Shown here: piece by piece, positions 1 through 64,000 of the stretch | Numbering within the stretch: position 1 is the first letter of the stretch | Layout: each line of letters starts with the position of its first letter | Assembly: GCF_963921235.1 (NCBI RefSeq) | Contig: NC_086097.1 | Span: 27,406,001-27,470,000 of the forward strand | Origin: Mobula hypostoma | Taxonomy: Eukaryota | Length of the DNA stretch: 64,000 nucleotides | Reading direction: 5' to 3' | The notes under the pieces: generated by a model | What the model was told of the DNA's origin: nothing | The model's database searches: none | The model's input: only the letters and a program-made list of their open reading frames with translations | Position numbers and translations under genes: made by a program

Positions 1-660
1 TCCAATGACGACAGCTCTCCTTTTCTCCGTCCCACCCTTCTGCACCACAGGGTCAGACTCAAGTGCTGGAGGCCCTGCCACCGTGGCTCACACCTGGTCG
101 GTTGTCCCCACCAACAGTATCCAGGACGGTAAACTTATTATTCAGGGGAATGGCTACAGGGGTGCTCTGCACTACCTGTCTGCTCACCTTCGCTTTCCCC
201 CCCTCTGACTGTCACCCAACGACCTGCTTCCGACAGCCTAGGTGTGACTACCTCCCTGTAGCTCTCATCTATGACTGCCTCATTCTTCCTTATGAGTTGA
301 AGGTCATCCAGCTGCTGCTCCAGATTCCTTACACGGTCTTCCAGATCGCCCAGCCGTATGCACTTCTGGCAGATGTGACTCTGCGGGAGAGGGGAGTTCC
401 CCCAAGACTGCCACATCTCACATGAGAGGCACATCACCATCTCAGGAGACATTGTAAAAACTAACTGCGAGCTAGCTTGTCCTCTGCCTCTTCTCGTCGA
501 AGCCTCTCGAGTCAAAGCCTCAAAGCTCCACTCCTTCACTGGCCCACTCACGCACTGGTCGCTTTGCTTGAGCTATCCCTCTATTTATCTGTTTGAGCTT
601 TTCAAAATGTTTGGTCACCTGACCTCGAACATATCCACGCATATGAACCTAAAAAAACAA
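1..660 (-). mobile_element. CR1-clade LINE 5' end: 5'UTR and ORF1 N-terminus (zinc finger/leucine zipper), frameshifted
   Basis: ORF 138..551 contains CLSC-x16-CQKC followed by the heptad LGDLEDRVRNLEQQLDDL and WVTVRGG. The shifted frame continues STPVAIPLNNKFTVLDTV, typical of CR1 ORF1. Confidence 0.8.
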
Positions 661-2820
661 GTTAGCCTGAGCCACAACCTTGACAGACATTGCAGCTTGG
701 CACCATCTTCAGATTCAGATTTATTTAATTATCAAGTGTACAATGGAACATTCAATGAAATTTGTTGTTTGCATTAATAACCAATATGACGGTGTGCTGT
801 GGACAGCCTAGAAGTCTCATCACAAATTCCGGCGCCAACGTAACATGCCTGCCATGCTCAGCAGAACAACACAGATCTCATTACTCTAGTACTTATCTAC
901 CCTGGGAAAGAAAACTTTGCAGTGGGATTTTTCACATCACAAGTAACTGTCCATGTAAGGAAGCCAACAGCTACTGCACCTCCAGAAGAGGAACCTGGTC
1001 AACAGTCCATTTTATGTCTTCTGACTCAGGTATACTGCTTATTGAAATATTCGCTGAAGCAGTGTGATTACAACTGCAGAACTTTTTCAAGGGAGGCCTC
1101 TGTGATTCAGTAAGAGATTCCATTAAATTCATAAAGGGACAGTGCATGTAAAACCACCCTGCAGTACGGTCAACTCTGTTTATTGAACCTTCTATTACGG
1201 AAGAACAATAACAATTTCTTTGGAAGCTGTAGCTTCAGATCCTTGAAGAAATGAGCAATATTTACTCTTGGCTGTCTTCTGGGGGAGAAAAAAAGCTCCC
1301 AGCCAATTCCCAGATGTTCCAAGGATCAGCCCACTTTCCTCCCCTTTGAAATACAAACCAACCTAACACCTAATAAAACTCAAACCATTGAATTAATTCT
1401 TTCATTAAGACACTGAGAACAAGCAGGGGAGTGGAACTAATTAGAGCAACTCGCTCAAGGGATTGGCGTTGACTCAATAGGCCAAATGGCCTCCTGTGGT
1501 ATAAAGTATTATAAAAATGATCTCTGAATTTACCTCACCAATGGCCCTTGCATTTTATTTGTCTTTTTGCACTGTATTTTTTCTGCGACTGTAGCACTCT
1601 ATTCTGCATTCTGTTTTTCTTTTTACTTCTTTGATGTACTGTGTTGGATGACATGAAAACAGAAGCTTTTTGCTATATCTCAATATATCTAAGCATCAAC
1701 TTTGTTTGCCATACACATTTACATGTGTTAGGAACTTACTGCGGTGCGTTGGTCAGGACACAACATGAAACAGAAAACAACAACGTTCAACAATTATAAA
1801 GAATAAAGAATGATAAAGACATTACAGATTACAGTACGGGTATGAATTAAAATGTGCATAAATATGTAAATACCAATGCATTTACAATTCTAACAGCATT
1901 ATAAAAAGTGGTGTACAGTGTTTCCAGTGCAGTAGTGACTGAGGTAGTACGGGGACTGGGGGTGGCTAACCAGAATGGTTGATCAGATTTACTGCCTGGG
2001 GTTTCCAACCATCAGATTTTTGAATGGTCATAGAATGTTACATCACTATTTTGCTCTCTTCTTGCACTGCCTATTTATTTTTTATATCTATTATTATAAC
2101 TTGTAATTTTTTATATATTGCACTGTATTATTGCCATAAAACAACAAATTTCACGACTTGTTAGTGATAATAAACCTGATACTAACATCTCTAGTTATTA
2201 TGCTTAATTTCAAAAGAAAAAGGCTGGTAGATCACTCAATCAGTGTTAGAACATAGCACAGTATAGGCCCTTCAGCTCTTGATGTTGTGCTGACCTTTTA
2301 ACCTACTCTAAGACTAAGCTAACTCTTCGTTCCTGCATTACCCTCCATCTATCTATCATTCATGTGCCTATATAAGCATTTCTTAAATGTCCGTAATGAA
2401 TCTGCCTCTACCACCACCCCTAGCAGGGTGATTCACATAGCTACCACTCTCTGTATAAAGTTTACCTCTCATATTTCTCCTATGCTTTCCTCCAATCACA
2501 TTAACATTATGATCCCTGGTAGTAGCCATTTCTGCCAAAGGTAAATGCCTCTTGCTATTGACTTGATCTATGTCTCTTCTACACTCTATCAAGTTGCCTC
2601 GCATCCTCCTTCACTCCAATGAGAAAAGCCCTACCTCAACTAAAAGCCCTACCTCACTCCTCTCCCTTCCATTTATCTCAACCATGGTTCCCCTCTCCTT
2701 GGCCCCTTCCCAGACTCAGTCTACAATAGAGAGTCATCTGAGTATCAGGGTTATCATCACTCACATGTAATGAAATTTATTTTTTGTGGCAGCAGAAAAG
2801 TGAAATACATAAAATTACTA

Positions 2821-2887
2821 CAGTACAATGCAGAAGTCTTAGGCGGCCTAGCTATATATATGTACCTCAGGCTTTTGCATAGTACTG
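2821..2887. mobile_element. 67-bp Tc1/mariner-type hairpin MITE
   Basis: Left end CAGTACAATGCAGAAGTCTTAGG versus reverse complement of right end CAGTACTATGCAAAAGCCTGAGG (19/23 identical); TA on both flanks. Confidence 0.7.
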
Positions 2888-3808
2888 TATTTATAAATAT
2901 AAAAATTAAATACAGTAAATATTACAAAAAGAATGCAAAAATAGTGCGATATTATTCATGGATTCATTGTTCATTCAGAAATCTGATGGTGGAAGGGAAG
3001 AAACTGTTCCTAAAAGGATGAGGATATGTCTTCTTTAGGCTCTTGTATTTACTGTCCACGTCATATTCACTTAATATTGTCACTGGAAGCGACAATGTGC
3101 ACAGTGTGCTTTGCTGCACAAAATCAAATAATATTGAAAGTAAATGGGAGTCACTGATTTAATTAAACTAAGCCTGCATGAAATCTGATAATGAGCCACT
3201 ATCTGACAGTCTCCTCACTGTCTCAGGGCAGTATTACAAGATTTTTTTTTGTATAAAGGGCCTGATTATGCAATTCTTGACTTAGACACCAACCATTTTT
3301 AGTGATTTGTTTTTGGTACATGAAGATAATTTAAGAACACTTGGATACAAATCTTTATCTCTGCATCTCTGATGTTCTCAACTGCACATTTGATAACATA
3401 TGTGTGTGAAAAGGAGTGTTTGATGTCTCTGGGCCTGTGCGCTATGGATTTTAGACGGAAGGGGGTGGGGAGCATCTTACAGAAACCCACCAAATACTGA
3501 AAGGCCTGTATAGAGTGGACATGAAGAGAATGGTTCCATCAGTGGCTGAGTCTAGGACCAGAGGGTACATACAGCCTCAGAATTCAATAAAGTCCTTTAT
3601 AACGGAGATGAAGAAGAATTTCTTCAGCCAGAGGTTGGTGAATCAGGTTAATAGCCTTGTTTTGATGTTGTTATTGTTGCTGCTTGTGTTGTGCTGCTGC
3701 ACATTGTGGGCATGCTGTATTGGCATCAGAATGTGTGGTGACACCTGTGAGCTGCCTCCAACACATCCTTGGGTGTCTTAGATGGTAACACAAACAACAC
3801 ATTTCACT

Positions 3809-3901
3809 GATGAAGGGTCTCAGCCTGAAACATCATCTGTTTATTCATTTTCATAGATGCTGCCTGACCCGCTGAGTTCCTCCAGCATTTTGTGTGTGTT
3901 G
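3809..3901 (+). mobile_element. Short Penelope-like terminal fragment with truncated hammerhead motif
   Basis: Flanked by a 14-bp direct repeat caacacatttcact (3795-3808, 3902-3915). Starts within ctgatgaagggtctcagcctgaaacatc. Confidence 0.75.
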
Positions 3902-4217
3902 CAACACATTTCACTATATCTTTTGATGGACATATGAAAAGATTCAAGATTGTTTATTGTAATTCTTCAGTATATAAGTGTAAAAGAAGAATGAAATGAC
4001 TGTTCCTTTGGATCCCATGCAGCATAAAAAATGCAATCAGCATAAAGAACAAAATAAAAAATCACAACAAATACCTAAAGTTAGCTTATATACACTGTCT
4101 GATTGCATGCACATAAACATTTATCTGTACATAAGGTGATTCTGGCAGGAAATGAAAAAGTAGTTGTGGTGGGGGTGGGGTGGGTGGGTTAGTGGGTGGA
4201 GGTGTTGATCAGTCTAA

Positions 4218-4748
4218 GCACAAACAAGAGAAAATCTGCAGATGCTAGATATCCAAGCAACATGTCAGTCCATGGTCTCCCCCACTGTTGCGATGAGGCC
4301 ACATTCAGGTTGGAGAAGCACCATATATTCTGTCTGGGTAGCCTCCAGCCTAAAGGCAGGAACACAGATTTCTTGAACTTCTGGTAATGATCCTCCAAGC
4401 CCCTCACCATTCCCCATTCCCATTTCCTTCTCTCACTTTATCACCTCCCTTTGGGGCACCTCCTCCTCTTCTTTCTTCCTTGGCCTTCTGTCCTCTTGTA
4501 TCAGATTCCCCCTTCTCCAGCCCTATATTTCTTTCACAAATCAACTTCCCAGCTCTTTACTTCACCCCTCCTCCCCTCCTGGTTTTACCCATCACCTTGT
4601 GTTTCTTCCTCTCCTCTCCCCACGTCCTTACTCTGACTCATCTTTTTTCCCAGTCCTGATGAAGGGTCTCAGCACAAAACGTCGACTGTACTCTTTTCCA
4701 TAGATGCTGCCTGGCCTGCTGAGTTCCGCCAGCGTCTTCTGTGTGTTG
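4218..4748 (+). mobile_element. Penelope-like element 3' fragment (GIY-YIG C-terminus plus pLTR with degenerate hammerhead at 4651-4688)
   Basis: Encodes MSVHGLPHCCDEATFRLEKHHIFCLGSLQPKGRN and has an inverted terminal piece at its left end. gttgatcag is duplicated at 4204-4212 and 4750-4758. Confidence 0.8.
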
Positions 4749-4902
4749 AGTTGATCAGGCTGATGGCTTGGGGGACGTAACTGTTGTCGAGTCTGGTGGT
4801 CCTGGCCTGATGCAAATAAATGTGAATCTCAATCTGACTGCAGTTGATCCCAGCCCAGTGAAGAAGCCATGCTCTGGAATCGATCAAGGATCAAAACATT
4901 GG

Positions 4903-5100
4903 CTGGCACAGTGGCGCAGATGGTAGAGATGCTTTCTCAAACCTCCAGTGATCCAGGCTCTGTCCTGACCTTGGATGCCATCTATGTGGAGTTGCCATGC
5001 CCTCCCTGTGACCACATGGGTTTCTTCTGGGTTGTCCAGTTTCCTCCGATATCCCATGTGTGCATGATAGGATAACTGGCTATTTTAAATTTCCTCTAGT
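4903..5100 (+). repeat. tRNA-derived V-SINE (decayed)
   Basis: tRNA-like head followed by the V-domain-like segment tgtggagttgccatg...gggtttcttctgggttgtccagtttcctcc. Confidence 0.6.
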
Positions 5101-7510
5101 GTGACAGAATCTGGGGAGAGTGTGGGCAGAGTAAAATGGGTTGAGATATAATTAGTGACAAAGTGTGAGATTGCTGGCCTTCATGGACTGAAGTATTCAT
5201 TTCCATGTTGTATCTCTCTATGACTTTATGCCAAACTGACAGAAATATGAATAATTTATCTATCTTAATATCAGATGGAGAATTTTGTATCTTTGTAAAA
5301 AACTTGAGTTTTATAGGATTGCTTTTATATTTATACTGTTGTGTTATTTTGTGTTTTTATTGTGTTCATTATGCTTATGGTATTGCATCAGACCTGGATA
5401 ACAATCATTTTGTTCTCCTTTATACCCATGTACGGAAGAATGACAATAAACAATCTTGAATCTTGAGTATTTCTCCAAATATAATGAATGTAAAGGGAGA
5501 TGGCTTTTACTTATGGCTTCTTCAACAGTTTCTCCCACTCGTAAATCAACCTCTTTCAGTCCTATCTTGCTGTTGAAATTTGTAAGTGGTTAGTTACTCA
5601 TAACGATTGTACAGTAGTGTATGGCAACAATCATGTTCTATAATGGTTGATCGAGCCCTTCTGCTACTTGCCGTGACTTTGGATTTAGTTCCTGAAAAGT
5701 CACCTTGAAAGCCACCAGTTTGGTATCCTTTAAAAAACCTTTAATTTCACATGATATGGCACTAATATGACTCTAGCCTGTCAAATTATATGGAATTACA
5801 GTAGCTGCTCGATGAGAGTGTTCAGATGATTCAGGTTCCTCCTTACTTCTCTCTAGCCTATTGAATTATTATTCTCTTCTTTGCTCCCCATGCTTGCATT
5901 TAGTCCCCTTTAAATGTAATGTCTAGTGCCCAATAACAGTGATCGTGTTCAATTCTGGTCACTCCATTGTAGGAAGGATGTGGAAGCTGTAGAAAGGGTA
6001 CATAGGACATTTACCAGATTAGAATCTGACCTGATTCTGAACATGGCCAGAGGACATTTGCAGTGCTCAACAGGTAGCAATCAGGAGTCTGTGTGAGCAA
6101 GAGGCACAAGGAAGCATGTGAGCCAGCCAGTCAGTGTGCCCAGTGTTTGAGCCTAGATTCTAGGATCCTGTAATCAGCTGGTTTAGGGGCTGTTACAGAA
6201 GACTGGAACCCAAAGGTGAACCAGAAGTCCACAAGTCAAAGCCCAAAGGCTGGAGTCTGGAGGGTCACCCTGGAATTGGAGGACTGTTCTGTGTTCGTGG
6301 ACATGACGGAAGGTGTCAGGGAGGAAAACGGCTTGTTTTTGCTGTTGTTATTTTGATGATTGTTGTGTTGCTTGTTGCCTTCTTCTGAAGACTGTGTGCA
6401 TTCTATGTTGGTGACAAAATATGTGGTGACAATTGTGGGCTGCCTCCAGTGTATCCTTAGGTTGTGGTGGTTGTTAACGCAAACAATGTTTCGATGTACA
6501 TGTGATAAATAAATCTGAAACTGAATCCAAATCTGCTCGAGAAGCCAGCATTGCTGGAAAGGCATCTTCACTTTCCCTGGCATGGTGTCAGTAGTGTACC
6601 TTCTCTTGAAGTCCTAATGGTTTGGTATATTCACTGGGCTTGCTAAATGACTTTAAAAGTCTTTTAACCATCAACCAGGCTGGACTGGAGACACAGAAGG
6701 TCATAACTGGGAAAGGATAAGAATGCAGTTTTTTTTTCCCTGAAGGATATCCATTTTAATTTACTGAACTTCTACAACTATCTGACAGTTTTGTGGTCAC
6801 TGTCCTAGGTGATGCTTCATTATTTCATGATATTAAACAAAAATTCAAATCGTTGGGGTGGAGATAATTGGATTAGACATGCAGATATAATTGAATTTCT
6901 ATTTCAGGTCTCCTTATGTCATAAATCCACTAAAAATACTTTGGTGCACATTTATAATACTAATTGCCTATGTAAACATGTCATTCTGCCATTACAACAT
7001 CTCACCACTGGTAGTGCTACAGTCCTGTCTCCGTTGTAAAAGGAAAGCAAGAATTTGTGATGAAAAAAATTGATGGAACAGTTGAGGAGACTGCTAATGT
7101 CACCCAAAAAATAGGATGGGAAAAGATTAGAGCCACAGAGAAGCCATTAACTGTTAAAGAAGCCTTAAATAAAAGCCATCTCCCTTCACATTTGCATGTG
7201 AAGGATCCCTAGTCAGCTTGTAGTCCATGCCACTGGACCGACCCCGATCAGTCAAGAACTGTACGTAGTGGTTGCCCACGCATCGGCCTCCCCGTATTAA
7301 ACAAAATTATGCACAAGTGCTCTCCATTAAGGGAATCCAGCCTAACATCCCGGAGACAACCCCTTTGGAGAACATCATACATGACCTGAGTGATCGCACT
7401 ACAACTGCTATCATTGCATATTGTTCAAATATAACCATCAAGCACACTTGCAGTTTGGTTTACATCAGAGGCATTGAGATGGAAACACACAGGTGGATAA
7501 ATTCACCTAC

Positions 7511-7713
7511 CAGTCTTTGCATTGTCTTGACATGGGTGGGACTGATGGACAGAGCCTCTTCATAACACCGTTTGGCTTCGTCGATATTCCCTCTGAGTTC
7601 TGCCACTTGACCACGCATAAACAGCACATTGTGTGATGTGGGGAAGAGATTAGCTGCCTCCTGGATGCATGCTGTGGCTTCAGCAGGTTTTCCCACTCCA
7701 ACGTATACTTCAG
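7511..7713 (-). CDS. TTC7B: Tetratricopeptide repeat protein 7B, penultimate coding exon (203 nt, phase 1 in / phase 0 out)
   Basis: Translates (A)EVYVGVGKPAEATACIQEAANLFPTSHNVLFMRGQVAELRGNIDEAKRCYEEALSISPTHVKTMQRL, which I recognise as the C-terminal TPR region of vertebrate TTC7B. Acceptor tttattctgtctttcag ends at 7714; donor GTAGGT starts at 7510. Confidence 0.95.
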
Positions 7714-8329
7714 CTGAAAGACAGAATAAATTGGAACTTAAGAGTGTATTTTTATGGCTTACTCACGCTTCCACTGATGGAGACAAAAGAGCTTGTCAAA
7801 GTTCAAAGTATAATTTTTATCAAAATATGTATGTGTCATCGTATACAACCCTGAGATTAATTTTCTTGCAGGCATTCACAGTAGAACAAAGAAATACAAT
7901 AGAATCAGTGAAAAACTACACACAAAGACTGACAAACAACCAGTGTGCAAAAGAAAACAATCTGTGCAGATAGAAAGAAAAGCAAATAACAATACTGAAC
8001 AAGTAAATAAATAACTAATGCTGGGGAAAACTGAGAAGACAAACTGTGCAGATAAAAATAATACTGAGAAGATGAGTTGTAGGGCACTTGAAAGTGAGTC
8101 CATAGATTGTGGAATCAGTTCAGTGTTGAAGTGAGTGAATTATCCATGCTGGTTCAGAAACCTGATGGTTGTAGTGTAGTAACTTTTCCCAGACTTGGTG
8201 GTGTGGGACTTAAGGCTCCAGTACCTCCTTCTTAATGGCAGTAGCAAGAAGAGAGCATGGTCTGGGTGCTTGATAATGGATGCTGCATTCTTGTGGCAGC
8301 GCTCCTTGTATATGCTCAGTAGTGCAAGT

Positions 8330-9030
8330 ATATGATTTCAGAATTAGAATCATTTTACCTGATGGTAAGAATGAGAAGATGGCATGACCTGATTGGTGGG
8401 GGGTCCTTCATGATGGACACTGCCTTCCTGAGGCAACACTCCTTGAAGATATCTTGGATGCTACAGAGGCTAGTGCCCATGATGGAGCTGACTAATTTTA
8501 CAACTTACTGCAACTTCCTTTGATCCTGTGCAGTAGCCCTTCAACACCCTCCCCCCCCACCACCCCACCATACCAGACGGTGATGCAGCCAGTCAGAATG
8601 CTCTCCACGGTACATCTGTAGAAGTTTCCGAGTATTTTACGTGACAAACCAAACTTCCTCAGACTTCTAATGAAATATAGCTGCTGTCTTGCCTTCACTA
8701 TAGCTGCATCAATATGTTGCGTCCAGGTTAGGTTCTCAGAGATTATTGACACCCAGGAACTTGAAATTGCTCACTCTCTCCACTTCTGATCCCTCAATGA
8801 GGATTGTTTTTGTGTTCCCTCGTTATACCCTTTCTGAAGTTCACAATCAGCTCTTTAGTCTTACTAACATTGAATGCAAGATTGTTGCTATGCCACCACT
8901 TAACTAGCTTATATATCCCGCTCCTATATGCCTTCTTGTCACCATCTGAGTTTCTGCTAGCAATGGTTGTTTCATCAGCAAATTTATAGATGGCGTTTGA
9001 GCTCTGCCTAGCCACACAGTCATGGGTGTA
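8330..9030 (-). mobile_element. Rex1/Babar-like LINE 3' RT fragment
   Basis: Minus-strand ORFs contain YKFADETT and LTWTQHIDAAIVKARQQLYFIRSLRKFG...FYRCTVESILTGCITVWYG. Confidence 0.8.
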
Positions 9031-12000
9031 GAGACGGATAACTGACTATGTCCATAAGCAAATCATATTAATAATTGGATGAGAATGTACAGAGCATGAT
9101 TAATAAGTTTGCAGATGAACACTAAAATAGGTGACATCGTTGACAATGGAGATGGTTATAAACACAAGAGATTCTGAAGATGCTGGAAATCCTGAGCAAC
9201 ACACACAAAATGGTGGAAAAACTCAACGTCAAGCAACATTTATGGAGAGGATCAAACAGCTGACGTTTTGGGCTGAGACCCTTCATTAGTACTGGAAAGG
9301 AAAGTGTGGAAAGAACTGCCAGCAGGTAGGTTCAATTATAACGTTTAAGAGAAGTTTGGTCAGGTACATGGTTGAGGGAGGTATGGAGGATCATGGTTTG
9401 GGTGTAGGCAGGTGGGACTAGCAGAAGACCAGGTTGGTACAGACTCGTTAGGCCAAAAGGCCTGTATCTGTACTATAGTACTTTCTGACTCTACCTGCAG
9501 TCTTTTGGTATTGGAATTGGTTTATTATTGTCACATGTACCAAGATACAGTGAAAAGTTTGTCTTGCACACTGTTCATACAGATCAAAACATTACACATT
9601 GCACTGAGACAGAACAAGGTAAAGCAATAACAATGCAGAATAAAGTGTTTTGTGTCTGCATCCCTAATATCCTGCATATTATATTTTAAATTGCATTTCT
9701 CCAAAATGTTCTTGCTTTCAATACATTCTTCAAGCTTACACTCTTCTCAAGTAAACTAATCAAAAATAAAATTAAGTGGCGGAATTGAGAGCATAAAGAG
9801 TTAAAAACAATGGCTGATCATCTGGCCTTCACTCAACTAGTTAGTGAAGCAGGGTCACTATTTTCTATTATCAAATTAAAAAGTGGCGCGTGCTGGGTAA
9901 CTTAATCAGGTACCTCGACTAACATTACGGGTGCACATTGTTTTTCTTCAGGGCAGGGTGTCATTATTCCATGAGTAAATATCAACAGTTTTATCCTGCT
10001 ACAGCTTAGTTTAATTTTTCACCTTTCTGATGTTACATGCAATTGTTATTTTCTATGTGCATGAATGCAGTATAATGCATGTTTAACGACTTCTCGCTTG
10101 GAAGAACAAATTATGTTACCAAGATGCTTGGGAGAGAAAAGCTTGCTTTTATTTAGCACTCTTGATGACCTCAGGATATCTGAAAGCAGTTTAGCTACCT
10201 AATCATTTGCAATTGGAATTTAGTCACTATTGAAATTTAGGAAATTCAGCCAGTAAATTCTCCCAAAATGTAGTGACTAAAGCAGTAGATGCAGAGAGAA
10301 CATTGAAAATTGAATAAAGTTATGCCCCCTTGAGAGGGCATAATTTTAAGGTGATTGGAGGAAAGTTCAACAGCTGGTCCAACACTATTTGCCTTTATTA
10401 ACCTGGTGTGCACTGGGTCCATGCTCTTTATTCGCTGTTGCTGCCATGATTTAGAAGGTACACGAGCCTCAGGTCTCACACCACCAGGTTCAAGAACAGT
10501 TACTATCCCATAACCATCAGGCTGTTGAACAAAAGGGGATAACCATACTCACTTGCTCATCCACTCAGATGTTCCCACAAGCAATGATTTCACTATAAGA
10601 ACTCTTTATCTTGTTATTTCATGTTCTCGTCATTTATAGCTATTTATTTATATTTGCATTTACATAGTTTGTTGTCTTCTGTACTTGGGTTGATCTTTCA
10701 TCGATCCTGTTATAGTTACTATTCTATAGATTTGCTGAGTATGTCTGCAGGAAAATGAATTTCAGGGTTTTATGTGGTGACATACGTGTACTCTGATAAT
10801 AAAATTTACTTTGAACTTTGAAGTATAGGGGGAAATGTCAGCGGTACGGTAATTTACACAGAAATTGGTGTGTGCGTGGAGAACCCTGCCAGTGGTGGTG
10901 GAGGCAGATACATTAGGGATATTTAAGAGACTCTTCGATGGGCACATGGATGAAATTAAAATGGAGGACTGTGTAGAAGGGAATGATTAGATTGATCTTA
11001 GAGTAGGCAAAAAGGTCAGCACAACATCATGGCCCAAAGGGTTTGTACTCTACTATGTTCTTAATATAATGTTCCAGTTCCAGAAAAAATGCAGGTAAAC
11101 AAATAAAGTGGACAAGCTACAACAAAGTAGATTGGGAAATCAAGAGTTCATCTTTTAGTATATGACTGGTCCTCCAAGACACTGATAACAGCTGGACAGA
11201 AGCTGTCGTTGAGCTTGGTAGCCAAGCTCTAAGCATTGCTGTTCAACGTGAAAACAAAGATTTAAAGAAAAATGTTTTGAAATGAGTACAAATTCTGATG
11301 TTGCAATGGAAAAGTTTCACAAATAATACTGGGAATTAGACAGCAAACCCACTTGGTATGGGACCTGGCACTACTTCAAGCTTGAACAGGACAAAGTGTC
11401 TATTGAGGAAAGGTTGAGCAACCTAGGGCTTTTCTCTTTGGAGTGACTTGAAAGAGGTGTATAGGATGATAAAATGCATAGATAAAGCGGACAGCCAGAG
11501 ACTTTATCCCAGGGCAGAAGTGGCTTATATGAGCGGGCATTATTTTAAGGTGATTGGAGGAAAGTTTAAGGGAGGATATCAGAGGTAGTTATCTTTACAC
11601 AGAGAGTAGTGGGTGCGTGGAACGTGCTGCCAAGAGTGGTTGTAGAGGCAAATATGTTAGGGACATTTAAGAGACTCTTAGATTGGCACATGGATGCTGG
11701 AAAAAATGAAGGACAATGTGGGAGGGAAGGGTTAGATTGATGTTAAAGCAGGTTGAAGCGTTGGCACAACATCATGGGCCGAAGGGCCTGTATGATGCTC
11801 TAAATTGGTCTTTGCTTCTGCTTTCACAGTCTTGACAAAGTGGACCTTTAACCGAGGGTGGCAAGGGCCAATAAAAGAAGACATCTGTTTAAGGTGAGTG
11901 GAGGAAAATTTAGGGGAGACATCAGAGGTATGTTTGTTACACTGAGTGGTGGGTGCATGGAATGCATTGCTGAAGGTGGTGGTAGTGGCGGATACAAAGG

Positions 12001-12629
12001 GACCATTTAAAAGCCTCTTAGTTAAGCACATGGATGAAAGAAAAACAGAGGCCTAAGAACTATGTAGGAAGGAAGGGCTAGATTGATCTTGGAATCAGTT
12101 AAGTGGTCCGTAGGTCTCATAGTGTGCTGTCCTGTAGTGTATGATCTATGGAATAAGTTTATACAGTACAGTGTTGTATGTTCTATGTTCTAAGAGTATC
12201 CCAGTAGGACTCAGTATGAGTTTGTACAGTCTCAATAGTTCCCATTGGCACAAGTCTGTTCACTTACCATTCAGTGAGATTAAAAGAAGTGTACTTTTGG
12301 AAATTGTGCAACTATAATGATAGGATAGGATGGGGTGGGGTGAATTCACAGACAAGGTCCACAGTTGACAATGCGGCCCTGGGAGATTTGTAAAATAGAA
12401 CATAGAACAGTACAGTTCAAAGTAAATTTATTATCAAAGTAAATATATGTTACCATATACCACCCTGAGATTTATTTTCTTACTGCCACACTCAATACAT
12501 CCAAAAATCATAATAGAATCAATGAAAGACTGCACCATGGCGGACAACCATTGTGCAAAAGATAACAAACTATACAAATACAAAAAGAAAGAGAAAAGGA
12601 AATAATAATCATAATAAAAAGCAAATTAG

Positions 12630-13395
12630 ATGTTGATCAGGAAGTGCTCAGAGTTGGAAACTTTTTCCTAGCGACAGGACCAGGTGGTTAGCACAAAAAA
12701 AGTTATCGAAAATAAATAATAAAAGACCAACAAATTCATGATGATAAATGCAGAAAATGCCAAGAGAAACCAGAAACAATCCAGCACTTCACAGGATCCT
12801 GCAGCAGTTTAACTCAATCTGATTACTTACACAGGCAGAATTAAGTGGCAAACATGATTAATCAAAATCTTGCTTTAAAATGCAAACTCATAAAAGACAC
12901 CTTAACGATAAATACAAGCCTGATCCAGTTTTAAAGTCAGAGTCCTACAAATTATATTACAACCGATCCATTATTACGATTAGGACAATCTATAATAACT
13001 GTCCAGATATAATATTACAGGATAAACAAGTAAGAACAACTTACTTAATAGATATAACTATCCCAAAGAAACATAACATACAGAAATCAATAAGTGAAAA
13101 ACACCAGAAATAAGCTGAATTAAAAGAGAAAATTAAAACACTATGTAATATGAACAGGGTGTACATTGTCCCAATAGTAATATCTACAACTGGCTATCAT
13201 CTCAAAGTCACTACAAAATAACGTTAAACAATTAGGCCTACACAGCAATATTTATGTAAGTCTTCAGCAAGCCACAATGTTAAACACCACCAGAATAGTC
13301 TGAAAGTTCCAGGCAATTGAGGAATGAGTGTGCCTGGCTATGCCCGTACCTTAAGTCTTACCAGCTTGAGCTGAGAAAAAAATATAATAATAAAT
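12630..13395 (+). mobile_element. R4/Dong-like non-LTR element 3' fragment (CCHC knuckle plus restriction-like endonuclease)
   Basis: Reads KCRKCQEKPETIQHFTGSC...DYLHRQN, then NNCPDIILQDKQVRTTYLIDITIP (PD..D motif). Ends in a TAA-rich tail and sits in a TAA-rich tract of another element. Confidence 0.75.
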
Positions 13396-13439
13396 AAACA
13401 ATCAAATAAATAAACAAGTAATATCAAGAATATGAGATG

Positions 13440-14310
13440 ACAAGTTCTTGAAAGTGAGTCCTTAGGTTGTGGGAACAGTTCAGAGATGGGATAAGTGAAG
13501 TTGTGTGAAGTTATCCCCTCTGGTTCAGGAGCCTGATGGTTGAGAGGTAACTACTGTCCTAAACCTGGTGGTGTGAGTCCCAAGGCTCCTGTACCTTCTT
13601 CCTGATGGCAGCAGTGAGAGGAGAGCATGTCCTGGGAGGCGGGATCTCTGATGATGGATGCTGCTTTCCTGTGACAAAGCTCCATGTAGATGTGCTTTAC
13701 CCATGATGGACTGGGCTGTATCCACTACTTTTCGTAGGGTTTTCCGTTCAAGGGCACTGGTGTTTCCACACCGGACTGTGATGCAGCCAGACAATATATT
13801 CCCCACCGCACATCTATAGATGTTAGTCAAAGTAATAATCTTCACCAACTCCGACAGAAGCAGAGGCCCTGCCATGCTTTCTTCGTAATTGCATTTACTG
13901 TCTGGGCCCAGGACAGGTCTTCTGAAATGATAACACTGAGGAATTTAAAGTTGCTGACCCTCTCCATCTCTGATCCCTGATGAGAACTGGCTCATGGACC
14001 TCTGGTAGTCATAAATCAGCTCCTTGGTCTTGCTAACATCGAGAAGCTGTTGTGGCATCACTCAGCCAGATTTTCAGTCTCCCTCCTATTTGCTGATTCA
14101 TCACCACCTTTAATTCAGCCTATGACAGTGGTGTCAGCAAATGTAAATATGGCCTTGGAGCTGTGTTCACCTACACAGTCATTAATGTAAAACAAGTAGG
14201 GCAGGGTGCTAAGCACACAGCCTTGTGCTGCACCTGTGCTGATGGAGATTGTGGAGGAGACATTGCCAATCCCAACTGACTGGGGTCTGAGAGTGAGGAA
14301 ATTGAGCATC
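13440..14310 (-). mobile_element. Rex1/Babar-like LINE 3' RT fragment
   Basis: Contains TGAAQGCVLSTL and FTFADTTVIG remnants plus LTNIYRCAVGNILSGCITV. Confidence 0.75.
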
Positions 14311-14589
14311 TAATTCCCTTCAGGCCATGATGTTGTGCCAATCTTTTAACCTACTCCAAGATCAACCTCACCTTTCCCTCCCACAGGGCCCTCCATTTTT
14401 CTTTCATCCATGTGCCCATCGAAGAGTCTCTTAAATGTCTCTGGTGTATCAGTCGATACCATCACCGCAGCAGTCCGTTATATGCACTCACCGTTCTCTG
14501 TGTACAAAACCTACCTCTGACATCTCCCCTGTATTTTCCTCCAACTACCTTAAAATTATACACCCCTGTATTTGCTACTGAAATAGTTG

Positions 14590-15175
14590 CTAGTAAAGCA
14601 GCCTTCAGAGGTACAAGATCAAGATCACTTGGAGTATTGTCAACAGTTTTGGAATCCATATCTCATAAAGGATGAGTTATCATTGGAGAGAGTCTAGAGG
14701 AGGTTCATGAGGATGATTCCGGGAATGAAAGGGTTAACATATGAGAAGCTTTTGGCAGCTTTGGACCTGTACTCACTGGAATTTAGAAGAATATGGTGGG
14801 GGGGGGGGATCTCATTGAAATGTACCGAATGTTGAAAGGACTAGATAGGGTGGATGTGGAGAGGATGTTTCCTATGGGGGGGGGGGGGGAGTACCCAGAA
14901 CTAGAGTGCACAGCCTCAGAAATGAGGGGCGACCCTTTAGAACAGACGTAAGGAGGAATTCTTTTAGCCAGAGAGTAGTAAATCTGTGGATTGCTCTGCT
15001 TCAGACTGCAGGTGGAAGTTGATAGTTCCCTGATCAGTCAGGGCATCAAAAGATATGGTGAGAAGGCAGGTGTATGGGGTTGAGTGGGATCTGGGATCAG
15101 CCATGATGGAATGGCAGAGCAGATTTGATGGGCTGAATGGTCTAATCCTGCTCCCATGTCTTATGATCTTATGAT
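14590..15175 (+). repeat. CR1-type LINE 3' fragment
   Basis: Decayed HLEYCQQFW / LERVQRRF-like coding remnants followed by the CR1 3'UTR shared with 63390-64000. Confidence 0.7.
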
Positions 15176-17174
15176 CAAATCCCACTTTGGCAGTATTAAT
15201 TTAAATTCAGGTGATTGAGTACATCTGGAATTAAAAAGCAAATTTAATGACTGGATTGCCATAAAAGCCCATCTGCTTCACTGATAAACACAAGAGATTC
15301 TGCAGATGCTGGAAATCTAATGTGACACACACAAAATGCTGGAGTAACTCAGCAAATCAGGCAGCATCTATAGAGGGGAATAAACAGTCGATGCTTCAGG
15401 CCATGACTCTTCATCAGGACAGGATGGAAGAAACTTCACATGTCCTTTGAAGAAGCAAGTCTACCATCCAGCCTCACTGCAATGTGGTTGCCTCTTAAGA
15501 TTCTCGATAGTTCAGGGTAGCAAGGTAGCTTAACAGTTGGCACAATACTTTATAGCACCTGCTGTAAGATCAGGTGCAATTCCCACTGTATGTAGAGACA
15601 TTCTCCCCGAGACCATGTGAGCTTCCTCCCACATTCCAAAGACGTACAGGTTAGTAAATTGTGGGCATGCTATGTTGCCAGAAGTTTGGTGACATTTGAG
15701 GTCTGCCCAGCACCATCCTCGCTGATTTGATTTGATGCAAGCAATGCAATTCACTGTATTTTTCAATGTATATGTGACAAATAAATCTAATCTTTATCTT
15801 TAATTAAGGGTCTTGATGATTACATTAATGTGTGCTGAAAGGTTTTCAGTTTTGGACACCCTGCTACAGGAAAGATGTCATTAAGCTGGAAATAATGCAG
15901 AGGAGATTTAAGAGGATGTTGCCAGGTTGTGGAGAGAGATTGAGCAAATTGGGGTTATTTTCATTGGACCACAGGAGAATGATTCCACAACCTATGGATT
16001 TACTTCTAAGTACTCTACAACTCATGTTCTCAATATTATTTACTTATCTATATGTTTATCATTTTTGTATTTGCACAATTTGTCTTTTGCACATTGGTTG
16101 TTTGTCTTTGTTGTATGCAGTTCTCCATTGATTCTATTGTGCTTCTTTGTATTTACTGCGAATACCTACAAGAAAATGAATCTTAAGAGTAGTATATGGT
16201 AATGTATATGTACTTTGATAATACATTTACTTTTAACTTTGAATGAGGAATGACCTCAGAGGTGCATAAACTCACAAGGGGCAGAGATATGGTGAACACA
16301 GTCTTTTTCCTTGGGCTGGGGCATCATGAAATAGAAGAAACTTAATAGGGATCGAACTGTTTCATCAGAGGGTGTCAGTATAGGGAATAAGCTACCAGAG
16401 GAAGTGGTTGAGGCAGATACAGTACATTACCAACATTTAAAAGATACTTGGATGGATACACGGAAAGGAAAGGCTCAGAGGGATAAGGACTAAATGCAGG
16501 CTATGGGACCAGCTTAAATGGAATTCTTCATCCACATGGACCAATTGAACTGAAAGGCTTGTTTTTGTGCTATATCACTTTATGAAATACCTTCAAGTGA
16601 ACACTGACAAAAAAATAAAGATTAATATGATTTGTCACATGTACATCAAGACATACAGTGAAATGCATCCTTTTGTGTCCAATCAAATCAGTGAGGATTG
16701 TGCTGGGGAGCCCACAAGTGTCGCCGCACTTCAGATGCCAACATAGCATGCCCGCAACTCATGCCCTAACTGTATGCCTTTGAAATGTGGGAAGAAATCG
16801 GAGCGCCGGGTGAAATGCATGGGAAAAACATACAAACTCCTTACAGGCAACATTGGGAATTGAACCCCAATTAGTGAAAGCCAGTGCTGTAATGTGATGC
16901 ATGGCTACTACACTATCGAGCTGCAACTAAATATGGCAACTAAAATAAGAAAAGGCTTATAGTTCTGTAAGAGTAACAAAGTGCTTGTAACCACATCCTG
17001 GTGTATTATTGATCTAAAAGCACAAGGTCCCATGTTTGGCTCTATATACTGTGGAGAATAATGGTCAGAGCTCCTCAATTCTACCCCAGGACATGGCTGA
17101 GCCTAACTATCTTCAGTACCTCTGTCAACGACTTGCCTTCTGTCACAGGTGATGTTCACAAATGACAGCACTTT

Positions 17175-18930
17175 AGAAACAGAAACATAGAAAACCTACA
17201 GCACAATACAGGGACTCCAGCCCACAAAGCTGTACCGAACATGTCCCTGCCTTAGAACTACCTAGGCTTACCCATAGCCCTCTATTTTTCTGAGCTCCAT
17301 GTATTCATCCAGGAGTCTCTTAAAAGACTCTATCGTATCCGCCTCCACCATTGCCGCTGGCAGCCCATTCCACACACTCACCACGCTCTGTGTAAAAAAA
17401 TCTCCTCTATAACTATTTCGAAACATCTTAAAACTATACCCTCTCGTACTAGCCATTTCAGCCCTGGGAAAAAGCCTCTGACTATCCACACGGTCAATGC
17501 CTCTCATTATCTTGTACACCTCTATCAGGTCACCTCTCATCCTCCATCGCTCCAAGGAGAAAAGGCCAAATTCACTCAGCCTATTCTCGTAAGGCATGCT
17601 CCCCAATCCAGGCAACATCCTTGTAAATCCCTCTGCACCCTTTCTATGGTTTCCACATCCTTCCTGTAGTGAGACAACCAGAATTGAGCACAGTACTCCA
17701 AGTGGGGTCTAACTAGGGTCCTATATAGCTGCAACATTACCTCTTGGCTCTTAAACTCAATCCCACAATTGATGAAGGCCAATGTACCATATGCCTTAAC
17801 CACAGAGTCAACCTGCGTAGCAGCTTTGAGTATCTTATGGACTCGGACCCCAAGATCCCTCTGATCCTCCACATTGCCAAGAGTCTTTCCATTAATGCTA
17901 TATTCTGCCATTTTATTTGACCTACCAAAATGAACTTCCTCACACTTATCTGGGTTGAACTCCATCTGCCACTTCTCAGCCCTGTTTTGCATCCTATCAA
18001 TGTCCCGATGTAACCTCTGACAGCCCTCCACACTATTCACAACACCCCCAGCCTTTGTGTCATCAGCAAATTTACTAACCCATCCTTCCACTTCCTCATC
18101 CAGGTCATTTATAAAAATCACGAAGAGTAGGGGTCCCAGATCAGATCCCTGAGGCACACCACTGGTCACCGGCCTCCATGCAGAATATGACCCGTCTACA
18201 ACCACTCTTTGCCTTCTGTGGGCAAACCAGTTCTGGGTCCACAGCGCAAGGTCCCCTTGGATCCCATGCCTCCTTACTTTCTCAATAAGCCTTGCATGGG
18301 GTACCTTATCAAATGCTTTGCTAAAATCCACCTACACTACATCTACTGCTCTTCCTTCATCAATGTGTTTAGTCACATCCTCAGAAAATTCAATCAGGCT
18401 CGTAAGGCACGACCTGCCTTTGACAAAACTATGCTGACTATTCCTAATCATATTATGCCTCTCCAAATGCTCATAAATCTTGCCTCTCAGGATCTTCTCC
18501 ATCAACTTACCAACCACTGAAGTAAGACTCACTGGTCTAAAATTTCCTGAGCTATCCCTACTCCCTTTCTTGAATAAGGGAACAACATCTGCAACCTCCC
18601 ATCCTCCAGAATCTCTCCCGTCCTCATTGATGCAAAGATCATCGCCAGAGGCTCAGCAAGCTCCTCCCTCGCTTTCCACAGTAGCCTGAGGTACATTCTG
18701 TCCGGTCCCAGTAACTTATCCAACTTGATGCTTTCCAAAAGCTCTAGCACATCCTCTTCCTTAATTTCTACATGCTCAAGCTTTTCAGTCTGCTGCAAGT
18801 CATCCCTACAATTGCCAAGATCCTTTTCCGTAGTGAATACTGAAGCAAAGTATTCATTAAATACCTCTGCCATCTCCTCCAGTTCCATACACACTTTTCC
18901 ACTGTCACATTTGATTGGTCCTATTCTCTC
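17175..18930 (-). mobile_element. CR1-clade LINE ORF2 (reverse transcriptase), 5'-truncated, with few disruptions
   Basis: Contains DFSKAFDKVPH, GVPQGSDLGPLLFVIFINDLD, SKFADDTK and LVRPHLEYCAQFW across consecutive broken ORFs, and ends in a (ctatgtttc)-type tail near 17175-17195. Confidence 0.92.
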
Positions 18931-19381
18931 ATGTTATTCAATTCCATTTGCAAATCAACTCATTGTAAAGTTAAATAGTCCTACATGGATGCAGGACCTC
19001 CACAACCATCAGACGTATGTCATAAAAGTGCCGGGCAATGACCACTGCTATCAAAAGAGGCATGAACTGGCTGCTGCAACATATGCAAAATGCTAGAGGA
19101 TCTCAGCAAGTCAAGCAGCATCTACAGAGGAGAATGAGGAGGTGTAAACCAGCAATTTTTTTCCCAGGATGGCAATGGCAATACGAGAGGGTATAATTTT
19201 AAGGTTACACCATCTACAAAGAGGTATAAAAAGTCAAAGCTTTGGGCCAAGACCTTTAAAAGGGTCCTGGTGAAGGGTCTTGGCATGAAACAGCAACTAT
19301 TTATACCCCTCCATAGATGCTGCCTGACCTGCAGAGTCCCTCCAAAATTTTGTGTGTGTGTTGCTCCGTACTTCCAACATA

Positions 19382-20906
19382 CAGGTGGCCCCCGCTTCTT
19401 GAACGTTCGCTTTACGAAACTTCGCTGTTACTAAAGACCTACATTAGTCACCTGTTTTCGCTAACTGAAGGTGTTTTCACTGTTATGAAAAAAGGCAGCG
19501 CGCGAAAAAAACAGTGCACGATAAAAGGCAGCACGCGCCCCGTGCAGCCAAGCTCCTCCCCCGGAACTGCATTCTAGCTGGCATTGCTTAAACACATGCT
19601 TCTGAGCAGCCGTTAGCAAGATGAGTTCTAAGGTATTGGAAAAGCCTAAAAGAGCTCGTAAGGGTGTTACGCTTAGCATAAAACTAGACATAATTAAGTG
19701 CTTTGATCGTGGTGAACGAAGTAAGGACAAAGTGAGTTTGGCTTGTGGAAGCTGACGAAGATGATGTTGAAGAGGTTTTGGCATCCCATGACCAAGAACT
19801 GATAGATGAAGAGCTGGTGCAAATGGAAGAGTAAAGGATAACAATTGAAACCGAATGCAGTAGCAAACGGACCAAAAGTGAAGTCGTCCAGGAACTGTAT
19901 GTGAAGCAACTGCATGAGATTTTCGCTGTAATGATTGCAGAAAAGTACGACTTTAATTTTGAAAGGGGTACATAGGTTTAGGGCATATTTGCAGGATGGT
20001 TTGACGGCTTACAAAGAACTGTATGATAGAAAAATGCGCAAGGCTAAGCAGTCAAGCATACTGTCGTTTTTCAAGCCTTCCACATCAGCCACAGCAGACG
20101 ATGAACCTCAACCTTCGACATCGAGGCAGGCAGACATAGAAGATGATGACCTGCCTGCCCTAATGGAAACAGACGATGATGAGATGACACCCCAGTGTCC
20201 CACCACAATGCAGCGGTAGCCGGGATGCACCCAACACATCTTTAAGAAAAGAGCCGAAATAAACAAGCTAATTAATTAGGTGCCACCCGGCACATAATTA
20301 ATTAGCTTGTTTATTTCGGCTTTTTTCTTAAAGATGTGCTGGGCGTGCCCCGGCTACCGCTGCATTCTCCGCAGATCGGTATCGGTTCGCTGCCCGGAGG
20401 TTGGGGTTCACTGCTCCCCCCCAACCTCCGACGACTCAGTCTAACACACCATCATCAGTGTGCTCGGCGCTGTCTTCCCGATTCCGGTAAGTGATACTAC
20501 ACTGTACATACATTATTTCTACTTTATATCGGCTGTGTATTTTTACGTGTTATTTGGTATGATTTGGCAGCTTCATAGCTTAAAGGTTACTGGAGAGAGT
20601 GTTTCTGCCGAGAGCGCTTGCGAGAGATTTTTGCTACGGAGAATAGTGCGGCAATAATTGTAGAAAAGTATTTCTACTTTTATAGGCTGTGTATTTATCA
20701 CATCATTCCTGCTTTTACTATATCTTACTGTTATTTTAGGTTTTATGTGTTATTTGGCATGATTTGGTAGGTTATTTTTTGGGTCTGTGAATGCTCACAA
20801 ATTTTTCCTATATAAATAAATGGTAATTGCTTCTTCACTTTATGACATTCCGGCTTATGAACCGTTTCATAGGAATGCTGTACCTTCGGATGGTGGGTGA
20901 AACCTG
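19382..20906 (+). mobile_element. Internally deleted Tigger/pogo DNA transposon
   Basis: Bounded by TA|CAGGT...ACCTG|TA with imperfect TIRs. MSSKVLEKPKRARKGVTLSIKLDIIKCFDRGE (CENP-B/psq-type HTH start, ATG at 19621) abuts the acidic C-terminal remnant DEDDVEEVLASHDQELIDEEL; the DDE core is missing. Confidence 0.85.
20207..20366. repeat. 160-bp near-perfect inverted repeat (about 78-bp arms, 4-nt loop)
   Basis: AATGCAGCGGTAGCCGGG...AATTAATTAGGTGCC accc GGCACATAATTAATT...CCCGGCTACCGCTGCATT, with only a handful of mismatches. Confidence 0.95.
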
Positions 20907-20951
20907 TATACAGAATTGTGTTTATAACTTTAAGGTTATTGGAAGAAAGTG

Positions 20952-21773
20952 CAGTGGATTCTGGTTAATTGGGACACATCAAGACCAGTACATTTTGGCC
21001 CAATTAGCTGAAGTTTCATGGAAATAGTTAAAAATGTATAAAAATGTCAAACTACCATTTAACTAAATAACAAAGTATGTATTTAAATGAAATACAGAAC
21101 AATTTAGAATACTAGCAATTTTACTACAATATTATAAAACTGTGTATTAGTTCCTAATAGTTATTGACAGAGGAATTAAACTGGTGTGCGCTGCCGTGTT
21201 CTTTTGATTGAGTGTAAATTAATAAAATCAGTTCATACACCTGGTGCAGATAATGGACTGTCTTCATACAATGCTTATGATGATTGCATCTCCAAGTCTT
21301 CAACCTTATTATAACATTCAAGATGATTGTCAATACCTTTAAATTATTCATAGTTTTTAATTTGTTGAAGTAGTGAAATCATCTCATTTTCATTCCTGAC
21401 ACGTCCGGCACATCCAACCCTGAATACTTGAAACTGCAGTGAGCTAAACAGTTCAGAATTGTATTACCGCTCATTTCTCACCAACTATTAGTGACAAAAA
21501 TCACTGCTTTTTGAACACAAACACATGTACTGACATTATTTAATCTAATCTAATCTAATCTATTTAAAAAGGGTCTGCTCCAAACATGGTGTAGTGTATA
21601 ATGCAATTGATGCTAATTCGAAACTTCGGCATCTGTCCTAGTTCAGTGGCATAGTGTGGAAAATAAATGAAGGGAATCCCAGCTATTTTCTGGATTAGGT
21701 TTGTTCTTTAAAAACTGGCCTAAATAAATTGGTGTCTTGATTAACTGATGGCCCAATTGACTGGAATCCACTG
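20952..21773 (-). mobile_element. Non-autonomous Tigger-like DNA transposon nested in a CR1 3' fragment
   Basis: TIRs are CAGTGGATTCTGGTTAATTGGG and reverse complement CAGTGGATTCCAGTCAATTGGG, with TA on the right flank. It splits the CR1 segment ggaagaaagt|atatggaggatgtcac. A minus-strand remnant reads EMISLLQQIKNYE*FKGIDNHLECY. Confidence 0.8.
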
Positions 21774-23570
21774 TATATGGAGGATGTCACAGGTAGCTTT
21801 CTTACACAGAGAGCATTGGGTGTGTCAAACATGCTGCCAGAGATGGTGGTAGAGGCAGATACATTAGTAACATTCAAGGGACTCTTCGATAGAGACATAG
21901 GAGAGAGAAAAATGCAGGGCCATGTGGGAGTGAAGGGTTAGACTGGTCTCAGATTATGTTAAAAGCATAGCACAAGATTATGGGCTGAAGGGCTTGTACT
22001 GTTCTAAGTTCCATGTCATAAACAGTTGACATTTTGGGCCAAGACCCTTCATCAGGTCTGGAAAGGAAGACGCCAGAATATTTACGTATTCCTGTCTATA
22101 GATGCTGCTCGATTTGCTAAGTTCTTCCAACATTCTGTGTTTGTGCTTGTTGCTGCAGAATCTCTTGTTTTTTTTGAACTGCCTGCCTTTGACAATCATG
22201 GCTTTACCACCGCCAGCAATAACTAGTACCCAGGTAGTCACATAAATACTTCTAGAGCAAGTCTATTCGCTAAAAGAAAAATAAAAATATTTCCTTTCAA
22301 AGGATTTTGCATTTAGTATCAGTATACTGAAAACATAGGTGCAAGATTTATGCTCTGTGAATTGACCTTCAAGTCACAAGGAATGTCTTCCAGCAAGCCT
22401 CATGATTAAATGTTATACGCTCATGGTACTTTGTCTTTATTGTGTCATTTTAATCAGTTTCATCTGGATTTGTGCACCTTTTGCTGGGAAAAATGTAATT
22501 TATCAAGAAAGGCTTCAAAAATTAAGTAAAACCAACATCTCTTTTCCTGAAAGGTTCCATTTAAAACAATTGTTTTTGTTTGAATTTGGTTGAGATTATT
22601 GAAAAACAGGTGGCAAAGCTGAACGCGATAATGCTGAAAATTAGGCATAAAAACTGAAAATGTTGGAAATATTCAGAGGTGCAATTAAGCATTTGGACTT
22701 TGTCAACAGTGGACCTTTCAGAGTTGAGGCCCATTTCATCAGAATATTCTCTCTCTCCCTCTCCCTAAAGATGCTTAAATTGCTGTGTACTCGGACTATT
22801 TTCCATAGATCATATCTCTGCACTCTATTTAAGCAGTACTTGGTTGTCTACCTTCAGGTCAGACGATTGTGGGCTTAAGCCCTATTCATGAGGTTTAGTG
22901 TCATCGAGTCAAACAGCATGGAAAGTCCTCGGTCCAACTCATCCATGCTGATCAAGAAGCTTATCTAAGCTTGTTCCATTTGGTTGACCCATATCCCCTA
23001 AGCTTTCCCTGAGTCTTTTACATCTTTTACATGTTATTGTACCAGCCTCAAGCACTTACGCTGGCAGCTTGTTCCATGTAGGCACCAGCATTTGTATAAA
23101 GACCTCAGATCCCTTATAAATCTTTGTCTTTTCACCTTAAACATTATCCCTCCAGTTTTAGACTCCCCTATCCTGAGAACAGGACTGCGTACATTCACCT
23201 TATCTATACCTCCCCATGATTTACACCTCAGTCCTTCATCCCAAGGAATCAATTCCAGGTTGACCAACTTCTCTCTAGGACCCAGTCCCTGAATCCTGGC
23301 AATATAAAACATTTCTGATTCCTTTCTAGCTTCCCACAGTAGGGTGAACAGGGTGAGCTAAGCCATACACAATAATGGAAATGAAGCCTCACCAATGCTT
23401 TGTACAACTGTAATATAAGATCACAACTTCTATTCTTTGTGTCCTGACTAATGAAGTGCCCTGACTAAATGGCTTCTTATTACCCTTTTGACCCGAGGCT
23501 TGAGTACAGAAAGCTAGGCTTATACTCATGTAGCAGTGAGAAAGCTGATAAGGTGGCTAACAAGGATATG

Positions 23571-23616
23571 CTGCCTGGCCTGCTGCGTTCACCAGCAACT
23601 TTTATGTGTGTTGCTT
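23571..23616 (+). mobile_element. 46-bp Penelope-like terminal insertion inside a CR1 fragment (CR1 about 23545-24235)
   Basis: Nearly identical to the PLE terminus at 28534-28580. TSD aaggatatg at 23562-23570 and 23617-23625. Confidence 0.8.
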
Positions 23617-26600
23617 AAGGATATGGTGTGTTGGCCTTCATTAGTTGAAGGATTGAGTTCAAGAGCCACGAGGTAATGTTGCAGCTCTATAAGACTACGG
23701 TTAGAACACACAAAGTATTGTATTCAATTCTGGTCATCTTATTATAGAAAGGATTTGAAACTTTTAGAGAGGATGTAGAGATTTACTAGGATGCTGCCTG
23801 GATTCGAAAGCATGTATTATGAGGAAAGATTGAGTGAACTAGGGCTTTTCTCTTCAGCATGGAGGAGAGGTGACTTGATAGAGGCATATAAAAAGCATAA
23901 ATGGATTGGACTACCAATGTCTTTTTCCCAGGTGGAAATAGCTAATACAAGGGGGCATAATCTTAAGGTCACTGGAGGAAGTTATAGAGGAGGGGATGTC
24001 AGAGGCAGGTTTTCTACACAGAGAGTGGTGGGTGCATTAAATGTGTTGCTGGGGTGGTGGAAGAGGCAGATACAATAGGGGCATTTAAGAAGCTCTTAGA
24101 TAAGCACATGGATGATGGAAAAATGGAGGGTTATGTGGGAGGGACGAGTTAGATTGATCTTGGAACAGATTAAAAGGTTGGCACAACATTGTGAGCTGTA
24201 GGGCCTTTATTGTGCTGGAGGGTTGTATGTTCTATGTAAGTGCAATTGTGCTTTCTGGATTGAAGGATTAAATCGAGTGAGACCTGAACTGTATCAGACC
24301 GATTGTGAGAAAATGCAATTGCGCATGTGGCCGATTGATCACATGGTGAATCGATTGGGTATCCTATGGATGAGGCACTCTCCTTTGGGTGCAGGCTTCT
24401 GAGTGTGCCTAACTTCATCTTGATGGGCCTAGTTCATCGCTCTTGTACTGTAGGTTGCCCAGTGTGTACAGTGACGGAACATTTCATAGTAAAAATGCTT
24501 AATCATACTACTCTGTTGTCGTTCATGTCCCATGCATATGAAACAAAACCCAACTGCCGTTTCAAATGGCCTGTCCCAGCCAACCAACATTCTTTAAAAA
24601 AACGAATTATCTCATTTCTGTTTGTGGAACCTTGCTGCATGCAAAGTAGCTACCTTGTGTTGTAACAGCAATTACATTAAAATTATCATTGGTTGCAAAT
24701 ACCTTTGAGACATTCCAGTCTAAAAGGATGCCTGTCTTTCATTCCTTTCTGCTGTTTAGGCTCCAAGGATGAGCAAGATTACGACTCTCTACTTTGTAAA
24801 CATCATTAGAACTGATGGTTGAAGACCAAAGTTGGCTAGTTCAGAGGTTGAAGCCTTTGGTTCGGCTTGTCCAGAGGATGGAGGTCTGTGAGTCTGGGTC
24901 AGGGGGACGGGGTGGGGGTGTCAGAGGCCTGATGTCTGTGAGTATGAGATTTTGGAGGGACTGGCCTGGAGGGGGTGTGTGTGTGCGCGCGCGCGTAGGC
25001 AGGAAGATGGGGAAGGAGCTTGTTATGCTGATGATGTTTTTGCTGTTTGTGTTGTTCAACTGAACATCGTGGGCATGCCATGTTGGCACCGGAATGTGTG
25101 GTGACACTTGTGGGTTGCCCTAAGCACATCCTAAACCGTGTTGGTTGTTAATGCAAACAAAGCATCTCACTGTAGGTTTTGACGTACAGGTGATAAATGT
25201 TAAGTGTTAAACTTTGAACAAGTCTGTATTGATAAATGCTTCTTCAAAGACTGTGAGTCTGGCTAAGAGGGAGAAAGTTTCACTTGAGTGCTGGGGCGCT
25301 GGTGCTGTTGCAGGGAAGGGATTAAAACATTAGTAACACAATGTGCAAGCTGTTCTTCCTACAATGTGGCATTGGCCCAGGAGATACTGCAGTCATCCTC
25401 CTCGTCATTAAGGAATGAGTGGAGAGACAAGAGAGATGAACCTCTCTGGAAAAGGTCAGCAAATATATGTTAAAATAAAATATCACTGTGTGAAGAGTCT
25501 CTCCACTGAAATGAACATCCAAGTACATTGTCATTCAATAGATTTAAGCAATCCACGGCACTCGAGTTGAATTAATTCATATATTTCATTATGAGTCTGA
25601 GGAGGGTTGTTGTGTCACCAAAGACGCTAGCAAATTTCTACAGATAAATCACTGTCTGGTATGGAGGGGTCAATGCACAGGATCGGAAAAAGTTACAGTA
25701 AGTTGTAAACCCAGCTAGCTCCATCATGATCACTAGCCTTCCCAGCATTGAGGACACCTTCAAAAGGTGATGCCTGAAACAAGCAGATCCATTGCTACCA
25801 TCAAGGAGGAGCCTGAAGGCACACACTCAACATCTTAGGAATGGCTTCTTCTCCTCCGCCATTAAATTTCCGAACAGACAATGAATCAACCCCTGAACAC
25901 TACCTCACTATTTTGTTCTCTTTTTGCACTATTATATATACATATTTTTTCTTATTTTAATTTATTGTATATTTTATGCATCGCACTGTACCGCTGCCAC
26001 AGAACAACAAATTTCATGACATATTGTCAGCGATAATAAACCTGATTCTGATTCTCTATCACAGTTTATTTTATCCTTAATGTTCTTTCTATGGTGCAAA
26101 ATACATTGGTGCATTAACTCATAAGTGTGCAATGAACCAGATTTGATTAGGGACCTTAAGGTAAAGGATCCCTTAGGAGCAGTGATCATAATACGATAAA
26201 ATTACCTCTGAAGTTTGAGAGGGAAAAGCTAAAATCAGATGTTTCAGTATTATATTGGAATAAGAGGAACTACCAAGGCAAGAGAGAGGAGATGTACATA
26301 GGTGACCAAGGAAATGTATTACATGTCTAACTCAATAAAACATGCTCTTATGAATAATAAGAAAATTAGAGTAGAAATTGACCCCTCAACTCTGCCCACC
26401 AATCAGTATATGCATGGCTATTCTGCCACATGCTTCATCTCTTCTATGTCAGTTCCCCACCACTCCCAATAAAGTCTCTAACCTATGTTTAATTATCTCC
26501 AGTTCCACTAGCCTCTGGGGGAGAGAATTCCAGAGATTCACCATCCTCTGTGAGAAGTTTCCATATACCTCAGTTTCTCATGGCTCAATGCTTGAACCCA

Positions 26601-26805
26601 TCTGCCCAACCCCAGTGTTGTTCTAACAGCATAGGCCTCTATGTTCTTTTCTCTTTCAAGATTGTTTATTGTCATTCTTCGGTAATTACGTGTACAGAGA
26701 ATGAAATGATTGTTACTCTGGATCTAATACAACACACTTATTTATACATACAATATGCACAAAGAACACAATAAAAAAACAACAAAAACACAATAAATAT
26801 AAACT

Positions 26806-27230
26806 TGGTGGCCACTTGTACAATGTACAGTTAGAAATAAGAGCAGAAATTAGTTAGAAATGTCATCTAAATGACTTTGACTGTAGAATGATTGTTGGGG
26901 TCAGATGGAGTGGTTTGAGTTTCTCAGAAACTGCTGATCTCCTCGGATTTTCATGCACAGCAGCCTTTAGAGTTTATACAGAATGATGCGAAAAACAAAA
27001 AAGCATCCAGTAAGCGGCAGTTCTGTGGGCAAAAATGCTTTGTTAATGAGAGAGGTCAGAGGCAATAGTCAGACTGGTTCAAGCTGACAAGAAGGCCACA
27101 GTAACTCAAATAAACACATGTGACCATAGTCATGTGCAGAAGAGCATCTCTGAATGCACAACACGTCAAACCTTGAAGTGGACGGGCTACAGCAGCGGAA
27201 GCAGCACCACCAGACCTGTGCAGTATTTCT
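26806..27230 (+). mobile_element. Tc1-like transposon remnant (transposase N-terminal HTH)
   Basis: Reads KCHLNDFDCRMIVGVRWSGLSFSETADLLGFSCTAAFRVYTE*CEKQ then RQFCGQK...RLVQADKKATVTQI. A TIR-like ctcagtggccacttta lies near 27408. Confidence 0.75.
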
Positions 27231-27501
27231 GACATTAATATTTTTAAAGATAGACTCAATCAAATCGATTTAGGGGATCTCGTCAAAAAAGCTTACTTTA
27301 CAATTTAACTCCCACGTCGTTCACACCGACTGCGCGTTATAACAGCAGTCCGGCAGTGCTTGTGCAGCACCAAGTAGAAGCAGAAGACCACAAATGTACA
27401 GAAATATTCTCAGTGGCCACTTTACTAAGTACCTCTTATCAAATGGTCATTGAGTGTAAATATTCAAGCAATCCAATAAAACACAATGTACGAATATCAC
27501 A

Positions 27502-27624
27502 AACAACAGGAATTCTGCAGATGCTGGAAATTCAAGCAACATACATCAAAGTTGCTGGTGAACGCAGCAGGCCAGGCATCATGCTGCCTGGCCTGCTGCG
27601 TTCACCAGCAACTTTGATGTATGT
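27502..27624. mobile_element. Palindromic mini Penelope-like insertion (two inverted terminal pieces)
   Basis: Perfect arms of about 42 bp (27537-27578 / 27585-27626). Perfect 15-bp TSD tgtacgaatatcaca at 27487-27501 and 27625-27639. Confidence 0.85.
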
Positions 27625-27826
27625 TGTACGAATATCACAGCTGTGATATACACAGAGTGATTGTATGTATTTAAAGTGATGCTAGGTGATGTGTATGTGG
27701 TGATGAGGGGTGCAGTGATAGGAGTGGGACAAACAGTCCATAAGCAGGGTGCGTGGGATCCTTCATGATATTCATCAAAGTTGCTGGTGAACGCAGCAGG
27801 CCAGGCAGCATCTCTAGGAAGAGGTA

Positions 27827-27864
27827 CAGTCGACGTTTCGGGCCGAGACCCTTCGTCAGGACTA
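27827..27864 (-). ncRNA. Minimal type I hammerhead ribozyme motif with intact core
   Basis: Minus strand reads UAGUC CUGACGA A GGGU-CUCG-GCCC GAAA C GUC|GACUG. It has stem I AGUC/GACU, the CUGANGA and GAAA boxes, a 4-bp stem II, a palindromic ACGU helix III and a GUC cleavage triplet. Confidence 0.8.
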
Positions 27865-28478
27865 ACTGAAGGAAAAGCTAGTAAGAGATTTGAAAGTGGG
27901 AGGGGGAGGGGGAGATCCGAAATGATAGGAGAAGACAGGAGGGGGAGGGATGGAGCCAAGAGCTGGACAGGTGATTGGCAAAAGGGATACGAGAGGATCA
28001 TGGGACAGAAGGCCCAGGGAGAAGAAAAGGGGGAGGGGGCGAAAAAGCCCAGAGGATGGGCAAGGGGTATAGTGAGAGGGACAGAGGGAGAAAAAGGAGA
28101 GAGAGAAAAAAAAGTGTGTATATAAATAAATAACGGATGGGGTACGAGGGGGAGGTGGGGCATTAGCGGAAGTTAGAGAAGTCAATGTTCATGCCATCAG
28201 GTTGGAGGCTACCCAGATGGAATATAAGGTATTGTTCCTCCAACCTGAGTGTGGCTTCATCTTTACAGTAGAGGAGGCCGTGGATAGACACATCAGAATG
28301 GGAATGGGATGTGGAATTAAAATGTGTAGCCACTGGGAGATCCTGCTTTCTCTGGCGGACAGAGCGTAGGTGTTCAGCAAAATGATCTCCCAGTCGGCGC
28401 TGGGTCTCGCCAATGTATAGAAAAGGATATCCCCCTCCCCCTCCCACTTTCAAATCTCTTACTAGCTCTTCTTTCAGT

Positions 28479-28516
28479 TAGGCCTGATGAAGGGTCTTGG
28501 CCTGAAACGTCGACTG
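28479..28516 (+). ncRNA. Hammerhead ribozyme motif, conserved boxes intact but stems weakened
   Basis: UAGGC CUGAUGA A GGGUCUUGGCCU GAAAC GUC GACUG, with a G-A mismatch in stem I and a G-U pair at the base of stem II. Confidence 0.6.
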
Positions 28517-29355
28517 TGCCTCTTCCTAGAGATGCTGCCTGGCCTGCTGTGTTCACCAGCAACTTTTATGTGTGTTGCTTGAAATTCCAACATCTACAGA
28601 TTTCCTCATGTTTGCCTTCAAGATATTGTTGGCGTTTTTCCTGAACCTGTATGTCCTTGATGGTGGTGGGTTGGGGGGGGGGGGTTGGGGTTAGGGTAGT
28701 GCTGGTGATGAATTGGGGGGTTGGGGTTAGGGTAGTGCTGGTGATGAATTGGGCAGATTTATCTACCCGTTGAGAACCCTCGTGTTAACTGTAATGCAGT
28801 TTCTTTACCAAACACTGATATAGCATGTCAAGATGCTCTTCACTGCACATCTGTAAAAGGTCATGATGTGCATAGTTGATCCAGCTCTTCTCCACAAGTT
28901 GAAGTACTCCATTCCACAACTTTCCAGGGTTTTAAAATCCTGTAGTAAGTCACCTCTCCACTGTTATATTTTACTGATTAAGTAGTTTCTCCCATTACTG
29001 GTAAAATCATTGCAACTCTTTCCTAAATTTCTCTGGTGTTTCCATATCCATTTTTATAATATGACTGTTAGAACTGTACATTGTACAAACACACTCTAAA
29101 CCATGTTAAGCATAAATTCACTATCACTCAATTCCATGTAACTACAAAGGAATTCCAGTGCTTAGTTTGCATTTGTTCTGCCCTTATTAGCTCTTATCAT
29201 CATTGCTCCTCCCTCCCTAAGTTGTTTTTAAAATATACGACCTAATTTGTCTTGGCAAAATTGAATTTCTGACCATGATCAGTGTCAAAGCTTCAAGAAC
29301 AAGCATTGCCACGGTGCATTTATTAATATCTTGTTGCCTTCCTTAGTATTGACCA

Positions 29356-30580
29356 TCCTCTCCAAATCTGCCTCTAACTTGCACCCTGCCCATAAATTCA
29401 CTCAGTCCATTTCTGACACCTCCCTCCCCTTTCTCAATCTCTCTGTCTCCATCTCTGGAGACAAACTGTTGACCCCTGTCTCCTGTAAAAATGCTATTCC
29501 CTTTTCTCAGTTTCTTTGTCTCTGCCATATCTGTTCCCAGGATGTAGGCTTGTTTCCAAGAATGTCCTCCTTCTTCAAAGAATGGGCTTTCCTTTCTCCA
29601 CCGCTGATGCTGCCCTGACCCGCATCTCCACCATTTCCTCGATATCTATGTTCACTCCACCTTTCTGTCACCGTAACAGTTCTCCTTGTCCTTACCTACC
29701 ACCCCATGAGCCTTCATGTCTGACATCATTCTGTGCAATTTCCACCACCTCCAAAGGAATTGCACCACCAAACATACCTTTAACTTCCCCCCCTTCACTT
29801 TCTACAGGAATTGCTCCCTCCGTGATCCTCCTGTTCATTCTTTCCTCCCTACTAATCTCCCTCGTGGCACTTATCCCTGCAAGCGGCTGAAGTGTGACAT
29901 CTGACCATTCACCTCTCCCTTATCTCCCCTCAAGGTCCCAAACAGTCCTTCCAGGTAAGGCAACAATTCACCTGTGAACCTACTGGGGTCGTCTATAGTG
30001 TCTGGTGCTCCCAATGCGGCCTCCTCTACATTAGTGAGACCTGTCATAAATTGGGGCACCACTTCATTGAGCAACTACACTCCAAAAGCGGAACTTCCTA
30101 GTGGCCAACCATTTTAATTCCAATTCCCATTCGCATTCTGACATGTTGGTCCACAATGTGCCACAATGAGGCCTCCCTCAGAGTGCAGGAGCAACACTTT
30201 ATATTCTGTCTGGGTAGCCTCCAACCTGATGGCATGAATATCAATTGCTCCTTCCAAATATAAAAAAAAATTATCTCCCCCTCCCCTCTTCCTTTGTTCC
30301 CCAGTCTAGCCGCTTTCTCTTCTCACCTGCCTATCACCTTTCCTTGGGGACCCTTGTCCTTCTCTCCTCTCCTATACGATTCTTTCCTCTCCAGCCCTTT
30401 CCCTTTCCTACCTACCTATCTTACCCTGTCACCTTCTAGCTAGTCCTCTTTCCCCTCCCCTCTTCTTCCCCCTTCCTTTCCAGTCCTGAAAAGAGTCTCA
30501 GCCTAAAACATTGACCGTTTATTCATTTCCACACATGCTGCCTGACCTGCTGTTCCTCCAGCGTTTTGTGTGCGTTGGTC
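29356..30580 (+). mobile_element. Penelope-like element 3' half (RT thumb, GIY-YIG, pLTR), decayed
   Basis: Contains ASNLHPAHKFTQSISDTSLPFLNLSVSISGDKL, PVSCKNAIPFSQFL, GVVY..WCSQCGLLYISET and LGSLQPDGMN remnants, plus a degenerate hammerhead at 30481-30517. Confidence 0.85.
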
Positions 30581-31254
30581 TCCAACATCAACTTGGTCTC
30601 CACCGCAAATTAACCAAGGTGTCTTTTGAATTCAAAATTCTGGATTATTAATATGAATATGAATAGCATGATTTTTCTGATCTTACTAAGTCCAAAATGC
30701 TGCTTCAATGCAAGGTTAAGAACAACCACAGTTGTTCCTTTAGCGTCAACAACAATAAAATTAAGTTTATTTCTAATCTAACTCTACAACCTCATCTATC
30801 ATACCAAGGACATGACAGAAGGCCTCATCTGTTCCTACCTTCACATAAGGAGACAATACAGATTTCAGGATCTGTGGACTGTTTATTAAGAGAAATTCAT
30901 TGAGAAGGTCTCCTTACAGTGCACTGATGGGCTACCCCCAAACTACATGAATTCCATCCACTTGGTGACCACAAAGGACATTATCCTCACCATACATTAA
31001 CTCCCAAGAGAAATGCAGGGTACAGCATCAGCCTCCATGGCTTTGTGAACCTTTGACTCTGTCAACTGAGAGTGACTGACCCTGCAAAAGGGGCATGTGA
31101 GACGGCACTGAGAACTACAGTTTAATGATTCGGGAGCGTTGCACGAAAGTCCAAAGTAAACATCAGAAAAGGGGGCACCACCATCCTCCTAGCCTACCTT
31201 GTACAACACTGGCCTCGTCAATAACCCAACGAGTTGGTTAAGAGCAGCACAAAA

Positions 31255-31560
31255 GCTTAGCAGTTGGAGTAATGCTATTACACTGCCAGTGACCCAGGTT
31301 CAATTCCTATGTTGCTTGTAGATTCTCCTTGTGACCACATGTGTTTCCCCTGGGTACTCCGGTTTCCTCCCACATTCCAAAGACATTCCAAAGGTTAGGG
31401 TTAGTGAGTTGTGGGCATGCTATGTTGGTGCTAGAAGAGTGGCAACACTTGCAGGCTGCCCCAGCACATCCTTGGACTGTGTTGGTCATTGATGCAATTG
31501 ACACATTTCACTGTATGTTTCAATCTACAAAGTGACAAATGAAGCTTATCGCACTACCTT
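31255..31560 (+). repeat. tRNA-derived V-SINE (tail type B)
   Basis: B box ggttcaattcc, V-domain ctccggtttcctcccacattccaaagac and tail gggcatgctatgttgg... Confidence 0.75.
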
Positions 31561-34500
31561 TTTATCTAATCTCATCAAAGAGCACTGCCACAAGAAAGCA
31601 GCATCCACTATCAAGGAGCCCAACTATGCAAGCCATGCTCTCTTCTCACTACTACCATTGAACAGGAGGTACAGCAGTTTTAGGTCCCTTCACTCATTTC
31701 AACTCTGAACTGATTTCAAAACCTGTAGACTCTCAAATTCATGTTTTCAACATTATTTATTTATTTATTTATATTGATTTTATTTGCATAATTTGTCTTC
31801 TTTTCCACACTGGTTGATAATGTCTTTATGTATAGTATTTCATAATTCTGTTGTATTTCTTTATTGTCCTGTAACTGCTGCAAGAAAATGAATCTCAAGG
31901 TTGTACAAATGTGTAAATGGTGGCATGTATGTACTTTGATAATAAATTTACTTTGACTTTGATTTCAGAATCCAATGGAGGAAAGTCATCCTTGAGCCCA
32001 AGGGACTGCTTAAGAAGTTCCTGATGAAGGGTTTTGGCTCAAAACGTTGACTGTTTATTCTCCCCCATAGATGCAGTCTGACTTGCTGAGGTCCTCCAGC
32101 ATTTTGCCGGAGAAGATCGCTTGCTGACACCCAGCTCTTCATTTACAGTTTCACGCTTCACTGCTGTTGCTCTGCAGGATTACCCATCTCATTTAAGGTT
32201 CTGCATATGCAACACTAATCTTCAGCTTGGAGCTAGAAAGATTCAGGCTATATGCTGCTTGTTTCATGATGATACTGACTTCAGATTCAGAAGTCTTTAT
32301 CACACGCACATCGAAACACAGTGAAAGGTGTCATTTGCGTTAATACCCAAGTCAACCCAAGGATGTGCTGGGGGCAACCTGCAAGTGTCACCACACATTC
32401 TGGCACCAACATTCCCACTCTGTTCAGCAGAACTACACAAGCAACAACAGCAGAACTAAACCAGTCAACAACAAAGTCCCTTTCCCACCCACCCATCTAA
32501 CCCCTCACACACACAGACAGGCTTCCAATCCCAAGACAGGCTGCCCCTGGGTCGCCAGTCCTCAGCCCTGGACTCTCCGATTGGCAGACATCAGACCTCC
32601 AACCTCTAGATCCTGACCCGGACTTGCAGGCTCAATTTTCAGGCTTTTACCTCCAGACTTGATCTTCGGATTTGCCTTCTGGATGTCACCCACCTCTGAG
32701 TGTCAACCCCAGAACTAGTCAATCACAGGAAGAGGAAAGGCATTACTGGTACTGCTTCAGGCTTTCGATTCTGGTCTCTACCACCCCACTCTGCCTCCTC
32801 TATAGCCCCCGTGAAGGGCCTCGGCTCAAAACATCAATCACCCTCTGAACTAAAGTGGGATATCTTCACTCATCTCAATACTGAAATAATTCCACAACCT
32901 ATGGACTCACTTTCAAGCACTCTGCAAATCATGTTCTCAATATTAATTAATTAATTATCTATCTATCTATTTATTTATTGTCTTTCTTTGAATTTGCAGT
33001 TTGTCTCCTTTTGTACTTTGGTTGCTTGTTTATCTTTGAGTGTAGTTTTTTATCGATTCTATTATACTTCTATGTTCTACTGTGAATGCCCGCAGGAGAA
33101 TGAATCTCAGGGTAGTAAATGGTGGTATACATGTCCATTGATAATAAATTTATTTTGAATGTTGAACTGCTTACTTCCTTCCATTGAAACTGCTCGACCC
33201 GCTGAGCTCACCCAGCATTCTCCTCCCTGACTTCTCCCCAAGGCTGCTAACTCAAGCTGAATGTGATGTGGATTAGGAGATGAAAATGATGGGGGTGGGG
33301 CGGTGTTGGAGGGGGAAAGATGTGGCGGTGGGGGCAATATCTGGCGGGCGTTTGAAGCCAGAAGTGATTGGGCATAGAGTTGGCAGAGGGCTGTTGTTGG
33401 TTGGTTACAAGCAGGGATGGGCTGGTCAATGGAGTCAACATAGAACATTACAGCACAGTATAGGCCCTTCAGCCCACGATGTTGTGCTGACCTTTTAACC
33501 AACTCTAAGATCAATCTAACCCTTCCCTTCTCCATAGCCCTCCATTTTCCTATCACCCTTGTACCTACCTAAGAGTCTCTTAAATGCCCCTAATGTACCC
33601 AATGGTGTTTTATTTCCTCTTATTTTGCTTCCAGATTTATTCTGCATTTCAAGTGCAGAGTTATGACTCACAGTAATAAGCATCCAGAAAATGGTTGAAG
33701 GAACTATTTTTGGAGAAAGTTTAAATGCTGTTCATTGATGAGAACGTCCTCCATACATTCGCACATACAAGAAAGTGAAACCTTGGCAAGCAGGAAGATG
33801 TCAGTGTTGCAGGGTAATCATCTGTATGTGCATGATCAGAAGGTGTTTACCTCCTCTGTATGTCTAAGCTGCTTATTTCACTTGCTGGAATGTTGTGCAA
33901 GCAGTCCTCCAATTCAACAGCACGGTTTGTTTTTTTAAAGCTTTATACCTCCCCTTGCACCTTTCCCCAGGATGAAAAGGTGTAAGCTGGAGATGTGCAG
34001 CCCACTGAACAGGTTAGGCCTCTCTTTACCACCGGAAGTTTAAAGTTCAAAGGTTCATTTATTACCAAAGTATGTAGGCAGTATGTTACCATACAACCAC
34101 CTTGAGAAACAGGTAGTAACAGAAAATGGAAAAGAAAGTGATTAATATTCCACTTTGTTAACCATTAAAGCTTAAATATTTTCAGTTTGATGGTTTTTAT
34201 ACTCCATGGTTTGGAAGTATAAAAGACAAATCTCAGAGTTCTATACTGCATACATACTTTGATAATAAATGAACCTTTTAACCCTTGAAATCAACCATGA
34301 TGGAAAGCCGGAGCAGACTCGATGGGCACAGCCCTCCCCACCACTGAGGACATCTTTAAAAAGCAATGCATCAAGAAGTGGCATCCATCATCAAGGAGCC
34401 TCACCATAAGGGTACATACCCTCTTCTTGATACAACTATCAGGGAGGAGGTCCTGGAATCTGAAGACCCACACTCAATGATTCAGAGACAGCTTCTTCCC

Positions 34501-37444
34501 CTGCACCATCGGATTTCTGAATGGTCCAGGAATATATGAACACTACCAAACTATTCATGTTTCTTAAACTATTTAATTTTGTAATTTACAGTTAACTTAT
34601 GTCCTTGCACTGTTCTGCCGCCACAAAACAACAAATTTCATATCATGTATGTCAGAAATAATAAATCTGAGTCTGATTATAAACCTCATAAAACCAAGGG
34701 CATATTGAAACAGCTAATGTAGTCTGCTGTAGTCTTCATAGCTAAATATGACAATGAAATGCAATGAGACAACTGTCTGGAGCTGAACTATTTCAATGGT
34801 GTTGATTGGGGGATAATTGATGCTCAGAGTGGTGTTAAAATAACATCCTGAGCAAAGAAACAAGGTATCAATTTGACATAAAAATCACATTTGATTCACT
34901 ATTGTTAATTGACTGAAATTCTCAGAGACCCCTTTTTGCTGTCAGTTAATAAAACAGGCAAAATACTATCACAACTATTTCTAAACTCTGTGGCTTTTTA
35001 CTTGTGTTCAATTCTGGAATAGAAAGCTAGCAACAGCAATAGTGACCATGAAGCTTGGAATTACTGCAAGAAAGTTAACTGATTCCTTACCTAAACCAAC
35101 CAGCACAAACCTAACCACTACAACTTAGCAACACTATAACCACTTTGATCACTTTGCACCGCAATGGACTTCCTTCTTTCTTGTAGAAATTGAGCATAAT
35201 ATTAGGTTTTGTGAATGTTGCTTATCTGATGCTATGTGCCTGTGATGCTTGCTGCGAGATTTTCATTGCACCTATGCATTCATGTAGAATACAGAACAGT
35301 ACAGTACAGGACCAGGCCCTTTGGACTACATTGTTGTGCTGAACTAATTATATTAGTAATCAACTGCTCAACTAAAACTAATCCCCTCTGCCTACACAAT
35401 GTCTCTATCCTTCCATTTCCTGCACATTCATGTGCTTTTCCAAGAGCCTCTTGAATGCCCTGATCTTATTTGCCTCCACCACTGCTCTGTGTAAAAAAAA
35501 CCTGTACCATACATTTCCTTTGAACTTACACGCGCCCCCCCCCGCCCCATCTTAAAAGCATGCCCTCTGGTATTAGATATTTGAACCCTGGGAATTGATA
35601 CCAGCTTCTATGCCTCTCATAATCTTATAAACTTCTTTCCTCAGCCTTTGTCATTCCAGAGAAAACAATCCAAGTTTATTCAACTCCTTACAGCACATAC
35701 CCTCTAATCCAGGCAGCATCCTGGTGAACCTCTTCTGCACCCTCTCCAGATCTTCAAAATCATTCTTACAATGGGGTGGCTAGAACTGAAATGGGCGTCT
35801 GACAATAAACTCAGCTTTGGTTCAGCATGGTCTGTCAGAGAAATCAACTTGCTCTCCACATCCAGTCTAATGAATTGGTTATTCGTGGGTCACTACAATG
35901 TGATTGACTTGTGATTGCTCAAAGATAACTGAGGTGGATAATTAACATTGACCTAATCAGAAACCAATGAACAAATCAAACAGAATAATGCAAATATCAC
36001 TCAGAAATTAACTGAATACAGCTTAAATAGAAACAAAACAATTTAATACTTCAATCAACAAATCTTGAAGACTGGAGTCTATAATTATCAATAAATAAAA
36101 TATAATTAACAAGCATTCATTGACTCTATTTACATTAATAGAGCTATACAGTATGAAGCAGGCTCTTTGGCTCAACTTACCCATGTTTAAACTAATCTCA
36201 TTTGCCTGGGCTTGGTTCATTTCTCTTTTGTCCATTTGTCTTGTCAACGTTGTTAAAGTACCGGCCTCTTACACTCACCACCCTTTGCAGGAAGAAGTTG
36301 CCCCTCAAGTCCTCTTTAAGTCTTTCCCTTTTCACCTTACACCTTTAGTCTTTGATTCCTTTTTCCTGGGAAAAAGACACTGTGGATTCAGCCTATCTAT
36401 GCTCCTCAGGATTTATTATCCATCATGGAGGAGGCATAGGAGCCTGAAGACATGTGCTGAATGTTTCTGAACAGCTTCTTCCCCTCTGCCATCAGATTTC
36501 TGAATGGACAGTGAACCCATGAACACTAATTCAGTACTTTTCCCTCTCTTTTTGCATTACTTATTTAATTTATTTTTATATGTATTTCTTGTAATTTATA
36601 GTTTGTATTACTATGTACTACAATGTACTGCTGCCACAAAACTACAAATTTCATGACATATGCCGGTGATATTAAACCTGATTCTGATTTTGATTCCTTC
36701 TGTCTCCTATGCCCAAAGAACCTAAGTCCTAGCCTGCCCAACTTCTCCCTATAACTCGGGCCCTCAAGCCCTGGCAACATGCTTGTAAATTTTTGCACTG
36801 ATGTGGGTGGTCCACACACTCCTTCATACATTAATGGCACCGAGGTTGAGAGGGTGGAGAGTTTCAAGGAGTGGATATCACCAATAGCCTGTCCTGTAGA
36901 CAACATAGCTAAGAAAGCTCACTGTCATCTCTTCCTCCTTAAGAGGCTAAAGGAATCTGGATTGCCCCTGTGATCCTCACTAATTTTTATAACTGTACCT
37001 TTTGGATGTATCACGGCTTGGTATAGCAACTGCTTTGCTCGTGACCACAAGAAACTGCGGAGGGTTGTGGACACAGCTTGGTACATGACAGAAACCAGCT
37101 ACCCCTTTATAGACTCAGCCTACAGTTCTCGCTGCCTCCAACATAATCAAATAATCAAAGATCCCAGCGCTCTAGACATTCTGCCATCTCTCCCCCCCCC
37201 CAACCCCCCATTGGGCAGAAGATACAAAAGCTTGAAAACACATACTACCAGCCTCAAAGACAGCTTCTATCTGACTGTTGTAGGACTATTGGTTGATCCC
37301 CTCGTACAATAAGAAGGAATCTTAATCTCACAATCTACTTCATCGTGGTCTTGTGCATTACTGTGTGCCTAAACAACACTTTGTAAGTGTAACACTTTAT
37401 TCTGCATTGTTGTTTTCCCTTGTGTTGTACCACATACCCATTAT

Positions 37445-39578
37445 TCTAATCTTGGCATACAGACCGACCACTGGTTAAACAAGTCAAGCCATCTTACAAG
37501 AAGATCAGGACTGTTTTGAAAACCTGGACTTCAGCATATTCAGGAAGGCGGCTACCTACAACCATCACGCCAACGTTGATGAATATGTGCGATCAATGAC
37601 TGGCTACACAGGAAAGTGCATTGAGAACATTACTGTGACTAAAAACTTCACTGCCATGGAAAACAAAAAAAACATGGCTGACTGCAGGGATTCATGCACT
37701 GCTTAGGGATCAGGACAGTACCTTCAGATCAGGAGAGAGGATGACTCTAAAGTCAGCAAGAGCTGTGCTCTTTCATGCCATCAGGAAGGCAAAGTGAGAG
37801 TACTTACAGAAAGTTCACAAGACACCTTTGTGACACTGGGGGGACACAGCGCAAGTGGAAAGTGATACAAACCATGATAGATTACAAGTTTACCCTATGT
37901 GCCAATGACTGTGAGGCATACCTTCCTGATAGGCTGAATGCCTTCTATGCACGATTAGACGCAATAAATGACGTGACATTGAGGATAGCCCTTCCCCTCC
38001 TCCCCCTAAGGAACAGACACCCTGTCTGACCGCAGCCGAGGTGAGGAGGATCCTAGTCAGGGTAAACTCATGCAAAGCTGTGGGGGCACACAACATACCT
38101 GATCAGGTGCTGAGGGGTTGTACGGCCCAGCTAACAGAGATCTTAAAGGGCATCTTTAATGTCTCTTTAAAACAGTCCAGTGCCCCTGCAGGCTTCAAGG
38201 CAGCCATCATCATTCCAATGCCCGAGAGAGCGATGGTAACTGGCCTAAATGATTACGGCCCAGAGGAACTGACTTCAACAATCATGAAGTGCTTAGGGTG
38301 GCTGGTAACGAATCGTATAAAATCCCATCTTCCACACTTCTACACTTTCCAATTCACCTACTGCTTAAACTGGTGCACTGATAATGCCACAGCCTCTGCC
38401 CTCCACTCCGTCCTGTCCCACCTAGAAAACAACGCCTAACACACCAGAATTTTGGTCACTGACTTCAGCTCGGAGTTTAATACAATCATCCCTCAGAGGC
38501 TGGTGGGTAAACTGTCCTTGCTGGGACTCAACATCCTGCTCTGTAACTGAATCTTGGACTTCTTAATGGAAAGACAGAAGTCAGCAGGAGTTGGCAGTAA
38601 CATCTCAGGATCTGTCACACTGGGCAGTGGTGTTTTCCCAGGGCTGTGCGCTCACCCATTGCCGTTCATGCTGCTGACTCATGACTGCACTGCAGGTCCA
38701 GCTCAAACCACATCATCAAGTTCACTGATAATATAACAGTAGTTGGCCTCATCAGCAACAATGATGAGTCGGCAAACTGAGAGGAGGTAAAGAGGCTTGT
38801 CAAATGCTTTGAGAACAACAATCTGAGTCTCAGTGTAGACAAGGTGGTTATGGACTTCAGTAAGGCACAGGTCAACCACTCTCCATTGCACATCCATGGC
38901 TCTGCTGTGGATGGAGTGAAGAGTACAAAGTTCCTTGGTGTGCACATAAAGGACGATCTAACCTGGACCAAGAACATCTCCTCATGAGTCAAGAAGGCAC
39001 AGCAGCATCTATGCTTTTTGAGGAGACTGAGGCGTGCAAGACTCCCTGCCCTCATTCTATCAACTTCCTTCAAGACCACCATTGAAAGGGTCCTGCCCGG
39101 CTGCATCATTGTGTGGTACGGAAGCTGCAAAACATCGGACCACAAGACCCTACAGAGGACAGTAAGAACAGCTGAGAGGATACCATGGTCTCCCTCCCCC
39201 CCGCTCCATTTGTGACATTCACCAGCAGCATTGTAGATGAAGAGCCAGAAGCAATGCTGAGAATCCCTGCTGCCCAGACTCTTTGACCCACTATCGTTGG
39301 GAATGAGAAAAGGGCACAGAAGCATCAGGCTGTGTGACTAATGAATACCCTGCCACCACTGAGGTCTTGTCACTAGAACTTCGAGCTGTTTACTGTTTAT
39401 CTGTATTGCACTCTACATGCATTTTGAATTATATTTTATTAACTTATTTACGATAATATTTTGCTTTGTGTTCTGTGTGTGATAAACGTTTGGTGGGTGC
39501 ACTGTGGTCCGGAGGAATGTTGTTTCATTTGATTGTAGATATGTACAGACAGATGGCAATAAACTTGAACTTGAACTA
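37445..39578 (+). mobile_element. Rex1/Babar-like LINE, about 2.1 kb decayed RT region with 3' tail
   Basis: Contains RVNSCKAVGAHNIPDQVLRGC...[27 protein letters not shown] and IKFTDN..VVGLISNNDE, and ends aataaacttgaacttgaact. Confidence 0.85.
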
Positions 39579-40696
39579 TTCCATTTCCATTACAATTGAA
39601 ATGCTCCAACCATAGCAAATCTCCCCTGCACCCTCTCCAGTACATTTACATCCTTCTTATAATGTGGCAACCATAACTGTACATGATTCTCCAGTTGTGG
39701 GCTAATCGGAGTTTTGTAAAATTGTACTATGACTTCCCTCCTTGCTCTTCTATGGCCCAGCTCCTGTACGTCCCTTCAGCTACCAAAGGGTTGGGGATCT
39801 TCAGAGTTCTCCACTACCCAGACTAAGATTAAGTGAATAAATATATATTGGAACAGGTAGGTAGGAAGGGTTGAAATTAAACAGCCATGATTTTAATGAA
39901 CGATGGAGGAGGCTGTAGAGGTTCATACCTCAATCTCTCATTTTTCTTTAATTTAGCGATGCAGCATGGTAACAGACCCTTCCAGCCCAAAGAGCTTGCA
40001 TCGCCCAAATACACCCATGTGACCAATTAACCTACGAACCCATACATCTTCGGAATGTGGGAGGAAGCCTGAGCACCAGCAGGAAACTCATGCAGTCACG
40101 GGGAGAACGTACAAACCCCTCACAGACAGCTGAGGCCTCTAGAGTAGCATCATCCACAAAATAAGGTCCACTTTCATGCACACTGATGGCACTTGGCTCC
40201 CCTTCACTTGAACCCTCCAATTCTTTCCACAGCTTAAAGCTTAAACTTAAAGCTTAAGGTTGTACCTTTGTGTTCTATCTCTGTCTTGCTCCTCTATCCT
40301 CACAGACTGCTTTGTTTTTACGATACCCCTTATATCAACTCCTCAGCTCTCCACACCAGCCTCCTCTCCCTTTCATCAGCAGCGGGAAGCATACTTTCAG
40401 AATCTTAGATCCCCAATCTTTATTTCCTTTAATAAACCCCTCTAGCTCTTTCTTTCTTCATTCTCTGTAAAATCAACCTCTTTGATTATAGCTTTAGGAC
40501 CAGCCAATCCATTCCTTCTTTGACACATCTCTGCAAAGCACTTAAAAAGCACCACACACATACAAGTAGGTATTGTCCAATGCATGATGGAAAATCAGAA
40601 TCATAAAATCTGCATGCCTCCTTACTCTGTATATCTGTGTGTGTGTGCATTATGTTACATTTTTACGCATATATTTACCTTCAGCATCTGAAAACA

Positions 40697-40915
40697 ACCA
40701 TCAGGTTCTTGAACTGACCTGTCTTACAAACACCAGGTTCTTGAACAAACCCAACCTAAAACCACCAGGTTCTAGAACATACCTGTGCTGTGGCCACTAG
40801 GTTATTGAACAGACCTGGCCTACAAACCATCAGGTTCTTGAATAGACTTAAATATAACCATCAGATTCTTGAACTGACCTGTCATACAACCACAAGGTTC
40901 TTGAACAAACCTGCA
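40697..40915 (+). repeat. Diverged minisatellite, 7 units of about 31-33 bp
   Basis: The core accatcaggttcttgaac recurs with 13-15 nt variable but related linkers. Confidence 0.85.
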
Positions 40916-41182
40916 CAGCCCTAACCCTTCCTTAACAATGAAACACTGTGGATCACCATTTGCTCTTGTTTTATTTTGTACTAATGCCGTTTTGCACAAT
41001 CTTTTTTCTCTTCACTTCCTTGTGTAATTCATGCTTTGTGTGTTGTCTGGATCTATGTGTCTATGATGCTACTGCAAGCAACTTTTACATTGTACCTGAA
41101 CCTCACTGTAGGTGTGCACATGTCAATAAACTCGACTTGAAATAGTAGTCAAAAGAACAGCGGAGATTCACCGCAAATTAAC

Positions 41183-41323
41183 CTGCGTGCAACCAGATCT
41201 GTGCCAGGGTCATCCAGGGGTGCATTGGTCCCTGCTTGGGCATGCTGCTTTGCAAGGATGAAGCCACTTCTGACAACGCTTGCTCCACTCTTGAGGCTGC
41301 GATCGATGTGGCATGCACTGAAC
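41183..41323 (-). CDS. TTC7B: Tetratricopeptide repeat protein 7B, internal coding exon (141 nt, phase 1/1)
   Basis: Translates (G)[46 protein letters not shown], matching TTC7B. Acceptor cccacag ends at 41324; donor GTTAAT starts at 41182. The terminal G joins CT of the 7713 exon to give ...WLHA-A-EVY in frame (intron 7714-41182). Confidence 0.95.
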
Positions 41324-41457
41324 CTGTGGGGGTGTAAGAAAGATGACCATCAGTGGCAAGGAAAGGCAACCATTTAAAACAGACACAACAATGAGATGGC
41401 ACAGTACTTTACACTGTCAGACTCAACAACCACACACTGAAGCAGCCCTTTACCTAC

Positions 41458-41481
41458 CTGTCCTAGCCTGCCCTCCGTAGA
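41458..41481 (-). CDS. Candidate 24-nt alternative TTC7B microexon (would add VYGGQART)
   Basis: ttaactctccaaaccag|TCTACGGAGGGCAGGCTAGGACAG|GTAGGT. It preserves frame and is stop-free in phase 1, with a strong donor but a weak polypyrimidine tract. No transcript evidence is available. Confidence 0.3.
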
Positions 41482-42614
41482 CTGGTTTGGAGAGTTAATG
41501 TGCCTTGACACCTACCTCTTCTCATATTGTTATACTTTGCTCTGTAATCTCTCTGAAGTGCTCTGGAATGTTTGCAGTCTACCCTATATAAATGGAACAT
41601 TCTTGTTTAGATAGAAAGAAACGTAATGGTTTTGGACCTAAATTTTTAATAGCTGTCTGACAAAATATTAATTAACTTATATTAATAGGATATGCATTTA
41701 AAATTAAAAAATAATAACCTGTGAATGGGAATAAAAAGCTTGCAGGTTCTTCAGCTGAGGGCAATGAGAAATAAACAGATTGCCCTTCATTCCTCCTGTA
41801 CCAGAATGAAATTAGTTGATGATTCCTGACTGCATCAAACCCACTCAGGATTTAGCTTCAGCCGAAGCGTTTGATTTAATCACAACGAAAATAAACTGCA
41901 GGCAAGCCCACAAGTGCACTGGCTTAACTGGATTTATTTTTGGCTAATTATTCATTTGGATACTGCTGCATGTAAATGCCGACAGCACTGCCAGGATGTT
42001 AATTTTGGTGGGCAGAGACTGGTTCACAGTCTACCTGCCTTTAAAGTGATAAATAAAGATGGCTAGTACTGAGCTCTGTTGTTATCTTCCCACCTCTCTC
42101 AAGACCAGGAAATCAGAGATTTAAAACTTCACTAACTATAGTCCAGGTACGGCTTGATGGGACGAGGAAGATTAACAGTTCAGCACGGACTACATGGGAT
42201 GAAGGACCCATTTCTGTGCTGTAGTGTTCTAAGCCTGTGTAAAAATTGCACAAGGTTGCTAACTCGCATGTTGGCCTCCGCTTAACAAGCCATTCTTCCT
42301 TGCTGGGTTTGACTTCCTCCTACTTGCTTTCACCTGCCTTTCTCTTGAGTGTATACACGTTCTACCTTCCCTCTTACAGATGGGCTGCCAGTGCACGGAA
42401 GGGAAGGACACGGAGTAGCGGTTGAGCCAGCACAGTCTGTAATTTACCAGCCAATGATCTTCCGCTGGAGAATGGACGTGTTAGAATTCCCTGTTCAGCA
42501 TCTGCACTCTTAAACCCACATTCAGAAGACAAGCAAAGGGTTGAAATAAAACTCTAAGTTCTATGGCCAGGATATAAACTACTATTATATATGAGGAATA
42601 TCAACTATTAAAGC

Positions 42615-42850
42615 ATAGCCGTTAGCATAACGCTATTACAGAGCCAGCAACCCAGGCTCAATTCCCACCACTGTATGTTGTCGCCATGACTGCGTGGGTT
42701 TCCTTCAGGTGCTCCGGTTTCCTCCCACACTCCAAAGGCGTATGGGTTAGTAGATTAAATGGTCATGGGGGTGTAATAGGGCGGCGTGGGCCTGCTGAGC
42801 TGGAAGAGCCTGTTACCGTGCTTTATCTCTAAATAAAAACAAATAATAAT
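42615..42850 (+). repeat. tRNA-derived V-SINE (tail type A)
   Basis: tRNA-like head, V-domain tgcgtgggtttccttcaggtgctccggtttcctcccac and tail cctgttaccgtgctttatctctaaataaa. Confidence 0.75.
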
Positions 42851-44887
42851 TTAAGCAGGTAACTGGTATCAACTACAGATAGGTTTTATCTCATGTTTAT
42901 GAATCTTCCTGGACCCTGCTTGACAGTACAAAACAGCTGATAGCAAATTACCAGCCTCTTTTGCATCTCAACATTGCTGGTCAACAGATACAAAAATAGA
43001 TGGAGAGATGCAAATCGGGCTGCTGACATGTCATCATATGGTTGTCACCATCACAGAAGTTTGAAATTAAAATCACCAACTCTGTGGTTAACTTGCTGGG
43101 TCTTTTCCTGTGTCCTGAAAGGACAGGAGGATTTTCTCTGGATAACCTGGTACTATCTGCTGGTCCCTGTCTAACAAAGGCTCAACCTGTAGCATTAATT
43201 TCCCACATTCAAATCTTGATGTATTCCTGTTTGTGTACTTCCAACACTTTCTGCTTCAATTTTATGATTCTCCATAAACCTATTAATAAAGAAAAAGAAA
43301 TTGAAATTTATTTATTTAGAAATATGGCACGACAACAGGAGCTTCTGGCCTGTTTAACATTAAGCTTCTGTTTGCACTTCAAGATTTATTTTAATGTTTT
43401 TAGTTGACAATGACATTACCACTGAAGCTAGCTTTTGTAGCCCAGTTTTTCCAGTTTCAGAGGGCAGCTAAGAGTGAATTACATCACTGTGGGTTTAGAG
43501 TATATAATTCAGAGTAGGCAAGGAGGCAGGTTTCTTCCCCTGGAGGACATTAGTAAACCAGATGGATTTTTGTAATAATATGGTGGTTTCATGATCTCTA
43601 TAAGTTTTATTCCACCCCCCAGATTTTATTTAACTTACTGAATTTAAATTCCCCCCTCATTCCCCATGAACTCTTGCTAATCCCATTACAACTCAAACCT
43701 GTCTCCAAGTCATTAGACAACAATGGAACAAGGTGGTTGATTAGTACGTGTGTCAACGGTTACATGGAGAGGACAGGAGAATGGAGTTGAGAGGGATAAT
43801 AAATCAGCCAAGATGGAACAGTGCAGAATGGGCCAAATGGCTTCATTCTGCTCCTATGTTTTATGGAACTGTTACCCTGGATTAAAAGTATTCTGAGAAT
43901 TCTAAAATTAACACATCTGAAGTTTTGTCAGGAAAACAGAGTAAGCTGTAGAATCCCACAAGGCCACTAGGAGAACGTACAAACCCCTTACAGACAGCGG
44001 TGGGAAGTGAGCCTGGGTCGCTGGCTTTATCATAGCATTATGCTAACTACTACGCTACCGTTTCGCCCCAAATGGATTGATAACATTTCTGTTGCATACT
44101 AGGTTCACATGGTCACCGTACAGAATAGATTGTTATATGACAGATTTGATATATCATAATTAACTGACTAAATTACTCCCTTTAAACTATCCTACTTGTC
44201 TGGATTAATGTTTCGATGACAGAACAGTTAATTGCACTGATGTTTTCTACTGATCAAGATCTGAAAGTGATAAGAATTATGACTCATGCAAAATAAACAG
44301 ACTTGAGATTTGGACAAGCACAGAGAGACAACAAACAAAGCGTCTGTGTGCAGCCCAGCAAAGCCAATCAACGGCATGACTTCAGCCTCAGCACATGCGG
44401 AGCGAAGAGAGGGCAGACGGAGGGAAGGCAAAGTGTGCTGCAACACAAGACGGGCAGGAGTAGCTGCATGTCATAGATCACTATTGCTGGCCAAGTGCAT
44501 TTGAATCTCGTGGTAATTGAGACCCCGAGGGAGACAGAGCAGGGGAAGGGCAGCACACAGCAGCAGCCATGGCCTGTAGCACTAGATCATGCTACTGCTG
44601 ATGGAGAATCTACATTGACATTCGAAGAGGACAATAACGTGACTGAATGACTGAATCGAACCAGTAGGGCTGTAAATGAACTCTTACTTACAAACTGAAA
44701 AAAGGGATAAAAAACCATGAAAGTAAGCGTCTGGAGGATTGCCTTTAAACAACAGATCAAACCAGCAATTAAAATCGCATCAAAAACTCTTGCAAGTATA
44801 TTTGCGAATATCTTCAAATATATTTCCTTTAAACATAAGGTGTTGCTGACCCATTCTTCACTATATTTGTAACTTTTGAGAAACCAT

Positions 44888-45570
44888 AAACACAAGAGAT
44901 TCTGAAGATGCTGGAAATAAAGAGCAACGTACACAAAATGCTGGAGGAACTCAGCAAGTCAGGCAGCATTTATGGATGGGTAGCCTCCAACCTGATGGTA
45001 TGAACATTGATTTCTCTAAGATGTGGTAATCTCTCTCCCTCCACTTTCTCTCTTTTTCAATTCCACATTCTCATTCCCCCATTACCTCCTTCTCTTCTGC
45101 TCAGCTACCAACTCCTCCCTCTAGTTCTCCTCCTCCTTCCCTTTCTCCCATGATCCACTGTCCTCTCCTATTAGATTCCTTCTTCTGCAGCCCTTCACCT
45201 CTTCCATATATCACCTCCCAGCTTAATAGGGGATGAAGTAAGGAGCTGGGATGTGATAGGTGAAAGAAGGGCTGAAGATGGAGTAGAGAGTGGACCATGG
45301 AAGAAGGGGACGGAGGAGGGGAATATCCCCTCCTAGCCTCTTACTTCATCCACCCTTCCCTCACCCACCCACCCACATTACCCCTCAGCTGGCCTCACCT
45401 ATCATCTGCCAGCTTGTACTTCTTTCCCTCCCCACCCACTCATCTTTTTATTCTGGTTTCTTCCCTTTCTTTCCAATTCTAATGAAGGATCTCCACCCAA
45501 AATGTCAACTATTTATTCCGCCCATAGATGTTGTCTGACCTGCTGTTCTTCCAGCATTTTGTGTGTTGCC
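44888..45570 (+). mobile_element. Penelope-like terminal fragment, rearranged
   Basis: Inverted terminal piece, a GSLQPDGMNIDFS remnant, a pyrimidine-rich pLTR and a degenerate hammerhead at about 45475-45511. Confidence 0.7.
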
Positions 45571-46104
45571 TTGAGTAACGATGGCACTTTAGTGCAATAC
45601 AGGGCAGATTCACATATGGAGGCATCACTGTCTCTCCCACTGAGTGGCTCGAGGATACTGCACCACAGTCCTCCAACTCCTACTCATCTGGCAGGGGTAG
45701 GAAGTTGGCAGGCTGTGCAACTGTGGAAGACATCTGCACCTGTCCTCCTCCAATACTAACATGCACACATTGTTGTCTTTTAGCAAGAGAGAGGGAGACC
45801 AGGAAGGGCTGGTACTGTAGCCCACTGACAGGACAAAGCTGTAACTTATTGCCAGTTCGCTGAATTGCAGAATTCTTTGTCACAGATGGCTGTGGAGGCC
45901 AAGTCATTGGGCATAGTTAAAGCAGAGGCAGGTAGTTTCTTGATTAGTAAGGGAATCAAACGTTACTGAGAGAAGGCAGGAGAACGGGGTTGAGAAGGAA
46001 AATAAATCAGCCATGATGGAATGATGGAGCAGACTCGTTGGCTGAATGACCTAACTTTGCTGCTTTGATTTATGGTCTTATGGTCTTTATTACATTTGCA
46101 GATG

Positions 46105-46405
46105 CAGTGGTTAGCATAATGCTAATACAGCACCATGGACCTGGATACAACTCCTGCAACTGTCTGTAAGAAACTTGTACGTTCTCCCCAAACCATGCAG
46201 GTTTTCTCTGGGTGCTCCAGTTTCCTCCCACATTCCAAAGACAAACTGGGTAGGTTAATACATTGTGGGTATGCTATGTTGGCGCGGGAAGCATGGAGAC
46301 ACTAGTGGGCTGACCCCAGCACATCCTCAAACTGTATGGTAGTTGACGCAAACAACGCATTTCACTGTATGTTCTGAGGTACATACGAAAAATAAAGCTA
46401 ATCCT
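46105..46405 (+). repeat. tRNA-derived V-SINE (tail type B)
   Basis: A-box-like gcagtggttagc, V-domain and the same tail as 31410-31550. Confidence 0.7.
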
Positions 46406-48694
46406 TAAAAAGAACTGTGGGATGGTAAATGGAATATTTCTGATCTGTAGAACTTAGCTCCACACATTGTCAGTCCACTTACCAACACCATGGAAGTTTG
46501 GAATTGAAATCCTCCACACTATTGCAATAATGCAGTGAAGAATGTTGCTACATGCCTGACAACAAGCACTGTTCTTTACTATAGCAGGTCTCAGGCATTT
46601 TCTACACTATACATAAAAAAGAGCAATTAAAAGCCTTCAGCTCTGGATCGGTGACTCATGATGGTGTGTTGTTTTCCCATACAGTTTATCAAAATGCAGG
46701 ACCAAACACTGACATTTGCACTGCCTAAAGAAGGCAGCAGTTAATTGATACCAATTTGCAAGCTAGGATCTATCTCTGAAATCCCAAGACCTTCAATTCT
46801 TTGAGGAATGGTTCCAACAGATGCCCTGCAACCTTGGCCAGGAGATACAAGGGAGTCTGCAGATGCTGGGAATCTACAGCAGCACACACAAAATGCTAGA
46901 AGAACTCAGCGGGTCAGGCGGCATCCATGGAGGAAAATGAGCAGTCAGTGTTATCTGTCAAGACCCTTCATTAGGAGTGATTCCAAACTTCATTCATGAT
47001 GAGAGATCCTCAGTCTGTTCGTCATGGGCAAGCCTAGACAAAGAGTGTCAGAAGAACCTCTTCTTTTCAATGCTGCCCAGCTAATACCCACATAAATGTA
47101 CTCCCAGTGTATAACACAGACTTCCTCTCGATGTCAACAAAAGAGCTGCTCATTGACTTCAGAAAGGAGGGTGGTGCACAAGCTCTTCTCTACTTCAAGG
47201 GTGATGAGGTTGAGAAGGTTGACAGGGTAGCCTGCCCTGGTCCAACCACATTGATGTCATGGCCAAGAAAGCTCACCAAAGCTTCCTCGACTCTTACCAA
47301 TTTTTATCGATGCTCCACCAGAAAGTGTTCTGTCTGGCTGCATTCAACTTGGTATGGTAAGTGCTCTGCGCATGACTGCAAGAAACTTCAGGGAGTTGTG
47401 GACACAGCTTAGCACACCAGGGAAACCAGCCTCCCCTTCATGCACTGTTAATGTTATCACTGCCTCGCTAAATCAGCCAGCATAATAAAATACTGATCTC
47501 ACCCCAGGCATTCTCTCTTCTTTCCTCACCCCTTACCAGAAGATATAATAGCCTGAAAACATGTGCCATCAGAATCAAGAACTGTTTCTAACCCACTGAA
47601 CAGAACTCTCATACAATAAGATAGACTCTTGGCCTCACAATCTACCTCATTATGTTCTTACACCATACCGTTCACCTACACTGCGTTTTTTCCAAAGATG
47701 CTGAGTTCCTCCTGCATTCTATGTGTGCTGCTCTGGATTTCTAGCATCTGCAGAATCTCTAGTGTTTATGACTTGTAGCACTTTTTCAGTAGCTTGTTAA
47801 TTTATTTTGCATCGTGATTGTTTTACCTTATTCTACCTCAATGCACTGGGTAATGTTTTGGTCTATATGAAGAGTATGCAAGATGAGTTTTTCACTGTAT
47901 CTTCTACATGTGACAATATACAAATACCAGCATGTTTATGTAGGTTAAGAATGACAGATTGTCCAGCGTCGGCAGTGTTGAACAACTATTGCTATCAAAG
48001 TCATCCCCAAGCGACTATATAATAGCAACAAATAGCCTTAGGTTTTGGGGCATGATTGCCATTGGCAAGATTGGCATTTATCACCAATCCATATAACCTT
48101 CTTGCTTTCCCTGTTGTCTAGAGGACTTAAAACATAGACCATAGAACAATACAGCACAGTACAGGCCCTTCAGCCCATGATGTTGTGCTGACCATTTAAC
48201 CTATTCTAAGATCAATCTAACCATTCCTTCCTACATACCTTTCCATTTTCCTTTCAACCATGTGCTAATCTAAGAGTTTCTTCAATGCTACTAATGCAGC
48301 TGCCTCTACCACCCCTCATGACAGGGCATTCCACGCATTCCACTCTGTGTAAATAAACTTACTTCTGATATTCCTCCTGTACTTTCCTCCAAACATATTA
48401 AAATTATGCCTCCTGGTATGAGCCACCTCTGCTTGAGAAATAGACTCTTGTTATATAATCAACCTATGCCACTTATCTGGTACACTGCTATCAAGTGATC
48501 TCTGATCCTCCTTCATCCGAAAGGAATATGTCCTTGCTTGCTCAAGTTATCCTTCTAAGAGATGCCCTCTAATCCAGGAGCATACTGGTAAATCTCTTCT
48601 CCACTCCCTCTAAAGCTTCTATATCCTTCCTACAATGGTGTGACCAGAACTGAACACAATATCCTAAGTGTGGTCTAACCAGAGTTTTATAGAC

Positions 48695-48930
48695 ACCGGA
48701 GAGTGCAGATGCTGGAAATCCAGAATAAAATCCGCAAATCACTGGAGGAACTCAACAGGTCAGGCAGCATCTGTGGAAATGAATAAACAATTGATGTTTC
48801 GGGCCAAGTCCCTTCTTCAGGACTGAAAAAGAAGGGGGAAAATGCCAGAATAAGAAAAATGGGTGAGGGGAACAAGGACTAGCTAGAAGGTGAAGCCAGT
48901 TCTGTGGAAAAGGTAAAGGGCTGGAGAAAA
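48695..48930 (-). mobile_element. Penelope-like terminal fragment with hammerhead motif at 48788-48825
   Basis: Minus strand reads CAGUC CUGAAGA A GGGACUUGGCCC GAAAC AUC AAUUG; the boxes are intact but helices I and III are mismatched. Confidence 0.7.
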
Positions 48931-49072
48931 CCAAAAGATATAGGAGCAGAATTAAGTCATTTGGTCGACTGAATCTGCTCTGTCATTCCATCATGGCTGA
49001 CTTATTATCCCTTTCAACTCCATTCTCCTGCCTTCTCCCTGTAACCTTTGATACCTTGATTAATCAAGAACC

Positions 49073-50078
49073 ATTAATTTTCCTTACATATTGGATGCTG
49101 ATCTGTTAGATACTACAGTATTATGAGTATGAACCCTTCGATGAAGGGTTTCATTGGAAGAATTTATAATTTACTATTACAATGGGATAAGAATCCTTTA
49201 TTTAAGATTAAACAAGACTGGGAAAAGGAACTTAACTTGACTTTTATGATGGAGGATCAGATGCGGATTCTGAAGCTGGTTAACTCTTCTTCGATCTGTG
49301 CTACTCATTCACTGATTCAATTTAAAATTGTACATCGTTACCATATGACGAAGGAGAAATTGTCTAAAATATTTCCTAATGTTGATAGTTATTGTGATAG
49401 ATGTAAAACTGAGACAGCTATACTGACACACGTTTTGGTCTTGTTCTATACTGGAATAGTTCTAGAAGTCAGTTTTTTCGACAATTTCTAAATCTCTTAA
49501 AATTAATTTACTACCTAACAAATTAACTGGCTTTTTGGAATAATTCCTCAAAATATCCGTGGTATTTCTTTGTCTAACCAACATGTTATTGCATTTGTTA
49601 CATTGATAGCTAGGAGGGCCATTTTGTTGAAGTGGAAGGATACATCGGCTCCCACTTTGTCATAATGGTTCTCTCAAGTGATGCTATGTCTTAGTTTGGA
49701 GAAAATTAGAAGTCAAACCTTTGAACCTATGTTTGATCTTGAGAAAAGATGGGGTTCATTTGCTCTTTACTATCATTTGAGTTAATTGATAGATATCCTC
49801 CACGATCTAATTGTAAATTTTTGGCACATTTTTTTTTGTTGGCGATTTGATGTTTATCTTTAGAAGCTTTTGTATGACGCATAGTTCCGGGGTTGAACAC
49901 CTAATGGGTTTTTTTTTCCTTACTTTTTCCTGCTTAGTAGGGTTTTTTCCTCTTTTTTTCATCACCAATAATTTTTTCAATCTTTATAATAATGTTTTTT
50001 TCTTCAGACATCGTAAGTGTTGCTTACTTCGATGTACTCTTGTAAATTTTGGATAATAATAATAATAAAAAGATTTGA
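49073..50078 (+). mobile_element. L1-clade LINE 3' fragment nested in a CR1 tail
   Basis: Encodes IKQDWEKEL...LIQFKIVHRYHMTKEKLSKIFPNVDSYCDRC...LTH (zf-RVT-like C-terminus), followed by a T-rich 3'UTR, AATAAA and an A-rich end. aagaacc is duplicated at both flanks. Confidence 0.8.
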
Positions 50079-50084
50079 AAAGAA

Positions 50085-51795
50085 CCTATCACCTCTGCCT
50101 TAAGTATACCCAATGACTTGGCCTAAGTTTTCTTCATCTCTTCTCTAAATGAATGACCCTCTATTGTAAGGCTATGTCCTCTGATCTTAGATTCCCACAG
50201 CATAGGAAAGATCTTGTCCACATCTACTAGATCTAAGCCTTTTGATTTTTGAATTTTCTCCCCATTTAGAAGATAGTCCATGTCTTTATTCTTTCTACCT
50301 AAGTGTATGACTATGCACTTCCTTAAAATATATTCAATTTGCCACTTCTTTGCCCAAACTCCCTCTGCAGACTCACTGCTTTCTCAACACTAATTGCCCC
50401 TCTACCTATCTTCGTATCGCTGGCAAATTTGGTCACAAAGCCATTGATTTTGTCATCTAAATCATTGACGTATAAGGTGAAAAGAAGCGGTCTCAACACT
50501 GACCCCCGCAGAACGCCACTAGCCACTGGCAGCCAATCAAAAAAAGGCCTCCTTTATTCATACTTTTGCCCCCTGCCAGTCAGCCAATCTTCTATCCATG
50601 CTAGTAATTTTCCTCTAATAACATGGGTTCTTAGCTTGTTAAGGAGTGTTGGCCAGAAAGAATGACAATCTATAAATCAGTGAATTCACATGAATCAAGG
50701 ACAGTGGAAACAGACAGACGAATTGTCTTTGTTCTTGTTGTATGCTTGGGGATGCAAGCTGCCATTTTGTGACACTTTATTCTCCATTTTGTGGACTTGA
50801 TCAATGTTTTAAAGAAGACATAATGATTCTTTAGGCAATCCGCTGGACTGGAGATCATTTCCAAATAAGAAGTTATTTGTGAGATGTTTTTTGGTTGGCT
50901 ATAACATACAAGTTTGTGAATGTTGGGGTTGATGCCTGCCTGAGGTGAATCGAGCTCATTGCTGATTGAGAACAAAGAGCCATAAATTATTGACTGTCAC
51001 TTGATGGGAAGAAGGCAATAAGTTGATGCTAGCTTGGAGCAGAGCCAATAACAAGGTGTTAACGGACAGACACATGTCCTGTGGCCAATGACACTGGAAT
51101 GCGATATTTGAATTGATAAGGAGTGGATATAAAAGTGGATACTTCGTGTGTGTTGGTAGCGGTAACTTCGAAGAATAACCATCGCAGATACAAGCGTAAG
51201 CAACTCTGTGTGGAACACATTGCGAGTGAATCGGGACAACGAGGAACGCCTGGCCAGTGTAAACTCCCTTGCCCGGGTAATACCTTTGCTATTCTTTGAC
51301 TATTCAGGAGAGTCAGGGATACCTAGTGAGTGTGCACACAAGGTATCTGGTGTATGAATTCACATACTTATTAGTTTAAACAATAAAGGTACTTGTCAGT
51401 AAATACAGATCTCTCTGTACCTCACTAATCATCGTTATAAGTAATAGGTTTTTTTTTAACAACAGCAGCGTCATGTGCGGCACCTTGTAAAATGCCTTCT
51501 GAAAATACAAATAAACAACATTCACTGATTCTCTTCTGTCTTTCCTGGCTATTATTTCCTCAAAAAATTTCAACGAATTGTCAGACTAGATTTCCACTCA
51601 AGGAAACCAAGCTGACTTTCGCCTATTTTATAATGTGCCTCCGTGTATCCTGATTCTTCATACTTAATAATGCACTCTAACATCCTCCCAACCACTGAAG
51701 TCAGGCTAACTGACCCACTATATCCTTTCTTCTGACTCCCTTCCTTCTTAAAGAGTGGAGTGACATTTGCAATGTTCCAATCATCCGGAATCAAG
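50085..51795 (-). mobile_element. CR1 LINE RT fragment, split by a solo LTR
   Basis: SGVLRGSVLRPLLFTLYVNDLD...TKFASDTK lies on one side of the LTR; YLYFQKAFYKVPH and IPDDWNIANVTPLFKK lie on the other. Confidence 0.85.
50647..51464 (+). mobile_element. Solo LTR (818 bp)
   Basis: TGTTG...CAACA termini with a 4-bp flanking near-duplication ggag/gcag. TATAAAA at 51128-51134 and AATAAA at 51382-51387. It cleanly interrupts CR1 coding sequence. Confidence 0.8.
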
Positions 51796-51805
51796 ACCTT
51801 ATCAA

Positions 51806-52035
51806 ATGATGATGTTGACTCAAACCTGAGAGGCTAGTGTCGGGCATTTTCATGCCTTATAAGGCGTAGTTCGAAAGGCTGTGTGGGGCGCTGCTCCTCG
51901 CACAGACATTTCGCAGTATTATTTTACGAGGCCAAGTTGCGAGCTTGACATCAACCCGGCGTGGATGGAGAGCAGTCTGGGGGCAGTCTGTCACTGGATC
52001 GAACTCAGGAACCTACGTTCTCAATCTCACCGCGC
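51806..52035 (-). repeat. tRNA-headed SINE with RTE-like body
   Basis: Minus strand has a B box gagttcgatcc, then ctcgcaacttggcctcgtaaaa (resembling the RTE 5' motif) and a (cat)n end. Confidence 0.55.
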
Positions 52036-52261
52036 TATCAACCTCCACCTTAAATACAGTATACCTGGTGACTTGACCTGCATAGCTGTCTGTGGCAATG
52101 AATTCCACAGATTCACCACCCTCTAAAGACATTTTCTTCATCTCTGTTCCAAATGGACGTTCTAGATGAACGTCTCTCCATTCTGAGGCTGTGTCCTCTG
52201 GTCATAGACTCTCCCACGATAGGAAACATCCTCTCCACATATATTCTATCTAGGCCTTCAG

Positions 52262-53690
52262 GAAATCCTTCTCAAACAGCAAGAAGAAGAAAGCTGATAG
52301 GACAGCAGAGTGGACCATGAGAGAAAAAGGAGGAGAGAGGGCACCTTGGGAGGTGATAGGCAGGTGAGAAGAGGTAAGTGGCCAGAGTGAAGAATAGAAG
52401 AAGAGTGAATGGAGAGGGGGAAAACATTACAGGAAAGAGATATCAATGTACATGCCATCAGGTTGGAGGCTACCTAGATGCACTAGATGAGTTGTACTCC
52501 TTCATCCTTAGAGTGGCCTCATCATGGCGAAAGAGGAGGCCATGGACCAGATGTTGGAATAGGAATGAGGATAGGAATTAAAATGGTTGGCCACCGTGAA
52601 ATTCTGCATTTGGTGGATGTAGCGAGGGTGCTTGACAAAGCGGTCGGTCCCCAAACCTATGTCGGATCTCACCAGTGTAGAGGAGGCCCTATTGGGAGCA
52701 CCGGATGCAACAGATGACTCCAACAGATTTTCAGGTGAAGTGATGCGTCACCTGGAATAACTGTTTGGGGCCCTAAATGAAGGCAAGGGAGGAGGTGAAT
52801 GGGCATGTGTAACATTTCTAAGATTAGAGGGGAGGGATGAATGGACAAAGGAATCATGGAGGGTGTGATCCCTGCGGAAAGCAGAGAGTGGGATGGAGGT
52901 AAAGATGTGTTTGATGCTAGGATCCCTTGAAGATGGCGGAAGCTGCAGAGAATGATGTGTTGGATGCGGAGGCTCATGGAAGCAGTAGGTAAGGGCAAGA
53001 GGAACTCCATCACTGTTAAGGTGGTGGGAAGATGGGATAAGTGTGGATGTCTAGGAAATTGAGGAGATCCAGGTGAGCACAGCATCAACGGTGGAAGAAG
53101 GGAAACCCCGTTTTTCGATGAAGGAGAACATTTCTGATGTACTGGAAAGGAAAGCCTCATCCCAGGAATAAATGTGGTGGAGACAATGGAACTAAGAAAA
53201 GGGAATAGCATTTTACAGGAGACAGGATGGGAAGAAGTATAGTCAAAATAGCCGTGGGAATTGGTAGGTTTATAAAAGATGTCGGTAGGCAGTTTGTCTC
53301 CAGAGATGGAGACAACAAGGTTGAGAAAGGGGAGAAAGGTGTCAGAAGTGGACCAAGTTAATTTAAGGGCTGGGTGGAAGTTGAAGGCAAAATTGATGAA
53401 ATTGACAACCTCAGCATGGGTGCATGAAGCAGCATCAATGCAGTTGTCAATGTAGTGGAGGAAGAGATGGGGAATATTACCAAGGAAGATTGGAATATGA
53501 ACTGTTCTACATAGCCAACAGAAAAGCAGGCATAGCTGAAGCCCATGTGGATGCCCATGGCTACCCCTTGAGATTGGAGAAAGTGGCAAGAGCCAAAGGA
53601 GATATTGTTGAGGGTGAGGACCAGTTCTGCCCAATGGAGGAGAGTGGTGGTGGAAGGGAAACTGGCTGGATATTTTGTTGAGGAAGAAGT
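52262..53690 (-). mobile_element. Penelope-like element RT plus GIY-YIG pseudogene
   Basis: Frameshifted remnants GVAMGIHMGFSYAC, FLHYIDNC (decayed YIDD), FHPALKLTW...LPFLN, YKPTNSHGYFDYTSSHP and VANHFNS. Confidence 0.9.
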
Positions 53691-54560
53691 TAAAAGTTCA
53701 AAGTAAATTTATTATCAAAGCACATATATGTCACCATACATTTTCTTGCAGGCATAATCAATAAACCCATAACAGAGTCAATGAAAGACCGCACCAACAA
53801 AGCGTTCAACCAGTGTGCAAAAGACAATAAAATGTGCAAATACAAAAAAGAAGGAAAAATAATAATAAACAAACAAACAACTAAATAAATATGCAAGCCA
53901 TAAATATTGACAGCATGAGTTCTTGAAAGTGAGTTCATAGTTTGTGGGAATGGTTCAATCATGGGGTAAGTGAATTTCAAGAGCATGATGGCTGAGGGAT
54001 AATAACTGTTCCTGAACCTGGTGGTGTGACTCCTGAAGCTTCTGTACCTTCTTCCTGATAGCAGCATTGAGAAAGGAGCATGTCCTGAGTGGTGGGGTCC
54101 CTGATGATGGATGCTGCTTTTCTGCAACAACGCTCCATGTAGATGTGCTCAATGGTAGGGAGGACTTTACTCATGATGGACTGGACCATATTCACTACTT
54201 TTTGTAGGATTTTCTATTTAAGGACATTGGTGTTACCATGCCAGGGTTGTGATGCAGCCAGTCAATATACTCTCCACCACACATCTATCGAAGTTTGTCA
54301 AAGTTTTAGATGTCACGCCCAATCTCTGCAAACTCCTAAGGAATTAGAGGTACTGCTGTACTTCCTTTGTAATTGCATTTACGTACTAGGCCCGGGCAAG
54401 TCCTCTGAAATTATAACACTGCGGAATTTAAAGTTGCTGACCCTCTCCACCTTTGATCCCCTAATGAGAAATGGCTCATGGACCTCCATTTTTTTGCTCC
54501 TGAAGTCAATAATCAGCTCCTTGGTCTTGCTGATTTTGAGTAAGAGTTTGTTGTTGCAGC
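53690..54560 (-). mobile_element. Rex1/Babar-like LINE 3' fragment with 3'UTR
   Basis: Contains PTIEHIYMERCCRKAASIIRDP and LSGRRYRSFRSHTTRFRNSYYP, and ends tttgataataaatttactttgaacttt. Confidence 0.8.
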
Positions 54561-56268
54561 ATCAACGGACAGCTTTAAGGTCTTCCTTTCCGGACTCTTA
54601 TACAGCTGCAACATTACCTCATGGTTTTGAATCCCCTGACTAATGAAGCCAACACACCATATCCTTATGAACCACCCTATCAACTTGCAGACAGCAAAAT
54701 CTGAATTGCCCTATTAAGAACATCTCTGCACTGTAAAACATAAGATGTCATTGGAAATTTTAATGAAGTAAAAGGTTGCAGCTATCCTACAACTAGAAAA
54801 GTAAGAAAAAATATGCAGCATAATGGTAAATGAATGGTGTCTGTTGAAAATGTTTAAAGTGGTATAGTGTAAAGGAGAACAGGTGGTTAGTACTGGGTAA
54901 GGGGCATGGTAGTGGTGGAGGTATCAGGAGATAATGAGAGCTGGATGTAATGACCCCCTCACCCAGGTTTGCAAGGTCCAGGGTCAGAGTCTGGAGTTCA
55001 AGGCCCATGACTGGTGAGTCCTGGGGTCAAAACCAAAATCTGATGCCTGATGGTCAAAGACTGAAGTTGGTGAGTTTAGAAATCAAGGCCCGATGGTCGA
55101 AGCCCCTTGGTTGGCATGTCTGGAAGTTGTAGGATTGATGTCTGCGAATCTGATAATGTGGGATAGGTTCTGGAGGTTAGAGGTCAGAAGGCTGCCTGTC
55201 TGGGGTTGAAGACCTGTCTGTGTGAATGAATTGGTGGGTGGGAGGGAGGGAGGGAAAGGGGCTTGTTTTGCTCTTCACGTTTTGTTGCAGTTGCAGTTGT
55301 TGCTATTTGTGTTGTTCTGCTAAATATTGTGGACATGCTATGTTGGCACCTGTATGTATGGCGACACTTGTGGACTGCCCCCAGCACATCCTTAGGTTGT
55401 GTTGGTTGTTAACGCAAATAACGCATTTCACTGTACGCATTCAATGTAAATGTGATAAATACATGAATCTGAATCTGAGCTGTTAAATTGACTGCATGCA
55501 CCTTCGATTCCCATCACAATTATCTGTCTAGTCAAGCAGCAATTAATATCCTTCCATTTTCAATATTTTTTAAACTAATATTCAAGGATAATTTTAAAAT
55601 ATGCAATTCTTTTCATGCTTATCGACTTGTTCCTCTGGGTTGCTGGCAACAGTGCTTTGCAATTTAATCTTGCAGAATCCTGGAAAGATGCCGGTCCCAG
55701 AGATAGATGATGGATTAACAAGATCAGACAAAAGGTGTAAGGGCACAACAGCAACTTGGATTGGCTGAGACTTTCTCTATTCTAGTGTAACTGGTGCCTG
55801 TACACTAGCTGTCCAAGCTGACACATGCAGCCCGAGAGATGACAATCTCTACTTCGAGGCTCAAGTGTAATCATCTTTAAAATTTCCATAATAAAAACAG
55901 AAAACGATGGAAAGACTCAGAAGGTCAGACATCATCTGTGGAAGGAGAAACTTAATGTTTTAGAACAGAGAACATAGAACATTACAGTCTGTCCTTCAGC
56001 CCACAACATTGTGCAGACCTTTTAACCTATTCTAAGATCAATCCAACACTTTCTTCATCTATGTGCCTATCTAAGAGTCTTTTAAATGTCCGTAACGTAT
56101 CAGCCTCTACCACCATCCCTGGCAGCACATTCCACACACCCACCACACTGTGTAAAAAAATTATCACTGACATCCCTTTATACTTTCCCCCAATCACCTT
56201 AAAATTATGCCTCCTTGTATTAGCCACTTCTGCCCTGGTTAAAAAACTCTGGCTGTCCACTCAACCCA

Positions 56269-56960
56269 CAGCGGCATGCAAAAGTTTTGGCACCCCTGGT
56301 CAAAATTTCTGTTACAGTGAATAGTTAAGTGAGTAGAAGATGAACTGATCTCCAAAAGTCATAAAGTTAAAGATGAAACATTCTTTTCAACATTTTAAGC
56401 AAGATTAGTGTATTATTTTTGTTTTGTACAATTTTAGAGTGAAAAAAAAGGAAAGAAGCATCATGCAAAAGTTTGGGCACCCCAAGAGATTTGAGCTCTC
56501 AGATAACTTTTACCAAGGTCTCAGACCTTAATTAGCTTGTTAGGGCTATGGCTTGTTCGCAGTCATTGTTAGGAAAGGCCAGGTGATGCAAATTTCAAAG
56601 CTTTATAAATACCCTGACTCCTCAAACCTTGTCCCGACAATCAGCAGCCATGGGCTCCTCTAAGCAGCTGCCTAACACTTTGAAAATTAAAATAAATGAT
56701 GCCCACAAAGCAGGAAAAGGCTATAAGAAGATAACAAAGTGTTTTCAGGTAGCTGTTTCCTCAGTTCATAATGTAACTAAGAAATGGCAGTAAACAGGAA
56801 TGGTGGAAGTCAAGTTGAGGTCTGGACGACCAAGAAAACTTCCCAAGAGAACTGCTCATAGGATTGCTAGAAAGGCAAATCAAAATCCCCGTTTGACTGC
56901 AAAAGACCTTCAGGAAGATTCAGCGGACTCTGGAGTGGTGGTGCATTGTTCTACTGTGCT
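56269..56960 (+). mobile_element. Tc1 (IR/DR-type) transposon left end with transposase N-terminus, 3'-truncated
   Basis: End sequence CAGCGGCATGCAAAAGTTTTGGCACCCC with an internal direct repeat at about 56462. ATG 56650 gives MGSSKQLPNTLKIKINDAHKAGKGYKKI...KKWQ*TG...RSGRPRKL...NPRLTAKDL. Confidence 0.9.
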
Positions 56961-57093
56961 CTAGAATGGTGTTTCTGGATTTCACTTTGGCATTTAATAC
57001 TTTTGTTCCATAGACCTCGGTGAACAAACTCCTACTCTTTGGTCTAAATGAACCACTGTACAATTAGGTTTTGGTCTTCCTAACCAACAGACC

Positions 57094-57880
57094 TCAGATA
57101 GTCAGGATACACAACCTCTTCTCTCTCCCCGTCATCCTCAACACAGGTGTCTCCCAGGGCTGTGTCCTGGCCCATTGTTGTATACTCTGCTCACACGTGA
57201 CTGCATGACCAAACACCCAAGTAATCACATTCTCAAGTTCGCCAATGACACAACAGTGATGAGACGCATCACCAACAACAATGAGATGGCCTACAGAGAG
57301 GAGGAGGAAGCACTCAAGGCCAGGTGCCAGGCAAATAAACTCTTTCTCAATGTCAATAAGACAAAAGAGATGGTTACTGATTTCAGGAGAATTTGCACCA
57401 CCCACCATCCCCTTTACATCAACAACACACACAGCAGTGGAAACTGTGAGGAGTTTCAAAATCTTGGGACTGCACATCTTACACAACCTCTTATGGTTCC
57501 AGAACACATTCTACACAATCAGGAAAGTTCACCTACGTTTCTATTTTCTGAGGAAGCTGACGAACAGGATTATGTACATCTGTACTCATGCCCTTCTACA
57601 GATGTGCAGTAGAGAACGTCCTAACATGCTGCATCACTTCATTGTATGAAAGCTGCGCAATGCATCACCAGCACCTCCCTACCTGACATTAAGGAATTAG
57701 GTACAGAAATGTGCTGGAAAGGGGCCAGTATCATCATGAAGGATCCCAAACACCTTGCTCATGGATTGTTTGTCCCACTCCCATCAGAGTGGAGGCTCCA
57801 CAGCATCTATGCCAGGACCACCAGACTCAAACAGTACCTTCCCAAAGAAGTAAGGCTTATCAACAACTCCAACCACTAAC
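57094..57880 (+). mobile_element. Rex1/Babar-like LINE RT fragment
   Basis: Contains NTGVSQGCVLAHC, ILKFANDTTV and LNVNKTKEMVTDFRR. Confidence 0.8.
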
Positions 57881-58066
57881 CCACTACTCCAGACCCCCTA
57901 CTACACTACTTTATCATTTCTTGTCAGAATCAACTTGTGTACACATACTGCTGTTCCTAGCATCACTTTATGGATATAGAATATCTCTCTCTCTCTATAT
58001 ATATATATATAAAATCACTTTATGGATATAGAATCACTCTATATATATATATATATATATATATAT

Positions 58067-58700
58067 GCTAACAGGCGGGAGGCGAAGAAGGCAGTGTGAC
58101 GCAGCGCACACAGCTCTCCGGTGAAATGATATCGTATTTGTAAGTAGAATGCCGTGTACAATTCTGATTTGATGGAGACAGACGTGAGAAGCAGAGGGAC
58201 ATCTGGAGAAATTTCTGAAATGCCCAGTTCGCTGCCGCTGCTACTGTGTGATCGAGATCTCCGGAGGGAAGGCCCCAAAATCCCCGGCTTTGCCTGCTGC
58301 TGGCGACCAAGGCTGAGGTCGAAGCGTTCGGCAGAGATGGTGCTCGGTACTCGGTATCGGACAGCTGATCAGAGCTCGAAGTTTTCAGATTACTCAGAGT
58401 CGGACTGTGGTTGGGCATGGCAGGGATAGTTTTCTTCCTTCTCCCGTCTGCGTGAGATGTGGGACTTCCGAGAGACTTTGAACTTTTTTACTGTGCCATG
58501 GCCTGTTCTTCATCAAGTTATGGTATTGTTGCACTGTTGTAACAATATGTTATAATTATGTGGTTTTTGTCAGTTTTTCAGTCTTGGTCTGTCCTGTGTT
58601 TCTGTAATATCACACCGGAGGAATATTGTATCATTTCTTAATGCATGCATTACTAAATGACAATAAAAGAGGACTGCGAGTCCTCATAATCTAATCTAAT
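58067..58700 (+). mobile_element. CpG-rich non-autonomous retroposon next to a (TA)n tract, family unassigned
   Basis: GC/CpG-rich 5' half and AT-rich 3' half ending AATAAA...(aatct)n, preceded by a (TA)n microsatellite. Confidence 0.55.
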
Positions 58701-59721
58701 GTAGTTATACAAGGCTATAAGATAGACGAGCAGAATTAGGCCATTTGGCCTACCGAGTCTGCTCTGCTATTCCATCATGGCTGATTTATTATCCCTCTCA
58801 ACCCCATTCTCCTACCTTCTCCCTGTAACCTTTGACACCCTCAAGTACCTATCAACCTCCCCTTTAAATATATTCAATCACTTGGCCTCCACAGCTGTCC
58901 ATAGCAAGGAATTCTACAAAATCTCCACCTTCTTGCTAAAGAAATTCCTCCTCAACTCTATTCTAAATGGACTTCCCTGCATTCTGAGACTGTGTCCTTT
59001 GGTCCTAGACTCACCCACTACAGCAAATATCCTCTCCACACCCACTCTATCTAAGCTTTTCAATATTTGATAGGTTTCAGTGAGGCCCCCCCTCATTTTC
59101 CAGCAAGTTCAGGCCCTGAGCCATCAAACGCTCCTCAAACATTAAACCTTTCATTCCCAGAAACATTCTCATGAACCTCCTCTAGACCCTCTCCAATGCC
59201 AGCATATCTTTGCTTAGATAAGGGGTCCAAAACTGTCTACAAAATTCCGAATACGGTCTGACCAACGCCTTAGCATTACATCTTTGCTCTTATATTCTAG
59301 TGTTCTGGAAAAGAATGCTAACATTATATTTGCCTTCCTTAGCACTGACTTAACTTGCAAGTTATCCTTTAGGGACTCCCAAGACCCTTTGCACCTTTGA
59401 ATTTTGAACTGTCTCCCCATTTAGAAAATAGTCTTTATTCCTTCTACCAAAGTGCATGACCATACACTTTCCAACACTATATTCCATCTTTGCCCATTCT
59501 CCCACAATGTCTTAAGTCCTTCAGCAGACTCCCTACTTCCTCACACTACCTGCCCCTCCACTTAGCTTTGTGTCATCTGCAAACTTGGCCACAAAGCCAT
59601 CAATCCTGCCATACAAATCACTGATATATAATGTGAAAAAAACAGCCCAAATACCAACCCTTGTGGAACACCACTGGCAGCCAACCAAAATAGGCCCCAT
59701 TTATTCTCACTCTTTACCTTC

Positions 59722-60545
59722 ATTGTGCGCATGCGCCGGTCGTGCATGCAGGCTGGTACAGCCGTTCCGAACTATTCTTTTACCTTTTCTTCTTACTTTT
59801 TAATTTACGTTACTTTTTTGTATTTTTTTTCTCATGGTAACACGTCGAAGTTGCACCCTCTCTAATGTGCTGGTAGAGAGAGTTTTATTTGGGTTTTCTT
59901 TAGCACTGGAAATGGTTACATCCTGACACGCGGGACAGAAGCAAGGTCGCCTTGTGTATTCCACGGACCAGCAAACACCGGCCGGTTTAGCGAGTAGTGT
60001 GGTGGACACCCCTGCCAAAATCCAGAGGAAAACACACAGAGGGGGATCACAAAGCCGAGGAAAGAGGACTGGGTCGAGACAACAGAGACTTTTGGAGAAG
60101 AGGAGTTTGGTGGGTAATACCATTCCGGCTGACCGGAAGTGCACCGAGAGTGGTAAGCGGCATGAAGGAGTGGGGTGCTTACTGATCTGGCTAACAACAG
60201 ATGGTGCAATCCGGAGTATATTACGATCGAGGAACATGTTTGCAGACTGGACACTGAACCTTTTACTGTTGGACTTCGGCCACATTCCACCGTGATACAG
60301 CACTGGCAGCACGGGAGGTCGTTCCTGCCTATGGCCATCGAACGTGCAGCTCCTCCCATGGAGGGTCGGACACCCTGAGTCAATAGACTGGTCCTGGACT
60401 TGTTTTCCATCTGGCATGGTTTGCGTTTTGTTGTTTGATTGTTGGGGTTTTTTGTATTGCTATATTTACGCTCTATTCTTGGTTGGTGCGGCTATAACAA
60501 AACCAAATTTCCCTCTGGATTAATAAAGTATATCTATCTATCTAT
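59722..60545 (+). mobile_element. Internally deleted Rex1/L2-related non-autonomous element nested in CR1
   Basis: CpG-rich 5' end, an N-terminal leader remnant YSTDQ...RKTHRGG...GKRTG, an endonuclease-like remnant VCRLDTEPFTVGLRP, and the end AATAAAG(tatc)n. Confidence 0.6.
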
Positions 60546-61280
60546 CCATTACAGGATATTTTTGTAATACCCTGGGCTCTTATCTTGTTAAACAGCCTCA
60601 TATGTGGCACCTTGTCAAAGGCCTTCTGAAAATCCAAATAAACAATATCCACTGACTCTCCTTTGTCTACCCTGCCTGTTATTTTCTCAAAGAATTCTAA
60701 CAGATTTGTCAGGCAAGATTTCCCCTTAAGAAAATTATGCTAACTTTAACCTATTTTATCATGTGCCTTCAAGCATACCAAAACCTTATCCTTAATAATG
60801 GACTGCAACATTTTGCCAACCACTGAAATCAGGTTAACTGACCTATAATGTCCTTTCTTTTCCCCCTCCCTTCTTAAGGAGTGGAATAGCATTTACAATT
60901 TTTCAGTCCTCTGGAACCAGGATCTAGTGATTCTTGAAAGATCATTACTAGTATCTCTAAATCCTCTTTATCTACCTCTTTCAGAACCCTAGGGTGCAGC
61001 CCATCTGGTACAGGTGACTTATTTACCTTCAGACTTCTTACCTTTCCAAGCACTTTATCCTTAGTAATAGCAACTACACTCACTTCTACCCCAAACACTC
61101 TTAAATTTATGGCATACTGCTAGCTATTCCACAGCGAAGACGGACACAAATTACATATTAATTTCGCCTGCCCTTCCTTTGTCCCCAAATATTACCTCTC
61201 AAACATTATTTTCCAATGGTCCAATACAATTCACCTCTCTCTTTATATAGCTGCTAAAACTTCTGGCAACCTCTTTTAAA

Positions 61281-61585
61281 GTAGGGGATTTGCAACCCAT
61301 TCCTTAGCTAGAGCCTTCAGCAATTTGGGCATTGAGGGAGAGAGGAAGAGGAGAGCCATCCGCAGTACCACCGATGCGGCAGAGAGGGCCTCAAGATGGC
61401 TGTGGCTCAAAAGAGGGGAGCCATGGAGTCATGAGTAGCTAGCCATCCGGACACAAGCTGGGGTCTGATCAGCCCCGGCTGGGTCAACTGGAGGAGGTTG
61501 TATGATGTTGAAAGACCCAAAACACCCGATGATTCCAGAAACATCACTGAAGATGTGTCCAGAAGCATCAGCAGATGTATGTACA
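61281..61585 (+). mobile_element. HERO-like (restriction-like endonuclease) non-LTR element 3' end
   Basis: Reads RGFATHSLARAFSNLGIEGERKRRAIRSTTDAAERASRWLWLKRGEPWSHE*, followed by a 3'UTR containing the hairpin ggggtctgatcagcccc. Confidence 0.65.
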
Positions 61586-62684
61586 CAGACATGCTTTTTC
61601 TATCTTCTATCTTCTGTTGTAATTTACATCCCACATACTGGCTACTGTTCAGAGGAGTGCATATAAGTCTAAACAGGATCTTTTTACTCTTGCAGTTTCT
61701 TAATTCTACCCACTAGGTCTCTACATCTTCCTGTCTATTGAATCTCAGAGCTGTACATGGTAACATATATGTTCTTTGATAATAAATTAATTTCGAACTT
61801 TGAACTATGTCACCTCTTTCTAAGGAACTGAATTCATATTTTACCAACAGACCACCCAATGCTCTCTGCCTACCTGCTTGTCCTTTCGATACAAGGTATA
61901 TCCTTGGATGTTAAGCTCTAAATTATAATCTTCTTTCAGCTATGACTGAGTGATGCCCACAACATCATTCATATCTGCAATCTCTAACTGTGCGCCAATA
62001 TTTATTGTTTTTTTATTATTGTGCTCTTTATCTTATTGTATATTTTTGTGCTGCATTAGATCTGGAGTAATAATTATTTTGATCTCCTTTACACGTGTAC
62101 TGGAAATGACATTAAGTAATCTTGAATCTTTACTCCAAAGAGAAAGCCGTAGTTCATTCAACGATCTTCATGCTCACTAATCCAGGCAGTATCCCAGTAA
62201 ATTTCCTCTGCACCCTCTATAAAGCTTCCACATTCTTCCTGTAAAGGAGGTGATCAAGACTGAAAACAATAATCCATATGCGGTCTAACCAGGGTTGGCT
62301 TCGGTTACCGTATAAGGTAACTGGAGAATGCACCCTAACAGATGTATGTAACAAGTTATAGAGGTACATTTCCTCACAGCTCTTGAACTCAATCCCCCGA
62401 CTAATGAAAACCTTCTTAACAACCCTATCAATTTGTGCGGCATCTTTGAAGGATCGATGGATATGGACCCCAAGATCCTGCTGCTCTTCCACAGGAGGAG
62501 TTTACGTGTGTACACTGAGTTTTATGTGTGAATCATTTAACAGATCTGTTAATAATCTGAGAAGATGAAGCATTAGAATAAACTTGCAAATTAGTAATAA
62601 GAACTTCTTTAACTAACTAAAAGGGAAAAAATTCCAGAAGGCATTCAGTATGGTGCTACGTAAAAGGATGCTGTTTATTAATCT

Positions 62685-62939
62685 GGCACGGTAGCGTAGT
62701 GGTTAGCGTAACACTTTACAACACCAGTGACCCAGGTTCAATTCTGCTGCGGTCTGTAAGGAGATAGTACGTTCTTCCCAGGACCTCGTGGGTTTCCTCT
62801 GGGTGCTCCTGTTTCTTCCCACATTCCAAAGATGTATGAGTTAGTAGTTTAATTATTCACATGGGTAAAAATGGGTGATGCGGGTTTGTTGAACTGGGAG
62901 GGCCTATTACCATGCCGTATCTCTAAATTTAAAAAAAAA
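62685..62939 (+). repeat. tRNA-derived V-SINE (tail type A)
   Basis: A box tagcgtagtgg, B box ggttcaattc, V-domain and A-rich end. Confidence 0.8.
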
Positions 62940-63389
62940 CCATCATAGATACAGGGTCAAAGCAAACAAGCCCATAAAATTTTCTCAACCACAGCCCCTT
63001 TTTTTTTAATTTTATTTTTATTTGGATAAGGAATTCACAATTATCATGTACTTTTTTCACACATATAACCTTTTCCATTTTTTTATATACCACAGCCCCT
63101 TCTATTGTTTTCTGAAATGTTGGCTACCCTTCTAAAAGATCCAATGTCCCAATGAAGGGTCTCAGCCCAAAATGTCGACTGTTAATTCTTCTCCATAGAT
63201 GCTGACTGATTTGCTGAGTTCCTAGAGCATTTTATGTGTGTTGCTCAAGATGTTCAGCACTTGTAGAATCTCGTGTTTACCCTTTTACAAATACCAGCCC
63301 CGCCCAAGCCAAACACCATGCTAACTTTGAAACTAGTAGCTGTATCTTCATTACTGTGGGGTTAAACCACTATTCTTGTTACGGTTTGA

Positions 63390-64000
63390 GTCTCTGGTAA
63401 ATAAGGTAAATGCAATGATGGCGTTTATTTCAAGGGGAATAGAATATAAAAGCAAGGAGGTAATGCTGAGCCTTTAAAAGACACTAGTCAGGTCGTACTT
63501 GGAGTATTGTCAGCAGTTTTGGGCCCCATATATCAGAACAGAAGGATGTGTTGTCATTGGTGAGAATTCAGAGGAGGTCCACGAGGATGATTCCAGGAAT
63601 GAAAGGGTTAACATATGAGGAACGTTTGGCACCTTTAGGCCTGTACTCACTGAAATTTAAAAGTATGTGGGGGGGGGCGGAATCTCTTTGAAACTTACTG
63701 AACGTTTGAAAGACATGTTGAGAGGATGTTTCCTATGATGGGGGTATCCAGAACTAGAGGGTACAGCCTCAAAATTGAGGGGTGACACTTTAGAACAGAA
63801 GTAAAGAGGAATTTTTTTTAGCCAGTGAGTAATGAATCTGTGGAATGCTCTGCCACAGACTGCAGTGGAGGCCAAGTCCGTGGGTATACTTAAGGTGGAA
63901 GTTGATTGTTTCCTGATCGGTCAGGGCATCAAAGGACATGGCGAGAAGGCAGGTGTTTGGGGTTGAGTGGGATCCGGGATCAGCCAGCAGAGCAGACTTG
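63390..64000 (+). repeat. CR1-type LINE 3' fragment
   Basis: RGIEYKSKEVML...LVRSYLEYCQQFWAP remnants followed by the CR1 3'UTR. Confidence 0.8.

What the first reader, a model, noticed from the sequence alone, without database searches (positions are those of the whole stretch)
3807..63181. About 15 dispersed hammerhead motifs in 64 kb: a highly amplified ribozyme-bearing PLE terminal family
Seen: recognisable copies of CAGTC-CTGATGA-AGGGTCTCGGCCC-GAAAC-GTC-GACTG at about 3807(+), 4651(+), 9257(-), 15385(-), 19262(+), 22023(-), 27827(-), 28479(+), 30481(+), 32016(+), 32807(+), 45475(+), 46942(-), 48788(-) and 63146(+). Many sit in 100-250 bp fragments with no coding sequence. Inference: if roughly one copy per 4 kb holds genome-wide, this lineage has a very large ribozyme-derived repeat load. 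These short units may be mobilised non-autonomously (retrozyme- or SINE-like) by PLE machinery.
Basis: partly seen in the sequence, partly recalled or inferred. Interest (0 to 1): 0.7.

Follow-up and report, generated by a model that had tools for sequence, protein, structure and literature searches.

The report
Penelope stubs carrying decayed hammerheads
These 15 spots are real but mostly broken end-pieces of a very abundant Penelope-type jumping gene, carrying a small, predicted self-cutting RNA motif already known from such elements; they are not a separate mini-element, though about a quarter of copies begin just in front of the motif, likely because the copying enzyme runs off the start of the element's own RNA.

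Summary
All 15 motifs are present. The density holds genome-wide: 73,800 exact core matches in 3.48 Gb, and 210 copies in 1.36 Mb of sampled DNA, about 540,000 extrapolated. They are the pseudo-LTR end of an autonomous 3.5-kb Neptune-type Penelope-like element; full-length tandem copies are 99.7% identical. The motif is the known minimal type I hammerhead, and only 1 of 14 scored window copies is intact. Young copies end at two fixed 3' sites and many have target duplications. Short and long copies mix on a tree, so a separate SINE or retrozyme is not supported. The 5' ends are not random: 69 of 289 start within 10 nt before the core, while only 9 start in the 10-nt bin holding the cut site. 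My best reading is run-off at the transcript start (inferred, about 55%; no RNA test possible). The scan has already reported this pattern in this genome and in others. Verdict: new member of a known kind.

The parts
3807..3902 (+). Solo short copy (0 to +95; 0 = C3 of CUGANGA) with a 14-bp target duplication; core intact, helix I lost
4256..4755 (+). Older copy: ORF end, pyrimidine-rich 3' UTR, motif at 4651 (G12 changed to A), short 3' end
9157..9308 (-). Old short copy (about -19 to +134), core broken
15285..15424 (-). Old short copy (-7 to +132), core broken
19074..19380 (.). Old head-to-head pair: plus-strand arm 19264-19380 (starts at -3, motif at 19262, core broken) and minus-strand remnants 19074-19137 and 19208-19257
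22011..22167 (.). Old head-to-head pair: minus-strand arm with the motif at 22023 (core broken) and plus-strand arm 22087-22167
23566..23622 (+). Young tail-only copy (+48 to +96) with a 9-bp duplication, no hammerhead core
27501..27627 (.). Young head-to-head hairpin insertion of two tail arms (+48 to +129 and +48 to about +92), 13-bp target duplication, no core
27770..28613 (.). Young head-to-head insertion: minus-strand arm -557 to +89 (GIY-YIG end, UTR, motif) and plus-strand arm -57 to +129; 13-bp target duplication with one mismatch
27827..27864 (-). The only fully intact minimal type I hammerhead in the window: helix I 4-5 bp, CUGACGA, extra A, helix II 4 bp with CUCG loop, GAAAC-GUC; predicted cut between +27 and +28
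28479..28516 (+). Motif with intact core and one helix I mismatch
29370..30600 (+). Old long copy: RT thumb to GIY-YIG (aa 711-1040), UTR, broken motif at 30481
32019..32107 (+). Old short copy (-2 to +86), core broken
32806..32837 (+). 32-nt core-only remnant, the weakest of the 15 (E about 0.001)
45377..45579 (+). Old copy with part of the UTR (about -97 to +105), core broken
46846..46979 (-). Old short copy (-5 to +128), core broken
48703..48930 (-). Old copy (about -116 to +117); core nucleotides intact, helices damaged
52436..53669 (-). Old ORF fragment of the same element (aa 617-1040) without its hammerhead end
63146..63275 (+). Old short copy (-3 to +126), core broken

Best explanation
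The motifs are the pseudo-LTR ends of an autonomous 3.5-kb Neptune-type Penelope-like retrotransposon, most of them decayed, likely inserted by the element's own RT and GIY-YIG enzyme from the element's own RNA, and the shortest ones likely arise when that enzyme runs off the RNA's 5' end just before the hammerhead. Shown: the parent element with one ORF (RT then GIY-YIG); the motif in both pLTRs; two fixed 3' ends (about +92 and +129); target duplications; variable 5' ends with a peak at -9..0 (finest at -5 to -2); CpG-type decay of the motif. Inferred by analogy with the Anolis PLE (PMC11167929): reverse transcription starts internally at +92 or +129. On a transcript that begins at about -4 in the upstream pLTR, these sites lie in the first 135 nt, so copying yields 100- or 135-nt stubs. 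On read-through RNA the same sites in the downstream pLTR give the long, randomly 5'-truncated copies. Head-to-head pairs likely come from two priming events, one at each site. Hammerhead cleavage is predicted to need a dimer and does not appear to set the boundaries. Confidence in the PLE-end identity is about 0.95; in run-off at a start site, about 0.55.
For: Parent element: unit 3,514-3,516 bp, 1,043-codon open frame, DKG, YIDD, CX4CxxC linker, GIY-YIG with inner CxxC; tandem copies 99.7% identical; Pfam RVT_1 E 6e-5 and GIY-YIG E 1e-3, both below the curated cut-off; 41,935 first-look candidates for the RT region. 50 of 225 core-covering copies have the ORF end within 800 nt upstream. 3' ends of 62 young sampled copies: 24 at +90..103, 29 at +122..134, none between, 9 shorter. 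58 of 60 head-to-head pairs have one long and one short end. 5' starts: 69 of 289 at -9..0, 16 at -19..-10, 30 at +1..+10, 9 at +21..+30, 56 beyond -190. 0 of 69 peak copies keep the upstream pyrimidine tract, against 51 of 90 long ones. Genome-wide purine-pair counts of 843, 5,945, 7,673 and 10,986 at -2, -10, -18 and -46 give about 4%, 29%, 37% and 54% of 73,800 truncated. Short and long copies are unclustered on a tree. Weak hints for an RNA end at -4: an initiator-like YYANWYY (consensus recalled) centred at -4; G exceeds A just before -4 (1,376 against 1,069; genome G:A = 0.214:0.289); in solo copies that base is not target-derived in 13 of 20 G cases against 2 of 9 A cases (read by eye; P = 0.05).
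Against: No RNA 5' end was observed. A single extra G between the target duplication and the element is seen in only 3 of 20 resolved G-solos, and a single extra A in 1 of 9 A-solos, so the cap signature is weak. Five more YYANWYY matches lie upstream in the UTR. Many peak copies are arms of inversions joined through AG microhomology, which could create or sharpen the peak. In D. virilis Penelope the start lies upstream of an intron whose 3' end maps to helix I (PMC2377424, PMC4209133), and here too a pyrimidine tract and AG precede helix I. Only 7 of 69 peak copies, most of them old, pass the automatic duplication test (controls 0-1). The tree has only 92 columns and few supported forks. The purine-pair estimates assume random upstream sequence, which inverted arms are not.
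Confidence: 0.85

Rival explanations
1. The short units are an independent non-autonomous family (SINE-like, or a non-LTR retrozyme through circular RNA) mobilised in trans by the PLE enzyme.
For: A preferred 5' edge and fixed 3' ends give units of about 100 and 135 nt with target duplications. A few short tandem repeats of the unit appear in the listings. A 2026 preprint derives retrozymes from PLE pLTRs (10.64898/2026.07.22.740005).
Against: Short and long copies intermix, with identical rows in both groups. The 5' ends form a continuum into the ORF. There is no tandem array in the window. Only 17 same-strand neighbour pairs lie within 1 kb among 210 sampled copies, with no common spacing. 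The cut site is not a boundary. No upstream sequence is shared among 63 solo-like flanks.
Confidence: 0.07
2. They are PLE ends, but the 5' peak is not an RNA end: the new cDNA folds back, switches template or anneals to the target preferentially once helix I has been copied (helix I self-complementarity, AG/AGTC microhomology).
For: The peak coincides with the outer edge of helix I (-5..-1, pairing with +28..+32). Several inverted pairs join -4 or -9 to +28 or +29. Junction microhomology of 1-4 nt is common.
Against: The peak is also present in solo copies whose target duplication abuts the start. A stall at the structure should end copies at its 3' foot (about +32), which is a trough. Re-start duplications of the first core bases directly before -4 (about 10 of 100 listed, by eye) look like jumps from a template end.
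Confidence: 0.3
3. The 5' peak marks a 3' splice site in front of helix I, as in D. virilis Penelope, and the stubs are copies of spliced RNA.
For: A pyrimidine tract with CAG and TAG ends at -7 and -3. The Penelope intron ends at helix I (PMC4209133). Donor-like GTRAG sites lie at -545 to -701.
Against: Splicing predicts starts at -6 or -2 joined to an upstream exon. Only 4 of 112 copies starting at -12..+3 have a same-strand element piece directly upstream; 1 is nested, and in the 3 checked the piece does not end at a GT. Solo flanks share nothing.
Confidence: 0.08
4. Hammerhead self-cleavage produces the template's 5' end and so sets the copy boundary.
For: 3 young arms start at +28 or +29. 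The motif is kept across subfamilies.
Against: Only 9 of 289 starts fall in +21..+30, and the 3 arms at +28/+29 are inversion junctions. In the Anolis PLE, hammerhead mutants insert normally and no RNA reads begin at the cut (PMC11167929).
Confidence: 0.03

Closest known systems
Minimal hammerheads (min-HHR) of metazoan PLE pLTRs, including fish Xena, Poseidon and Neptune (Cervera and De la Pena 2014, PMC4209133; results and discussion read)
   Same: Type I topology, helix I of 4-5 bp, extra nucleotide between 9 and 10.1, palindromic 15.2-16.2 with no loop 3, location in the pLTR, mostly scattered single motifs from truncated PLEs
   Different: Copy number here is about 74,000 exact and about 540,000 decayed, against about 4,000 (coelacanth) and 9,000 (Xenopus) by their descriptor; the youngest full-length copies have G10.1-U11.1 instead of G-C; no shark or ray is mentioned in the parts read
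Endonuclease-positive PLEs of the Neptune clade (Craig et al. 2021, PMC8557442 and its preprint; passages read)
   Same: RT followed by GIY-YIG, DKG, CX2-5CxxC linker, CCHH, partial tandems, 5' truncation, inverted 5'-truncated copy, 30-40-bp tail on one end only
   Different: The 5'-end peak at the hammerhead's front edge is not described in the passages read; clade placement here rests on motifs, not on a tree with reference elements
PAc, the Poseidon element of Anolis carolinensis (Frangieh et al. 2024, PMC11167929; main text parts 1-2 of 4 read)
   Same: Two 3' ends that bracket the tail, downstream of the hammerhead at the pLTR-ORF junction; boundaries not at the cut site
   Different: A different clade (Penelope/Poseidon lacks the CX2-5CxxC linker per Craig et al.); in PAc the ORF starts inside the hammerhead, here the in-frame ATGs lie at +88 and +166
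Non-LTR retrozymes of animals (PMC7229834, passages and one section; 10.64898/2026.07.22.740005, parts 1-3 of 5)
   Same: Type I hammerhead in a short non-coding repeat related to PLE pLTRs; very high copy number (126,247 motifs in axolotl)
   Different: Retrozymes are head-to-tail tandem units with a hammerhead in each; these copies are dispersed or head-to-head, minimal-type, mostly dead, and continuous with the PLE ORF

Membership tests
EN+ Penelope-like element | [quoted passage not shown] | tested here: met
   1,043-codon frame in L092, L093, L096 and L098; RVT_1 at aa 534-696 and GIY-YIG at aa 946-1020, both below the curated cut-off
EN+ Penelope-like element | [quoted passage not shown] | tested here: met
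   IKPADKGG; GVIYCVRCSRCGLLYIG followed by conserved His residues
EN+ Penelope-like element | pLTRs from partial tandems, inverted 5'-truncated copy, optional 30-40-bp tail on one end | tested here: met
   Direct repeats of 523-1,054 bp and a 99.7% tandem; tail of about 37 nt; 58 of 60 inverted pairs have it on one arm only
Neptune clade | CX2-5CxxC linker upstream of GIY-YIG (shared with Nematis) | tested here: met
   CKRNKCYTC; definition
Neptune clade | RT phylogeny groups with reference Neptune elements | not tested
   No reference sequences were fetched
Minimal type I hammerhead of PLEs | CUGANGA and GAAA core, helices I and II, extra nucleotide after A9, palindromic 15.2-16.2 without loop 3 | tested here: met
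   Intact in 1 of 14 window copies and 20 of 198 sampled copies; core intact in 4 of 14 and 48 of 198; helix tallies over 132 of 192 copies
Minimal type I hammerhead of PLEs | Compensatory changes in the helices | tested here: inconclusive
   Variation is dominated by CpG-type decay; no two-sided change is common among the top six pair types per position
Minimal type I hammerhead of PLEs | Self-cleavage as a dimer or with protein help | not testable with these tools
   Needs an in vitro assay; the monomer's lowest-energy fold pairs the core with itself
Non-LTR retrozyme | At least two consecutive head-to-tail units, each with a complete hammerhead | tested here: not met
   None in the window; 17 same-strand neighbour pairs within 1 kb among 210 copies, with scattered spacings; rare short tandems exist elsewhere in the genome
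Non-LTR retrozyme | Unit-length linear and circular RNA | not testable with these tools
   Only assembled contigs were offered
SINE-like independent family | Own lineage with a fixed 5' end | tested here: not met
   Short and long copies unclustered, 35 changes against 34.8 (low resolution); 5' ends continuous, with a peak holding 24%

The most novel reading that the evidence does not exclude
The element's capped RNA starts 3-5 nt before the hammerhead. A dimeric enzyme primes both cut target strands, one at each of the two internal start sites (+92 and +129). On the 5' copy of these sites it runs off the RNA end, much like retroviral strong-stop DNA. On this reading over 100,000 of the stubs map the transcription start of a vertebrate Neptune element and record a two-primer insertion step that has not been shown for PLEs.
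Probability: 0.5. Interest if true: 0.55.

Novelty: new member of a known kind. Interest (0 to 1): 0.3.

Why it matters
As a ribozyme catalogue entry it is ordinary: PLE hammerheads and their scattered truncated copies are described, and about nine in ten copies here are broken. What could matter is scale and mechanism. Half a million insertions give a large natural record of how a poorly understood class of retroelements inserts. The boundary counts argue that hammerhead cleavage does not define the template, which agrees with the Anolis in vitro work. They also point to a testable RNA start at -4 and to one priming event at each of the two tail sites. The scan has reported the same pattern many times, so this window adds confirmation rather than a new object.

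Tried and rejected
Rfam found no hammerhead family in the window; its microRNA hits at 27537-27626 are the PLE hairpin insertion. Folding z-scores of four motif stretches were between -0.5 and +0.3 and say nothing. A cofold of two copies cannot represent the crossing dimer structure and was not used. Sequencing runs: no RNA holder was listed. Four contig-only runs were laid and showed no start or end pile-up, which contigs cannot show anyway; not used as evidence. The per-column allele table was out of register for some long copies and was ignored; only the aligned tree was used. An all-versus-all BLAST for 5' ends ran through inverted arms and was replaced by mapping to one natural full-length copy and to two subfamily profiles. 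By eye, the base before the start is G in 9 of 13 copies starting at -4 and 9 of 12 starting at -3; profile edges can bias this, so it is not counted as evidence. Locus-specific density was rejected. A supplement search of PMC11167929 for truncation or start-site text found nothing in 3 files. Literature searches for a description of this family in sharks or rays, or of a 5' peak at the hammerhead edge, gave no such paper in the listings. Repbase and Dfam could not be searched, and the preprint's supplementary tables, which include one chondrichthyan, were not visible.
Full report
Observation. All 15 motifs are at the stated places. The 15th is out of register and is confirmed by a profile (the profile was seeded with 14 window copies and 30 young genomic copies, so it is not independent for the window). 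Positions below are relative to the C of CUGANGA (0); the predicted cut lies between +27 and +28. The window lies in a gene with an exon at 7460-7762 (minus strand) that matches TTC7B (E 1e-38). That the host is a shark or ray is my inference from recalled repeat types, not a tool result.

Abundance. The own genome (3.48 Gb) holds 73,800 exact matches to a 25-nt core pattern, with 0 for the reversed control. In 136 stretches of 10 kb taken at round positions on the large contigs, the profile found 210 core-covering copies and 0 in reversed sequence. That is 1 per 6.5 kb, or about 540,000 genome-wide, and 15 in 64 kb is within chance (P = 0.08). Element-derived sequence covers about 7% of the sample.

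Parent element. A protein search with an RT fragment gave 41,935 first-look candidates and many long open frames. Ten fetched loci show a unit of about 3,515 bp with a 1,043-codon frame: DKG, YIDD, a CX4CxxC linker, and GIY-YIG with inner cysteines. The motif lies about 300 nt after the stop and again about 85 nt before the frame, and L093 is a tandem at 99.7% identity. Pfam gives weak RVT_1 and GIY-YIG hits in that order. By the motif definitions in Craig et al. (passages) this is a Neptune-type EN+ PLE; I did not build a tree with references. 50 of 225 core-covering copies have the ORF end within 800 nt upstream, three of them in the window.

The motif. It is the minimal type I hammerhead of Cervera and De la Pena (PMC4209133, parts 1-2 of 4 read), which they found to cleave poorly and not as a single motif. 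Of 14 scored window copies, 4 keep the core and 1 keeps core and helices; in the sample the figures are 48 and 20 of 198. Changes are mostly CpG-type (G12 to A in 47 of 132; the 15.2-16.2 pair broken by CA or TG in 62 of 132), as expected of neutrally decaying copies. The one intact copy is in the sense of the host pre-mRNA, but its neighbour is on the other strand, so cutting of the host transcript is unlikely (inference).

3' boundaries. Of 62 young sampled copies, 24 end at +90..103, 29 at +122..134, none between and 9 shorter. This is the PLE tail (PMC8557442, PMC3846280, passages), which Frangieh et al. tie to two internal start sites of reverse transcription (PMC11167929, parts 1-2 of 4). 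In 58 of 60 head-to-head pairs one arm has the long end and the other the short end, and no pair has two long ends (60 of the loci searched were chosen for short 5' ends). Target duplications of roughly 8-16 bp flank many young solo and paired insertions, including 3807-3902, 27501-27627 and 27770-28613 in the window.

5' boundaries. Young copies start anywhere from -2800 to +80. With two subfamily profiles, 289 sampled copies not cut at a stretch edge gave 56 starts beyond -190, 16 at -19..-10, 69 at -9..0, 30 at +1..+10, 24 at +11..+20 and 9 at +21..+30 (peak against its neighbours P = 5e-9 and 1e-4). The peak is not a profile artefact, since none of the 69 keeps the upstream pyrimidine tract. 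Genome-wide counts of a purine pair where the element has pyrimidines (843, 5,945, 7,673 and 10,986) translate roughly into 2,300 truncations per base over 0..-8, 780 over -8..-16 and 430 over -16..-44. The preferred edge is therefore the front of the hammerhead, and the cut site is a trough.

Independent family? On the shared 92 nt, 57 short and 51 long young copies need 35 label changes against 34.8 when shuffled, and four sets of identical rows contain both kinds (low resolution, and 40 of the short rows were picked by exact core match). There is no tandem array in the window and no common spacing among 17 close same-strand pairs. The retrozyme definition (PMC7229834, passages and section 15; preprint 10.64898/2026.07.22.740005, parts 1-3 of 5, supplements closed) is not met. 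That preprint reports retrozymes in its one chondrichthyan, which I could not compare.

Why the peak. If copying starts at +92 or +129, a transcript that begins at about -4 can only give stubs of 100 or 135 nt from its 5' copy of those sites. In the Anolis assay, shortening the template's 5' end shortened the product. PLE promoters are internal to the pLTR (PMC2377424, passages). Hints for an RNA end are an initiator-like sequence centred at -4, one of six such matches between -320 and +135; G over A before -4 (1,376 to 1,069); and, among hand-picked solos, a base not derived from the target in 13 of 20 resolved G cases (of 30 fetched) against 2 of 9 resolved A cases (of 20 fetched), P = 0.05. 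That an extra G reflects a copied cap, and that non-LTR enzymes jump at template ends, is recalled; one search gave only a listing. Against: a clean single extra G is rare (3 of 20), microhomology at AG is common, the peak also matches the edge of helix I, and no RNA data could test it. Splicing at the adjacent AG is disfavoured because no upstream exon is found.

Prior notes. I recorded the 5' excess before the first look-up. Earlier unchecked reports of this scan describe the same peak and the same reading in this genome and in other shark- or ray-like genomes; they are not independent support. Six paper searches listed no description of this family or of the peak. Repbase and Dfam were not available.

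Verdict. A real, very abundant, mostly dead PLE terminal repeat: a new member of a known kind, interest 0.3. The run-off and two-primer reading is the part worth testing (probability 0.5, interest 0.55 if true).

Noticed in passing
window 7460-7762 (-): Exon of a TTC7B-like gene (E 1e-38 to solved TTC7B); the window is largely intronic sequence of this gene (inferred).
   Followed up: partly
window 27537-27626: Rfam microRNA-precursor hits (mir-6536, E 7e-8, below its gathering score) are a head-to-head PLE tail insertion with a 13-bp duplication; such hairpins could give false microRNA annotations genome-wide.
   Followed up: yes
L092, L093, L098, L099; sample tallies: The youngest full-length copies carry G10.1-U11.1 instead of the conserved G-C (15 of 20 intact sampled motifs have U), and 19 of 132 copies have C at core position 6; these variants may have amplified despite weaker cleavage.
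   Followed up: partly
listing (e.g. G000:C1:146404656, 217296745, 220923794): About 10 of 100 listed copies have the first bases of the core repeated directly before the -4 start, as if the enzyme jumped back after reaching -4.
   Followed up: no
L261, L277, L287: Short copies starting at -4 are preceded, after 1-2 extra bases, by an internal ORF piece on the same strand that does not end at a splice donor; possibly template jumps.
   Followed up: partly
L097, L099, L100: Some full-length copies carry an in-frame duplication of about 213 bp in the proline-rich N-terminal part of the ORF.
   Followed up: no
window 28679-28753: A perfect 36-bp tandem containing GGGTTAGGG lies 65 bp beyond the 3' end of the young inverted insertion.
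   Followed up: no
window 4995, 31318, 42673, 46176, 62767 (family D14): A dispersed repeat that resembles the V-SINE central domain of shark and ray SINEs (recalled, not tested).
   Followed up: no
window 17268-18933 (-), 37972-39337, 57052-57649, 49102-49491: Fragments of several LINE-like RT and 3' end sequences (CR1-, L2- and L1/Tx1-like by recall).
   Followed up: no
window 40694-40913: A decayed 32-bp tandem array of about 7 copies.
   Followed up: no

What the first reader, a model, noticed from the sequence alone, without database searches (positions are those of the whole stretch)
27827..27864. Intact minimal hammerhead ribozyme on the sense strand of the TTC7B pre-mRNA intron
Seen: the minus (TTC7B sense) strand reads UAGUC-CUGACGA-A-GGGUCUCGGCCC-GAAA-C-GUC-GACUG. 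All hammerhead core nucleotides and paired helices I and II are present, with an extra A after A9 and a loopless palindromic ACGU helix III. The predicted cut lies between 27832 and 27831. Established: Penelope-like element pLTRs carry minimal type I hammerheads, and such motifs cleave best as dimers paired through the palindromic helix III. Inference: this is the only fully intact copy I found, and it is transcribed with the host gene. It could cleave the 33.5-kb intron co-transcriptionally, affecting splicing or releasing PLE RNA ends.
Basis: partly seen in the sequence, partly recalled or inferred. Interest (0 to 1): 0.8.

Follow-up and report, generated by a model that had tools for sequence, protein, structure and literature searches.

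The report
Ordinary Penelope-element minimal hammerhead copy
The hammerhead-ribozyme motif is really there, but it is one of tens of thousands of near-identical copies left by a Penelope-like jumping gene in this genome, and nothing suggests that this copy cuts the host gene's RNA.

Summary
Window 27864..27827 (minus strand) carries every invariant hammerhead core nucleotide, a 5-bp helix I, a 4-bp helix II, one extra A after A9 and a loopless ACGU helix III. C17 is at 27832.

It lies in a TTC7B intron on the sense strand. Flanking exons match TTC7B, and the intron 41182..7714 is 33,469 nt with GT..AG ends.

It is the published "min-HHR" of Penelope-like elements (PMC4209133). It sits 298 nt after the stop of a 5'-truncated GIY-YIG ORF and 59 nt before the element's 3' end.

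It is not special:
- The identical 38-mer occurs 4,395 times in the 3.48-Gb genome.
- The core-intact pattern occurs 68,117 times.
- In 216.7 kb of unselected DNA, 6 of 24 copies are complete.

The proposed intron self-cleavage is unsupported:
- A monomer cannot form helix III.
- In a dimer, this copy's cut site needs a partner with an intact core. The other three sense-strand copies in the intron have core lesions.
- An inverted copy 506 nt upstream pairs with the whole arm in the predicted fold.
- Published monomers are inactive (PMC4209133, PMC11167929).

No usable RNA data were available. Verdict: a real motif of an already known kind. Low interest.

The parts
27827..27864 (-). Minimal type I hammerhead (min-HHR): helix I 5' strand 27864-27860, core C3-A9 27859-27853, extra A 27852, helix II hairpin 27851-27840, G12-A14 27839-27837, A15.1 C15.2 G16.2 U16.1 27836-27833, C17 27832, helix I 3' strand 27831-27827
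   Evidence: sequence; 0 matches in shuffles; all core positions, helix I 5/5, helix II 4/4
27831..27832 (-). Predicted scissile bond, 3' of C17 (27832) and 5' of G1.1 (27831). It is predicted from the motif only; cleavage was not shown.
   Evidence: hammerhead numbering as given in PMC4209133 fig. 1 legend
27773..27830 (-). 3' tail of the element. Homology among genomic copies ends 59 nt after C17, at 27773. The tail is conserved across subfamilies together with the hammerhead.
   Evidence: alignments of genomic copies end at query position 787; mean column conservation: 60 nt upstream 0.55, hammerhead 0.85, 60 nt downstream 0.77
27773..28424 (-). 5'-truncated Penelope-like element copy: end of the ORF, 3' UTR, hammerhead and tail
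   Evidence: 88.6-93.0% identity over 496-657 nt to 12 longer genomic copies; 3 further long matches at 82.8-88.9% over 395-667 nt
28163..28477 (-). Open frame holding the C-terminal part of the PLE endonuclease domain (..LYIGETQRRLGDHFAEHLRSV..). The stop is at 28165-28163, 298 nt before the hammerhead.
   Evidence: No Pfam hit for this fragment. The longer copy L018 scores GIY-YIG E 1.9e-4, 22.1 bits against a cut-off of 22.6. Homologue P0005 has RVT_1 plus GIY-YIG.
28425..28570 (+). Inverted partial copy (hammerhead plus tail) lying head to head with the truncated element. It is 93% complementary to 27773-27918 over 146 nt. Its own hammerhead is at 28479-28516, core 28484-28511.
   Evidence: inverted repeat I1
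41183..41336 (-). TTC7B exon upstream of the intron, matching TTC7B residues 652-702; the donor GT is at 41182-41181
   Evidence: E 8.3e-25
7508..7713 (-). TTC7B exon downstream of the intron. The PDB match covers residues 697-771. The acceptor AG is at 7715-7714 and the exon starts at 7713.
   Evidence: E 1.2e-38; (the paralogue on contig 22 is only 48.6% identical)

Best explanation
This is a by-product copy of the minimal hammerhead that Penelope-like retroelements (PLEs) carry near their 3' end. A PLE inserted into a TTC7B intron in the gene's orientation as a 5'-truncated copy (28424 to 27773), with a short inverted copy of its own 3' end attached head to head (28425-28570). In the active element, the hammerhead plus the 59-nt tail form a conserved 3' module. 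According to the literature, it works only when two copies pair through the palindromic ACGU (a double hammerhead), probably with help from the element's protein, to process or mark PLE RNA. In this solitary intronic copy the motif is most likely inert. It cannot close helix III alone. Its own cut site would need a partner RNA with an intact core, and none exists in the intron. It is also predicted to be locked in a long duplex with the inverted arm, which is transcribed 506 nt before it. Shown here: the motif, its family, its position in the element and in the gene, the copy numbers and the predicted folds. Inferred: that it is inactive in the host transcript, and what the module does in the element.
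For: Motif and coordinates. Above chance. PLE context: a GIY-YIG-type ORF end lies upstream on the same strand. Longer genomic copies extend that ORF, with GIY-YIG at E 1.9e-4. Of the 46 longer homologues found, most carry RVT_1 and some also carry GIY-YIG in the precomputed Pfam column; this was confirmed for P0005. Family size: 68,117 core-pattern matches and 0 control matches; 4,395 copies of the identical 38-mer; 42,891 copies of the commonest 28-mer, which has U11.1; 53,258 copies of a 31-nt tail word. In 216.7 kb of unselected DNA, 24 copies span the motif: 8 are core-intact and 6 are complete. The element ends 59 nt after C17. Hammerhead plus tail are conserved across subfamilies whose upstream sequence differs. 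Head-to-head inverted arms are common in the family, at 10 of 30 loci, and PMC4209133 also reports motif pairs on opposite strands 100-700 bp apart. Inertness: the other sense-strand copies in the intron carry core lesions. These are 9262-9289 (G5A and G12A), 15390-15417 (A15.1G) and 22028-22055 (G12A). The base-pair logic of the double hammerhead puts C17 of one copy in the junction built by the other copy's core (0 crossing pairs). The 826-nt fold pairs the whole arm with the upstream antisense arm in both the MFE and the centroid: -372.5 kcal/mol, z -21.7, 0 of 20 shuffles as good. The 38-mer alone folds with G5-G8 paired to C15.2-C17, which is an off state: -12.9 kcal/mol, z -1.27. The double-hammerhead pairing scores -16.7 kcal/mol, against -34.1 for the best dimer. 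Literature: single min-HHRs showed no detectable cleavage and dimers showed low cleavage (PMC4209133, parts 1-2 read). The Anolis PLE hammerhead cut only with protein, and no RNA-seq reads began or ended at its site (PMC11167929, passages read).
Against: No cleavage or RNA-end data exist for this locus or this family, so inactivity is inferred. Nearest-neighbour energies ignore the tertiary contacts of the hammerhead core. Co-transcriptional folding may let the local motif form before the long duplex does. A partner could come in trans from another pre-mRNA molecule or from one of the tens of thousands of other copies, if they are transcribed. The element's protein might assist, as in Anolis. 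This copy keeps all its CpG sites and the canonical G10.1-C11.1 pair, so nothing in its sequence disables it. Pfam did not recognise the window's own ORF fragment. The best GIY-YIG score in a longer copy is 0.5 bit below the curated cut-off. This copy has no RT and no direct terminal repeat.
Confidence: 0.88

Rival explanations
1. One reading: the intact sense-strand hammerhead cuts the TTC7B pre-mRNA inside the 33.5-kb intron during transcription. This would affect splicing or release PLE-derived RNA ends.
For: The core and helices I and II are intact. The motif is on the sense strand of the intron. Dimers of such motifs do cleave at a low rate in vitro (PMC4209133).
Against: Helix III has no loop, so a monomer cannot form the three-way junction. 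The 38-mer's best fold is an off state. No core-intact sense partner lies in the intron, and a partner with a dead core cannot cut this copy's site. The upstream inverted arm sequesters the motif in the predicted fold. Single motifs were inactive in vitro (PMC4209133). The Anolis PLE hammerhead needed protein and left no RNA-seq ends (PMC11167929). With 4,395 identical copies, intactness reflects recent insertion and not selection at this locus.
Confidence: 0.04
2. Cutting in trans: the intronic copy pairs with RNA from other PLE copies, or with a second pre-mRNA molecule, through ACGU and the swapped helix I. It is then cut when PLE transcripts and PLE protein are abundant.
For: The double hammerhead is a domain-swapped dimer with 14 intermolecular pairs and no pseudoknot. 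There are tens of thousands of matching partners in the genome. Protein-assisted cleavage is reported for an Anolis PLE (PMC11167929).
Against: No expression data were available. The active pairing is 17 kcal/mol less favourable than the best dimer. The long intramolecular duplex competes with it. No in vivo ends were seen in Anolis (PMC11167929).
Confidence: 0.05
3. The feature that matters to the host is not the ribozyme. It is the 146-nt inverted repeat, which would form a long double-stranded RNA hairpin in the intron. By recalled analogy with other intronic inverted repeats, such a hairpin could be a substrate for RNA editing or could alter splicing.
For: Arms 27773-27918 and 28425-28570 are 93% complementary with 506 nt between them. 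The predicted fold scores -372.5 kcal/mol, z -21.7.
Against: No RNA data exist. Such head-to-head pairs are common in this family (10 of 30 loci), so this one is not special. The A>G differences come from repeat contigs of other organisms and cannot be read as editing.
Confidence: 0.03

Closest known systems
Minimal hammerheads (min-HHR) in the terminal repeats of metazoan Penelope-like elements (Cervera and De la Pena 2014, PMC4209133; parts 1-2 read)
   Same: Type I topology. All core nucleotides are present. There is an unpaired nucleotide between A9 and 10.1, a G10.1-C11.1 pair, a short helix I (5 bp), and no helix III loop with palindromic 15.2-16.2. It lies downstream of a PLE ORF on the same strand. 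The genome holds large consensus families. Pairs of motifs occur on opposite strands a few hundred bp apart.
   Different: Helix II is 4 bp here, against 7-8 bp in Schistosoma and 6 bp in D. virilis. The copy number is far higher than the roughly 4,000 (coelacanth) and 9,000 (Xenopus) quoted there, although the search methods differ. In 63% of this genome's core-pattern copies, position 11.1 is U (42,891 of 68,117).
Hammerhead of the Poseidon element PAc of Anolis carolinensis (Frangieh et al. 2024, PMC11167929; passages read)
   Same: A PLE hammerhead in a vertebrate. The element 'tail' lies beyond the ribozyme. The ribozyme is not active on its own.
   Different: In PAc the ORF start overlaps the hammerhead. 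Here the motif is seen 298 nt after the ORF stop, and the 5' end of the element is missing. Protein assistance and RT initiation were tested for PAc and not here.
Double hammerheads of newt satellite 2 and avocado sunblotch viroid (Forster et al. 1988; seen only as cited in PMC4209133 and PMC6765202)
   Same: Helix III is weak or absent in the monomer. Activity comes through a dimer with an extended intermolecular helix III.
   Different: Those motifs have a short helix III with a loop and occur as tandem repeats or rolling-circle multimers. This copy is solitary.
Conserved intronic hammerheads of amniotes (Rfam HH9 and HH10; recalled, no paper read here)
   Same: A hammerhead on the sense strand of an intron.
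   Different: From recall, those are single-copy, conserved between species and fold as stable monomers. Here no Rfam hammerhead model matched, even at E up to 10, and the motif is a high-copy repeat.
Non-LTR retrozymes (preprint 10.64898/2026.07.22.740005; abstract and section 11 part 1 read)
   Same: Hammerhead-bearing non-autonomous relatives of PLE terminal regions. They are found in vertebrates other than birds and mammals.
   Different: Retrozymes are tandem arrays. No tandem direct copy is present here; the nearest sense-strand copy is 5.8 kb away and degenerate.

Membership tests
Hammerhead ribozyme | Invariant core C3 U4 G5 A6 N7 G8 A9 ... G12 A13 A14, with A15.1-U16.1 and H17 | tested here: met
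   all positions are present, N7 = C and H17 = C.
Hammerhead ribozyme | Helices I and II flanking the core | tested here: met
   helix I 5/5 pairs and helix II 4/4 pairs, each including one U.G.
Hammerhead ribozyme | Helix III closing the three-way junction within one molecule | tested here: not met
   ACGU has no loop; the monomer's best fold instead pairs G5-G8 with C15.2-C17. A junction is possible only in a dimer.
Hammerhead ribozyme | Match to a curated Rfam hammerhead covariance model | tested here: not met
   (gathering threshold, whole window: 0 matches). (E up to 10 on 27600-28100: only two lncRNA chance matches).
Hammerhead ribozyme | Mg2+-dependent self-cleavage 3' of position 17 | not testable with these tools
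   No bench assay was possible. The runs found are contigs, which cannot show RNA ends.
min-HHR of metazoan Penelope-like elements | Unpaired nucleotide between A9 and 10.1, G10.1-C11.1, and palindromic 15.2-16.2 with no loop 3 | tested here: met
   compared with the list of features in PMC4209133 (Discussion).
min-HHR of metazoan Penelope-like elements | Lies in the terminal region of a PLE, on the ORF's strand | tested here: met
   the ORF end lies upstream on the minus strand, and the motif is 298 nt after the stop and 59 nt before the element end.
min-HHR of metazoan Penelope-like elements | Many copies forming consensus families in the genome | tested here: met
Penelope-like element (endonuclease-bearing) | ORF with reverse transcriptase followed by a GIY-YIG endonuclease | tested here: inconclusive
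   The window copy holds only the ORF's last 86-104 codons, with no Pfam hit. The longer copy L018 scores GIY-YIG 22.1 bits against a cut-off of 22.6. Homologue P0005 (49% identity) has RVT_1 at 29.4 bits, just under the 29.6 cut-off, and GIY-YIG at 25.0 bits, over its cut-off. Most of the 46 homologues are precomputed as RVT_1.
Penelope-like element (endonuclease-bearing) | Direct terminal repeats (pLTR) from tandem or partial tandem insertion | tested here: not met
   no direct repeat of the arm flanks this copy. It is 5'-truncated and has an inverted arm instead.
Non-LTR retrozyme | Tandem direct repeats, each with a hammerhead | tested here: not met
   there is no tandem direct copy, and the neighbouring copy is inverted.

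The most novel reading that the evidence does not exclude
Sense-oriented, core-intact min-HHRs in introns, of which this is one among tens of thousands, can be cut in trans-dimers with PLE transcripts when the PLE protein is expressed. Bursts of PLE activity would then cleave many host pre-mRNAs at defined sites.
Probability: 0.03. Interest if true: 0.6.

Novelty: already known. Interest (0 to 1): 0.12.

Why it matters
As it stands, this is a clean example of a described class and adds little. Its main use is as a caution. In a genome that holds at least 68,117 core-intact copies, an "intact" hammerhead in an intron says nothing about function at that locus. Two points could interest specialists. 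First, the family is very large, about one core-intact motif per 51 kb, well above the counts quoted for coelacanth and Xenopus in PMC4209133. Second, the hammerhead plus a 59-nt tail is conserved as one module across subfamilies whose upstream sequence has diverged. That fits the idea that this module, and not the ribozyme alone, is what the element's machinery recognises.

Tried and rejected
1. Rfam: no hammerhead family matched at the gathering threshold or at E up to 10. I take this as a limit of models that expect a helix III hairpin (recalled), not as evidence against the motif.

2. RNA evidence: the look-up of sequencing runs listed no holder on record as RNA. All 10 runs are Logan contigs with small shares, 0.05-0.22. 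Laying X1, X5, X9 and X10 on 26000-30000 covered essentially only the repeat parts. The unique stretches read about 0, except roughly 8-10x in X10, which therefore looks like DNA. The table of molecule starts and ends was empty. Contigs cannot show RNA ends, so this says nothing for or against cleavage or expression.

I located the TTC7B exons by tblastn of window ORFs against the paralogue region and by PDB sequence search.

4. A genome-wide count of intact hammerheads between fixed flanks failed. I used the 216.7 kb already held as an unselected sample.

5. Covariation: only one-sided changes were seen, U.G versus C-G at the outer helix I pair and G-C versus G.U at 10.1-11.1. There were no double compensatory changes, so covariation adds no support. 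No formal pair count was run.

6. Lunse, Weinberg and Breaker (RNA Biol) is not held. It was seen only as a reference and in a summary sentence in PMC6765202.

7. The search of earlier findings returned nothing for this genome or this sequence.

8. Chance occurrence was rejected.

Full report
**Observation**

The minus strand of window 27864..27827 reads TAGTC CTGACGA A GGGTCTCGGCCC GAAA C GTC GACTG. In hammerhead numbering this gives:
- helix I 5' strand UAGUC (27864-27860)
- C3 U4 G5 A6 C7 G8 A9 (27859-27853)
- one extra A (27852)
- helix II GGGU/GCCC with loop CUCG (27851-27840)
- G12 A13 A14 (27839-27837)
- A15.1 C15.2 G16.2 U16.1 (27836-27833)
- C17 (27832)
- helix I 3' strand GACUG (27831-27827)

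The motif is far beyond chance:
- The 38-mer with up to 3 mismatches matches once, and 0 times in 100 shuffles.
- CTGANGA-N(4-34)-GAAACGTC matches twice, and 0 times in shuffles.
- A degenerate 28-mer matches 11 times, and 0 times in shuffles.

No Rfam hammerhead model matched, either at the gathering threshold over the whole window or at E up to 10 over 27600-28100.

**What it belongs to**

An open frame lies on the same strand just upstream, at 28477..28163. It reads ..LYIGETQRRLGDHFAEHLRSVRQRKQDLPVATHFNSTSHSHSDVSIHGLLYCKDEATLRLEEQ.., and its stop is 298 nt before the motif.

Pfam does not recognise this 104-codon fragment. Longer genomic copies of the same element extend the frame. In locus L018, a 291-residue frame scores GIY-YIG at E 1.9e-4 and 22.1 bits, just below the 22.6 cut-off.

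A search for longer relatives found 46 proteins of 522-1358 residues. Most are precomputed as RVT_1 and some also as GIY-YIG. I confirmed RVT_1 (residues 291-479) and GIY-YIG (residues 708-751) in P0005, which is 49% identical over 93% of the query. A reverse transcriptase followed by GIY-YIG is the architecture of Penelope-like elements (PLEs) as described in PMC4209133. The best named relatives are from sharks.

**Anatomy of the insertion**

I aligned the window copy against 30 genomic copies, each with 1.5 kb of flank. Homology always ends 59 nt after C17, which is window 27773. It starts at different points upstream, the pattern expected for 5'-truncated retroelement copies. The window copy itself is truncated at 28424.

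Directly abutting it, at 28425-28570 on the plus strand, is an inverted copy of the last 146 nt of the element. It is 93% complementary to 27773-27918, with 506 nt between the arms.

That inverted copy has its own hammerhead, with core at 28484-28511. All its core nucleotides are present, helix II is 4/4 and helix I is 4/5, with one G.A mismatch.

Head-to-head inverted arms are regular in this family. Ten of 30 loci have one within 1.5 kb upstream. PMC4209133 also reports pairs of min-HHRs on opposite strands 100-700 bp apart.

**Family size and state**

The genome holding the window has 3.48 Gb in 200 contigs. Counts across it are:

| Query | Copies | Control |
|---|---|---|
| Core pattern CTGANGAAGGGTCTNNGCCNGAAACGTC | 68,117 (33,979 + 34,138) | 0 |
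| Identical 38-mer | 4,395 | 0 |
| Commonest 28-mer (U at 11.1 where the window copy has C) | 42,891 | 0 |
| 31-nt word of the tail | 53,258 | 0 |
| Two flank anchors exactly 40 nt apart | 33,415 | 0 |

I also looked at 216.7 kb that was not selected for the motif: the window, four TTC7 loci, and 140 kb around the paralogue. There, 42 BLAST hits to the 146-nt arm include 24 that span the hammerhead. Of these 24, 8 have every core nucleotide. Six are complete, meaning core intact, pairing 15.2-16.2, helix I at least 4 pairs and helix II at least 3 pairs.

The commonest core lesions fall at G12 (6 copies) and G8 (4 copies). Both sit in CpG dinucleotides of the consensus.

Across these 24 copies, mean column conservation is:
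- 0.55 for the 60 nt upstream
- 0.85 for the hammerhead
- 0.77 for the 60 nt downstream

Several subfamilies with unrelated upstream sequence therefore share the hammerhead-plus-tail module.

**Host gene**

TTC7_N (PF19440) exons lie on the minus strand of the same contig, from 27,783,055 down to 27,555,980. The window lies 86 kb further down, which is 3' in the gene's sense.

Within the window:
- The frame 41408..41181 matches TTC7B residues 652-702 (E 8.3e-25).
- The frame 7762..7463 matches residues 697-771 (E 1.2e-38).
- The paralogue on contig 22 is only 48.6% identical over that exon, so this gene is the TTC7B-like one.

The first exon ends at 41183, followed by GT. The second starts at 7713, preceded by AG. 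The codon split across the junction reads Ala, which fits. The intron is 41182..7714, or 33,469 nt. The hammerhead lies 13.3 kb into it, on the sense strand.

**Would it cut the intron?**

Five points argue against it.

1. Helix III has no loop, so a single molecule cannot close the three-way junction. The 38-mer's best fold keeps helices I and II but pairs G5-G8 with C15.2-C17. That buries both the core and the cut site (-12.9 kcal/mol, z -1.27, 23 of 200 shuffles fold as well).

2. Writing out the double hammerhead gives a nested, domain-swapped dimer. Helix III and both helices I are intermolecular, and C17 of one copy sits in the junction formed by the other copy's core (no crossing pairs). 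Cutting at 27832/27831 therefore needs a partner with an intact core.

3. The other sense-strand copies in this intron are 9262-9289 (G5A and G12A), 15390-15417 (A15.1G and more) and 22028-22055 (G12A and C15.2U). None has an intact core.

4. By nearest-neighbour energies, the double-hammerhead pairing scores -16.7 kcal/mol. The best dimer, an extended duplex, scores -34.1, and two separate monomers score -25.8. The commoner U11.1 variant gives -11.5 against -30.3. These energies ignore tertiary contacts.

5. In the pre-mRNA, the antisense arm is transcribed 506 nt before the hammerhead arm. The 826-nt stretch 28585..27760 folds with the whole arm paired to it, in both the MFE and the centroid (-372.5 kcal/mol; shuffles -206.6 ± 7.7; z -21.7).

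**Published tests**

- PMC4209133 (parts 1-2 read): a single Schistosoma min-HHR showed no detectable cleavage. Dimeric and trimeric constructs showed low activity. The paper proposes processing of PLE RNA as the role.
- PMC11167929 (passages read): the Anolis Poseidon hammerhead showed no cleavage without the element's protein. Catalytic mutants did not affect insertion in vitro. No public RNA-seq reads began or ended at the site.
- Preprint 10.64898/2026.07.22.740005 (abstract and section 11 part 1 read): it relates vertebrate hammerhead retrozymes to PLE terminal regions and finds them under-represented in introns of Xenopus.

**RNA data**

No run on record as RNA holds the stretch, and all listed runs are contigs. 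Laying four of them covered only repeat parts and gave no table of ends. This leaves expression and cleavage untested.

**Conclusion**

The motif is a genuine, sequence-intact minimal hammerhead of a Penelope-like element. It was carried into a TTC7B intron by a 5'-truncated insertion that has a head-to-head inverted partner. It matches the published min-HHR class in the extra nucleotide after A9, the G10.1-C11.1 pair, the palindromic loopless helix III, the short helix I, its position at the element's end, its high copy number and the opposite-strand pairs. Its shorter helix II is the main difference from the examples described.

Its intactness reflects a young, very large family and not selection at this locus. 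The host-cleavage idea is not excluded by experiment. It is disfavoured by the dimer logic, by the lack of a competent partner in cis, by the predicted sequestration, and by the published behaviour of such motifs. The scan had already met Penelope-type hammerheads on other genomes and judged them known.

Noticed in passing
window 27773-27864 (-) and the 24 copies: The hammerhead plus the 59-nt tail behind it is conserved as one module across subfamilies whose upstream sequence is unrelated (conservation 0.85 and 0.77, against 0.55 upstream). This suggests the module is what the element's machinery needs, by analogy with the RT initiation region of the Anolis element.
   Followed up: partly
whole genome G000: The family is very large: at least 68,117 core-intact motifs, about one per 51 kb. 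PMC4209133 quotes about 4,000 min-HHRs for coelacanth and 9,000 for Xenopus, though its search methods differ.
   Followed up: partly
window 27853-27857 with 27832-27835 (-): With N7 = C, the core bases G5 A6 C7 G8 are complementary to C15.2 G16.2 U16.1 C17. This helix is part of the monomer's best fold. GUCGAC across the cut site is also a 6-nt palindrome. Both are possible built-in off states. N7 = C is the family consensus.
   Followed up: partly
window 28679-28750 (+): A perfect tandem duplication of a 36-nt unit (GGGGGGTTGGGGTTAGGGTAGTGCTGGTGATGAATT) lies about 110 nt beyond the end of the inverted arm. It is G-rich and contains a TTAGGG-like word (D4).
   Followed up: no
window 27527-27636: A 55-nt perfect-spacing palindrome (91% complementary, 0 nt between arms) is made of two tail fragments of the same element family lying head to head (I5). 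More tail fragments lie at 27500-27582 and 27770-27811.
   Followed up: no
window 29898-30263 (+), with inverted repeats 28176-28349 / 30085-30250: A second, older PLE endonuclease-domain remnant lies on the plus strand (..GLLYISETCHKLGHHFIEQLHS..). It is 77-81% complementary to the ORF part of the minus-strand copy and has a decayed hammerhead at 30471-30562.
   Followed up: no
window 17579-18331 (-): A 251-codon open frame carries an RVT_1 reverse-transcriptase domain (E 1.2e-20). It has many copies in the paralogue region. This is a different, abundant retroelement in the same intron.
   Followed up: no
window 52672-53697 (-): A 342-codon open frame has no Pfam hit but resembles sequence next to PLE endonuclease remnants in locus L044. 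It is possibly the RT part of another PLE copy in the upstream TTC7B intron.
   Followed up: no
G000 contig 22, 31,395,497-31,601,109 (-): A second TTC7 gene, TTC7A-like, is more compact than the TTC7B-like gene on contig 1. Its exon equivalent to window 7508-7713 is 48.6% identical.
   Followed up: partly
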